DNA of 64,000 nucleotides from Iphione sp. A-MEVVRFRX5 (lineage: Eukaryota): contig OZ320315.1 of the NCBI GenBank assembly GCA_976226885.1, forward strand, positions 97,278,001-97,342,000, written 5' to 3'. The position numbers and the translations under genes are program-made. Positions 1 through 64,000 of this stretch are shown piece after piece; the stretch's first letter is position 1; each line of letters starts with the position of its first letter. The notes below the pieces were generated by a model. That model was not told the DNA's origin, did no database searches, and saw only the letters and a list, made by a program, of their open reading frames with translations.

Positions 1-77
1 ATATATAACCACAAAATTCCCTCTTTTTAAAGGGACATTTTATCCAAAACTAAATTTACATTATGTACCCAAACTTT

Positions 78-760
78 CTAGATATCATCTATTGTGACTG
101 ACTCCTTTATTTCCCAATCACAGTTATTTAGAGCTTCTTTCAAGGTCAGAAAATTATATTGACGGTCATCCCTCACCCATTGCTCGGAGATAGTGTTTCC
201 GTTTAATTTTCTTAAAGTCAACATAAGTAAGGTATAGTGATCACTGTTACCTTGTACCAATACTCCTGATCTACAAAATCTGTGGTCGATGTGTAGAAGT
301 GATCCAGACAACCTAAACCAGCATGGGTACTATCACATATAATTTGTTTTAAACCTAAATCACAAGCCATCTCAACATAACATTTTATGATTCTTGTTAA
401 GGAATTTAACTGACTTCATCAAAAACGATAACATTGCTCACGAATTTCCAGTGGGTGGTCTATAGATTACAAAAATCAAATGAAACTTACGATTCCCCAT
501 TTTTACCTTAACACAAAGGATCTCCCCATCTGGATCCATCATGCACCCTTCTGGTAGTATTCGAGTCCACTTATAAAGCCACTCCACCCGCTCTCCTCTT
601 GCCTACTCTCTCTCTTACCCGAGCATATCTAAAACAGGTATATCCATTTATCGATATCATATTGTCAAGGAAAACAGGTGTTAGCCAGGTTTCAGAGAGC
701 AAAAATATCAATCATATTTAATTTCAGTAGATACTCAATTTCTGACATTTTCCCCAACAT
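78..760 (-). pseudogene. Degenerate APE (exonuclease-endonuclease-phosphatase) domain of LINE ORF2, copy J; the element continues beyond the left edge
   Basis: The minus strand near 700-560 reads FLLSETWLTPVFLDNMISINGYTCFR. ORF 78..311 has the APE C-terminal signature HIDH...SGV...GNSDH. The region is frameshifted. Confidence 0.8.
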
Positions 761-979
761 ACTTCTGCAGTTCCAAGCTGCTATGCGTAAGTGAGTCATT
801 TTAAAGCGGCCACTTCGAATATGATACGAGTTAAAAAAAGAAGTAGAAGAAGTATATAGATAGAGGATTATGGTCGATAGGCTAATAAATGGTGGTAGGT
901 GTCATCATAATTTAATTAAATCAATTTGTAACATTAGCTATGCTCCTAGGCAGCAATTCTGGTACTGTCGTCGTGGCTA

Positions 980-1592
980 GATCTTAGAGAAATTAACGCA
1001 AACTGAACATGAGTGCAATGGCATTACATATACTGTACCCCCAGTCCTGCACAGCCAAGTCACCGGGGTGACAGCCATCATAGAGTAGAGCGAATTTTGA
1101 ACGGTAGCGTGTCTTATCCCATCTGTGTATCGGTAGGGCTGTAGCTGGAGTAAATACATCATTGTTAGCATTTAATTGTCGAAACACATCATAAAAACAA
1201 TATTATTCAAAACAGATTGAAAAGTCCTTGTCGCAGTTAGTGGGCTGTAGACAGCAAGATCTATACTAACAATTGGTAGATATCCTACACGGGCACCTAT
1301 ACCCCACCTCCTGAATCTTGCACACAACTCTTGATCAAATGCAGTTACCCATAGTGCCCAAGTCTTTGTCATCCTGAAGTAGTGATAGTTTCTTACTATG
1401 CCTATCACAATGGCATAGGTTGTTAATACTTAACATTATTAAAATAAGGTTATACTTGCGACAATCATTCTCAGCAGCCCAGTCAAACACGTAGTCCAGT
1501 CTGGCACCAGGACGATGCATAAACCATTGAGTGTCTATATAGTTCAACAGGTGCCTACCGCGAGAGTCACACAATATCAGAACTGAATACAA
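980..1592 (-). pseudogene. SGNH/GDSL hydrolase ORF of LINE copy J (frameshifted)
   Basis: Block I-like VLILCDSRG, then HRPGARL and LILIMLSINN (1335..1592). C-terminal YDGCHP lies in ORF 993..1187. Confidence 0.8.
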
Positions 1593-1881
1593 TTATGCCA
1601 GATAACAACAACGTGGTTTACAAAATTGAAAATTAAGAGGTTAGTGTAGAGAAATTTAGAAAAAGGCACAATATCAGAGAGATACAACACAGTACTTTCA
1701 GTGATATGGCTGTGAGTAATGGGCAGCCAGGCAGGCAATTGTCCAGTATAAGTTGTTGACTTGTAGTTGCCTGATGTATCCGACTTCCACACACGTGCCA
1801 GTTCAGTCAGTCAGAGTGACCAGGTCAAGGTTGACAGTCTAGAAAAGACCTAATTATAATTAGCACTATCATTGAACCTTG

Positions 1882-2058
1882 GGCAGACACTTGCCACCAT
1901 AGGTCAAGGTATGTAACAACAAATCATAATATCTAAGCCCGATGGGGTAGACACTTACCATAAGCGAGCACTACAGTGTTATCCTATCAGTAATGGTAGA
2001 CACTTACCATGTATCGATATGATATGAGACAGTAATTTACTGCGGGTAGACAATTACC
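1882..2058. repeat. Four copies of a 14-bp quasi-palindromic motif GGTAGACACTTACC with unrelated spacers
   Basis: Copies at 1882-1895 (GGCAGACACTTGCC), 1946-1959, 1995-2008 and 2045-2058 (GGTAGACAATTACC). Start-to-start spacing is 64, 49 and 50 bp. Confidence 0.85.
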
Positions 2059-2166
2059 GCGTTCAGCAGACAAGTAGTCCTGTCACGGATACCACACATT
2101 CATTTCCTCCTTTCGCATAGGCGACATTTGACACCAGTATCTGAAAGTCATAGAAAAGCAAACAAA

Positions 2167-2469
2167 TTATTCCAGGTTTTGCCTAATCTCCTCGAACAGT
2201 ACCCCATATTCATTCTCGATTGGATAGACAGTTTCATCAAAGTCCTTTTCCCAAAGCATTTTACCTGAACCAAGCCACAAGTCCTTCAATGCGAGAATAG
2301 GCCTCTTTGTTCCAGTCACTTTTAACTGCCCTCGTGCAGTATCGTGTTGCTGAAATTTGCAGAGAAGGCTGGTTTTTAGGGTCATGCGTTTCACTCGAGT
2401 CCAATCCTCATTTACCCATACACCCTGGCCTTTTCTGCCTGAAAGTGGTGCTCTGTGGACTCGTAACAT
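2167..2469 (-). pseudogene. Internally deleted LINE ORF1 remnant (L1-type C-terminal region joined to the NADAR C-terminus), copy J
   Basis: GVWVNED matches the ORF1 copy at 9308..9787. KDLWLGSG...ENEYGVLFEEIRQNL matches the NADAR tail pattern D..WG.G...G.N..G.LL..VR..L seen at 49246..49971. Confidence 0.65.
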
Positions 2470-2892
2470 TCCCCTCTCATAATGAACGGAGTCGACGAGA
2501 AACTTGAGAGTAGGGTATGCTCTTCTCGTAACACAATACTCGAGGGTGTTTAGTGCTGTTTTTCTTCTGTAACTTTGGGAGAGCCTTCTTCTGAGCCTTT
2601 GGGAGAGCAGGCTATTTCAGGCCTCTACACACGAAAGCCTCACCAGTATAGGACGTGGACATTTTTTTTTAAATTCCAATATTTCCCCTGGCAATCCATG
2701 TGGTACCAGGATTTGACTACATAGTTATTTCATTCATCTAATTCTATGTACATCGATTATTTACAATATTTACAATATTTACACACAATATACACGATAT
2801 ATACAGAAAAACATAATGCACACGACCATCATGTTATTGAGTTTGAGGTTTAGCAACCATTTGTGAGTTACATGGTTTAGATGCTTACTCTC

Positions 2893-3140
2893 TTAATGAA
2901 CCCTCCAGTTCTCTTTCAGTAGTTTGTTTACGATTAGTTTCTTTAGTTCTCTCTTGAAATGTTTTTTGTTATTACAGGCATTTAATTTCAGCTTGTTCCA
3001 TTGTTTCACTGCAAAGTATAGTGGGCTGTACGAGTACATGGTACAGTTCAGTCTTTGAGTTGGGATATTTGCCCTCCTTAGTCTGCACTCTCTGTTTGCA
3101 GTTACATGTAATGGCACCAGTATGTCATAATGGATACAGA
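2893..3140 (-). pseudogene. 3' end fragment of a LINE ORF2 (post-RT C-terminal region)
   Basis: RLRRANIPTQRLNCTMYSYSPLYFAVKQWNKL resembles the ...SF.Y...K.WN.L tails of the other ORF2 copies in the window. Confidence 0.65.
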
Positions 3141-3142
3141 GG

Positions 3143-4790
3143 GAATAGAATAGAATAGAATATCTTTTTATTGTCATCAAAGGTCTCCTGTGTGAGCTCT
3201 TCCTAGGTTGACAGTACATAGGTGAGTCTTATCGTTCTATACATTTTGTTTGTTAACGTGTTTTACATACAAAGCTGTTTTGGCATTACTATGACGTTTA
3301 GTGATTCGTAACAAGTTTATTAGTCCATACGACTAGTGAGTTCTTCCTGTAGGTTACTATGTCTATCTAGGAGGAACCCGAGATATTTATATGAGTTCAC
3401 TTGTTGAAGTTTGTTCCCATTGATCCCAATCTTCAGATTGTAGTGCTTGTGTTTACTTCTGATTGAGGAGAACAGTATGGTCTCAGTTTTTTGATAGTTA
3501 ATTTTTATGCCATTTACATTGCACCATTTGTCTAGTCTTGCAATTTCTTTATTGAGTGTGTCTGTTATCCTCTTAGGGTTTGTGTCCGAAAATAGTATGA
3601 CAGTGTCATTGGCATACATTATATACTTACTATCATAAAAGCAGGCAATACTGTCATTTATCAACAGGGAGAATAACATAGGCCCAAGGATACTCCCCTG
3701 GGGGACACCCAAAGGCAACATTGCTTCATCAGAGATATATTTTGATAGCCGTGTTTTTATGAGCCTGTCTGTCAGGTAGTTAGTGAACCATTCCAGGCTA
3801 TCACCAAAACCCATACACTTCATTTTCTTTAGTAGTATAGAGTGTTGTATAGAGTCGAATGCTTTGGCGTAGTCTACAAAAATGGCACCAGTTATCTTGC
3901 CATTATTCATACCTTCAGTTACGTAGTTTATTACTTTGTTTATGGCATGCATTGTTGATTTCCCACGCCTAAAACCAAACTGCTGAGGTGATAGTATTAT
4001 TGTTCTCATCTATGAACCGTTCTGCTTGTGTATGTACAATTTTCTCTAGTATTTTTGTCGGTAGAGGGAGGAAACTAATGGGTCGGTAGGAGTTTGGGTG
4101 CATCTTAGTGCCTTTTCCTTTATATAATGGTGTTATACGGGCCTATTTCCAGCTGCGTGGAATTATCCCTGTCTCTAATGAACAGTTAAGTAGCATTGTC
4201 AGTGGCTTGATTAAGGCAAGTAGACATGTTATGATAATTCGAGCTGGGTAGTGAGATATGCCACTAGGTTTATCTATGGACATGCCTTGGATGATTTTTT
4301 TAATTTCTGGTTCATTACTATTGTTGAGCACAAAGTTTTTTTTGACAGGGATTGATATTATCTGTTATTAGTTGGCTCTCGATATCAAAAGACGAAGCAA
4401 CTACCGTTGCCAAGTGGTTATTGAACGTATCTGCACTTTCCTCCCATGTCATCATCCTTCTACCTTGGGCAAGTTGAATTTCATTACCGCCTCCCTTATT
4501 TTTGAATAGCCCCGTTATGATTTTCCAATATTTCTTGGGGTTACCCTTATATAGTTCTACCTGTCTCGTTATGTAGTTTGCCTTATCCATTGCCAGTGCC
4601 TCGTTCACCTGTCGTTTCATTTCAATAGCGGATTGATATAGTGTTTTACTGCCTAATTGTATTGCTCTTTTGAAAAGTTTGTTTTTATTGTTGATCAAGA
4701 CTCGGGTTTCTTTGCGTACCCAGATATTTGATTCAGTGAAGTTGGCACTCGCTTTTTCCTGGGCAATCTCATCAACATTGTCTTTCATTA
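3143..4790 (-). mobile_element. 5'-truncated LINE copy I: linker + RT, with AATAAA + (TATTC)n tail
   Basis: ORF 3320..4009 has QFGFR, GAIFVDYAKAFDSIQH, GVPQGSILGPMLF and YAND(=YADD), followed by YKYLG. Linker ORFs are 4143..4331 and 4318..4788. AATAAA is at 3172-3167 on the minus strand, followed by (TATTC)4 at 3162-3143. Confidence 0.9.
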
Positions 4791-5231
4791 ATCACACACA
4801 CCAAGGCGCTTGGGCTTAAAAAAATTTAATTGTTCTGTCATGGTATAAAGAAATCCCACATGGATAATAATTGACAACTTATGATTATATTAATACATAA
4901 AATGACGGAATAAATATATGTGTATGTTAATTGCTTGCCTCCTGTAGCTTTGATGTAATGTAGGGTGGGTGGGAGGTTCATGCGTACAGTGCAGCAGTCA
5001 GCTGCAGACTGACCGGTCACTGGACTGGACACGCCTAGGTTGACTAATGAACCCACAGAGGGCACCACTGCCCCCTGCGAACCCATTAATCACACACACC
5101 AAGGCGCTTGGGCTTAAAAAATTGTATTTGTTCTGTCATGGTATAAAGAAATCCCACATGGATAATAATTGACAACTTATGATTACATTAATACATAAAA
5201 TGACGGAATAAATATATTTGTATGTTAATTG
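4786..5231. repeat. 148-bp direct repeats (4786-4933 and 5084-5231) flanking a unique 150-bp segment; B-A-B 3' end of a Ngaro-like element
   Basis: Two near-identical copies start CATTAATCACACACACCAAGGCGCTTGGGC and end TATGTTAATTG. They begin immediately after the YR stop near 5240. Confidence 0.85.
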
Positions 5232-7960
5232 TGCCAAGACTAGCTGATATACGTGTTGATTGCATCTGACTGTCAGTCCCCCCTGTGTTTGACCTGTTCC
5301 CGTGTTAAACCTGACGCCATAGCATGTCGTGCGCCCCCATGTCTGAGGCCATGTAAGGTCATCCTCTCATCCAAGTCAAGAACCGACAAAGCCTGCTTCC
5401 AGAGTACGCCTGATAGGTGTGTTGCTGATAATACACAGTTGGCGCTTCTTTGAGCATTTGCCCGTACATTTTCTGCATAGAGAAAGGGGCTGCATCGTCC
5501 TCAACCTGGATGACAAGGGGTTTAGCCATAGCTTGTCAAGACTTAGTCCAACGAACAGAGACCAAGCAATATGCCCCATCAGAAGTAAAATCACCTTGGC
5601 ATAATTGCCTCACTGGGTCGAAAAGAGCCCCATTTTTTGGGAGCATGTTGGACTGACGCAACAGGAATTTAAACATGAGAAATATCACAAATGCGATTGA
5701 GTGTGAACCTTGTGGAAGATCATAAAAGAAATGCCTCGCAGCAGCCATACAATTGAAGCAGTCCAATTGAGATATATGATAACCACGAAAATTTGTAGGC
5801 CACTGAAATCGATAGTAGAAGGCATTGTCTGCAGCGCCTGCACCATCAAGACAGGCGTCCACCACGATACATTTTACAGGGGGTGGTGGTCGAAAATATG
5901 ACCTTCCATTGTATACCTGCATGAAATGAATTAACCATTGAATGTCTTTCTGGAGCTGAGGTGAAATCTCAACGCTTTTGTTACTCAATTGAGACAATTG
6001 CTAAAGAAGTGTGGACATAAAATTTCTCAAGACAGGTACAATCTTGGCAACGTGATTAAGAATGCCAGCTAAGCTCTGTGCTTGGGTGATAGTTACCGAG
6101 TCCTTACCAGGAACATAATGCAGTTGATTATGATAGCGTTGAATCTTCTCTCTTGGAATAGATAAGACACCCTAATTCATGTCAACATTCACCCCCAGCC
6201 AGCAAATGAATTTTGATGGCGGCTGGATTTTATTAACCGCAATAGTCAGACCTAACTGGGTAATGACACTTTCAACCAGCTCGAAATGCTTACACGCCTG
6301 ATCATAATTTTGTGAGATCACAACGAGGTCGTCTAAATACATTTAATGCTTTAACACCTTGATTTTTGAAAAACTGTAGTATAAATTCTGCGACCTTCTG
6401 CATGACAAAAGAGCTGGCCCTTGCCCCAAATGGCAGCACGGTGTCGTAATAGTACCTGTGATCCTAACAAAACCCAAGAAGGGGCCAGTCATTGCCTGTA
6501 TGCCCTCTTGAGGTCAATGACAAACAGGTATGGGGCGTCATACTGAAGGATCTCGGTTACCAGATCTGAAATGGTTGGCAGAACGTTTGACATTTGTACG
6601 GCATAACAGAATTTTTTTGTATACATGAATTGATATCTGATTTTTCAAATGACAAATCAACGATAATGCGACGACCGCCAGTTGACTTCGCCCGAGACAT
6701 CAAAGGAGAAACATTAAACCACGGACTAAATGGCCCAGAACAGTGCTCGGATTTCTGTGGATATATATTCGTGAACACTTTCTGGAAACAGATTAGCAGA
6801 TGGGTGGTTAGGACAATCATAATTTGAGCTTAGTGAGCTGGCATATTGCAACGAGAACCCGTATTCGAGGCCATCCAACACGATGGTATCATCGGTGTGG
6901 CCTGTGGCGATCATCCTCCACTGGTCCCTGTTGAGAATGGATTGAGCTGTAATACGGGCTCCCACAGCGTTGGGAGCTCCAAACGATCTTCTGACAATGG
7001 GAGCCATCGTCAGACGTCATTGCTGGCCAATATCGAGCCCTGAGAGGGTGTAGGCCAGCAGTGAACCAGGGCGTAGGACTTGGCTGCGGATCTAAGTCTG
7101 AAAGCAGAGTAATTGTGTAATTGATTAGTGAGACAATCAACTGGGGTATAATCAGGTGTCGAGGACATCTGTAGCAGGGAGGACTGCGTATGTGGTGGAT
7201 CCGTGAGACAGATCAACTGTGATGGGTTGTCTAGTAGTTTTTGTCGTGGCTGTGGACGCGTCATGTTGTGCCAACGGGTCTGACTTCTTCCAGGCTGACT
7301 CCCATTGCCCACGAGAGTCTTGGCGCTGCACTGGCTCTTGCTTGGTGACCATACGTGACTTCCGGGCGCAGGCTGCCACAGTGTGCTTGCACTCCTGGTT
7401 CCCGACACCATACCAGCACACGGCGCAGAGGTGGACTAACAGCATGCCGTCCATGCTGTGGCTGTCATCATTGGGGCATGCAGCGACATTGTACATTGGG
7501 CAAGGATGTCGCCTGTTTTCATCTGCAATATTGCCTCTTACCACCGACATCCTTGTACACATAGCTTGGATGTCAGCGGCATGGGCCCAAGTGATGTTAC
7601 CGTGGTTTATTTCATCAATTAATGTAAGTGACCACATGCGAACAGCTTCCCATTTACAGGACACCGCATCCTCTGCGAGATTAGCAATATGGTCAATAAT
7701 ATGGGAGGAGTTCTTAGGGTCAGCCTTTGCGGACATGCACAACCCAATAATGTGCTCAAACGGTTCTAGGTCATCTGCATTTTGTCTCTTCTTAACATTT
7801 GGAATAAGCCACCTCGGCAGTGCCATATAAGGCTTAGCAAAGCGGACAAATTTGTCGTGTACAGGGTCGTAAATGTGCTTACCCTTCACGTCTGTCGCTT
7901 TAGCTTTAGCCACATCATCTCTGCTGTTAGTGTGCATTGATTCAATTCAGCGTGAACCAC
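4786..7960 (-). mobile_element. Ngaro/DIRS-group tyrosine-recombinase retrotransposon, copy 1 (degenerate gag, RT, RNase H, YR)
   Basis: gag 7152..7937. RT N-terminal PLMSRAKSTGGRRIIVDLSF (6557..6820) and YLDDLVV near 6330. RNase H VVDACLDGAG...HISQLDCFN (5536..5997). YR tail TLHGLRHGGA...RGD*QSDAINTY near 5350-5245. Confidence 0.9.
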
Positions 7961-8191
7961 ATTGTCGCAGAGCACGCCAAATTTCACATATATGATTATT
8001 CCTCCACCCTTTCTGTAATTTCTATCTTGCCGGTATATGGTATAGTTGGGCATAAGTACACTGTTGTCAAGTATTTCATCATCTAGCCATGTTTCAGATA
8101 TCAAAATATGTGGTCGTTCGTTTGCTATTAGAGTTGCTATTTCCAATGTCTTTGAACGTAAACTTCGAATATTAATGTGGATCACTTTCAA
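7886..8191 (-). pseudogene. N-terminal APE fragment of LINE copy G, truncated by Ngaro copy 1
   Basis: IHINIRSLRSK...ILISETWL...YRQDR..RKGGGIIIYV. Confidence 0.9.
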
Positions 8192-8589
8192 GGGTTCATT
8201 ATCACTAATAGAATTCTTGCTTATATACTGGAATACTAATTCTTAATCTTAATAGAAATCGAGTAATGATTAATAATGATCGAAAAAGGATATGTTATTG
8301 TCTGGCTGGGGGAGACAAAACATACCTCTTATCAATAGACATAGATATATCAGGTCTTTCACGAGACCTGTGAATGCCGATCAAAGAAAAAGTATGAAGT
8401 AAAGCAGTGATCAGGTCTCATACGAGGCCAGTGATTGCAATGTACTTCAATTGCATTTTATTTTACTTATTCTGCAAATGTAACACATTTTCTAGTCGGT
8501 AGCACACAATGAGTCCGGTCTCATAGCATTGAGACCCGGGACGAAACAATCATTACCCTCTTAGTGCTATAGTTTCCTAGTGGTACAGT

Positions 8590-9201
8590 TTACCGAGAGA
8601 TTTTGCTGTTCTCTATCATGTCCATACGCCTGTCAGGCCCCAGGTGGCATCCGTCACTCAGCTTTTGCAGCTTGTTCGTTTGGCTGCCATTCGAGTGTCC
8701 GTGTACAATGTTCCCCACATGAAGAGTTAGGAGGCCATGGTGACCGTTGAAACATCTAATATATCCGTTGATTCGATGCACACTCTGCATTCGCAAGGGG
8801 TGCGATTTCTCTGCAATAGACTCACCAAGCAAAGTTTTGTTATGTCTTGCTACATCAGGGCACAATGTTTCTGAGAAAATTATAAAACTGTTCAGAAAGC
8901 GTTTTTTAATCCTAGCATAGCAAGTATCAATCAAAAGTGTAATCCTCATATATGTCAAGTCAGTATCATCGTCAGGCACGGATATCTGTCTACCAAGACT
9001 TCCGTCAGACAGTGTTGCATGGCGGTCCATGTTTGTAATGTCGTTAGTGCCCACCAAAATAACTATATAGAACGGTTGGATGCCACCCTGAGCTATTACT
9101 GGGACATGTATTCCACTATTGGATAGGTCAGCCTGTAGACCCTTTCCATGTGAGTCAGTAAAGAAATACACGTCTGGTGGGCAGTTTTTGTTGAGTGCCA
9201 T
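8590..9201 (-). CDS. SGNH/GDSL hydrolase ORF of LINE copy G (open, 203 aa)
   Basis: FFTDSHG (block I), QGG, ILVGTNDI (block III) and LSDGCHL (D-x-x-H). Confidence 0.8.
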   Translation of the reverse strand: MALNKNCPPDVYFFTDSHGKGLQADLSNSGIHVPVIAQGGIQPFYIVILVGTNDITNMDRHATLSDGSLGRQISVPDDDTDLTYMRITLLIDTCYARIKKRFLNSFIIFSETLCPDVARHNKTLLGESIAEKSHPLRMQSVHRINGYIRCFNGHHGLLTLHVGNIVHGHSNGSQTNKLQKLSDGCHLGPDRRMDMIENSKISR

Positions 9202-10150
9202 CGTCGTCTTGCGATCCCTGTTCCGTGACGGCGGTCTCTGGACTGAGACCCGACCTCACTCTATCCAGTATTTCGCCCGTCCAGTTCTCTCCTTCAAACC
9301 CTGTGTGTCAAGCTGCCTTCTCTAAACTGATGCCTGGGGGGAGTCTATGAAGGGTTTTACTTGTGTAAACACTCCCATTGATTACCACTTTGTTCCCCTC
9401 TAATTTCGTTTCATGCTTTAACTCCTTCGCCAAATTGTGTATGCTTCTCAGCTCAGCTCTGTTCATTTTGTCTGCTGGGGTGAGGTCTTCATTTACCCAT
9501 ACACCTTTGAGGGTCTTAAGATTGGCTCTGCCCTGTAGGATTTTTGAGCGTGAGTTTGCCTTGCATAACCTGACCTTAATGTCTCGATGTTTACCCACAT
9601 GCTTCTGACCTAGGCGGTAACAGGTGTCAATTTCGTCGGTTTTAAATGCTTTGTTAGCTTTTTGAAAGACTCTGCATACTTGCTTACACAGACTGTCATA
9701 GGTCTCCCCCACATCTTCAGTTAGACCTGATATTATCAGGTTCGCTGATCTGCTTTCCCTTTCCAGTGCTTCTAACTGTTCACTCATATCTGTGATGCCT
9801 TTACTGTGTGTTTGTGGGCCACTTTCCCTTTGTTACACCTCTGGATTCAAAGTCAGTCACTTTAGCTTTTAGGGTGGCATTTTCAGACTCCAGTTTGGCA
9901 ATTCTGTCTTTATGGTCACTTAAGTCACTCTAAATTGTACTGATTTTTGCTTTGTTTTCGCTAATGCCTTTTGAGAACGAGTCATGCATTTATTTGGTCT
10001 CTGTTTTGTGTTCATTTAGAGTGTCAAGAACTTTTTGTAACATAGTGTGCAATTCTGTTTTGAACATGTTTTCTCTGGTAGTTTGGGTATTACCTCAACT
10101 TTGGATGGATTGACATTACCAGAGTCGCAAAGGAAACCCTCTTCATTTAA
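9200..10150 (-). pseudogene. LINE ORF1 of copy G: coiled coil + L1-type RRM region; most of NADAR deleted, C-terminal motif retained
   Basis: DRIAKLESENATLKAK near 9900. ORF 9308..9787 has LERESRSANLIISGLTE...CYRLG...VWVNEDLT. GENWTGEILDRVR near 9290-9250 is the NADAR tail. Confidence 0.8.
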
Positions 10151-10201
10151 CCCCACCGTAGACTCTTCATTATGCTTCGCAGTATCAATGTGAGAGTCAT
10201 A

Positions 10202-10640
10202 ACTCGATACTGACTCAATGTCTATAGGGTTAAATGAGAAGATCGTGCTTGGGGAAATAATTTTATTAGACATAAAGCGAATGCGGCAGATAAAATAATA
10301 TAAGAATAGAATAAGACACAATGAATAAAGCTGCCTATCCTAAAATTAATCATAAATACATAAAAGATAAAACCATAGGGTGGGCGGGTGTGTTTTCTAG
10401 TAGGCGTCAAACATCGAGAGAGGCCGAGAGTGTGGTGCGGCGCCCTTTTATAGCATGCAGTCGATGGCGCCCTCTCTCGCAATGTCTAGACATAATATGC
10501 CTTCATCATTACTCGATACGGACTCAATGTCTATAGGGTTAAATGAGAAGATCGTGCTTGGGGAAATAATTTTATTAGACATAAAGCGAATGCAGCAGAT
10601 AAAATAATATAAGAATAGAATAAGATACAATGAATAAAGC
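10202..10640. repeat. 130-bp direct repeats (10202-10331 and 10511-10640) flanking a TATA-containing segment; B-A-B 3' end of Ngaro copy 2
   Basis: Both copies run ACTCGATAC...ATGAATAAAGC. Each has a minus-strand AATAAA (10267-10262; 10576-10571). The intervening segment has minus-strand TATAAAAG at 10452-10445. The block starts 28 bp after the YR stop at 10668. Confidence 0.9.
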
Positions 10641-10667
10641 CGCCAAACCCCAAGCACGAGGTAAAAT

Positions 10668-11675
10668 TCAATTACGAGACAGTGAGTTGACTAGAGTAGC
10701 GGCAACCTGGGCCGCATTTTGTGCTACTATATATTGCTGGTATGCATTCGATGACCACCCGCCAAATTGCTGAACATGATGATGTTGACATCCCTTAATG
10801 ACAGCGTTAGTTGCACCCCATCTGCGTAGGCTATGCAATGTTAGGTGAGATGCTGGGATGCCAGCATAGGCAGCTGCAGCCCTAAATTGCTCAGTGAGCC
10901 AATGCGTTGTTACAGGCTGATTCGATATCGGATGAACCAGTAGAGGCTGGTCAGGAGACTTAGTCAGAACACTATCACACATCTGGCGAAACGCCTGCAC
11001 TGGGCATAACAACTGAATATCACTACTTGGAATGACGATACATCTAGATCGGTTATATTCTTGCATATTTTTGGCCCATTTTGAATCATTACAAGCTCCC
11101 CTCCCCTAATGAAGATGTCCTTCCTACAAGGGTACGGTACGCGTACGGTCAAACGCGCAAGCAGCATGTGGCGCAACCTCAGACTGCCTGAGTGCTGCAT
11201 AATAAATAAGGAGCAGGGCAAACTTTAGAACAGCTGACACTGGTCGAGTGACGGTCGCCTCGCTGATGTTCCTCAGCTGCGCTTTGGAGATGGGATTACG
11301 CTGCATGGGCTTGTGCGGCTTTTCTCATCTGATGGCATCTCGTAGTAGTCCGACCTCCCTGGTTCGAAACGGTGCCACGTCAGCGCCCCGGTCCAGGAGG
11401 AACTGCGTGACGCCCCCTAATATGTTGAATATTGTCCCGGGCGATCTCACATGGTGATGAAGATACGCTACGAAGGCTGCCACAATGGTAGACGTAGGCG
11501 AAAGGGGGTATATGCCAAAATACCCACAAAAGGCGATGTACAGGGCCGCTGCACTACGCCTATTGGCCATTGTGCCGGGCGCCCTCGCTCTAGTGACGAG
11601 ATGGTTGGCACCATGGATCAATGATGCAAACGCGGGGCCTGGTTGAGGGAAGAAACAAACCAGAGAGTCAGGCAT
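10668..11675 (-). pseudogene. Tyrosine recombinase of Ngaro copy 2 (three frameshifted pieces)
   Basis: APGTMANRRSA...FCGYFG (core-binding domain), YYAALRQSE (Arg I), and TLHSLRRWGAT...FGGWSSNAYQQY (HxxR, H/W, Tyr). Confidence 0.92.
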
Positions 11676-11941
11676 AAGGACTACCCCGAAGCCAGGGGCG
11701 AACCTTTAAAATGTTAGAAGCATGCACATGTCTCAACAAAACGGGCACTGTCGTGACTGCTTGTTGCCCTAGACATCGCGTCAGCTACAGTCATCTGTGC
11801 CCCGGGGATGTGCCTATATACAATGTCCACCTCACAACGTGCCTGGTGAAACCAAATGTCCCTGGCGGCAGACAAAATGGCCGGATCCCTACCGCGGCCT
11901 GAACAAAAGACATTGATCGCAGCTTGATTGTCGCAACAGAC

Positions 11942-13400
11942 CTAAATGATGGACCCTCTGTCTGCTGTGGTGACGAAGGTACGGACTGCAAGGGCGGCGT
12001 TGAGGGCTTCTATCTGTGAGATGTGCTTGGAGAGAAAGTTAATAGGCAATTCACAAGCATAGTACCCACGAGCGTCGGTCCCTCCCACTCCCTGCAGACA
12101 GGCATCAACCTCTATCCGTCTGTCGACAGTTTTGGTGGCAATGACCGCCACGCCATTCCAACTAGGCAAGTACCTTCGAAACCAATCGAGATCGGCTCGC
12201 ATGGCAGTGTTCACCCTCACATACCTGGCTCTGGCTTCTCGTAGACAGGTGAGTATCCTCCCCACGAATAACCTAGCCGGTTTGACGCACTTGGCGACAT
12301 ACAGCAATCGTCCGAGGAGGCTCTGGACCTGTCTCTTGGTTAGGGCCTTCTTCCGATATGCTGCCTCAACTTCACGGAGCGCTTCTTTCACCTTGGCATC
12401 TGGAATGGAGAGGGTCATGTCATGCCTGTCAATGTCCACCCCTAGCCATGTGATTCGGGACGCCGGTAGCTGGGTCTTTTTGAGGGCTTCCGGCAATCTT
12501 AATTCCACCAAGAGCTCCCTAGTAGTTCTGAACGCCTCCCATGCATGCACCTCACTCGGGGCAACCACCACCAAATCGTCTAGATACATGACAGCATTGA
12601 CGTTCTTCTTTGCCAAGATGTCCACGATAGCATTGGCTACCTCCTGCATGTGGCAGGACGACACCCTGGCACCAAACGGCATCGATGTGTCAAGGTAAGT
12701 GTCGCCCTGCCACCGAAACAGCAGGAGGGGCCAGTCGAGAGGACATGATCTAAAGTTCTTATATGCCCTCTCGATGTCTACCGTGAACATATATGCCTCC
12801 GTTCCGACCTGCTTTAGCTTTTGGGTTAGTGTTTGCATAGTTGGGAGGGTATGTGTCTGGGTCTCCCCAAAAATGGCGTTTTTCCCAATGAAGGCATTGA
12901 CTGATAGTTGCGGAGGGTACGAGAGGTCTGTGATTATGCGGCGAGCCCCAGGATCCTTTTTAGGTCAGGTCATCAGTGGCGAAATGTGAGCCCACTGGTG
13001 AAAGGGAGTGGCTACAAAGGGTCCATGGATAGCACTATGGTGAAGTTCTTTCTCGATAAATGCTTCGACATGGGCCGGGTATTGTTGGGCAGAGGGGTGA
13101 TTATCAATGTCTCTCGTATCAGAGATAGGGCCCATATACCCGAGGGGAAAACCGAATTCCAAAAAGGCAAGCAATCTATGATACTTAGGGTCATGTTGTA
13201 AATATTGACACCAGGCTGGAATATTAAGATCAGATTGCAATGGAATACGAGCTCCCTGAGCGTTCGGCCTACCAGTATGCTTAACAGTAGCATAAACCTG
13301 TGTGAGATGAGAACCCAACTCTGCCTGGTCCGGGTCAGGCCACATGTGCCTCCTGTGTTGTTGTAACCTGCAGATATCACTATCGTCTAGGTAGGATGAG
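11942..13400 (-). pseudogene. RT-RNase H of Ngaro copy 2
   Basis: GFPLGY...DNHPSA...WAHISPLMT, then DIERAYKNF..CPLDWPLL, MPFGAR, YLDD, TWLGVDID, and RNase H EVDACLQGVGG...HISQIEALN. Confidence 0.95.
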
Positions 13401-13538
13401 CTACCTTGTGCGCATTGACGACGAATACTTTCAAAGTCAATAGGTGTATCAGTAACCTTTGGGGTCGAGAGGTGGACATCTACCCCGTCTAGTCGTTTTT
13501 TGGCGCATGGTGGTGTTGGATGTGCCCTCTGTTGAAGG

Positions 13539-15068
13539 TCAGCTGATGGTGTTGGGTCCACTGAGATGGCTGCTTTTCGTCTGCGGATGTTGCTGGATAG
13601 GCTGCTGCTGCTGGGCGGGTCCCAGTGCCTTTGCCCTCTTGCCACACACGCTAAGAGAATGTGCGTTCCTGGAGGATGTGAGCGCAAGACAGTATGCGCA
13701 CACGTGCAACAGCTTAACATCGTCACCTGCCATGTGGTCGGCTTTGGCGTCACATGTACCGGATCCAAATGCTGGACAGGGCACCTCACTGATCATTGAC
13801 GGGGCCTTGGGGGCCATACTGAGGCGCATGCGTTCAAACTGGATGTTATACTGATGTTGCCAAGTGAGCTCCCCCCTCTCAATCTTATCGAATACATGGT
13901 TGGACCAATGCCTAACGGATTCCCAGGTACGGTTTTGGGCGTCCTGGGCTATCTCTTTGATATGTTGCAAGAGGTATGGGAAATCAGCTTGAGATGTTGA
14001 GTTAACATCAGTCAATAGGGCCAAAATGGCCGGCATAAACTCGTGGTATGTAAGAGTGTCTTTAGCCAAATTTTTGTCCCTGATAGACAAACATCCTTGT
14101 CTATCTAAGTACATGCATGGTTTCACGATAAGCTGTCTGATTCTAATGTCGTGATTACCTTTTGACTGGTCTGCAGCCAACCAGGGGGCTGCCGAGTCGA
14201 GATAGGTGTCGACAAAGGATTGGACCGCTGGCATGCAACGAAGCTGAGCTGGCGGTGGAGGCTGCGACTGGAGCAGAGGCTGACCATTAGCTATGGGCGC
14301 TATGTTCGGGACAGGGAACTGGACTGGTGGTTGTGACAGCTGTGGAGGGACCTGCGGCATGTGGTGGTTGTATAATGGCTGCGGAGCCGCCGGTGTCATG
14401 GTGGCCTGAGCGGCTGGCTGCTGAGAATGCTGGGGTACTTGCGGTGACTGGGGTGAGACACGTTGCTGCTCAATTGTATGGGGCGCCCCGGTAGGCTGAC
14501 TGCTGAATAACAGATGACAAATGTAAGACATGGTCTTTAAGAGAGTTCAACTCACCAAGGACGCCTCAATATGGTCGAGCCTTATCTGTACTGAGCCAGC
14601 TGAGTTTCGGCGACGACGAGGTGGCTGTTCGTTGTCCGGGTTGTCCGGGTTGCCCGTCGTATTTTGTTGCCCGTTCGCCTGAGTGTTGCCATTATGGCCC
14701 GTCGGTGGCTGTACGCTGGGCTGTGTGGTGACCTGAACTGGCTGAACCGGTTCCGCAGGTTGTGTCGGTTGGTCCATGTCAGGTGTAGTAGTATTGTTGC
14801 CTTCGTCGGGTGTGCTGTTATTACTCCTCGTGTTTCTGCGGGTCATAGCAAGGGGCTGCTTGTCTGGGTGATTGGAGAATGGTGGAAGAGACTGTGGGGT
14901 GGAACGTCTATACTCTGCTGAAGCAGTCCTGTGGCAGTCATTTGTTCTTGTGGCAGCCGTTTTGCGTTTCACTCCGGAGTAGTCAGTGGAAACGTTTCCA
15001 TATGGCCACTCAAGGAGGGTTGTGGTGTTGATACAAGCAGTGTGTTCATAACAGCATCCACATAACAA
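13539..15068 (-). CDS. gag-like ORF(s) of Ngaro copy 2: Q/P-rich N-terminus, helical core and Cys/His knuckle
   Basis: ORF 13539..14531 lies upstream of and overlapping the RT frame. Its core HIKEIAQDAQNRTWESVRHWS...GELTW and CP..GTC...H...HVCAYC...H...C are shared with the gags at 7152, 17197 and 33918. Confidence 0.75.
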
Positions 15069-15524
15069 GCTGCCGAGTCACTTGAACAGTCTAATACCAG
15101 GCTGTTTCCGGCCTCCTCAGTCTTATCGTCCATTGTCTCAGGTGCTACGAGACAAAGGTTGATTCAGGGAAAGATGGCGTAATTGGTGTGCTGATCGTGT
15201 CTATTCCTTGTTCTGAACTTAATATGTAGTTTTTACTAGCGTAGCATTATTGTTGTGCTCGATGTTAATGGATTTGTTTGCTACCCCAGCCGCGACACGT
15301 TCGTTCACCTCAAGGCCATGCTTGTCATGCAGCCGGTTTACCCAGTCTTGTAGCAGCTAATATGCAATCTGAGCTAAATTCAGGATCTACCTCTTTAATT
15401 AGCTCAGTTACTGTGTCCCATGTTCCTTCAAATTTTCGACAATAAGATTTTCTTTACATGAGTCTAATTCCATTATCCCCATATTTTTGCTGCTAGAAGT
15501 CGGTCGAGCCTGGGATCTGAAGGA

Positions 15525-18186
15525 TCAAAACATTGTGACCTTTTGTATTTGGAAAACTGAAGGGATTACAGATGAGAGGTATGGATTATCTTCAAGGAAC
15601 CTCCTAACTATAGAATAGAATTTTGAGGATAAATAGTGCCTTGAGAGGGCATCAGCATAAACGAGATGTTTACCAGGCATATGAGAGTAAATGACATTGA
15701 GATCATAGTTAGCCTGGTGAAACCATATACTACGCGAAATGGATAGGAGGGTCGGACCTCTGGCTCTCCCACTAATAAAGGTGGAGACTCCTACCAATTT
15801 ATTACAATACAATTTTACCGAGGATCCCCTGGGTAGTGACTGTGTAAAAACTCTTATAGCAAGAGCAGCATTAGCTGCCTCCAGCAAGTTAATATGGAAT
15901 GATGCCCATTCACTAGGGATTGGAATTGAGTAATAGTGGCTACCAGAGTATGTGCCCAGCCCAACCGATGAAGCATCACAGTAGATAGTCATTTGGACAC
16001 GAGCGGATTTAATAATGGAAGCACCATTAGCTTGGCTTAAATACTTGATAAACCATCTTAGATCTGCCCGGGCTGGGTCAGTGATTTGGGTCAGTGAAGA
16101 GGATTACCATCTGCTGTCTACCTCCTGTATTCATTTAGTAGGCAGCCGACAAACAGTCTTGCCGGTTTAGTAGTTTTGGAAATAAAATTAATCAGTCCGA
16201 GAACCACCTGGATATCTCGGAATGGAACACTGGATTTTTGTATCAACAACTTAATCACACTCAGGGTCTTAAGTATCTTTGACATAGGGATAGACATAAC
16301 ATAATTCTGGCAATCAAACTTCACCCCCAACCAAACTTGGTTGGCGGGAAACATTTCTTTTGAGCAACAAAGAGGCCCAAATCATTGATATATTCACATG
16401 CAAAATCATAAGTGATCTGGGCATAGGCAATGTCATTAGCAATAAATACATAATCATCAAGATAGGGTAAATCCATGAGGCGATTGATTTTATTACAAAT
16501 TGTGGCAACAATGCACTCCAAAACTGTTTGAAGAAAAAGGGAACTATATCTAGTCCCAAAGGGCAAACGACAGTCAAAGTAGTAGAGGCCGCGAAGACAA
16601 ATACCCAGTAGTGGCCAGTCTAATGGGTTGACTACAAAGTTCCTGTAAGCCCTAGACAAATCGAGGGCGAATAGGTAGGGGTCTCTTACATGTTGAAGTG
16701 CTTGAACTAGGTTCTCAGTTGTAGGTAATGAAAGATCAACAGTGGAGCCGTAATAGGAATGGGTTGGAATATAGGAATTTACAGAGCGTGAGGTGACAGG
16801 GCTAATCATGAAGGTAGAAAAGGGTTGGAGGGTGTATGGGCCAGCCAGAGCATTAAGGGAGGACTCTTTTGTGACATATTTGTCAAAATGGGCAAGGTGT
16901 TCAGGGTCGAAAGAATACGGTGTATAATTCTCAACGGAAGGAGGGGTTGGAGCCTGGAAGCCTTAGGGGAATCCATACTGCAAATACTGAATGAGATAAT
17001 CAGTATGGGCAAGGGGGTCGAGCATCTTAACCAAATTCTGAATAACTAACTGAGATGGGAGGGCAATCTTTGCCTCCAGGAAGTTGGGCCTCCCTGTGGC
17101 CCTAACAGCTGAATAAATGTCTCTGTATGGTTGGTTCAGTGAAGCTGAGGGGACCGGCCACTGTACCAGTCTAGCTGGGGTGAGTCTGTCAATGTCTTAC
17201 GGAAGTGTGGCCAGGAACTGTATATTCTGCATGGATGAGGAGATATACGGGTTGTTGTACTCGTCATGCCAGGTATGCCAGGTTCTTGGGCTGGGTCGAG
17301 TACTGCTGCTTCTGCCATGGTGTCGACGGCTGGGCAGAGAGCTGCTTCCGTGTCCTGCAAGTGTCGGGCTTGTGGTCCAAGACCTTAGAATGGGTGTAAA
17401 AACAAATTGGGCAACCATGAATACATGACCTATGTCATGTGGGGCCTGAAGCTTACACTTGGCAGAGTACCACTCAGGGCATACCACTACATTGTCTTTA
17501 GGCTTGACAGATGCCCCAGTGTGATAGTATGCATGCAGGGCCCTAACCTTAAATTGTTCTATGCGCTGTGTGTCGTTGAGGGTCACCCTTGAGAAATTAA
17601 ATGCCTCCCATAGCTCTCCGACCCAATCGTTGAGTGGAGCCCATGGTACATGATGTGCCTCATCTGTTAAGTCCTTCATGTGCTCTATGAGGGCCAGCTT
17701 ATCGCCAGAGCCTGGCGCCTTGTCATCAGTGATCATGTGTAGACATCCATTCAGGTATTGAAAAACACTAATTGTGTATAGGTCTGGGTTGTCACGACCT
17801 CGTTTATACACATACACTGCAGGTGAATAAGTGTTTTTCCTACCTTTATTGGGGAGAGAGTCATTGCATGCACCTTCCAATATTTCTTTCATCGTATCAC
17901 GAGCCAAGCCTCGAAGTTCATCGGGACTGGGCATATTGTGGTGGTCGTCGTCCTGGTCGTTTTCTCCCCCTGAGTCGTTGTCGGCAGGGTCAAACGGTTT
18001 GGCCTCATGTGTACCTTTGCGGTGTTGCGACCTGGTAAGGACACCCATTATTTGAGGAGGGCTCTTGTCCTTACCCTTCTTTGCATCTCTCTCCATCTTG
18101 TCGATCCTTGAATTCATGGATTTCACCTCGGTTGATAGGTCTTTAAAGGCGCCCAACAGTTCCGTGAATTTTTCATCGGTCAACAT
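15525..18186 (-). mobile_element. Ngaro/DIRS-group copy 3 (gag, RT, RNase H; YR missing)
   Basis: gag 17197..18186. RT DLSRAYRNF..NPLDWPLL, LPFG and YLDD (16321..16809), WLGVKFD (16118..16354). RNase H IYCDASSVGLG...HINLLEA...ADALSR (15525..15992). Confidence 0.9.
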
Positions 18187-18192
18187 CGTGGT

Positions 18193-19037
18193 TCAACGCG
18201 TCCGTTTTCGGCCACAGTTGTTGTCTGAATGCGTGGGCTCACGCCAACTACAACGACACCTGTTATACCAGTGGGATACCACACTACCGCCATCTGGCTT
18301 TACTTCACCTATGCCCATATTTTTCCTCAATGAATCATTTTGTTGTTCGAGGTAGTAGATCCTGGAATTAAGTACCTGACGCGCACGCACACCTTCCTCA
18401 AATTTGCTTTTCATACCCTCCTTCCAAATATTGTTCTCAGAGGACAGTTTATTCATCGATTCAACCAGTGACCCAGCCTTTTCTTCAATCGAAGTCACAC
18501 TTTTCTCTAGAGCCCTCAGCTTCTGATTATTTGATTTGTATTCTTTACGTTGTTGTTGGACATCAAGGAGAGTTGTTTATCTCTGTCTGAGATTGAAATA
18601 GTATAGCCTGTCGTAGATCTAGGTTGTGCAAATCTTCCTCCGAATACTCTTTGCCTTTATAGGGACTAGGCAATATTAGTGCTGATATCCGTAATAATTA
18701 CATTTGAGTTATTAGGTGTGTTCGACATACCTGTTATGTCTGACGATGGGTCTACCAAGGTTGCTTTTGGTGATTGTGGATCAAGACCAGCAATTTGCTC
18801 TGGTGTAAGCATAAGACGTGGTGTCAGAGGTACAACTACACCTACGCCTTCCTCGATCCCCGTTGAAGTATTGCCCGCACTGGCTGGTGTAGACAGAAAT
18901 TCCTGAATATTGGAGTTATTGGGATGTTTCCCAACGTCAGCATTTGATGTTTCAGCTTTCTGCTGCTTATCGGATCGTGTTGTCATGTTGTGAGTTCCCT
19001 GTCTTCCTTTAAATGGCCTTTTTTTACAATTCTTCAC
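18193..19037 (-). pseudogene. Probable LINE ORF1 N-terminal remnant (low-complexity region + coiled coil)
   Basis: MTTRSDKQ... low-complexity start (18666..19037) and a heptad-like stretch ending YYLEQQNDSLRKN (18193..18498), similar in style to the other ORF1 starts. Confidence 0.45.
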
Positions 19038-19068
19038 CTACCACCAATATTGGTCCCTGCCCATAGTA

Positions 19069-19500
19069 TTATATACAGGGGCAATGGCTGAACTCATAAT
19101 CAACTACCTTTCGTGCGATTTGCCTCAATTCCAAACCTGGATAGGCCTCAACGGTTACATGTATCCCATATTGTAATAGGTCATGCTGTAGCAATTTCCC
19201 ATGTGAATCAGTGAAGAAAAACACATCGGGTGGGCAGATGGGCCCATTAATTAAGTTTTTCTCTGTCTGTGTGTCGGCAACACCAATGGTTTCCGAATCG
19301 AGACCTGATACTGGTTGCTCCGTTCTCACTACTGTCTGAGGTTTTACTGCTGCCTTCCCTCTCAATCTTGATCTAGGCTTGCTAGTAGGTCTGATTCGTG
19401 GGGGTGCTTGGGCGGTCTCCGCTCCGAGACTTGACCTGACCTCACACAGTATGTCCCCTGACTAGTTGTTACCTGTATATATGTACCTTTACTAATCAGG
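19069..19500 (-). pseudogene. NADAR C-terminal motif + linker + SGNH N-terminus (LINE copy H fragment)
   Basis: TGNN*SGDILCEVRSSL near 19475-19425 continues in frame into ORF 19069..19365. That ORF contains CPPDVFFFTDSHG...YPGL, homologous to CPPDVYFFTDSHG at 9190. Confidence 0.75.
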
Positions 19501-19744
19501 TCTGACCTTAGTGTGGCCCAGCTCCCCAAGGACACTTCCACCAGTTTGAATTTGCCCGTTGCAGTTAGCTTTCCGTGTAGGATGGCATTCTGCGCAAATA
19601 TCGACCGAAACTTCTAACATGACAGGTCCCCTGTCTTCACTGAGTGTCTGCGAGCTAGACAGCGATTTGGTTTTGCGAGGCATTAGTGTTGGGTCATTGG
19701 TGCTCATCATGTCATTGTATACAGTGTTATTGTGAGTGAATGAG

Positions 19745-21560
19745 CATTTTTAAACCACGGTGGCCATCTTTTGTCTTCTTTAGGCCTATATGGCCAAGTG
19801 TGCGAATATAACATGTAATGTTACTTTTTGGATTAGTGTGTGGAGGTGTTAGACCACGACTGACTGAACCTGCCTGCGTTGTTGAAGCTGTGAAAAGATT
19901 ACATGATGAGGAGTCTGACAGGTGTACTGATGTATCATTGTTTTATTTTTATATATTGAATCAACGTGTATCATTGTTTTATTATTTTATATTGAATCAA
20001 CGTATATATACACTCAGAAATTAAATTAATGAGAGCTGATACATGGTAATACAATACATTTCATGTGACAATATTTGCAATTCAACTAGGACTTTCTTGC
20101 CATTTTTGACCAACACTACCTGGGTTACATAGTCAGGAACAAGCATGGTGAAAACATTACGGTTGACTAGAGCTCTGAATTCTTCCTGGGATAATTCAGT
20201 GCCAGTAGCAGTTGTCACAGGAACAATTGTGTTTTGTGGAGTGGGAATGGGAGAGGGGGGGTTTCGGAGGAGAATTGCTTGTGTTTGCATGAGATACGGT
20301 GTGATCAACATTGGGCATGAGAGAGGGTTGTTTGTGGGGAAGGGGTGAATCACTTATCTCTTGGAGATCAATGGAGGATCTTTTGTGGACATGAACAGCA
20401 TTCGACCTGTGACCACTTCTTGAGGTAATCGCTTGTACATCGAATTTGTCCTCATACAACCTTGTACAGCATGTCACTTTTCCACTGTGTCCTGTTGTGT
20501 TGCGTCCTTCCTTTGAGATTGCGGCCACCTGAAACATGTCTTTCATATAAGCACTCAGCTTGTTGATGCCTACATTTTGACTACTGAAAATAATGGTATT
20601 GTTGACATTAGGAAAAGGATGCTTATAAAATTGACCATTTCCAGGTATGGTATTAAGATTCTTCCTGAATAATTTGACAATGCATTGTGGGTTTGTGGGC
20701 TGAGCATAATGTTTGACAACACGAGGAGCAGCTTTACAGTTCAATATACCAGTGACGGTTTTTGCTAATCTACCATTATATTGTATGAATGTACAATGTA
20801 TGTCCATCTTGCTCTCTTCCAAAGGAATATTGATCCACCATAAGTGCTGTATGCTCGTCCTTCGCTCTAAACCCGAACACCTTACAGTTGTAAAAATAAG
20901 CCCCAAAAGAGAGTGCATGGGCATTTTGATCACCAATTGTCCCTGTTTCCAACAAGGTAGCTTTGCCATCAACAGTGACTGAGTCTGTATGCTGTGGCAT
21001 TGCCCCAATGCCCTCAGTGATCAGCACCTTGCAATGGGTGTCAAGGGCATCTCTGACCATCTTGAAATTGGGATCATCCTTCTTAAGCAACCAAATATTT
21101 GGTCCGTGAAGATGATCACACATGAACTTTTGCAAACTGGCCACTATATTTGTAGAAGGTGCCTGGTAATATAAAAATTTGAAAAATTGAGTGAATTTTG
21201 TGCCAAATGTGTAATTATTTTGTAGCAAAAATCAGGTTCTTGACATTGGTGTTTCTCAATTGCATGGATACAACCATAACATGAGATACACTACATATGA
21301 TCAATTTTAGCCTTACCTGGGGGGTAATCCTCATTGTCATTTTTCCTCATTTCTGTAACGAACCTGGCAAGCCAGTAATCCAATAATGGTAGAGAAAGAT
21401 GCGTCAGCTTTCCGAAAGATTTCAGCCAGTAGTCCTCCCCTCCCTCCTCAGCTAGACCAGAAACATAAGGTTTTGGCCCCCGAATCCTTTTTGATTTGTT
21501 CAATTTGATCGCCTAGGTAGTTAATCTTCATTATTAGGGGGGTTGGGAGAGGCCCCCCCC
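19745..21560 (-). mobile_element. Crypton DNA transposon copy 1 (DUF3504-type tyrosine recombinase, degenerate, intron 21163-21316)
   Basis: LDYWLARFVTEMRK.DNEDYPP, FYNCKVFGFRAKDEH, GHSGKVTCCTRLYE, SGHRSNAV and C-terminal VVLVKNGKKVLVEL. Confidence 0.88.
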
Positions 21561-21839
21561 TTCTTTTGAGTTTGTTCAAGGACATCTATGCGGGCTTTTT
21601 ATTTTGGCATTCTCACTTGTAAAGGGTAGTAATTTTTTCCTTTTGTTGGTGTAGATCTGTTAGTACCTCGTTCATCTTGGCATTGTTACCCTGACTAAAC
21701 GTTTTTTTTAATTATCTCAGAAATATGCTCGCTCAGAATGTCACATAATTGTTTGCAGCATATTGTGCATGTCTATTTTGATATCAGTGAACATACCTTG
21801 GACTACAAGAGAACTAGGCTCTTATTTTGCTCTTTGACT

Positions 21840-22950
21840 TAGTAGCTATAGTGATTTAAGTACATCGTCTTTGTCTGGGGATAGGCATGACGAGGAGTCC
21901 CTTGGATGACATTTTGAATTGAATTTCCCTGTGATTGTTTTGGCCAAACAGCCATTGAATTGCAAGTATTGTGAACAGTCTGTCTCTGTACCAAATGAGA
22001 ATTGTTCAACCATGAGATTGGCATGTTCGTAACGAGCACAAAATCCAAAGATTTTGCAGTTGTAAAAGTAACAACCGTATGAGAGAGATTGTACAGAGTG
22101 AACTCCGATGACTCCACTCTCCCATAATTCAGCATTGTCTTCGATGGACACTGGGTCAGCTCTGGTTGGTTGTGATCCAATGCCCTGAGCTATCAAAACC
22201 TTTCATTGAGCATCCAAAGCATCCCAAAATAGCTTTTTTGAGGAGCCCTATATCTGCTCTTCACAGAATGTCATGTACCTTTGAATGGAGGCAGTAATGT
22301 TGGTGAGAGTACCTGTAAAATATGCCAAAATGATCAGAATTTCTCATTTTGTTGTTTATAGTGTCCCCCTACCCATGCTGTAGTAAATAATGATAAATAA
22401 CATACCTGGGAGGTAATCTTCCTGATCTTTTTAGCGGATTTCAGTAACGAAACGTGCAAGCCAATAATCGAGTAGCTCCAATTTGGTGGTCGTTAGAGCA
22501 GGGACGGGCCAATTGCGATCCAAATGGGATTTACTGTGTCCATTCCTCCAGGTGCACCACTCCCTTTATATGTTATGTGCCCAGTTAGACGACTGTTGGG
22601 TATTCTTTGGAATACATGAGGCTATAATGGCCATAAACTAATCTTCAGATTGAACTATAGCAAATCTTGATGATGAATCATCTTGTTGTGTTGAATTTTG
22701 TGATTTTGTGAGAGTTTCGTCTGCCTGTGTACATAGATCCAGTTCTGTGTCGAAATTTGGGATATATAGAGATTTGCTCTTCCTTGGTTTGTACAGAGGG
22801 ACGGTTGAGCCCATGCTTCTCCTAGTTACTCTCCGTGGGGTTAGTGGGACAAGTTTTATGAATAAGTACCATGCCCTGAGTTCTGCCTCTTGATTACAAC
22901 CTCCAATTCCTAATTGCTTCCTAAAAGCCTTTGAGGATTTTTGACTGGAC
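21840..22950 (-). mobile_element. Crypton copy 2 (3'-truncated, intron 22313-22405)
   Basis: IPKNTQQSSNWA, LLDYWLARFVTEIR*KDQEDYLPG|TLTNITASIQRYM, and FYNCKIFGFCARYEHANL...GCLAKTITG. Confidence 0.88.
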
Positions 22951-22957
22951 CTCGGGC

Positions 22958-25760
22958 ATAAGATAAGATAAGATAAGATAATCATTTATTCATCCAAATT
23001 TTGCCTTGAAAAGGCGCTTTTCAAACTCCGATGCACATGAGGCAGTATATACAGTTAGTTTACACAGATACAAACATGCATATACCTGACTCAGGATTGG
23101 GTATTTATAACAGTTACAAATTGGAGACAGTAAACAATAACAGAAATACAGTGTTACATTTTTCTAAGTTTACACATTGGAAAAGATTGTAACTTTGCTA
23201 GAGTTCATTTGGCATATCTGGCTAAGAGTTTGAATAGGTCCATTGACTCTATACTTCTTAGGAATGGATCCAGTTCATTGATAGGTCATGGATCCAGTCT
23301 TTCAAAGCTTGATAGTGTATGGATTTCCTAATCAATTCAGTTCTGGGTTTATTCACACGTAATAACTGAGCATCATGTTGTCGAGTAATTGTTGGAGTTT
23401 GTCTTGGTAAAAGTCCAAGTCTGTTCAGATTATGTAAAATACTTAGAGTGAATAATTTTCTTCTCTGGGATAGGGTCATGAAGTTGAATTGTACATGTAA
23501 ATCAGCACTTGATAGCATATTCCTACTCCTACTATAGTCCTTGTGACAGGTGTATATTACTGCCAGAGCTCTATTTTGCAGTCTTTGTAGTGTGTTTAAG
23601 TCATGTTTAATGCAACAATTTAGCATTACCGTTGAGTAATCAACATGTGGTAATATAAAGCCTTTATTTAGACGTATCATATCAGTGCAAACCAAGTATG
23701 GCCTTAACTTATACAGTAAGGTAATTTTCTGTGATGTTTTCTTTATGACTTTGACGATTTCATTCTTGAATTTCATATCAGTTGTTAACTCAATGCCAAG
23801 GTATGTGTATGATTCACATATTCAATCTTTTGTCCTTTTCCTTTGATTGCATGAAGTGGTTTCTGATGGTTTACATAAACAGGTAGAATTTTTGTTTCAC
23901 TTACATTGATCACAAGTTTATTTTTACAGCACCATTCTATGAGTTGATTGACAACTTGTTCAGTTTTATAGTATAATTCCTTTGTGTCATAACATGAAAC
24001 TAGTATCAACGTATCATCTGCAAATAGTGTTATGTCTGAGTTAATCGAATCAGGTAGATTGTTAATAAACATTGAGAACAGTAGCGGTCCAAGAGTTGAA
24101 CCTTTAGGTACTCCTATGTTGACATTCTTTATTGCAGATTTGTACCCATTGACTGTGCAAAACTGGGATCTCTGATTAAGATAGCTTGAGAATAATTTAG
24201 TTGCTTGGTCGCTAAAGTTGTATTCACTTCTAGGTTTATACAATAATAGTATCAAATGCTTTGCGTAGATCTAGACACGGCACATTACTGTTTATACAAG
24301 CATTGATGTTAGCATATATCTTGTTGGAGACAGTGAAGATAGCTTCACGAGTCCCTCTCCCTTCCCGAAAGCCAAATTGTTCTGGTGCTAGTTGGTTTCC
24401 ATTTTCAAGATAACTGTACAGTTGATTATAGATCAGTTTTTCAAATATTTTGGTAGGAGCTGATAGTAATGAGATAGGTCTATAATTGTCTAGACAGGAA
24501 CTGTCACCCTTCTTGAATAATGGTACTACTTTAGCAGTCTTCCAATCTTCTGGGAAGGTAGCAGAGTGGATACATAAATTAAATAATTTGGTGAGTTGGT
24601 CTAGACAATGCTTGCAATACTGATGAAGTGATCATTGAATCTGTTTGGTACGCTGCCCTGTAACTTCTTTAAGAACTGTCCAGTATTCAGCACTATTTTT
24701 GCGACAGTCATACAGTTTTTTCTTGTAATAAAAAGCCTTATGAATAGCAACACTCTTTTTTACTTGTGCTTTTGAGAGGCAGCTATTCTATTTGTTTCCA
24801 GATCTTTGCGCTCCTTGGCTTTCTTCCTGTAGTAATTCTTTAATCTTATATTCTTTAATAATGTTTTTGTCATCCAAGGTGTTTTGTTAACAATAGGAAC
24901 TTTCTGCAAAATTTCAGGAGTCGTTTGATCAAGACAGCTGATCATATTCCTTTTAATTGTTTCCCAGGCTGTATTGACATTTTCTGTATTGTAAAGTTCA
25001 TACCAGTTACTACTCTTTGAGGTCAGCCGTGTATTGACTCAGGATTTCTTTATTACATTTTCTGTAGGTAATAGTTTTCTGGGAGTTATCATTAATCAAT
25101 TTGTGAGAAATTTTCTTGCAAATAAATGACATCATGTGATCTGATAGACCAACGTCAATATTACCTGCCTTAATAATATGTTTACAATTGCTCGAGATAG
25201 TATCAATCGTTGATGCAGAATTCAAAACAGTTCTAGTTGGACCCAGTATGTGATTCGACAAGAAATATGCTTGTAGCAGACGATCAAATTTCTTTTTGTT
25301 TATGCAGTTCATTCTCCTTAGATCAATATTGATATCCCCAATTACATAGATGTCTCTATTCAGGTTAAGATTCATTAGTTTGTCATTGAGCCTAGATATA
25401 AAGTTATTAATTGAGCCAGATGGAGGCCTGTATACATTTACAATTATTGTTTTTTTCATTTTACCTGGAGCAATTTCTAATACATGTACCTCTTTATCTC
25501 TATTAATCAAGTGCCATTTTTGTTGGAAGTCATTAATAACGAAATGATCCCTATAGTATACTAGCAGACCACCTCCATTCTTGATCTGAATACTATGATC
25601 ACTACTACTGCATCTGTCTGCTCTGGCTAGACAGTAACCTGAGATTTCCACAAGACAGTCTGGGATATGATTATTCAACCAGCTTTCTTGTAGAACTAGA
25701 ATATTGATGTTAAGATCATATAAATACACTAGTATATATATATCGAGTAAGGGGGGGGGG
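22958..25760 (-). mobile_element. LINE copy F ORF2 (APE-RT, frameshifted) with AATAAA + (TTATC)n tail
   Basis: APE LQESWL, NVYRPPSG, GDINID, STID, SDH (25010..25954). RT GVPKGSTLGPLLF and FADD (23785..24255). C-terminal region 23258..23776. AATAAA 22990-22985 and tail 22980-22958. Confidence 0.92.
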
Positions 25761-25898
25761 GGGAGAGGCATACGCCTGCTGAATACATTGCAATTGATAA
25801 GTATTAACACATGAATGACACAATATAGTATAGCAAGATGAGTATATACAACAATAATTACATAAACCTTAATGGTAACATGAAAGACACAGCGTAGC

Positions 25899-26330
25899 GT
25901 TGAGTGATCAACTTGCATTGTGATAAATTTATTAACGGTAAATTTAAAGTACAATAAAACAGATTAATAATATATGGATAATCATGAGCAAATGTAATTG
26001 AGAGTAACCTTGAGAGTTGTGAAATATGAGTCGTGACTAATGTTGAATGATCAGCTTGTAATATGATAAAATTGGTAAATTTAAACAAAAATTGATGACA
26101 GAGTGGGCTAGCATGAGCAAATGTGATTGAGAGTAATAGGGAAAATTGAGAATTGAGAATTGACGTTGACTGATCAACTTGCATTATGATAAACTAGTAT
26201 ATTCGAACAACAATTAATACTGGTACAGTAGGTAAGAATGAGCCAATGCGATTGAGCGTAACAGTGAGAATTGAGAGTTGAGACTGAGTCTGAGTCTGAC
26301 GTTGACTGATCAACTTGTGTTATGATAGGC
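25899..26330. repeat. Four diverged ~123-143 bp tandem units between the SGNH ORF and ORF2 of copy F
   Basis: Anchor GTTGACTGATCAACTTGCATTATGATA (or a variant) starts at 25899, 26042, 26165 and 26301. Confidence 0.8.
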
Positions 26331-26352
26331 TGGTAATTTGTATAGTTGCCAT

Positions 26353-26802
26353 TTACAGATTGCCTTGAATTGCCTTAAGCATAATATTTGCCCAAAGGTT
26401 GGCAGTTTCATTAGTGGGGTGAAGACCATCGTACGGTTTGCCAAGAAAGCACCTGTATGATTTTTTCTGATACTTGTGTACTGGGGCTTCAGTCCACGGG
26501 GTTGAGTAATGCGACATCTGATTGGTTTTAACAATCAGGTTATTGATTTGACGTATACCTTCAGAAAACTGAGTAAAGATTTTCTGAGGGATTGTAGGAC
26601 AGGCCACATCTGGTAATTTGAAGAGATTGTACCTATTGAAATCGACACTGCATATTTGGCACCAAATAAATTTTGTAGGGATGGCAAAGCTTTCTAATTT
26701 TCTCACATGCCACCCCATGATGGATGAGAAGTGGCTAAAAATTTCTGATGATGTCTGGAAGGCCGGAACAGTTGGAGATTGTCTGTATGACACATGACAC
26801 AT
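26353..26802 (-). pseudogene. C-terminal half of the SGNH hydrolase ORF of LINE copy F
   Basis: INNLIVKTN...TPW...VH...PYDGLHP...W is the D-x-x-H block, in the same position upstream of APE as the other SGNH copies. Confidence 0.7.
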
Positions 26803-26845
26803 GACTTGGTTACATATACCAGATGAGTTAGTGCATAGTCAAAAA

Positions 26846-29633
26846 TTCAATTCAATTCAATTCATTTCAATTTTTATTGTCAACACATCATTATACATTG
26901 GATAACGCTTTGGTGACATAACATATGTACAAGTACACATCTTTGCACTTTGTTAGTTAGGTTAACAGTCGATTTTTGAATAGCTTCACTGTTCCTTGGT
27001 TCTTTGTTTCATCAGGTAGGCTATTCCACTTTCTGATACCAATGTTAAGCCAGTTATTGTGTACAATGTTTGTTTTTCCCTTTATTTCCCTTAACTGCTT
27101 TGATGCACCCGGCCTTGTTCTCGTTGGTTCCTTTGCATCCAGAATGCCGTTACATCAGGTGGATATTACTAAGGATCTCTATTGTGATTATCTCATTTAA
27201 TTGAGGTATGCATGTTGAGCGATAAATTTCTTCGATTTTCCTTCTACATGGTATCCCTAGGACAAGACAAATTGCCTTCTCAGAGCACTTTCTTAATGAT
27301 TCTTCAACATTTTTGTTAATTTCTGGTAGGTATGTCGCACAATACATTGTGTGGAATAATCATAGTTCTGAAGAGTGCAATTCTAGTGTTAACTGGCAGA
27401 CATTGCCTTATCTTGCTAATGCTGTAAGCGCTGGCACATACTTTTTGTTTTAGCTTACTGGCCTGGACTGTCCATTTCATCCTGTCTTCCAAATGATATC
27501 CTAGGATGGTCAGAAGATTTCTTTTCGTTAGTCCTTGGACCTTACTTGTATCTATTACATTGGACCCTCGTCTAATCACTTGGTAACCACTTTTTTCAGT
27601 ATTTAAAATTAGGCCATGAATCTTTGTCCACCTTAGCATATGATCCCTGCACTGTATCGCCATATAGTACCATCGTGATATCATCTGCATAGTCAGTTGA
27701 TTTGGCACATTCTGGTAGGTTTTCAGATATTGTATTAACCACAACGTTGAAAGCCAGCGAGCCAATATGGCTTCCTTGTTGAACGCCAATGTCCTGTTCC
27801 CTCTTACTCGACTTAAATGTTCCTATGACCACTTGCTGTTCCCGCCCACTAAAGTAGTTATTTAGGAGCCCCATAATTTTTTGTCCGAAGCCAATATCGC
27901 TGAGTGTCTGTAGTACTAGGTCTCTGTTTAGAAGGTCGAAGGCTTTTGATAAATCAAATGTCACTATTCGCACCTCTTTACCTTGTTCTAGGCCCTTTGC
28001 TATGTTTAGTTGTATATTCATAGCAGTTTTTGTTGAATGCCCCCTAAGGAACCCAGGCTGCCCCTGATCCCAGTAGTTGTGTTTGTCAAGTTTGTTTTGT
28101 GTTTGTCAAGTTTGTTTTGAATGCAATTACAAATTACTTTTTCAAATATTTTCCCTGGCATTGGCAATGTTGTTATGGGTCGGTAATTGCCTATTTCCTC
28201 TCTATTACCCCCTTTGTGGACTGGGACTACCTGCCCCAGCTTCCATTCGGTGAAGACGACTCTAAGCAATTATTAAATAGATTGGTCACCCTTTTCACAT
28301 CGATCATCATGATGTCATTTAAGATTCTCACTGGCAGATTTAGCACTTTTGATAATTTATGTACATTTACATTCAATATTGCTCTTTCAATCTTATCTTG
28401 TCCAAAAGATCCTATGTCAATTCTGTCTAACCCCCCCCCCCTCCACATATTCACCTGTGGGTTGGTATTGATGGACAGTTGCTTTATTTTGTCGATGTAG
28501 TAGTTATTGAAAGTCTCCGCGTTGTCACCCCTTGGTACATATTTCCCATTCATTTTGAGTGTTGCCTCCCCATCTTTGTTTGATCTGCCTAGCTGGTCAT
28601 TGATAATTTGCCACGTTTTCTTGGAGTCCCCTTCTGCTCTACTGATTAAGTTCAGGTAGTGTTCATTTATTTCCCTTTTTATACCTTTTCTCACTAGCTT
28701 GTCTAGGTATAGGTATATTCTCCTAGCATCTACATCATCAAACTTCCTTGATTTTTTCAGAAAATACTTTTTGTCCTTGATTAGATTTCTCAGGCCATCA
28801 GATATGGGTATACCCCTTTCCCTCTTTGTCAGGACTCGTATTGTTTTTATTGGGGCCGTCTTGTCTGCTACCATCTCACACTCCTCCATCTTCTGCCAAG
28901 TTGTCTCTACATCCTCAGGTCTGGCATCGATTTCTTTCCTAGCATTGTCCTTTAAGGCACTGGCAACATTTTCTCGAGAGTATTTACAGTACGATCTTCT
29001 ACTGATGTAAGTGAAATGATTGGTTGGTGTTTCATTCCCTAGATAGTACTTTACGCTTATACGTAGGTGATCACTGAAACCATAATCTAGTACCCCAGCT
29101 TCTTTGAAACCATGATGATTAGCAAAGGCCAGGTCTAGGTAGGTTTTGCCATGTTTCATTGTCGCCTCACTTATTAATTGGGTATATTTCCATTGTTTCA
29201 TTGATGTCATCAATTTAGATTTTTTATGGTTTGTACCCAGGCAATCAACATTGAAGTCTACAATCATTAAAACTCTACTCCTGCCATTGCAGTGTATATC
29301 CCTTACAAGTACTGAGATTTGATTTATGTAGTCATCGATATTTGATGACGGTGGTTTATAGACCACCAACAGTGTGAATTGTCGATGGTTCGGTGGTTTG
29401 ATACGAACACACAATATTTCACATATTTCAGTACAGACACACCATCGATCAAGAATTTCACTTTCTTATGACATGTTCACATATACTAGCATTCCACCGC
29501 CTACTTTCTTCTCACTAGCTGTACGATCTTGTCTGAAATTCAGATAGCCATTTATAGATAACAGCTTGTTTTCAATTTCCTTTTTTAACCACGATTCAGT
29601 AAGTGCAAATACCATAAAGTCCTTTTTGTTAAC
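26846..29633 (-). mobile_element. LINE copy E ORF2 (APE-RT), 3' part, with AATAAA + (TTGAA)n tail
   Basis: ALTESWL near 29600; VVYKPPSS, DFNVD, LDL, SDH (28227..29414); NYRPIT; DLSKAFD, QQGSHIG and YADD (27596..28021). AATAAA 26878-26873 and tail 26870-26846. Confidence 0.92.
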
Positions 29634-31955
29634 TTAAAGCAGGCCTATATAGCGAACCGTGGCTGTATTTCGCATACAGCATGGGTTCGCTATCGGTGGT
29701 GTAGGTGCAAAAGCTGTGAAAACGTTATGCAATAGCTGTGGTCAAGGGGAATAGACACGAGTAAGTAACACATGAGTGGAAGAAAGAAATAATTTATTAC
29801 ATCGAGCTAGGAAATACATTTAATCGAGTTGAAACCACACCCAATACATAGGGAAAGTGAACAATACATAAATAGAGTAAATTAACTTTCTTAAACTAGA
29901 ACATGTGGCTTTGAACAATTTATGACAATGTATGTAAATAGAACAAATCAATAAATACAATGACTGACCTGGAAGAAATATACACTTTGGAGAAGATACA
30001 CTTTGGAGAAGGTGTGGTGGCAATGTCAGTGAGGTAATTCACAATTCCATGATCATTTTCTTGCCGTTCCTCACCAGAACGACCCTGTTAACCACTGGTG
30101 GTACCATTACAGTCAATGTACGTTTGTCCCCAGCCGATTCTACATCTGATTTGATTTCTGCTGGTTTTGGTGACACGGACATGGTATGGATGGTGGTGGT
30201 GGGAGGCTTGAGTGTGTGTGACGGGACTAGTATATGGGTTTTCAGAGTGGTTTGGTCCGAGCATGTTGTCTGCACTTTAGGAGGAGGGGGTTGCAGTGAA
30301 TTAATGATTCTCTGTTGCAAATCGAGAGAAGGCCTCTTATATACGCGAACAGCATTTGACCTGTGGCCGCTACGGGACATTATGGCTTGTTCATCGAACT
30401 GATTCTCATACAAGGTAGTACACAGGGTGACCTTTGCTGAATGACCTGAAATATTCTTCCCAACAGTAGGAATACCAGCAGCACTGAACATTGCTTGCAT
30501 ATAACCAGATAACTTGTTTATCCCAACATGCTGGACACTAAATACCACCTTGCCATTGGCATTGGGCATTGGACGGCAATAGAATCGACCGGCCGGGGAA
30601 TTGCCTGCAAGTAAGTACGAAACAACTTGACAACACATCGTGGATTATCAGCTTGCTCAAAGTGACTTGACGTGGTGTACATCATGAATTTACTGTACCA
30701 GTCACAGTCTTGGCTAGCCTACCACTGAATTGAATGAATCTTGAATCATCACGTTCCCTCCCAACTGTATACTGCTCTGCCATGAGATTTGTGTGCTCAT
30801 CTTTAGCCCAGAAACCGAATATTTTTCCATTATAGAAATAGACCCCATAGGATAGGGCTTGAGCTGAGTCAAAGCCTATGACGTCCGTATCCCACAGTTG
30901 CTGTTCCTCGTCCATAGATATGGGGTCCACGTGATTAACTTGAGAACCAATGCCTTTCCCAATAAGCACTTTCCTTCCGGCATCAAGGGCATCCCTGAAA
31001 AGCTTTAAGTGCGGATGTTCTTTTTTCAGTAACCAAATATCTGCCTGATGCATGACATCCCTCATGTATCGTTGAAGAGAGGCAGCAATTTGAGTGAGTG
31101 TAGCTGAAAATGTAAAAAAAAATGCCATAAGAATGTTGGCTAAATGAGGGGCGTTTTATGGGGGGGGGATTGAAAAATTCCTTACCTGGAGGATAATCTG
31201 TTATAACGAATCTCTGTTATGCGAATCTCTGTTATAACAGGCCAACCAGTAATCAAGGAGTGGTATGTCATCAGTATCCAGATCGGGGGCTGGCCAATGT
31301 GGGTCCTTGTGGGAAGCGAACTTGGAATTTCTCCAGGTTCTCCACTCTTTGAAGACCCCCTGTGCCCGGTTTGATGATTGCTCTGTATTTTTAGGGATGC
31401 GCTGGGCCAATCCAACTTGAAATTGTTCCATAGACTGGACTTGTCCAAAACGGTCATCTGAGGTAGAATCTTGTGAATTCTCCAGACTGATTTCGGTCTG
31501 CAGAGGTATTCCTTGTGATTGTTGAGATGCTTGAGATGCTTCATACTCACTCTCAATTTGTTGGACTTGAGATAAGAATTCCAAATCAAAATCAAAATTC
31601 AAATCAAAATTTGGTTGGTCCATGACAGTGAGAGGTTAATGAGCCAACTGAAGACACAGGGAGAGAGGGTTGGTATGTTAATAAGATCTTTCCTCACGTG
31701 AAGCGTCATTGGATAAATGAATACCGTGTTTGTGGGTTAATTACTGTCGTACACGATTTTACACTGTCGTATACAATTGTTGGCGGTGTCAGGGGGGTGG
31801 GGGCCCTGCTTTAAGTGAGATACATAAGCTCGTGTGTGGCTGTATCCGAAAAATACCCATGGGCAGGGGTTAATCCACTCGGCTTCGCCTCGTGAATTAC
31901 CCCTGCCCGTGGGTATATTTCGCATACTGCCACACACTCGTTATGTATCTATCAC
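29634..31955 (-). mobile_element. Crypton copy 3, apparently full length (2322 bp), inserted in the APE domain of LINE E; intron 31104-31185
   Basis: Recombinase pieces 31201..31623, 30682..31128 and 30039..30638. Perfect 12-bp inverted repeat ACTTAAAGCAGG (29632-29643) / CCTGCTTTAAGT (31805-31816). Terminal palindrome 31818-31950. Removing the element restores the LINE frame ...LKNYVNKKDFMVFALTESWL. Confidence 0.9.
31818..31950. repeat. ~57-bp-arm palindrome at the 5' terminus of Crypton copy 3
   Basis: Left arm AGATACATAAGCTCGTGTGTGGCTGTATCCGAAAAATACCCATGGGCAGGGGTTAAT pairs with the right arm 31896-31950, with a few mismatches and a 21-nt loop. Confidence 0.92.
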
Positions 31956-32459
31956 ATAGTTTTTGAGTTGCAATAGTTTATTGCCCACACTCTGCATGTT
32001 GAAGTGCATGATGGCATTCCTAGTACCTGCCATAGTGCAGTCATTTGCCCTAGATGGTCGATCCAAGACACTCCACGATGTTAGAACACCAGTTCCCAAC
32101 AATATAGTTAGGAATAGTGCCATCTTCATCCAGTAGCCCATTTCTAAAAATCGGCGAACCTTCCAGGATCTCGTGGACTGGCCACCATGTTTCCGGAGTT
32201 CGGTTTTCATGCGCTTAGTACATTCGGGACTCACCTCGGGGTCTGGGGGGTCTGTGATGCGTTTCCTTTTTAAAGGTGTGGTTAGTGTGTTGGGAGTGGG
32301 TAGGTTAGGGAATGTAACGAATTTTCTTTCCCTTTTTCGGGGTTGAAGCCGCCACGGGAGGTCTAATTCTGTCTGAATGTGTGTGTTCATATAGGCCCCT
32401 GCAATGAATAGCAGCAGGTTGTTTAAGGTATTGTTGGCGATTATGGTAGGTTCCACCAT
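31956..32459 (-). pseudogene. 5' part of LINE E ORF2: ~150-aa N-terminal extension + start of APE
   Basis: ORF 31941..32459 ends AIMHFNMQSVGNKLLQLKNYV, the APE motif I pattern (H.N.RSL.NK..EL). Confidence 0.75.
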
Positions 32460-34760
32460 CTGCAGTCATGCAGTTCATTGCCTCTAGCTGAAAAATGTGA
32501 TGGGTGTCGGCTGTCGGGGGCGTCGACTCGAAGCTGTAGCAGGCCAGGTGGTCATGAGCACCTCCTGTCAGGGAGGCATCGGCTGCTGTTGTCTTGTGGC
32601 ATGTGGTCCCGGAGGGAAGAAGGATACTCAATTGTGTAGCTGAGAAATGCCTCAGCCAATACGGGTCAGCTCTGAAGTCGTTATCAATGTCAGGTGAGGA
32701 TATGGGCCATGAACAGGCATGCAGCCAGAATGGCTTTGACTATTGACGGCACCTGACGAGTCGGCATATGGGGAAAGGCCCTGGCTTGACCGAATAGCCC
32801 AGCATGAGCTGTGACTGGACTTTGGGATCTTAATGCCTAACCACGTCACGCGTCTGGCTGTTTTTTGTGCCTTTTCTATGACATCTAGGAGATTTAGTTC
32901 TTCAAATAACTCCCTTACCCTCTGAAATGCTTGTCGAGCCTGAGCTTCTCTTCTTTCGACTACGATAAGGTCATCCAGATACATATATATATATATATAT
33001 ATGCACATAGCCCTTCCTTAGTGAGAATCCGAACTAATGCATCTGCTATCCGCTGCATGTGATTGGCAGAACAGTGGGATCCAAACGGGATGGCTGTGTC
33101 AATAAAATACTGCTTACCCCATTTGAATCCAATGAGGGGCCAGTCCAGCGGACATGTGGCAAAATTTCGATATGCTCTGGCTATGCCAAGTGTGGCTTAA
33201 TAGGGCCTTCTTTCCATCTTCCTGATAGTCGTCAGGAGGGCCTGGTTTGTAGGTAGTGTATGATCCCTTACCACTCCTAAAACCATATTTTCTCTATGTA
33301 AGCATTAACTGAATTTTGTTCTGGATAAGATATATCGAGGATGAACCTTCTTTTGTCTGTATCTCTCTTAGGCCTACTCATAATGGGAGAAGTATGGGTC
33401 TAGGGTTCAAAGGGGGGAGAACTTAATGGACCGCTTAACGCCCCATGCTTTCTTTCTCCATGTACCTGTCTATATCTTGTTGTTATTGTTTGATACTGGG
33501 CCCATGTAACCCATGGGGTAAACCATAGGTTAGTAGATCTATTAGTTGTGGGTCAGCATTTTGTGTTGTAGATATTTCCCCCAAGCAGTTTTGTTACTAG
33601 TAGTAGGCACTGGAATGTGGGCTCCCAGTAAATTTGGTCTCCCATCTTTTCTTACATTTCCTTAGATGTGCACTAAGGACTGAGACAATGGTTCTTTGCA
33701 GTTGGCCAGTGTTTTTCTTTATATGTTGCTAATTGGTGATATCAGATTGACATATTGATCTGATAAGGTCAAAATTCAATCCTTGTGATGAGGTATTACC
33801 AGGCCCCGCCTCCTGTATGTACAAGGCTAAGGCCAGGCCTACTCTATTTTGGGCTGTTGTTTACTGAACTGGGTTTGCTGATTGTTGTAGTGTCCCTGTG
33901 GCCGTCGTGGTTTGCCATTATACTGTGTATGAGGGGTACAACTGTCTTCCTACTGTGGCTACTTTTGCTATTTTCCCACAAGCAACCTTTGTGTGTGAAT
34001 GCCTGGTCCCATTTAGGGCAAAGCAGTACATATAAATGTGCAGGAATTTAGTTTCACTCTCACAGTGCGCCTCACCTTTAAGTGGGCAGACGCCATTGTC
34101 ATATTGTGGGCATGGCACCTCTATGTGATCTTGAGATGTTACCGGTGCCAGAGACAGCCTTAGTCGTTCGTACCCTTTCTTGTCTGAATTAGAACACTGA
34201 ATTCCATTTCGGTCTATCATGTCAAATACAATGTTAGACCATTCCCTAACCTTTGACCAGGACCTGTGCTGTATGTCTTGTGGAACAGATGTTCGAGTAC
34301 ATAGGGCTTATCATAACCGGGAACCGCACTCTCATCTTTCAGCATAGCCAGATAAGCTGGCAAGAACTCATGATTGCCTTTTCTGTAGTCTACATTACCT
34401 CAGTTTTCATTCTGCTGACTAGGCTGTGGTATCTAAGTAAGAATCTTGTAGTGTTGAACTGCTGGACCCCTACGGAGATCTGCTGGTGGTGGTAGGTATG
34501 AGGCCGCAGATGACTGCCGTCGAGGAAAGAAGTCTGTGCGCGCTGTGACTGGTGTTGGGTGACGTGCGTAGGTCAACTGTTGTCCCAATGTCATCTGGCT
34601 GACTTGGTGACTGTTGTGGTAGCCTTGGTTGACCAGAGCCGCATAGCCGGTTGTTCCTGTTTTTTTATTCCATTATTTTACCTGGCATTCCTGTATGGTG
34701 CCAGTCAGATTCTCCTTCTATATCTTACTAAGAAGTTCCTGTTTTATGTACCTCTTAAAT
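32305..34760 (-). mobile_element. Ngaro/DIRS-group copy 4, heavily deleted (gag, RT and RNase H remnants)
   Basis: gag HEFLPAYLAML...WSKVREWSN and VPCPQY..GVC...H (33918..34400). DIARAYRNFATCPLDWPLIG near 33190-33125. MYLDDLIVV...TWLGIKI (32652..33008). HIFQLEAMN (32305..32631). Confidence 0.85.
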
Positions 34761-34799
34761 TTCACTTTTAAATACGATACAGATTTAATGTTAAGAGTG

Positions 34800-36500
34800 T
34801 TCCTGCACTGTATATAGTATTCATTAAGAGTGTCCTTGTCTTTGGTTTTAGATTCTTCAAAATAGGTCAACATAATCTGCTGGTCTGCAGAACTGTAGTA
34901 AATTCACTTATTAGTGCATCAAAGTATGTTAGAATTGAATAGTATTTACTTCTTCCTACAAAGGTTTGTAATTGGTGCTTTAATAATAACTCAGAATAGT
35001 CTGATCTATAGTCACCCTAAGTAATTCTGATAGCTTTCTCCAATTGACCTTCTAATTTCCTGAACAGGGGGCTATCATGACAGTGGATTGATCTGATACC
35101 ATATTCTAGATTAGGTAAGACATTTTAGAACACAAACCGCAGCCTCTATGGTGCTTTGTTTTCGCACATTTCTCAGTAGGTTCAGTAATGTATATGATCT
35201 CTTTATTTTTCTCTTTAGTTCTAACCTCATATCCAGGTGGCGGTCTAGGATAAATCCTAGGTACTTGTACTGGTCCACTGGGGTAAGGTGTGTACCCTTA
35301 ATCAGAATGTCCAATTAAGCTTCTTTAAATTTACTTCTCTTGGTGCAGAATTACATAGTTCTGTAATCATTTAGTACTAAGAACTCTTCATTAAGAGTGT
35401 TTTTTTTATCTCTATGGGGGTTCATTCCTGGGTATAGAATGACAGTATCATCTGCATACATTATGCATTGACATTTCTTGAAGCATTTTATACTGTCATT
35501 TATAAAATGTGTAAACAGTAGGGTGCATAATATACTCCCTTGGGGGACACCTTAACTGAGAGGTGCTGGCTCTGAGTGATTCTCCTGTTTGCCAAATAAT
35601 TCTGGAGCCATAAAACCGTATTGCCAAAGCCCATTTTTCTTTAGATTTCTCAGTAGTATACAGTGTTGAAGAGAGTCAAAAGCTTTGCAATAATCGATGA
35701 ATATGGCACCCAATACATTACCTTCATTTATACCTCTGCTAATATAGTCAAGTACGTAGTCTATGGCTTGTGCTGTACTCTTTCCTTTCCTAAATCCAAA
35801 CTGTAAGTCTGGTAATAGTTTGTGCTGTTTTACAAATTCTGTTATTTGTTCAAAGACTATTTTTTCTACTATTTTGCTTGGAAGGGGTAAGATGCTAATG
35901 GGCCAATATGAGTTTGGATCATTCTTGGACCCCTTCCCTTTGTAAAGTGGGGTGATAGTAGCTACTTTCCAGTTAATGGGAACCTTATTCGACAGAAGGC
36001 TTTTGTTAACTTGGTGAGGATATTGTGGGACCAGAATTGATAATAGATAGATTAGAATTTTCGCATTGCCTCAATGGACCTTCTTTGTGACTATCTCATT
36101 ATCTAGATCGAACATAGAGCTACCAACAGTTCAGAAATGTTTAAAATGCTTGCTATCTTATCTGGTGAATGTGCCGAGCCGTCAGTGGATAACGATATGG
36201 CACTATGAGCCTTCATTTTTCCTAACATATTATTTATTATTCTCCAATATAGTTTGGGATTGATTTTGTTCTTCCAATTGATCTGATAGAAAATCTGATA
36301 TAAATAGATTTATCATTCCATAATCTTTTGTTGATGTCTAGTCTAAGTTGATTTGCTCGTGTGTACATAAATCCTACTTTTTAGGTGGAAGGATATTTTA
36401 TATAACTTGTTTTTTAACTTAATCAAGGAGCTTGTCTGTTTACTTACCCACCATTTGTCGCTGCCTTGGCATTTTGTCCTCTTTAATGGGGATATTTCAT
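34800..36500 (-). mobile_element. Degenerate LINE RT segment, copy D
   Basis: NSYWPISIL, QFGFRKG, GAIFIDYCKAFDSLQH, VPQGSIL and MYADD near 35460; YKYLG in 35111..35314. It has many stops. Confidence 0.85.
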
Positions 36501-36599
36501 TCAATGTGTCTATTCATGGAGCTGTCTGGTAAAGTTTATCAATGAAATGAAACCATATGGAACCATATGGAAGGCGGATATACTCTTTGCTCCCCATAA

Positions 36600-39350
36600 C
36601 CTATATTTATCAACCAGAATGATTATTGGCATGGGATTATCCAGAGTTATACACAGGCAAAGGTTGGGTTTAATTCAAAGCTTGACCTTTTGGCGATAGT
36701 GAGTGGTAGGGATGTTTTCCTGAATCTCGATCTCTTCTTTATTTCCATGTAAGGAGTTATTAACACCTTGTGAAAAATTGACAGGCAATAATACTGGCTT
36801 CTATATTCGAGAGGTAAGATAATCACTGCTGTAATCACCTGTCGCTATTCTCATTGCTTTTAACTGTTGTTTTTCAAGTTTTTTGAATAAGACTGATTTG
36901 TGAGCAAGTATGCATCCAATTCCATAATCTAATATCGGTATGAAAAATGTTTTTTAAGACCTGAACAGCTACATTGTGATCTATCTGCTTCGAGTGTCTA
37001 ATTAAATGCATAATGGGATATGTTTTCTGCAATTTTTGTTTCATTTCATTCTTCATATTTAGATTTTGATCCAAAACTAGGCCTAAATATTTGTACTGCT
37101 GGACATGTTTTATTGTTGTGCCTCCGATGTGTATATTTAGCTGAAATTTACTTTGTCTGTGTCTATTACTAGTGAAAACCATTATCCCATTTGCAGTACA
37201 CCACATATGCAATAAAGTGGCATCTTCCTCTAACCGTGCCGCTATGATGTTTGGGTCAGTGTGTGAGTAGAGTAGGATTGTGTCGTCTGCATACATGACA
37301 CTGTGACTATATTTCAGAACTCTTATACTGTCGTTAATAAATAAGGAGAACAAGAGTGGCCCGGTGATGCTACCCTGGGGGACACCAATAGACAGAGGCA
37401 AGGGGCTTGAGGTGATGTTACCTATTTTTGTCATTATAGTCCTGTTAGATAGATATGATTTGAACCATGATAATTCTGAGGAGAAACCCATCTTACCCAG
37501 TTTTTTAATGAGTACGCGGTGCTGGATGCTGTCGAAAGCCTTTTGGTAGTCTACAAATATAGCCCCTACTATCCTGCCTTCATTAATATGGGTGTGAATA
37601 AAATGAAGGACATTATTCAGGGCATCCATAGTTGATTTTGATTTTCGGAAGCCATACTGATTGTTACAGAGAATATTGTTACTCTCGATCTAATGCATTG
37701 ACTGTAGGCTAGTCGTTCAAGGATTTTTCCGAAGATCGACAAGATACTAATCGGCCTATAGGAATTTGCATTACTTGCATTACAATTTGCATTACTATAT
37801 TCACCTTTACCTTTGTAAAGCGGGGTAATTTTTGCTATTTTCCAACTTTGTGGGATTCTACTAGTACAAAAAATAATGTTTAATAATTTTGTGAAATGCG
37901 GCAAAATTTCCAGTAGGATTGATTTGAGCAATTTGGTGGATTCGATATTTATCCTGTTGGCTTAGAGTTCTTTGGTGAGACAATAGCCTGTTTCACTGTT
38001 TCAGTTGTAACATTATTGAACCTAAATCTCTCGTCAACGTTTTCCACATGTTTGAGAATAATACATGAGTGATGTCATAGGGACAGGAGCCTATTGTGGC
38101 AGAGTGTTTCTTAAATTTGGAAGCAGTATCCTCTAGGGATAATAGTTGTTTGTTTTCTTTTAATATAGGGATAGTTGATTTCTTCTTTAGACCCAAACAG
38201 TGCTTAAGAGTAGTCAAATATTTTTGAGAATCATCAGAATATTCAGCAATCTTTTTGGAGCAATACAGCGACATATCTTCATGTGCATGCAAAGTACACT
38301 TACCTTTAAGGGTTTTCGCTTCATCATACAGCTCCTTAGACTTCTCTGCTATGGCTCTTTTAAATAATCTGTTTTTACGTTGTATCATGACTCTAGTATT
38401 ACTTGATAACGAGGAACGATTGTTATGCAATTGCTTACTGTACTTTTTCTTTCTGACATGTTCAACTGTTTGTTCTAGCATTAATTCCTTCCTGAGTGCG
38501 ATGTAGTCTGAATCATTACTATGGTCCAATAACTCCGCAAGCTTAGGGTTAATGTCAGTTATGAGAACAGAGTGTAATGTCTCATCCTGCAAGGGAGACT
38601 ATGGTCGATACATGAAAGAACTATTACAGGAGGCGATTTTTGTCATAGGAAGATTAATAGTCATGGCATAATGATCACTGATATATAATTTTGATACAGT
38701 AGTACTACTATTAGAAATTTCTGTGGTTAAGATTAGGTCTATGCACATAGATGTGCTGGAAGTACATCTTGTTGGCTCAGCGACTGTTTGGAACAATTTG
38801 TGATAACAGCAGAGATGTTTTAGCTTCATCACATTTGGATGAGAGAAATCTAAGTAATCAATATTATAATCTCCTGTTATCACTATACGGTCATTCTTTC
38901 GGTTAATTGATTCGATTGCATTATCCAGGGATTATCTTTGGGATTAATGTCGGGTCGTCAATGGTCATAAGTTCGTTCGCTAGGTCATTTCGTCCAGTAG
39001 TGAGTGCTTTGCTCGACTGAGTTATATTCAACTCCATTATGTTCAAATGAGTGTCGATACATGTTAGACAATGGGTGTTTTTTTCCGAAGAAGCTAATAC
39101 TTGCGTCTGTGCACTTCTCTGATGCCCTCTCCAAGGATAGCCCTTCAGGGAGTCGGTGCAGGGTGTTAGAGTGTATACATATTACCATTGATCGAAAGTC
39201 TGTTACCCTCCAATTTCGTATTGTAGTTGAGCTCCTTAGCCAAATGAAACACACTACGTAACTCCCCCCTTCCTACACGGTCTGATTGCGGCAGGTCCTG
39301 GTTGATCCAGACCCCACGTAGGGTTTTTAGATTTGCGCGACCTGCTAAGA
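36600..39350 (-). mobile_element. LINE copy C: ORF1/NADAR remnant deleted into APE, then linker and RT
   Basis: RILAGRANLKTLRGVWINQDL near 39340; FFGKKHPLSNMY...YNSVEQ (NADAR start, 38985..39254); ITGDYNID...SDH (38599..38883); GAIFVDYQKAFD, VPQGS and YADD (36874..37629). Confidence 0.9.
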
Positions 39351-42329
39351 TCCTGGATGAATCAGAAATCAGAAACTTTTATTCACAAGCTCAATGGGCA
39401 TTTGCCTGAGGCCTTACAGTGAACATCGGTTTGAACAGCAAATATGATAAGAAAGATATAAGTGTACATAATAATGAAAAATTTAGTTGAATAAGGTAAA
39501 TATGAGAAATAAGGTAATATAATAGTTTGTATACAAGTACTGCATTAGTCAGTTGAGTAATCTTGTTCATCATTATACATTCGTAAGCTTCTTTATGCAT
39601 TGTCGGAATGATCCCATCTCTGCGGTATGTTTAACGCTTTGTTCCAGGCTGTTCCAGGCTGTCGCCCCTTTATAAATAAAACTATTCCTCATTAAGGACT
39701 TCTTTGGTTTTGCTAATTTCAGGCAGGGTCCAGTTCTAGTATTCCTAGTTATTTTTGGTGTCAGTTCCTTCACCATCACTAATCTGTGAATCAAGCAAAT
39801 CATTTTTGTATTAGCAATTTCATCCAGTGTTGGCAGTTTTATACGATTGCATAACGATATTGCTGATACTGTAAAACTTCTGAAGTTCCCAATCAATACC
39901 CGCTTTAGTGCATTATTGAAGTCTATCTGAAGTTCCACTTTCAGCCTTTTTGAGGCTCCCTGAATGAAAATTAAACCATACAGGAACACCGTATAGATAA
40001 AAGATTTAAACAAGTGTTCACAAGTCTTAAAGGGAAGTTGCCAAGTTATTCTTGCTAGAGTATAACTGCGAGCCCTTGCTCTTTTCCTCATCAATGTGTT
40101 ACCCTAGAAAGGATGCACACTGGACCTGACGTATTTTCTGATTTTCCAGAGTTAATTCTAGGTCAAATTCCATTGATTTGCCAAATGCCAAGCATTCTGA
40201 TGGTTATGTCGTCGGCGTACATTATACACTGTGTTACTAACAAGCAATTTGGAATATCATTAACCATTACTGAAAATAATAGGGGCCCCAGGACACTTCT
40301 CTGGGGTACCCCATATCGTACTGTGATTGCTTTAGAAATTTGGTTATTACATTTAACAAATTGTTTTCTATTGGATAAATACAATCTCAAAAGCGCTAGT
40401 CTTGATGAACCTATCGATAATATCGATTTTCTCAATAATAATTCATGATTAATTACATCGAAAGCTTTCGACATATCCACCAGCACTGCCGTGAAACGAG
40501 CATTCTGGTCGGTCGCTTCATACGCATTCTTGAGGAACATCGATATTGCTGTCTCAGTGCCTTTTCCCTCTACAAATCTGTGCTGACACTTTGTTAAAGA
40601 GTTATTGCCTGCAAATAGACTAGTAAGTTGGTTAAATAATAATCTTTCATAAATTTTCCCTATTGCCGATAGGATGGCGACCGGCCTGTAATTTTGTGGA
40701 TCATATCTAGAACCCTTTTTAAAGATAGGACAAATACGGACCACTTTCCATCTATCTGGAAAGTAATGCCTAGAGATACATTCATTAAGCAAGTTACATA
40801 AGAGTTCTCTGGTTGCCATCAAAGCATCTTTTAATACTGTCATAGGTAGACCCTCGATTCCGCTCGGTTTACTAATTTTAATTGCTTTATTTCAGTTATT
40901 ACTTCTATGAGTGTTATTTGACGAAACTCACCTGCAATAGAGGTAGTACTATTGTCATCGGGGGCCTTTGATACCATATTGCCAGCATTAACAACATTTT
41001 TGACCGATTCTATGAAGTAGTCATTTAGTACACCAGCTACTTCTTCATTTTGGACTCTTAAATCATTTCTTTTAAGACAAATTGTTGCATTAGTAGTTCG
41101 TTTACCTAGGCAGTCATTAATGACTTTCCAATATGACTGAGGAGACGAGCAATTATGGAGCCGTCTATTCCAATATGATTTCTTTGCCTTTCGAATTTTT
41201 TTTCTGACAAGCCACTTGTAAAAATTACAAATCTGGAGATCATCAATATTACCAGACTGTCTAAAGTTTCGTAGAAAATAGTCCCGATTAGCCATACACT
41301 CCCTAATTTCAGCGTTCATCCATGGTCTTTTATCAGTACTACGAAAAGGTGTTAATGGACAGAGTTTTTTAGCTGCTGATTTCATTTTATTCTCCATTAA
41401 TTCAATCTTCTTGTCTATGGACATCATTTCATAGATATTGCTTTCAGTCACTGACAGTTCCATATATTCTGCTAAGGCAAATGGATTGTACACTCTCCAA
41501 TCATACCTAAGTTTAGTTTCCTTATTAAGGTTACGTTCATACTTTTTATTTATAAAGAAAACTGGGGTATGATCACTTATTGCTGTAGTCAATGTGCCAG
41601 ACTTTGTAATGTACCACATGTTGGTAAATATTAAGTCTAGACATCTTTTACTCGTCTTATGGATTAAAGTTGGTTCCGAAATCAGCTGAAACAGGCGATT
41701 ATTTGACATAAATTGATCTAAACTGTCTTTTGCATTGGTTGATTTTAGCCAATCTATGTTCAAATCACCTCCAATTATTATTTCTAATCTTTTCCTATTG
41801 CTTACCTCACTCAGCACATCCTTTAGATAGTCAAGTAGTTGTAATGTTGAGGAGTTTGGTGGTCTATAGATTAGTGATAATAACATTTCCCTTCGATTTG
41901 TCTGTTTTAGTGTTAACCAGATTGCTTCAACTGTTTCATTACATATGTTCCATTTTTCTTGCTCAACAACATCAATATCATCTCTGACATAACACAAAAG
42001 ACCCCCGCCCACAGTTTTACTTAATAAGTTTCTGTCTTGTCTATATACTCTATAGCCAGATTTATTGAGAAATGAATCAGTTACTGACGTTTTTAACCAT
42101 GTTTCCGTTAAAGCGAGTATAATCGGGTTATGTATCAGAAGATCATTTCAGAGATTTTTCCAACCAGGCTTCTTACATTATGAAAAACAAATTACTGGCC
42201 CTTAGACCCAGTCAGCAAGTTAGTAATGTTAGTATAAGACATAATAATGTCCCCCAACATACCTGCTTCAATTACAAAACACTATCGCAGGTTTAAGTTT
42301 TTGGTAATGGCAACTTTCAGTTGTCTTAT

Positions 42330-42895
42330 CCACTCATACTTTACAACATCAGTCAAGTGACATCCGTCAGTGAATCCAGCATATCGATTTAGTCATTTGC
42401 CTTTCTTCATGCAGTGTATAGGGCACATGGTGTTAGGGGTGAAATAGCCTTAGCCCTTGTTGTAATTTTTCAAATGGGCGTACACACTCCAATAATGGAG
42501 TTGAGGAGTTTTTGTTGTGTTTGGGTATATGTCTGCGGCGAATATGATTGCCAGTCTATCCCCACTATCGGTGATAGAACTAGCTTGGTCGTAGTTTTCC
42601 TTTGAATTCTCTTAAGCATAGTCAACAATGCTAAATATCGCAGAGAGACTTCAGCTTCAATATGTCTCAACGTAACTACGCCATGCGAGCGCTGAGTGAT
42701 ATCGCACAGGCCCATTAAAATTATGACAAGATCATAATTACTCACCCACAATTGACGTAGATAAGAGAATAACCCACGATATTGCAGCCCTGGTACACTG
42801 ATAATGTTAAGCACAATGCCCTCAATCGGGTCATCATCATAACACTCCTTCAAACCACGTCCTCTGGAGTCAGCGAGTATAAGCACTCTCGACAT
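42330..42895 (-). pseudogene. SGNH hydrolase ORF of LINE copy B
   Basis: MSRVLILADSRG...VPGL...LVIILMGLCDIT; TDGCHL occurs downstream near 42370 after a frameshift. Confidence 0.82.
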
Positions 42896-43184
42896 AGCTG
42901 CAATTCTAATAAGTTATAAGATTAATACAGTCCAGCCTGTAACAATCTAAATTGCATCTATATCTTAGAGAGTTGTCAATGCAACTTCATATAGTAACAA
43001 TGCAATACAAAAAGCTGAGAATGGTCCCACTAAGTTTGACACACACAGTACTTCAGTCAAGTTGCCAACTAGGCTGGGGGAATTCAATTCACAGGCGGCA
43101 ACGATCTATCACTGGAAACAAAAAGAAAGTCAGTATTCATACATGCTTCAGCAGTATGTCCTGGTGAATAAACGTTACATTTAC

Positions 43185-43620
43185 TCACTCTGTTAGAGTG
43201 GCACGAACTGTTTTCAATACCTTTCCTAGGGTGTTTTTCCCAGGCCACGTTGCGTCCTTCAGCTTGTCATTAGCAATGCCACACCCTGTACCTAAATAGT
43301 CATCAAAAGTAGCCTCAACTAAACGTTTTTGCTTTGTTTCCAACAACATGGAACGTAACATTGTACTCTGCCTAACTTTGACTGAAATATGACCTGCAAC
43401 TCACCTTCAGAGTTTTTCTCCCACTGCTCACAAGTGACAATATTATTGCCAAGGTTCCATGCAGACATACCGTCAGAAACAAACTGAATCTGTTCAGCCA
43501 AGTCGTCCTGCTCATGGGCTAAAGCTTTGGTAGTCTGGTATGCCTGCTCTACTGAAATGAATTGACGTCCTGCATGGTGAAAAGGTTCCTCAAACAGGCT
43601 AGACAATGGGTGGCATGGAC
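43185..43620 (-). pseudogene. NADAR domain at the end of ORF1, LINE copy B
   Basis: SSLFEEPF...FISVEQAYQTTKA...; the next frame reads LLETKQKRLVEATFDDYLGTG...WPGKNTLGKVLKTVRATL*. Confidence 0.85.
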
Positions 43621-45315
43621 CTCAGTATGCATACAACTCCTCAGTTTCAAAGGAGTAAGCCTTTTCTACACTGAGTTCTTCTGGTAGGTCTCCTTACTCA
43701 TACGGGAGGTATGTCTGACTGTCCACCCTGAGCACTATTCCTCAAACTGACGCTTTGTGGCCAGATCTACGTGCGTGACCTGCAACCGCGTGTAACTTTC
43801 GGTGAGTTGCCTGGGCATCCAATGGGATGTCCTCTCGTAATAGGACCTTGTCCCAACGTTTGGTGCCCTTCAGACTCAATCTATTTTTGTATATCAAATC
43901 GCGTGTTGCCACCGTCAAAAAACTGACCAACACCGGTCTGGTACCTTTGCTATTTTTAGTGCCGTCCACTGGTTTGTTACCTAGCCTCCGAGCCAATACA
44001 ATGTCCTTGCTACTAACTTTGTCATTACATTGCATACAGATTTTCTTACATTCTTTCGCAATATTTTCTCCCTTGGATTCTCTCAAGCCTTCAATACCAA
44101 ATTTGCTCTTCTCCCTTTTTTGTCATTTTCCATCAGTGAATATTTTATCTCCTCAATCGAGCCTTCCATAAGGCCAATGTTGGAGACAGCCTCGCTTATT
44201 TTCAAACTAGTGCTTGCTACTCCTTTCCGAACTTCATGTACACCCGATTTGCTATTGTCGCATTGCATTTCAACTCAAGGTTATGTTGCTTGTTTAAGAC
44301 TAATTTTATATCAGACTGTATCACCGTAACTTTGGCATGCAGCTCATCAAGCCGGGCACAACGACCCTCTAAAGATATTATTTTCTCAATCATAATATCA
44401 AGCAAGGCTGGTGTTGGCAACTCACCTTTTTCCGTCAGTTCGGACAGGTTGATCTGACTATAAATAGTGGCATCACCAGAATCACTAACAGCTGGAGCAG
44501 TAGTCCACACCTCCACTGGTTCCGTAGGCTCTCCCGAGACAATACCTGAAGTCAAGGCACCTGTCATGGCCACCCTGCTTGCCCCGCTTGCCTGAGCCTG
44601 ACCCTCCGCAATCTTTTCACTCTTCCTCAATATATCCGAAGATGTCGGTCCCATCGATGCTTTGAGGATGGTTGGGGTACTACTACCCCTTCGTTTAGAT
44701 GCTCTAGAAGACATCTTAACTATTATTTCTTCAATTTCGAGCAGGAACGAGGGGACAGAACCGTCTACACACGTCTTACCATGCCAACCGCTAGCAAGTA
44801 TCTAGTATTTTGTTTTACAAATTTTACTTTGATTTTTTTAAATTTTTTTTTATAGTCTTTATTTATCCTGATACTAATATACATTACGTACGAATTCTCA
44901 GGTACAGTCTGGATCATGATTCGCTTAGCATATTTACAGGGTAGGGATATGGTACAATATTTACATCATGATGTAAGAAACATATACAATTTGTACAGTG
45001 ATGGACTAGTGATGTATGATATGTGAGGTTATGGAAGACTGATGATGATTGATGGGACCAGGTCTAGGTTTTAACTCTTGAATGATATGTCTTCTTGAGA
45101 TCTTTGTAAGTATTATCACCATACCCGCGCGCCTGAAAGAAGATGGCATCCGGACTACGCCCATGACGCCATACTTCCTTGCTTAGAGACATAGATTGTT
45201 AGACTACGCCCAAACGATCTATGGACTAACTTGTGTTACCTGTGATGTATTCCTTGGATCACGCTGTATAGACCACGCCCGATACAGCAATGTTCATATT
45301 TGACAGCAGGGGAGA

Positions 45316-48104
45316 TTAATTTGTGTAGAGTTTCTTTCTACAGAACTGCTTGAATTTATCATTGTCTAGAGTCAGTGTATTTAACGGGATGTTATTCCAC
45401 AGTTTACCACCTACATAGCTAATACTTCGTTTGAATGATTCAAGATTTGGTCTCTCCAGACTGAATTTCGGTTTTCGGTCTGCCCTAGTCCTAGCATTGA
45501 TGTTTGCTTCAGTTTCACCATTTCTATGTCGATGGTGCATTAATAGCAGGATTTTAAGATCCCTTCTTTTACTTAATGGTGGTAAGTTGCATAACTCCCG
45601 GGCTTCAATAGAGGATATTCTTACAGTTCTTACACTTCTTAAGACCCTATGATACATTCTTTCCAATCGCTTGAAATTGCTGGAGTTGTTGTCTGTGTGG
45701 AGTATGAGACCGTATTCTAGGATTGGTATTATTAAACTTTTTACAAGGAGAATTCTATCCTGAAGTTTTAGATTGCTTCGAATTTTCTTAAAATAGAACA
45801 ATTTGTGGCCTACATTACTCATTATAGAAGAAATTTGCTTTTCTAGCGACAGGGTATTGTCTATCAGGACACCCAAATATTTATACACCTGTACGTTTTC
45901 CAACACCATTCGATTGAATTTTACCTTTGGTTGATCACGTAAAGGATATCGATATCTGTACCATATTGTCTTACACTTTGCAACATTTATCATGATCTTA
46001 TATTTATTAACCCACTTTGCGATTTTGTCTACATCCATTTGTAATTTCTTAATGGTGCCCTCGGTATCCGGTCCTGAAGTGGTTATGACCATGTCATCAG
46101 TGTATAGTATTGCTTTGGAATTTTTACAGATTGTAACTATGGGATTTATAAATACAGTCAACAATAGCGGCCCGAGAATAGACCCTTGTGGGACTCCGCA
46201 CGTTATGTCCGCTGTCCTTGACAATGAACTATTGGCATTAGTCTGTTGTGTGCGACCGGTTAGGTAGTTTGTAAACCAAGGTAAGTTACGGACGACTCCC
46301 AGTTTATGCAACTGCTCACATATGGCCTGGTGATTGATTGAATCAAATGCTTTTTGAAAATCGAAGAAGACACTTGCTACCTTAAGTCATTGGTTTAATC
46401 CCGAGTGAACTATGTCCGTTAATTTTGCGATGGCCATTTCTGTACTCAGCCCTTTACGAAACCCAAATTGGCAATTACTTATGAGATTGCGTGATTCAAG
46501 GTATTTATATAATCGTCTATGTACAATGCGCTCTAGGACTTTTGATGGCATCGGAAGTACACTGATAGGTCTATAATTACCTACTTTCATTTTTCTCCGC
46601 CCTTAAACAGTGGTGTTATTACCGCCTTTTTCCAAGTTGCAGGTATCGTATTTGTCATAAGCGACATATTAATTACATGTAGAAATTGAGGCAGCATATG
46701 ATATAGAACTAATTTCAACAATTTAGTTGGTATCCCCTTTAGACCAGATGGCTTATCATCCTTCTGAGAATGTATTACTTCCTAGAGTTCAATACAGTCA
46801 ACAGGTTTCAACTCGAATTTATTCACTGTTACTGGCATATCTGGTGCATAATCCCCCAGGTCGCTTGCAATTTCCTTGCCAATATTGCTAAAGTAGTTAT
46901 TAATAGTATCTGATACATTATCTGTTATTATTTCTGATTCATCTTCTTTTAATTGAATGATATTTTTAGAGTTACGATCCAGGCCTAAGTAGCCCTTCAT
47001 TTTGGTCCAGAATTTAGCAGGTACATCCCTTGTACGGTCTAGTTCTGATTTAATGTAAGATTTCTTTTTCTGGTGGATAAGCCTCCTTGTTTCTATCCTA
47101 GCCCGTCTGGCTGATTCCAATTTCACCTTATCATTGTCCCTGTGTGCCTTTCTAAATAATCGATTTCTATTTCTGATACTTTCGATGACCTCCCCATCTA
47201 CCCAGGGTTTTGACAACGGACGTACTACTCTCACAACCTTGTTTTGTGTTAGTTCTGCAAACAACCATAAGATTACTCGCAAAAGTCTAGCCCAAAGTGT
47301 GTCTACGTCATCTATTGTCCAAAACGCACCCCAGTCGTAGGTTGCCATCTTATGCCTTATATTATCTGACGTCATTTGTGAGTGGTCAAGTCTTTCTTTA
47401 GGTTGAGTTTTCTGTTTGCAGTCGGATTCCCATTGCCATTGAAATGTCACGTAGGTGGCTAAATGATCACTTAAATACTCCCGCATGACCCCACCGGTGG
47501 CTGTTTTGCTAGTTGTATAAATATGGTCAATGATACTACATTTACTTTCGGATATGCAAGTGGGTACATTTATCAATTGTCGTAAGCCCTCCATTAGCCA
47601 CCAGTCATTTAGATTTCTCCTTACACTATTCGGCATGTTCAAGTCTATGTTCATATCACCTAGGATGTACACTCTGTCCTTACAATGAAGGCTACTCAGG
47701 TCTTTTGAGAGCATGTCTAGTGCGACTTGTACCTTACCATACGGGGGCCAGTAAAGGCCACAAATATAGGCACTATTCCCGGCTTTGCTAGTGACTTTCA
47801 GCCATAATTTCTCCACGTGTCTGTTACCACCTGCCATACCTGGTATTTCAGTGCACACGAGGTTATCTTTTATATAGATTATTATTTCTCCTCCTCCTTT
47901 TTTACCCCCGAGTGATACCTTTCTATCTTGCCTAAATACCTGATAACCGGTTAGCTGTGTCGCAGCTGTTGGTATTGCCGGTGTCAGCCATGTCTCAGTC
48001 ACTATTACTATATCTGTTTTCCATGCTGGCAGCCTTTTTTTAAGTTCGTCTATTTTACCCAGTAGACTGCGGATATTTAGATGTACAATTTTTAAGATCC
48101 CCAT
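45316..48104 (-). pseudogene. ORF2 (APE endonuclease + RT) of LINE copy A, with a few frameshifts
   Basis: HLNIRSL, VTETWL, GDMNID, IIDH, SDH; NYRPIS, QFGFR; GVPQGSILGP, YTDD, YKYLG. Confidence 0.95.
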
Positions 48105-48599
48105 ATAACTTTGTACAAAATTAAACTAGTTCCCAAGGCCTGGTAATGTTTCATGCTAGTAGAATAACGGATATGAGCAGTTATGAATACGGATACTATG
48201 TATTTCAGGGAATGATTCATATGTACATATTTATACACTTGATTGGACATATATATACAGGTTGTTTGATCAAATGCTGGCGAAATAGTCATGAGGTACG
48301 ATTGTCATGCATGCTTAATGGTGTTAGTGACCACCAGTAGCCTAAGTCTACATACACACACAGTTAGTTGATATGTTTATTAGTTAGAGAAAGTGAAATA
48401 TATTGAGTATGAGGGTACTTATCAGCTCAAGTTGCACTTCCTTGGCGCCTGTCTCAGCCAGACCACACCCCTGCTGAGTTCATAGTGTGTCACACCATAA
48501 ATAAGTATGGGTGGGCACGATATTCTCTGTGCAGCTAGACTACACCCAAGCCGCTTTCATCATGGTCATGGGTAGATCCATGTTATGTTAGAGTCCTTT

Positions 48600-49238
48600 T
48601 ATCGGCGATCATACCAGCTCTTGATCTTCTTTGCCATTTCCACTACAGTAGCATTATTTGGGTGACATCCGTCAAATAACTATCCATAGTGGAACCTCCT
48701 CTTGCCTTTGTGAAACAACTGTATTATCCTTGACATCCAGATTGTATGTTCGCCGCTAGCCCGATTCACCTTCACAATAGACTCATTTAACAGACTTACC
48801 AGGCTCTAGTTGTTGACAGTTCTTATAATCGTTGGGGTTTTTATACACCCGATTCTGCCAAAAATTGTACGCAATCAGGTCTAGTCCATATACAGAGCTG
48901 AAGATAATCCTGGCATTTGGAAACAAATCCTTTAGTGCATCTCGAGTCAAGTGTATTTCCGTTTCTAGAGCCGGTGCTCCCTCCTCGACACTAGAATACT
49001 GTGGGATGATCCACCGCTTCCCCTCATGGTAGACGATTTTCGTTATGTTGTTAATTCCTGCCATGATGATAAGTGTACTGTGAGATGATTCAAAAGCCAA
49101 ATCACGTGCATATATGCGGAGGCGCCTCAAGTCAGCTCCAGGTATGTAATGCACCGAAGATGGTATGTGTTGTGCATTCAACTTGCGCTGTAGGTACCGT
49201 CCTCTGCTGTCAGCCAAGATCGTTATACTGCCTGCCAT
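48600..49238 (-). pseudogene. SGNH hydrolase ORF of LINE copy A
   Basis: MAGSITILADSRG...IPGADL...IMAGINNIT (48783..49238); LFDGCHP near 48680-48660. The ATG lies 7 nt after the ORF1 stop. Confidence 0.85.
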
Positions 49239-49245
49239 TCTTTCT

Positions 49246-51006
49246 TCACTGATTTTGTTGTCGCTTTTTTCGTTTATGAAGGTCTGAGCGTGTTGACATT
49301 AGTAGCTTTCCCAGACTGTTTTCACCCTCGTGTTTTTCTAGTTGGTCTGACGATAGGGGCAGACCTGCTCCCCAGTGCTTGTCTTTTATCGCTGCGACTA
49401 GTTTTTTCTTCTTTGTGTCAAGTAGGGCCTCACATAGTAGTGGGTTTTGCTCAAAGTTGATTTGTGTTAACTCAGCCATGACGTTGTCTCTCTTCTCGAC
49501 CCAGTCATCAGAGTCAACAATCTGTTTGGTAATTGTCCATAGCCTCGCCGTAGTCTTTGCTTTCCTGATTTCTTCTTCAGTGTCTAAATTACCAGAGTCG
49601 ATGGTCCGCGCCCATTGATAGGCATGCTCTAGACTTGGGAAGTTGTTTTTGTTCCACCTCAGTGGGCACCGGTAGTGATTTGAGAATATACAGTCCTCAC
49701 CCGCAAAGTAGATGGTGTCTTTGATTTGGCGTTGACGCGCATTGTGTAATGACAATTCGCTCGGAAGGTTTTTCAGTTGATTGTGTTGATATACAGTGTC
49801 TCCTATTTTGATTGCTGATCCCGTTACTTTGGCCTCCATTTTGTTATTCCGGGCTAATCGGGCAATGGCCTGTATGTCGGCCTGTTTTTTCCTCTCATCC
49901 TCAGTTAAATCATTACTGATCCAAACTCGTTTTGCACCGTCCTTGTCCTTTAATTTACGTTTGCTTTTCATGATTTCTGATTTCTTGTCTAAATTTCTGA
50001 ACTAAATTTCTGCTGTTCGTCGGCATTCTTCAATGTCTGAGTGAAGTAGCTTTACGCCCATTGAACTCGACAGGTTTATCACTTTTCTTTTGACATCTTC
50101 GTCCTGGTGCTCTTTTAGCCCTTCTATATATATATTGCGTCTTCTAGTTTGTCTGCTCAAATACTGTACCTCCTGTCGGAGTTTCATCATAGATTCATTA
50201 GACTTACTTGGTGTGGGATAGTCTTGAATAGCCAGACGCAGTCGATCGTTTTCTTCCTCTAGCATCTTTACTTTGTCCTCTAGGCTCGAGACTCTTCTGT
50301 TTGTTTGTTTCACATCCTCTTCAATTTTGGCTCATTGATCCTCGGCCTCCTTTGCTATAGCCATCATGGTTTTGAATTTCCTGTTGGTATTCTTACGAGT
50401 CTTCAGTCCCTGGGCTAAGACTTCCCTTAACACATCCGCTAGCTGTAGGTTCTCTCGGTCAATATCTAAGATTGTGTCATCATTATCCGACTCACTGTCC
50501 TCCGGATCCTGAATGGGGGTATTAGGTTTCCTCTTTTTTGAAGGTTTTTCCTTCCGTTGGGAACCTGAGCTTGGTTGCGGAGTGTCTGGTATCGGTGGTT
50601 CTTCATTGCAGGTTTCCATCTCTTCTATCTCATCATCATCGGACTGGACACCCAATTTGTCCTCGGTGTCCGTTTCATGCGTATCCTTGTCCATGCGGCT
50701 ATCTGTCGGTCTTGGTTCTTGCGATTCTTTCTTAACGATCTTATTAAGGCCCTCTGCAATTTCTACAGGTTTGGCTCTTACTACCTGTACAAGCGGACAT
50801 GGTGTTTCGGGTATGCTAGTTGTCTTATCCTTAGGTACTTTGGTTACCACTGGAGTGGCGGGAGGGTTGGTTATTGTACTCACAGGGTCCGTATGCTTCG
50901 GGGTAGTTGCGTCCTTAGCTATGTTGGCGGGTTGTCGCGCTCGGGTGCTCCGTATCACCACTGTTTCCCGCCGTGGGTGGGCTTTGTCCTCCGTTTTTGA
51001 AGGCAT
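49246..51006 (-). pseudogene. ORF1 of LINE copy A: acidic/Pro-rich N-terminus, coiled coil, L1-type RRM/CTD, and a complete NADAR domain
   Basis: RRRNIYIEGLKE and VWISNDLT are L1 ORF1-like. NADAR: FSNHY...FPSLEHAYQ...VM...NFEQNPLL..LLDT..KLV...DKHWGAGL...GENSLGKLLMSTR. Confidence 0.9.
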
Positions 51007-51129
51007 TATCGCCCAGTGTTCCTGCTTTATAGATTATTTTTAGTCCTAATTTAGCCCTTGGATCCCTGAGTCCTTTCCGGCGTGGGCCACATATATCGCG
51101 GGTAGGTGTTGCGTACTTTCACTGGCTTT

Positions 51130-51680
51130 TAACCTACTGTGTGTGCATTAATCTCAGTCTTAATGTCTGCATGCGACAGTTGCGTACTCCTTACTCCGCC
51201 ATGTTGATGACTCATTATTTGAACATTATTTGCGTTTTTTGAACCAATGCGATAACATGAATCAATGTTGGCTGATACAAACATTGGATCTGCTAGAGTG
51301 AATACGTCATTCACTTGTGTCAACAGTCATTGTGGTGTTTATCTCCCTTCTTCATTTAGACCAGATATTAGAAGATTCATTTGCCTATTTTCCCTCTCAA
51401 ATCTGTCTACCATGTTTTTAATTTTGCTCTTGAGTTCACTGGATATTTGTGTATGTTTGAAACGATCAACATTGGAAGGTTCACCAATGTCATCTATTTT
51501 AGCTTTTAGTTGAGAATTTTCTACCTCTAGTTTTTCCAGACGGTCATTATATGATTTGAAATCTACCTCAAGATCTGCTATATGTTCGGTGTTTGCCCGT
51601 ATTTGAGATTGCGGGGTTTCCCTTTTCTAGCACTTCAGTTTTTGTGTCAACATGGTTTGATTCTGAGAGGATAGAAAAAT
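51130..51680 (-). pseudogene. Isolated LINE ORF1 fragment (coiled coil + start of RRM)
   Basis: DRLEKLEVENSQLKAK...FERENRQMNLLISGLNE...IDSCYRIG, homologous to ORF1 of copy G. Confidence 0.8.
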
Positions 51681-51797
51681 GATTACTGGTGAGTAGCTGG
51701 GGAGAAGGGCAAGGCTTGTTAATACTTACTATGATTTTCTTATAGTGGTGATAACTTGGGCGTTTTGGTGTCCCTCAAGTGGTCTCCTGCTGGTTTT

Positions 51798-53307
51798 TTA
51801 GTCTGCGTGGGCCTGGACGGTGGACGATACTGGCCATGTTCCCCTCACAGGCCCTGGCCCATGAAAAGGGTGTGTGTAAGCTAGACTAATCGGTGCCACT
51901 GCTTGGGTTGTCAGGCACATCATCACAATGTTGTCTTGTCCTCGTTCGATTTCCTTTCTGGTCTCTTGTTCTAATTTGCGTTTGCAAGCCATAATGTATT
52001 CTCTGCTCTTTGCTATATCTGATGTGCTGAGTTATACAGGCTATTTCGGTACTGCCTTCTGACCTAGCTCTTTCTGCACTCAGCAGCAGCCACTTCCATT
52101 TCTATACGTGCATGTCTCTGGCTTAGTTTGCATAGAGTAACAATGAGTCTTCCTCACCCTGGCAATAGGCTGGGAGTTGGCTTGTGTTGATATAGCATCT
52201 CATGATGAAACTCATGCGGAGTCATAGCAGACAGTAGTCCTTACCTCATAGTCATAGCAGACAGTAGTCCTTACCTCATGGGCTATTTATCTCTGGGCGG
52301 TGTTCCAGCTTTCCTTGTAATACTGAGGCAGATTTTGTAGCCATGGTTGATCATGGTTTAATGTGGATTTTTTTGTTATTGGGTTTATTTCTTCTTTCGG
52401 TTGGTTCGCATTTGATTTTCTACTGATAGAGCCCCTTGTTCTTTTTGCTATAGGTTGGATGAATGCTAAGCTCTAGCCTCTTTGAGGTGCTACCGAGTGG
52501 TCTCAGTGTTGCTGAGTTAGGTCAGCGGTTCAAACCTGTTTTTTTGCATTCGTGCTTACCAGGATTTTCTCATTGCTATTACCTGAGCTTCTGCGTCGCT
52601 CAGGGTATAGGCGCTTTTTTTAAAGCCTGACTTTCGCTGTTGCTGTCCCTGAAGGTTTTGCTCACAGGTCTCTTCGTCTGCGTGGGCCTGTGGGTGCCTC
52701 TGTACCCCCCTCTTCCCCACAGGCCCATTCTCTGAAAAGGGTGCTGATAGGTCGGCCTGGTGTGACTCTGGCTGACGGGGGCAACTACACTGGTGGTTAG
52801 TGAGGCCATAAGGATGGAGTCTTGCCTTTTTTTTCTAAGTCTGCCTTGGTTTCCCTTTCTACCCTGTTCTTACACTGTATTGTATATTCCCTGCTGTCGC
52901 TGATTTGCTGGGGAGTCAGTTTAGTCTCTACGCGACCTGTCTGAGTAAGCTTCATCTTTGGCTTGGGTGGCAAGTCTCTAATAGACCTTCTGCAATATCA
53001 GCCATTAACATCTTGGCATATCTCTGCCTTTTTTCACTAATCTTGCATATAAGATCTGTTTCTTTCTCTAGATAGGCTGGTAGGGCGGAGGTATTGATGC
53101 AGGACTGATAGATGTAACCTAACTGAAGGTTTCGGTTAATGAAATGAAATCTCTCCTGACTTTGCTTTTGGATTCATTTACTAGTTTTCTCATTGCATTG
53201 TTCCATGATTCTACATAGGATGGGGTTAAGGTTTTCAGCCAAGGTTGACTCTGAAAAAGAGAAGTGTCCCTCTTAGATCGTTCTTTTGAGATGGGAGTCG
53301 GTTCCAA
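51798..53307 (-). other. Two diverged tandem copies of an unidentified degenerate ORF
   Basis: QPWLKTLTPSYVESWN (53230) vs QPWLQNLPQYYKESWN (52350); QDSILMASLTTSVVAP (52820) vs QDNIVMMCLTTQAVAP (51930); both are followed by HPF. Confidence 0.55.
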
Positions 53308-54271
53308 TACAGTTTGGGATTTGGTTGGGGTTGATTTCTTGGCCCTTTTGGTCTAATTTTGACTCATAAGTGACTGAGTTGGATCTTTTTCGTTTGTTGT
53401 GTGAACTGTGTGTCATGTCTTTTATATTCAATGTTCTAAGATCAGTGGTGGGTGCTGAACAGTTCGAATATAGTTTTCAGAGGTCTGATATAGTTTTCAA
53501 TATTGAGCGTTTCACTGAATCCACTCTTAATGCATGCTGATATGTGCTTACCTCGAGTCTTGATGAAGCGGTCACAATTTGTTTGTGGTGACCAGCTTCT
53601 TCGGCAGTGCCGTGGGGTCTCATATCGAAGTCAGTCTGTATGTCTGCGTGCGCGAGGTGGTTCATATGGCTTATGTCTTGTCCCTCATCAATGGGGTGTG
53701 ATCCCATGTCGTTGTCGTGACCACCTGGAGTGCATAATGATGTTAGAGTCTTGGCCGGATCCATGCTTGTGTGTGCTATTTCCCGCTGATGAGCCGGTTT
53801 GGATTCTATTGGTTTTTCGTCAAGTTGTTATGTGACTGGTTAGTCTGCATTGTATCTTGTTCTTTTGTGGCAGCTAATGAGCCTGCTGGTTCGATGCTCT
53901 GGTCTGAACTAATGAGTTGAGTAGTATGGGTGCGAACTTTCTCCTTGAGGTCCATGGTTTCTCTAGACGGGAGGTGTTATTTAATAGGTTCTGTTCGCAT
54001 GAGTCTTTTCCCTGTATTTTTATACAATTTATATGGCGATGTATACCGAGTCTGCTAGTGGTGTGGATAACGTCTGGTTGTGTGGTGTAATTTGGTGGGG
54101 TATGTGTCATTGTCGGCATGAAAAATGTTTTTAACTTTGCGACAAAAAGAATTGGTATTATAATGTGGCGTACTGCCCTCAGGCGGTTGTTTCCCCACTT
54201 GAGTTGTTCTTAGAATGTTATGTAATATGGGGGTTGACCACTTGACTGTCATGGTCCGTCGGGCACTGCAG

Positions 54272-57200
54272 TTAGTGCGATTGTTTACCATTTATTTCGA
54301 AAGGCGCCACCTGGTGCAACGTCTTTGAATTATATGCAAGTGTGTAAACACACACTTTAGACGGTGAGCAAGGGGGTGGGGGGCAACCAGATAGGCTAAG
54401 ACGGCCATCGACGCCCAGTCCCCCCTCCAGAAAGTGGTTGAAAGCCACCCTGGACTGGTGCATGCGGGTGGCCGCAACTCGACACAGGCTGTGAAAGCCG
54501 ATGTCACTTGCTTTGCACCCAACTCTCGATGCCCATGTCTTCAACCAACCCAGTGCCGTCAGGTAGGGGAGCTGCACCCCGTCTTTCAGGAACAGGAGGT
54601 CCGAGGGGGACCCTGGAGTGGTTGCGACAGAGCCAGTGTGCAACGCAGAGGGCTTTGCAGTAGAAATTGTATGCTGATAACCCGCCTGAAGCCGTGTGGA
54701 AGGTTAGCTCGCTTGTGCATCCAGATCACCCAAGACAAGTAATTCTGGATAGTGGAGTATGCAAGGTCATTTGACAGGTGCGCCAGAAAGCGAGGGACAG
54801 TCGGGGGAGAGGCTAGTGGGCCACAATCCCGAGGGACCCAAAGAACTCTGAGAACCTCCGCCACTGCGAGGTCCTGGCTTGATTAGTGTTGTTTGCGAAC
54901 GCCCCAAGACTCCAGGAACAGCCTCCTCCTGTCGACATCCCCGAGATCTGCAACAAAGTGTGTAGCAGTCAAAGTGTGACAGGCCCACAGAACCATAGCG
55001 AGACAAGCAGTCGGCAATCACGTTGGCGTTGGTTGGGATGTGTCTAGCTGTTATATGAAAGTTATTCACAGCAGATAGACAGATAACCTGCCTAAGCACT
55101 ACCATACAGACTGGGTCGCGCGATATGCCAGTGTTGACCAAATGTGTACAGGACAGCGTGCCTCGCGTGCCAGTAGGGGCACCATCTGACCATTGCCATC
55201 AGTTTGCAGATTTCATCTGTATTGTGCTGAAGTTCGTCACCCCGACGGGGTGCTTATTCTAACATTGCTCATACAAACACTTAATGCTAAGCCTGAAGAG
55301 TTTATTTCCTGTAACTCAGGAGAAAATTAGTTGTCGTAGATTACTTTATAACTTGGCCCTTGTCATCTCTTTACTGGAGCTTGGTAACTCATTCTAAATA
55401 CGCCCTCCACGATATCTGAAGCCACGCCTGTAGGCCTCATTTGACGGCTTGGGTAGAGCAACCAAGGGTGCAGCCCTTTGTCTTGTACGACCACCCTGTA
55501 CAGTTTCACATATCTGCAAAGAGACCATAGCCTGATACAACAGAGCAACATGATATTCACTACACTGGAAATAATCCATCATTTTATTGTCCCTCATCCA
55601 TTGTTTTGTCTCCTCACTGCCCTGATGAGGCATTTCTGCAGCTGGTCCCGGAGTGAATAACTTGCACCCATCTCGAACATGATGCCTTACTCTAAGTGGG
55701 AGACAAAATAAGCCGTAAAGACCAGGATCCTCATTTTCCTATCAAGAAATGGTCTTGCCCGACGAAGCAGATATACCATGCTATTTAATTTCCTTAACTT
55801 CTTCTCAATTGCTGGTCTAAACGATAGTCGGTCGTCTAACTCAAATCCTAGGAAATTAAAAGAGGTTACCCTGGCTACCCTTGCCCCATGCAGTTTCAGG
55901 TCCAGCTCAATTTCCCTGGCCCTACCCAAGGACATATACCTATTTTTACTCTCATTCAACAGAAACCCATTCTCTTAACACCACTTTGAGATTTGTCAGC
56001 GTGAATTGAGCCTTACGAGACAGGGCCATGGCATTTGATCCCCATGTGTATACAGTCACATCGTCAGCGTAGATTGAAAGCTTGCTGGGGAATGCTACCC
56101 TCACAATGTTATTTATTGATAGCAGAAACAACCACGGCCCCAATAAAGGGCCCTGAGGAACGCCGGTTGCAACATCCCTTAATGATGACATTTTGTTGTT
56201 GCATCTGACTAATTGTCTTCTGTCTGAAAGGTAGTCACTGAACCAACCCACCACACGGCCCCGGTAGCCAAGGTTCCTCATTTTGCAGAGAATCATGTCA
56301 TGATTGGCCAAGTCAAATGCCTTTGACATGTCGAGGAATGCACAGGCAGCATAGCGGCCCATATTTGTATCGACATATATGTCACCCAGCAAACCTGAAT
56401 ATGCCAGAGGCGTTCCACGTCCCTTCCTAAATCCCCCAGCTGCCAGTCTCCTGACCTAGTGGCTCCGTACCCCTGCATGCTTGTGTCCGTCTTGATGCAG
56501 TCTGTAGAAGGGTCGTGGGGGATGATTATCTTATCCGAGGCATTGAAGGTAGCAGCAAACTGGATCCACCACTGCAGGTCTTTGTGGAAACCACGTTCCA
56601 AACGCAATCTGCCTGCCTTGCTCCTCTGGCCGACACCCAGGGTATCGATGACCCTCCGGCAGAAGGTGCGGCCCCCTCCGACGACAGAGGCACAATGGTT
56701 GAGGACGCCTGAGAGCCATTAAAGTTGACGTGTTGTTGCTCTTGGCCGACTGTGGAAGAAGTCGAGGTCTTTGTGCAATGCCTGCAGCTTGTGGTCAGGG
56801 AGGCGTAGGAACATCTGTTATGCGTCAGTCTCAATTCCCAGGAACACGAGTTGTTCCAGCTGATGTAGAACCCCAGCGACCGAAGCAGTTGGATGGTGGC
56901 CAGGAGGTCCTGTGTGCATTCCTCATATGCTGGCGCTACAACGAAGAAATCATCCAGGTAGTTGAGGCAGCGTATGCCCCGGTGATGCAGACAACAAACT
57001 ATAAAGCAGCTGATCCTATGGAAGAAGTACGGGGCCATCTTGGCCCCTAAACACTGGCAATTGTCCCTCAAATAGCATGTGACGCCAACAAAGGACCACC
57101 TTATGCTTTGCAGCTCCCTGTCAGCCGGATGGACATTGACTGACGGTATGCCGCCTTTATGTCCACACAGCACGCGAAATAACTCGGCCGGATAAGACCA

Positions 57201-57400
57201 GCCACTTTGTGAATCCTGGCAAAGGAGAATTTGTCACTACAAATGTTCATGAAGTTGTTGATAGAGGTACCTGGCAGATGGCTACTGTCGTTGATGGGGC
57301 AGAAGCCCCCTCCTTCTTGGGGACTGCGCCCATGGCATGGACGTGATCAGGCTTTCTTTTTAACTTTTATCCTGGCAACATACCAAGGTCTAGCCATAAT
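54272..57400 (-). mobile_element. Ngaro/DIRS-group copy 5 (RT, RNase H, YR), interrupted in RNase H by LINE copy K
   Basis: PKKEGGFCPI near 57320; YLDD in 56526..57173; RNase H N-half KTDTSMQGYG (56293..56607); C-half VRWCPYW...HIPTNANVIADCLSR (55240-55010); YR GFHSLCRVAAT and GDWASMAVLAYL (54272..54643). Confidence 0.88.
55255..56392 (-). mobile_element. 5'-truncated LINE RT segment, copy K
   Basis: FLDMSKAFD, GVPQGPLLGP and YADD (55952..56392); FLGFELD...LRRARPFL (55687..55959). Confidence 0.9.
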
Positions 57401-57449
57401 ACTGTTGTAACGTTGTCTTCACTTAACTATATACAGTCTCATTGCAAAA

Positions 57450-58600
57450 CTTACTTTATTCCAATACTAGACTATAGCCTTGGATCCATCCATGCATATC
57501 AAGTTTTTATTACCTGAATTGCAATGGACCAATTAATTTTTACGGAATGCCCGATTAAGTTAATGAAGAATTTTTCTTACTCATCTTCGTCTTCATCTTC
57601 ACATTGCGGTCCAGAATCAGTCCTAGGTACTTGCACGATCGTAGATTGTATTTCCTAAGTTCATTATTATACCATTTGAAGAACACCAGTCATTAAATCT
57701 GTTAACATCATTTGTTAACTCCTTAACGATAAACGGGTCTTCATGGGCAAATTGCAGAATGGTGTCATCCGCATACATCACAGTATGGGAAGACTTCACT
57801 ACTTCTATACTGGCATTTATTATTGATACTGGTTATTATCGACTTGCCTTCCAAATATGATTTCAGCCTTTTTCTTCATCTTTTCTAGGAAAATCCTATG
57901 CTGAATACTATGGAAAGCCTTTTGATAGTCAACAAATATTGCCCCTGCTACTATGCCTTCATTCATTTTGATATGAATGTAATGAAGTACATCATTGAGG
58001 AGGTCAATGGTTGATTTAGACTTCCTGAATCCATATTGATTACCACATAGTAATTTATTTTTCTTAATTATATCAGACGTTCAAGAATTCTTCGAAAAAT
58101 TGGTAAAATATAGGTCAATGGCTATTAGGATCAAAATGATCTCCTTTACCCTTTCTAATATAGGGGAATTATGAGTGCAATTTTCCAACTTCTTGGATGT
58201 CGACTTTTCTGTATCATCAGGTTTAATAAGTCTGTAAATTCCGTTATCATCAATGAGAGAGGCAAATCTTAATATCCTGCAGGGTTTGTTTTCATTCAAT
58301 TTTTCAATTTACTTTGATCACCTCGGTTTCTAATAGTGGTTTAAATTGAAATTCCTCAGATATATGTTGTACATGTATTATCTCCCCGAGGACACTATAT
58401 TGCATGTTTGTACCGTTGTTGGTCAAATATATTCGTTGTTTTCAGGGTGATCCACGGCTTGCATGTAATTGAGTGTGTTCCTGGTGAGGCTCAAACTCAC
58501 AATCTTCAATTCTTTGGTCAAGGGCCCATCCGATTAGGCCATTCAGTCTGCTGCATATTGTATTACTATTGTATTACTGTGTTAGTACTTTTTCGCTGTA
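57450..58600 (-). mobile_element. Heavily deleted LINE linker/RT segment, copy L
   Basis: KPWIT near 58450; NQYGFRKS, GAIFVDYQKAF and MYADD near 57780. Same RT subfamily as copies I, D and C. Confidence 0.82.
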
Positions 58601-58639
58601 AGAGACTTCTGTATGGTAAGAAATAAATAAGACATTTTT

Positions 58640-59720
58640 TTTGTTTTTCTTTATTTTTTCTTTATGGAAATTCCATTTCAAATGTTCTACTTGGAAGTTT
58701 CAGAATGAGAGTTTTTACAGATTCAGGTAGAGTTATACAAAAAGTAATTTTGCTTTGCTTCTCACTAAGATTTCTTTAAGAATTACAGCATTTGTTGATG
58801 TTTCATTGACTTGTTCTGTTTCTTTTACTGGTTCTGGTTTGTTGAGATCATCCTTGTCTCCAAATAGATCCAAGCCTAGATCAAACGTGGGTTGTTTCTC
58901 CTCACTCAGTTGTGGTGATGTTTCTTTCATCAGTGGCGGCTGTAATAAATCCTTAACAATTTCATATTGCATTTGAGTTATGCCCACTACAAACTGCTAT
59001 GGCTTGTTTATCTACACCTTCTTCGTATAGTCTGGTTCAACATGTGGCTTTGCCTGAATGCCCTGTTATATGCCTACCCTCCATATTAATTCCAGCTTCA
59101 GTGCACATTTTATGCGTGTATATATCCAGGGTATGAATACCTATCGGTTGAAGTGAAAGAGAATTTACCCTCTAAATTAGGCAATGGACATCTATATATT
59201 TCCTAAAAACCTACAATGCATTGTTGATTGTGAGGGTTGCTATAATGTCAAAAAAGCCTCGGTAGGGCCTTACTCTCATTAGCTCCAGTAACAGCTTTTG
59301 CTAGTTGCCCATGGTATGTTAGATATTCTCTGTTTTCTTGGTCTAGGTCAAGACTATATTGCTTTATTTCTAAATTTGCATGTTCGTCATGAGCTCTAAA
59401 TCCAAATATTTTACAGTTATAAAAATATGCTCCATAGGAGAGACCTGCCCTTTTGGGGTGGGTCTAGGGCGTCCATGAATGTCTTGAAATATGGGTCATC
59501 CTTTTTGAGTAGCCACACACCTCATGTCTGATGTCATCTCTGATAAGTCTCTGGAAGCCTGCAGTGATGCTGCAAAATAACAGTCCTGAAAATAGATTGG
59601 GAGTACAATATAGATTTTTGGGTTCCCCCCAAAATGTTTTAATATTTACCTGGTGGTAGGCTTCCGTTATAAATTGGGCAAGCCAATAAATAATAATCTT
59701 TATTATCCAAGCCTGGGATA
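58640..59720 (-). mobile_element. Crypton copy 4 (degenerate, intron 59586-59649)
   Basis: YWLAQFITE...YPPG|...SITAGFQR, GAYFYNCKIFGFRAHDEHANL, ITGHSGKATC*TRLYEEG and SGHNSNA. Confidence 0.85.
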
Positions 59721-59728
59721 GACACAGG

Positions 59729-60760
59729 TCATGTGTTGCAGGATGCCAATTTCTCCAGATGTGCCAATCTCTGAAGATTTAGACGGCCCAACTGGAAGCA
59801 GATCTCATCAAATTTGGAATCGGCGACAACCCAGTCCGTCAGGTCTCCTGTGAGGACTTTGGTAGTGACAGCATGTTTGTATCTGGCCAGGTTCTCAGGG
59901 GAGTATCCTCTTTTTAACCCCTTGAAGGTCAAAATTCTCGACCGAATGACCGGGGTAACCGTGTATAGGCCGGGAATGTTTGATGATGTACGCCACACAC
60001 TAGTCATACCGTAAGTTAGCTCACTGAATGTGTTGTTACAACCGCTCTGGTTGAAAGCGAGAATTTCCTGGTGAGCTCATCGTATCTCCTCAAGTCTATG
60101 CTCCAGGTGCTGCTCCTCCGATCCTGCTTGGCTGCGAGATGTGATTCCTCCTCCTGAATGTGATTCTGCAGCCAGGTAAGGTACTCCGGCGGTTAGGGTG
60201 GAACTTTCTGTGGTGGTTGCTCCCCTGGTTCAGGCAAGGGGGGGGGGCGCCTAAACTTGCGCCTAGATTAGCACCTAAACTAACACCTAGGTAAGACTGA
60301 TCGGAGTTGGGGAGGGCATAAATCTGTTGGCAACTCGCTCCAACCAAAGGTGGGCGACATTCCCCCGACACGCTAAAGTCGTGCTCGTGCTAAGAAATTT
60401 GAATCACTAAGGGGCTAGGCCCACAGCAGCACTAGCGATGGTAAGGCAGGCTACCTGCCGAAAGTGTGCAGCGTACTCATCGAGTTTGGCTGGACAGTTC
60501 AGCTAATGTAGTGTCGATCCTCACCCCAAGCCAGGTGACGACTGATGGTTGGGGGGGGGGGGGGGGTTGGAAGGTTTCCTCTGTGACCCTGAGGCCTAGG
60601 TCCTGGATTAATTGAATCGTCCAGTGGTATGCAGCCTCTCCCTTGACGATGTCCGGGGCTGTGATGACCACACCATCCAGATACATCAGCAATTTTATTC
60701 CTCGAGCTGCTGCAGCCCTCATAATGAACCTTGCTTTTCGCTGCCCGTGCATTGAAGAAC
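59729..60760 (-). mobile_element. Ngaro/DIRS-group remnant (RT fragment + YR N-terminal fragment)
   Basis: LLMYLDGVV...VTWLGVRIDT (60477..60752); RILTFKGLKRG...AVTTKVL (59729..60007) resembles the YR core-binding region. Confidence 0.7.
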
Positions 60761-60854
60761 TTCTGGCGCCAAATGTTATGGCCGTGTCGAAGAAATAGGT
60801 AAAGCTGATGCGAATCCCGAGAAGTGGCTAGTCCACGGGTCAGACGTGGAACTG

Positions 60855-62250
60855 CCTCTAAAGCACAGCTGCCATTTTTTTCCTCTTTAGGCCAATATGG
60901 CCAAGTGTACAAATAAATTGCATATTGTCATTGTTTGGATTAGTATTTGGAGGTGTGAAGGAGGTGTGAGAGAGCAAGAGATTGGAACCGTGTCACTCTT
61001 GAAGCTGTGAAAAGAATTACATAAGGAACCAACAATGGTGGTATGAATGTTAACTTTGGCATTTAATAAATAAATAAAATGGAAGAAAACAGGAATAACC
61101 ATATACAAATCAAGTAGAAAAAGATATTATTGAAAACACTGAAATATATTTTATGCAGTTAACTTACAATTCCACAAGCACCTTCTTACCCTGCTTCACC
61201 AACACGACCTGAATGACATAAGCTGCAACTAGAACAGTGAAAACATTGCAGTTGACTAGACTGCGGAATCTCTCTTGAGATAATTCCGGAGTATTCACCT
61301 GACATACTGAGAAGTGGAGGGGACAGGACTTACTTCGTAAGGTGGTGACTGGATAATTGTCAATTTTTCTGGTAAGACAGACATTTGCTTAGGGGGGGGG
61401 GGGGTTATACCGCTGGAGACCCGCTGCAATATTGGTCAGGGTACCTGATGAAATATAAATATATAGGAATTTGTTAGAATCTTGGCTAAATTGTCATTTT
61501 GATGGGAAAAATGTAAAATTCATACGTTCCCCTGGGAAATATTTTACTAACCTGAAGGGTAATCTTCGTTGTCCTTTTTGCGGATTTCCGTTATAAATCG
61601 TGCAAGCCAATAATCCAGAAGTCTCAATTTTTCTGTTTTCAGGAAAAGGCCAATTTGGGTCTATCTGTGATGCTATTTACTATTCCTCCATGTTCGCCAT
61701 TGGCCCTCAATGACGAAGCCTGCATATTTTATGGAATACGCTGACTTAATTGAATCTGAAACTCCTCCTGTGACACCACCTCTGTTTAGCATTCATCCAA
61801 ATGTGAATAATCAACTTCCTGGTCTGACAATTCGAGTGGTGGAGGAGTTTCCAGCTGTGAATACTGCTGTGAGCACTGTTGTCAAGCGAAATGCTGGGAT
61901 TCAATTTGATCCAGCTGAGTGAGAATAATATCCAAACCTGGATTGAAATTTGGCATTTCATACAGCCAACCTTCAATGTTGAGGGTCAGGACTGCAGTGG
62001 TTGAGTTGACGTTGCATGTAAGGAAAGGGTCGAAATTGTTTGACTAAAGCTGTGAAAAACCAAAGCATGAAGATGTTTGTGTGTGTGTCTGTGTGTTAGG
62101 GGGGGCATGCTTTAAGTTAGATACATACCTTGTAGAGCGTGTACTTGATACATTGCCACCCTAGGGATACACTCAGTGTCGTCTCTTGCTAATCCCTAGT
62201 GTGGCAATATATCATGTACACCGCTCTCCTCGGTATGTATCTATAACGTA
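60855..62250 (-). mobile_element. Crypton copy 5, internally deleted (non-autonomous-like), intron 61445-61551, both end regions retained
   Basis: WRTWRNSK...LLDYWLARFITEIRKKDNEDYPSG|TLTNIAAGLQRY jumps to VIQVVLVKQGKKVLVEL* near 61165. The 3' block is homologous to copy 1. 5' palindrome 62119-62242. Confidence 0.85.
62119..62242. repeat. ~50-bp-arm palindrome at the 5' terminus of Crypton copy 5
   Basis: AGATACATACCTTGTAGAGCGTGTACTTGATACATTGCCACCCTAGGGAT pairs with 62192-62242, with a few mismatches or bulges and a 23-nt loop. Confidence 0.9.
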
Positions 62251-62301
62251 TGCGTTTCTGAGATCACCTGTCCAGCCATCTGATGGAGTGTCGCGGTCAG
62301 G

Positions 62302-62863
62302 TCATTGGTCGTTGGTAGAGAATGCTTGTGCTGCATCCCACTTCTTCTGCACATAACTATTGACGCCATGTCCTGGAGGGAACGATGGAGCCACTATGAC
62401 GCGTCGGCTGCTGTCGCTCCTAGGCCGAATCATCAGAGGCGCTTCAACAAACCAGGGCTCAAAGGTTTTTCTTGTGGTTAAAACGAAGGATATACCATAG
62501 TCTATGATTGGCAGAATGAATGCCTGAAACACCCTTAGCAGCTCTTTAAGTAGTAACAAATGACAAACCTTTGACAAACCATATGCTCTCTGTCTTAGCC
62601 TTGCTCTAATTTTGTCCACCATTGGCTTCCAAAGGATCACCAAACAAAAACCACGGTGATGGCGGACAGTCCTCTGACACCAGTCTCTTAAAAGAGGCAG
62701 GCAAAGATGGTTTCATCTGCTCCCTTCGATGTTTAATAAGGGACTGGTGGGCAGACCCCAGCTGCACCAGGGCGTCTACCAAAGCATCATGGGCGGACTT
62801 GGCCCAGGTATGCTGCTCCACCATGGGGGCTATATGCTCGAGTGCCCTGCACCCCGCAATCAT
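62302..62863 (-). pseudogene. Fused scraps: DIRS-type gag fragment, LINE RT C-terminal fragment and DIRS/Ngaro RT N-terminal fragment
   Basis: HRREQMKPSLPASFKRL...LFGDPLE (gag-like); FQAFILPIIDYG (LINE); PWFVEAPLMIRPRSDSSRRVIVAPSFPPGHGVN (YR-retro RT). Confidence 0.7.
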
Positions 62864-62899
62864 GCCCCTATATTCTTAGATCATCTATGTTTCCCTTTT

Positions 62900-63475
62900 T
62901 CTATACTCTTTTAAAAAAAAGTCCCTGTTTTTCCTAGCCTCTCTTATCACAGTCAATTCCTTGTTTCTTTTCTTTTTCTTCACCCCTGGACACAACTCCC
63001 TCGCAGCATTCTCAATACCTTCCTGAAGTATATTCCATTTCTCCTCTGCTGCCATATTTGGTCTTCCCTCTAGGTTATTCTTTGTCTCAGATAACCAATC
63101 TTTTATTGCCCATCTATCCTCCCCTTTCCAAGTACCTTCTCCAATAATGGCTCATCTGTTTTGTTCCATGAGTTTTTTTATTTACTAGATAAACCGGGAC
63201 ATGATCATTCACGTAAATATGCAGCACCGCTGCCTCTAACACATGTTTCATGCTGGTACATAAAATGTCCAGTATGCTTTTGCTCAACTTGTAGATTATT
63301 GTTGGCTGGTCTATGTACTGTTCTAACCTAGTTGAACAGACACCTGCTGTTTTTTGACCAGTCAATGTTAAGGTCCCCTCCTAAAATGATGTCGGGATCC
63401 CTTTTATTTGATATTTCCTTCATAACACTCAACAGCTCTTTCATCCCAATAAAGCCATCACTCTGTGAAACGTTC
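62900..63475 (-). pseudogene. LINE APE C-terminal fragment and linker
   Basis: IILGGDLNIDW (63328..63555) and LHIYVNDHVPVYLV (63114..63365). Confidence 0.75.
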
Positions 63476-63489
63476 AAGTTTTGAAAACT

Positions 63490-64000
63490 AGAACCACTCC
63501 TCTGCATCCACGGAGTGGTGGCTTTATTGAGAGAGGTTTTTGAGCAACCAACCATTATTAAGAATGGCAGTCAAACAACAACATAACGATGGGATGAAAT
63601 ACTGCCATTTATTATGCTCACCTATCGACTAACCCCCATGCTACTACTAAAATCCCTCCTTATAAACTAATGTTTGGACATGCCCTGCTGTCTGTTGAGA
63701 TTTTTTAAGAGCGCCCTCCAGAGGATCAGGAGGAGTCATTGGCAGATCACTATAACCTATGACTTAGAAGACGGTTGCAGAAGATGGCTGCTATGATTCA
63801 AGAATGACTCGGGATAGCTGCAAAAGTACAAAAGAAGGCATATAATCAATGGGTATGAAAACGAGAGATTCTGAATAACAGTAATATCTGGTTATATGAC
63901 CCCCAGTATCAACACATGAAGAAAGGAAAATGTTTTTCCTGGAGGGGTCCCTGTCTACATTTATATGTACTGGAGCAAGGAAGTTTCTGATGTCGATTCA
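63490..64000 (+). pseudogene. Ty3/gypsy-type integrase fragment (core end + GPY/F-like region); the only plus-strand TE found
   Basis: RTTPLHPRSGGFIER (63490-63534); WDEILPFIMLTYRLTPHATTKIPPYKLMFG (63590-63680); IWLYDP...KKGK..WRGP (63886-63950). Confidence 0.85.

Follow-up and report, generated by a model that had tools for sequence, protein, structure and literature searches.

The window (the whole 64-kb stretch of DNA analysed) lies in the interior of a transposon array that is very large and free of genes. By analogy with described clusters, the best reading of the locus, with a probability of roughly 0.55, is a flamenco-like uni-strand piRNA cluster, a long unit transcribed in one direction in which transposons are trapped. 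The structural half of the first-pass annotation, which had proposed such a cluster from the polarity of the window, proved stronger than stated: three element types (LINE, DIRS/Ngaro and Crypton) from different lineages are co-oriented without exception over 264 kb or more, in which there are neither genes nor satellites.

Elements of the window

Minus-strand transposon ORFs or homology cover 63–78% of the window sequence, and the following elements were distinguished.

1-64000, no strand: internal stretch of wall-to-wall gene-free transposon array; all orientable elements minus; continues at least 200 kb upstream
999-3228, minus: LINE fragment; cl3 cluster ORF (GDSL/SGNH-like) 999-1589; NADAR ORF1 piece 2170-2616; ORF2 would fall left of the window
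3323-10339, minus: LINE, interrupted by a DIRS/Ngaro-like piece; RT 3323-4791; endonuclease start 7889-8242; cl3 8593-9255; NADAR ORF1 9311-9832
5539-7946, minus: DIRS/Ngaro-like fragment inside the LINE 3323-10339
10671-15077, minus: DIRS/Ngaro-like retroelement, nearly complete; recombinase 10671-11705 (Phage_integrase E 7.5e-6); RT 11945-12964 (RVT_1 E 7.5e-15); plus upstream ORFs
15528-18192, minus: second DIRS/Ngaro-like copy; RVT_1 16324-16962; closest relative elsewhere 80%
18196-19461, minus: LINE ORF1 (NADAR-cluster) and cl3 fragments; probably two remnants, because their order does not fit a single element
20024-21231, minus: Crypton tyrosine-recombinase copy
21842-22202, minus: second Crypton fragment; DUF3504 E 1.9e-8
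22641-26838, minus: LINE; RT 23261-24631; endonuclease 25013-25963; cl3 26356-26838
27319-29612, minus: LINE ORF2 (endonuclease and RT); a Crypton adjoins its 5' side
30042-31155, minus: Crypton coding region; recombinase 30042-30644; DUF3504 30685-31155
32308-34307, minus: DIRS/Ngaro-like fragment
35213-36070, minus: LINE RT fragment
36877-39358, minus: LINE ORF2 and NADAR ORF1 piece; adjoins the 3' end of the LINE 39359-44793
39359-44793, minus: 5.4-kb LINE; ORF1-NADAR, cl3, ORF2
44840-51080, minus: three-ORF LINE, head-to-tail with the LINE 39359-44793; about 4-5 disabling lesions in about 1700 codons
51342-55198, minus: unclassified ORFs; NADAR-cluster piece 51342-51626; weak recombinase match 54275-54703 (E 0.031)
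55397-56455, minus: LINE RT fragment
56529-57233, minus: RT fragment, nearest to DIRS/Ngaro RT; RVT_1 E 1.7e-4
57874-58262, minus: LINE RT fragment
58965-59445, minus: Crypton recombinase fragment
60480-60927, minus: DIRS/Ngaro RT fragment
62305-62712, minus: weak LINE ORF2 fragment

The nesting noted earlier is evident at 5539-7946, where a DIRS/Ngaro piece lies within the parts of a LINE ORF2 at 3323-4791 and 7889-8242. As the first-pass annotation had claimed, the window is without a host gene or a sizeable spacer: no host-gene domain was found in its ORFs, and no gap of more than about 1 kb is free of minus-strand ORFs or homology. A tRNA scan and an Rfam scan of the window found nothing.

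Strand polarity in the window

Stop-to-stop ORFs of at least 100 aa amount to 14217 aa on the minus strand of the window versus 2729 aa on the plus strand. When 89 minus-strand ORFs of at least 90 aa were searched against Pfam, 13 RVT_1, five Exo_endo_phos_2, four Exo_endo_phos, three NADAR, three DUF3504 and three Phage_integrase matches were obtained (that is, domains of reverse transcriptase, AP endonuclease, NADAR, DUF3504 and tyrosine recombinase), and 20 further minus ORFs were without any Pfam family. The 30 plus-strand ORFs that reach 90 aa matched 0 families, and the 95 plus-strand ORFs of 62–89 aa gave a single match at chance level. In all, Pfam found no transposon domain in these 125 plus ORFs (62 aa or longer). 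Likewise, when every ORF was compared with the window by tblastn, 216 non-self matches were minus-to-minus and 0 lay on the opposite strand; the claim that all recognisable segments are minus is borne out. About 24 segments could be oriented (about 14 LINE, six DIRS/Ngaro and four Crypton), near the earlier count of about 30, and all are minus; the chance that 24 of 24 share one strand is about 1e-7. At the DNA level, self-matches within the window are limited to nine short direct pairs and one palindrome, in keeping with the mutual divergence of the copies noted in the first pass.

Polarity across 264 kb

The analysis was extended to 264 kb (the 64-kb window and 200 kb upstream), over which the array was verified. 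The RT and recombinase cores in this region (37 LINE RT, 16 DIRS/Ngaro RT and four Crypton recombinase) are minus in 57 of 57 cases; protein matches number 3545 on the same strand (minus-to-minus) and 0 on the opposite strand, and DNA repeats form 69 direct and 0 inverted pairs. The minus bias is present in each 8-kb bin of the 200 kb upstream, where Pfam found no transposon or host-gene domain in 89 plus ORFs of at least 100 aa; the minus ORFs of window and upstream flank gave dozens of RT, endonuclease, NADAR, tyrosine recombinase and DUF3504 matches. An apparent cluster of plus and minus ORFs in the upstream flank proved to be a minisatellite, open in several reading frames, and not an inverted element. 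One Crypton copy to the right of the window (C4:97369275-97369661) is likewise minus. A search of the genome with the DIRS recombinase gave no matches near the locus.

A uni-strand cluster should be a large, gene-poor locus dense with remnants of many families, as is this region of at least 264 kb, 60–78% covered by minus-strand transposon ORFs or homology and with RT cores from many lineages, and its transposons should be strongly co-oriented, as are all 57 cores here, with none of the 3545 matches opposite and no inverted repeats. A dual-strand piRNA cluster, in which transposons lie both ways, was considered and rejected, since there are no plus-strand domains, opposite-strand matches or inverted repeats.

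Divergence of the copies

The LINE RT cores in the 264 kb have a median amino-acid identity of 33% and a maximum of 70%, and DNA self-alignment in the same region amounts to only 15.8 kb. These values bear on the idea that the polarity was inherited from a block with all three element types that was amplified long ago, in tandem or segmentally, or from a former telomere-type head-to-tail LINE array. That all repeats are direct and that some LINEs are head-to-tail would agree with such an origin. However, the copies represent different lineages retaining long ORFs, which neutral decay of duplicates could not produce, and the region shows no periodicity and hardly any self-similarity at the DNA level; amplification, from which DNA-alike copies at regular spacing are expected, is thus largely refuted. 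The telomeric variant, raised in the first pass as a HeT-A/TART-like array, fares no better. The telomeric HeT-A/TART/TAHRE arrays resemble the locus in absolute co-orientation and in some head-to-tail LINE junctions, whereas the locus is interior (97.28 Mb of the 118.41-Mb contig C4, which places it 21 Mb short of the contig end), lacks telomeric repeat runs, and holds many unrelated LINE lineages together with DIRS/Ngaro and Crypton elements, and recombinase elements are not added to chromosome ends. We consider either form of this origin very improbable. Judged by their divergence, the copies are not a local amplification; they are independent insertions of many LINE, DIRS/Ngaro and Crypton lineages.

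The majority of the copies are "orphans", whose closest match elsewhere in the genome has only 65–82% nucleotide identity. Two orphans that were examined have retained long ORFs with few disabling mutations. The DIRS/Ngaro-like element at 10671-15077 has its closest genomic relative elsewhere at 71% nucleotide identity, and the LINE at 44840-51080 is, by sequence comparison, an orphan lineage, because its best relative elsewhere shows only 67% nucleotide identity (72% amino-acid identity in the RT). The sole long element of the window with a close copy elsewhere is the LINE at 39359-44793 (86–92%, C26:25800420-25814698). Because most copies are only 65–82% identical to other genomic copies, piRNAs from them, as predicted from sequence, could not pair near-perfectly with present-day families.

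The same LINE, Crypton and DIRS proteins match both strands genome-wide (the best 40 non-self Crypton matches comprise 23 plus and 17 minus), and nearby element pairs elsewhere in the genome are mixed in orientation, both in small samples. On this small-sample baseline, the strand bias appears to be local to the locus.

Possible origins of the polarity

LINEs integrate by target-primed reverse transcription, DIRS/Ngaro elements by their tyrosine recombinase and Cryptons by theirs; the three chemistries are unrelated. The polarity could have been set at integration if a polar local property fixed the orientation, such as replication that crosses the region in one direction, or a self-reinforcing preference of LINE endonuclease and priming, directed at the A-rich strand or at LINE tails already in place. 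Consistent with this, the minus strand is A-rich and carries 59–79% of L1-type target motifs (TTAAAA, 164 vs 81), two LINEs are head-to-tail within about 47 bp (44793/44840), and a 3' end of about 65 nt is common to otherwise unrelated LINEs at 86–96%. Even with a bias of 67–79%, however, the chance that 37 of 37 LINEs are minus is about 4e-7 to 2e-4, and target motifs are irrelevant to the cores of recombinase type, 16 of DIRS/Ngaro and four of Crypton, all 20 of which are minus (about 1e-6). To our knowledge, no replication-direction bias this strong exists in animals. Orientation-biased targeting, an alternative in the first-pass annotation, is weakened by the modest motif excess and its irrelevance to recombinase elements, and polarity set at integration seems unlikely.

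Alternatively, the array may lie within a long non-piRNA host transcript (a giant intron or a long non-coding RNA), from which purifying selection would remove sense elements for their polyadenylation and splice signals, so that the antisense ones remain. The polarity expected is identical to that under the cluster reading, and an intronic antisense bias of LINEs and LTR elements is well established; there, as under the cluster reading, selection with respect to a host transcript determines the orientation. In known genomes, however, that bias is a moderate, statistical one (roughly 1.5- to 3-fold) among exons, whereas the polarity of the locus is total (57/57) and no exon-like plus-strand coding was found, host-gene domains being absent from plus ORFs down to 62 aa in the window and down to 100 aa upstream. 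An intron or long non-coding RNA of at least 264 kb built wholly of transposons would itself be unusual, and we give this explanation a low probability.

Under the uni-strand piRNA cluster reading, the polarity would have arisen after insertion, through selection that acts with reference to a single long transcript through the locus. An insertion antisense to the precursor would yield silencing RNAs and be retained, while a sense insertion would bring no benefit or truncate the precursor and be lost. If the locus follows flamenco, this transcript would run on the plus strand from a promoter to the left of the array. Such a cluster is predicted to have one promoter and a long Pol II precursor, and to yield plentiful 23–32 nt, 1U-biased small RNAs from a single strand, antisense to its transposons. 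The poly(A) signal AATAAA, whose depletion on the plus strand would be a simple signature of this kind, is depleted there no more than base permutations of the motif, and the TG/CA asymmetry does not exceed the expectation from base composition. The cluster reading is weakened by the imperfect pairing predicted between its piRNAs and present-day families, by a total polarity more extreme than that described for flamenco, and by a content of LINEs and recombinase elements, where in Drosophila clusters the bias is due to retroviruses of the Gypsy type. A more far-reaching reading would be a stricter and differently stocked flamenco trap, an absolutely polar "archive" of LINEs, DIRS/Ngaro elements and Cryptons that would hold single, little-decayed copies of lineages now absent elsewhere in the genome, as if one insertion in the cluster extinguished a family and wrong-way insertions were never tolerated; this version is doubtful. 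An alternative reading is a directional capture mechanism, which would act over three integration chemistries.

Implications

If small RNAs confirm the cluster reading, the locus would be a very large uni-strand trap of LINEs and tyrosine-recombinase elements, not of insect retroviruses, and the flamenco design would arise with quite different transposon classes. Its total polarity makes the locus suited to testing whether orientation is established by selection or at integration, and its orphan content (the two copies examined closely being little decayed) could be used to test whether copies in a cluster outlast the families they came from. For annotators, the locus on chromosome C4 would, if the reading is true, be one functional unit and not random junk.

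Comparison with known piRNA clusters

The flam-type clusters of Drosophila span 227–1085 kb and have strand-biased transposons (van Lopik et al. 2023, PMC10643416). The locus resembles these flamenco and flam-like clusters in its extent of hundreds of kb, its remnants of many families and its strong co-orientation; in the Drosophila clusters the transposons lie opposite a single long transcript, and the arrangement is interpreted as a trap recording invasions (PMC10643416). In flam-like clusters the bias comes from Gypsy elements that carry env, and other LTR classes do not show it (PMC10643416). This situation is different from that of the present locus, which holds NADAR-ORF1 LINEs, DIRS/Ngaro elements and Cryptons, and in which no LTR, gag, integrase or env domain was found: Pfam recognised in 239 minus ORFs only RVT_1, AP endonuclease, NADAR, GDSL, Phage_integrase and DUF3504, with no rve, gag, protease or env, so that it does not belong to the strict flam-like type with its enrichment and antisense bias of env-carrying Gypsy/ERV elements. 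The locus differs also in that its polarity is without exception in at least 57 cores. A unidirectional piRNA cluster of Aedes aegypti has been described as flamenco-like (PMC7161354). Small RNAs are reported to define the Aedes cluster, and it is known for its endogenous viral elements, none of which was recognised at the present locus; the two are alike in having a single direction and in lying outside Drosophila.

Element classes and strand polarity

By domain content, the LINEs, DIRS/Ngaro-like elements and Cryptons named in the first-pass annotation are all real. In the LINEs, ORF2 carries an AP endonuclease and a reverse transcriptase (RT), and is accompanied by a NADAR-domain ORF1 upstream of it and by a middle ORF, whose relatives in the flank match GDSL lipase models. 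The following elements represent the other two classes.

10671-12964, minus strand: DIRS/Ngaro-like element, RT followed by tyrosine recombinase on the same strand
20199-22202, minus strand: Crypton, recombinase and DUF3504
30042-31155, minus strand: Crypton, recombinase and DUF3504

No domain of LTR retrotransposons or DDE transposases was found among the approximately 240 minus-strand ORFs of the window and the 200 kb directly upstream (264 kb), and the array seems to be stocked solely with LINEs and tyrosine-recombinase elements. One minus-strand ORF in the upstream 200 kb matched the PHAX RNA-binding domain (E-value = 1.8e-5); it may derive from a captured fragment of a host gene or represent a module of LINE ORF1.

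The one-strand, nested layout described earlier was borne out. In the window, stop-to-stop ORFs of 100 aa or longer sum to 14,217 aa for the minus strand versus 2,729 aa for the plus strand. The 89 minus-strand ORFs of 90 aa or longer yielded Pfam matches to RVT_1 (13), Exo_endo_phos_2 (5), Exo_endo_phos (4), NADAR (3), DUF3504 (3) and Phage_integrase (3), versus no family in the 30 plus-strand ORFs of that size and a single chance-level match in 95 plus-strand ORFs of 62-89 aa; none of these 125 plus-strand ORFs showed a transposon family. A tblastn search of all ORFs against the window gave 216 minus-to-minus non-self matches versus 0 on opposite strands. Orientation can be read for approximately 24 segments, of which about 14 are LINE, 6 DIRS/Ngaro and 4 Crypton; the probability that all of them share one strand by chance is about 1e-7. 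Minus-strand coding evidence covers 63-78% of the window, with no gap of more than about 1 kb, and a DIRS/Ngaro piece (5539-7946) is nested inside a LINE ORF2. The sole inverted repeat found in the window is an imperfect palindrome of 126 bp (62118-62243; 78% self-complementary).

The minus-strand excess is present in each 8-kb bin of the 264 kb. All 3,545 non-self tblastn matches of minus-strand ORFs in this region lie on the minus strand, no opposite-strand match was found, and the 82 plus-to-plus matches are antisense ORFs of repeated elements. Counted as distinct cores, the LINEs (37 RT, 22 endonuclease and 13 NADAR), DIRS/Ngaro elements (16 RT, with four DIRS recombinases) and Cryptons (four recombinases) are all on the minus strand, and the repeat pairs from DNA self-comparison number 69 direct and 0 inverted. 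Beyond the right edge of the window, at a distance of 27 kb, a further Crypton copy again lies on the minus strand. Target composition could tilt LINE insertions, the minus strand carrying 59-79% of A-rich motifs such as TTAAAA; however, such a bias would not yield 37 of 37 LINE cores, and has no bearing on the 20 recombinase-type cores.

Upstream, 150 minus-strand ORFs included 29 RVT_1, 11 NADAR and 13 endonuclease matches, as well as GDSL and recombinase matches, and none of the 89 plus-strand ORFs matched a transposon or gene family. The lack of plus-strand coding in the window and the upstream plus-strand ORFs argues against the region being a giant intron. The longest plus-strand ORF has 368 aa and no Pfam family (L009:9308 to L010:411, in upstream pieces some 110 kb to the left of the window); it probably represents an antisense open frame. 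A mixed-strand ORF cluster about 32 kb to the left (L017:7892-8638) proved spurious: it is a minisatellite with units of about 33 bp, which can be read through in several frames of either strand, and not an inverted element.

Across the whole genome, matches to the same LINE RT (21,920 candidates), Crypton (1,108) and DIRS recombinase (3,080) occur on both strands of all large contigs, the best 40 non-self Crypton matches comprising 23 plus and 17 minus. Close pairs elsewhere are of mixed orientation, with about six pairs concordant and four discordant when scored by eye; this baseline is small. On this small baseline, the strand bias is local to the array.

Origin and age of the copies

Compared pairwise, 27 LINE RT cores are 33% identical at the median and 70% at most, DNA self-alignment totals just 15.8 kb within the 264 kb, and Tandem Repeats Finder reported nothing relevant; the earlier view that the copies are mutually divergent and did not arise by a single tandem amplification thus stands. 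Divergent copies still keep ORFs of 100-450 aa, and the lineages therefore diverged while active, before inserting here. The copies are independent insertions, not products of amplification. Two local direct duplications (4786-4933/5084-5231 and 10197-10335/10506-10644) are each about 140-150 bp, 96-97% identical and about 300 bp apart.

When the whole window was compared with the genome, in a search that scores the best candidates only and in which near-identical copies should come first, the best non-self match was 65-82% for nearly everything. One of two exceptions is the LINE at 39359-44793 (minus strand), with an 86-92% match on another contig (G000:C26:25800420-25814698), where the copy carries about 8.65 kb of additional inserted sequence at the position equivalent to about 41755. 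The second is a 233-bp repeat (62637-62869), 96-97% identical to many copies on both strands of every large contig. This short element, in the size range of a SINE or MITE, is very young; a tail or terminal inverted repeat is not obvious, and its sense is unreadable. No other insertion in the window is both clearly recent and high-copy.

In targeted searches, the nearest relative was 71% identical for the DIRS/Ngaro element (10671-15077), and 67% (nucleotide) and 72% (amino acid, in RT) for the three-ORF LINE at 44840-51080 (minus strand). The latter has two in-frame stops in the 595 codons of ORF1, and about one stop and one frameshift in ORF2, implying neutral decay of roughly 1-3%. The locus therefore keeps fairly young single copies of lineages without a close relative in the assembly.

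The last 65 nt or so of the three-ORF LINE (44843-44909) are 86-96% identical to many genomic sites, the remainder having no relative above 72%, and appear to be a 3' end module common to otherwise unrelated LINE lineages. This element and the LINE at 39359-44793 adjoin head-to-tail (44793-44840): the A-rich tail of the three-ORF LINE, which follows an AATAAA, is separated by about 47 bp from the 5' end of its neighbour, and the neighbour terminates in a TTCTGAT-like short repeat. Elsewhere on the contig lies a long tandem array (G000:C4:109067368-109124605) spaced at about 1.6 kb. Two pieces of its repeat unit, about 390 bp and about 130 bp long, share 71-76% identity with part of the DIRS/Ngaro element (13874-14266 and 14500-14650), and the array has the look of a satellite that arose from a fragment of a retroelement.

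Interpretation and comparison with piRNA clusters

The window (G000:C4:97278001-97342000) contains no N runs; its contig is 118.4 Mb long, and the genome comprises 1.18 Gb in 89 contigs. The types of element present mark this genome as animal, and it is not a human one. CpG observed/expected is 0.55 across the 264 kb. A distance of 21 Mb separates the locus from the contig end. This interior position, the failure to find telomeric repeats and the presence of non-LINE elements are contrary to a telomere-type array, and the HeT-A/TART-like head-to-tail alternative raised in the first-pass annotation was set aside.

Three integration chemistries are co-oriented only here; selection on insertions is the most economical cause. 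Insertions would have been selected relative to one long transcript through the locus, as in flamenco-type clusters, and we put at roughly 0.55 the probability that the array works like a uni-strand trap, making it a candidate flamenco-type piRNA cluster. Of two transcript signatures sought, plus-strand AATAAA depletion was no greater than for base permutations, and TG/CA asymmetry was within base-composition expectation.

Flamenco-type clusters of Drosophila span 227-1085 kb and contain strand-biased transposons (PMC10643416), and the transposons here are likewise strand-biased. The present array differs from them, however, in its content of LINE, DIRS/Ngaro and Crypton elements with no Gypsy, in a polarity without any exception, and in the age and orphan status of its copies.
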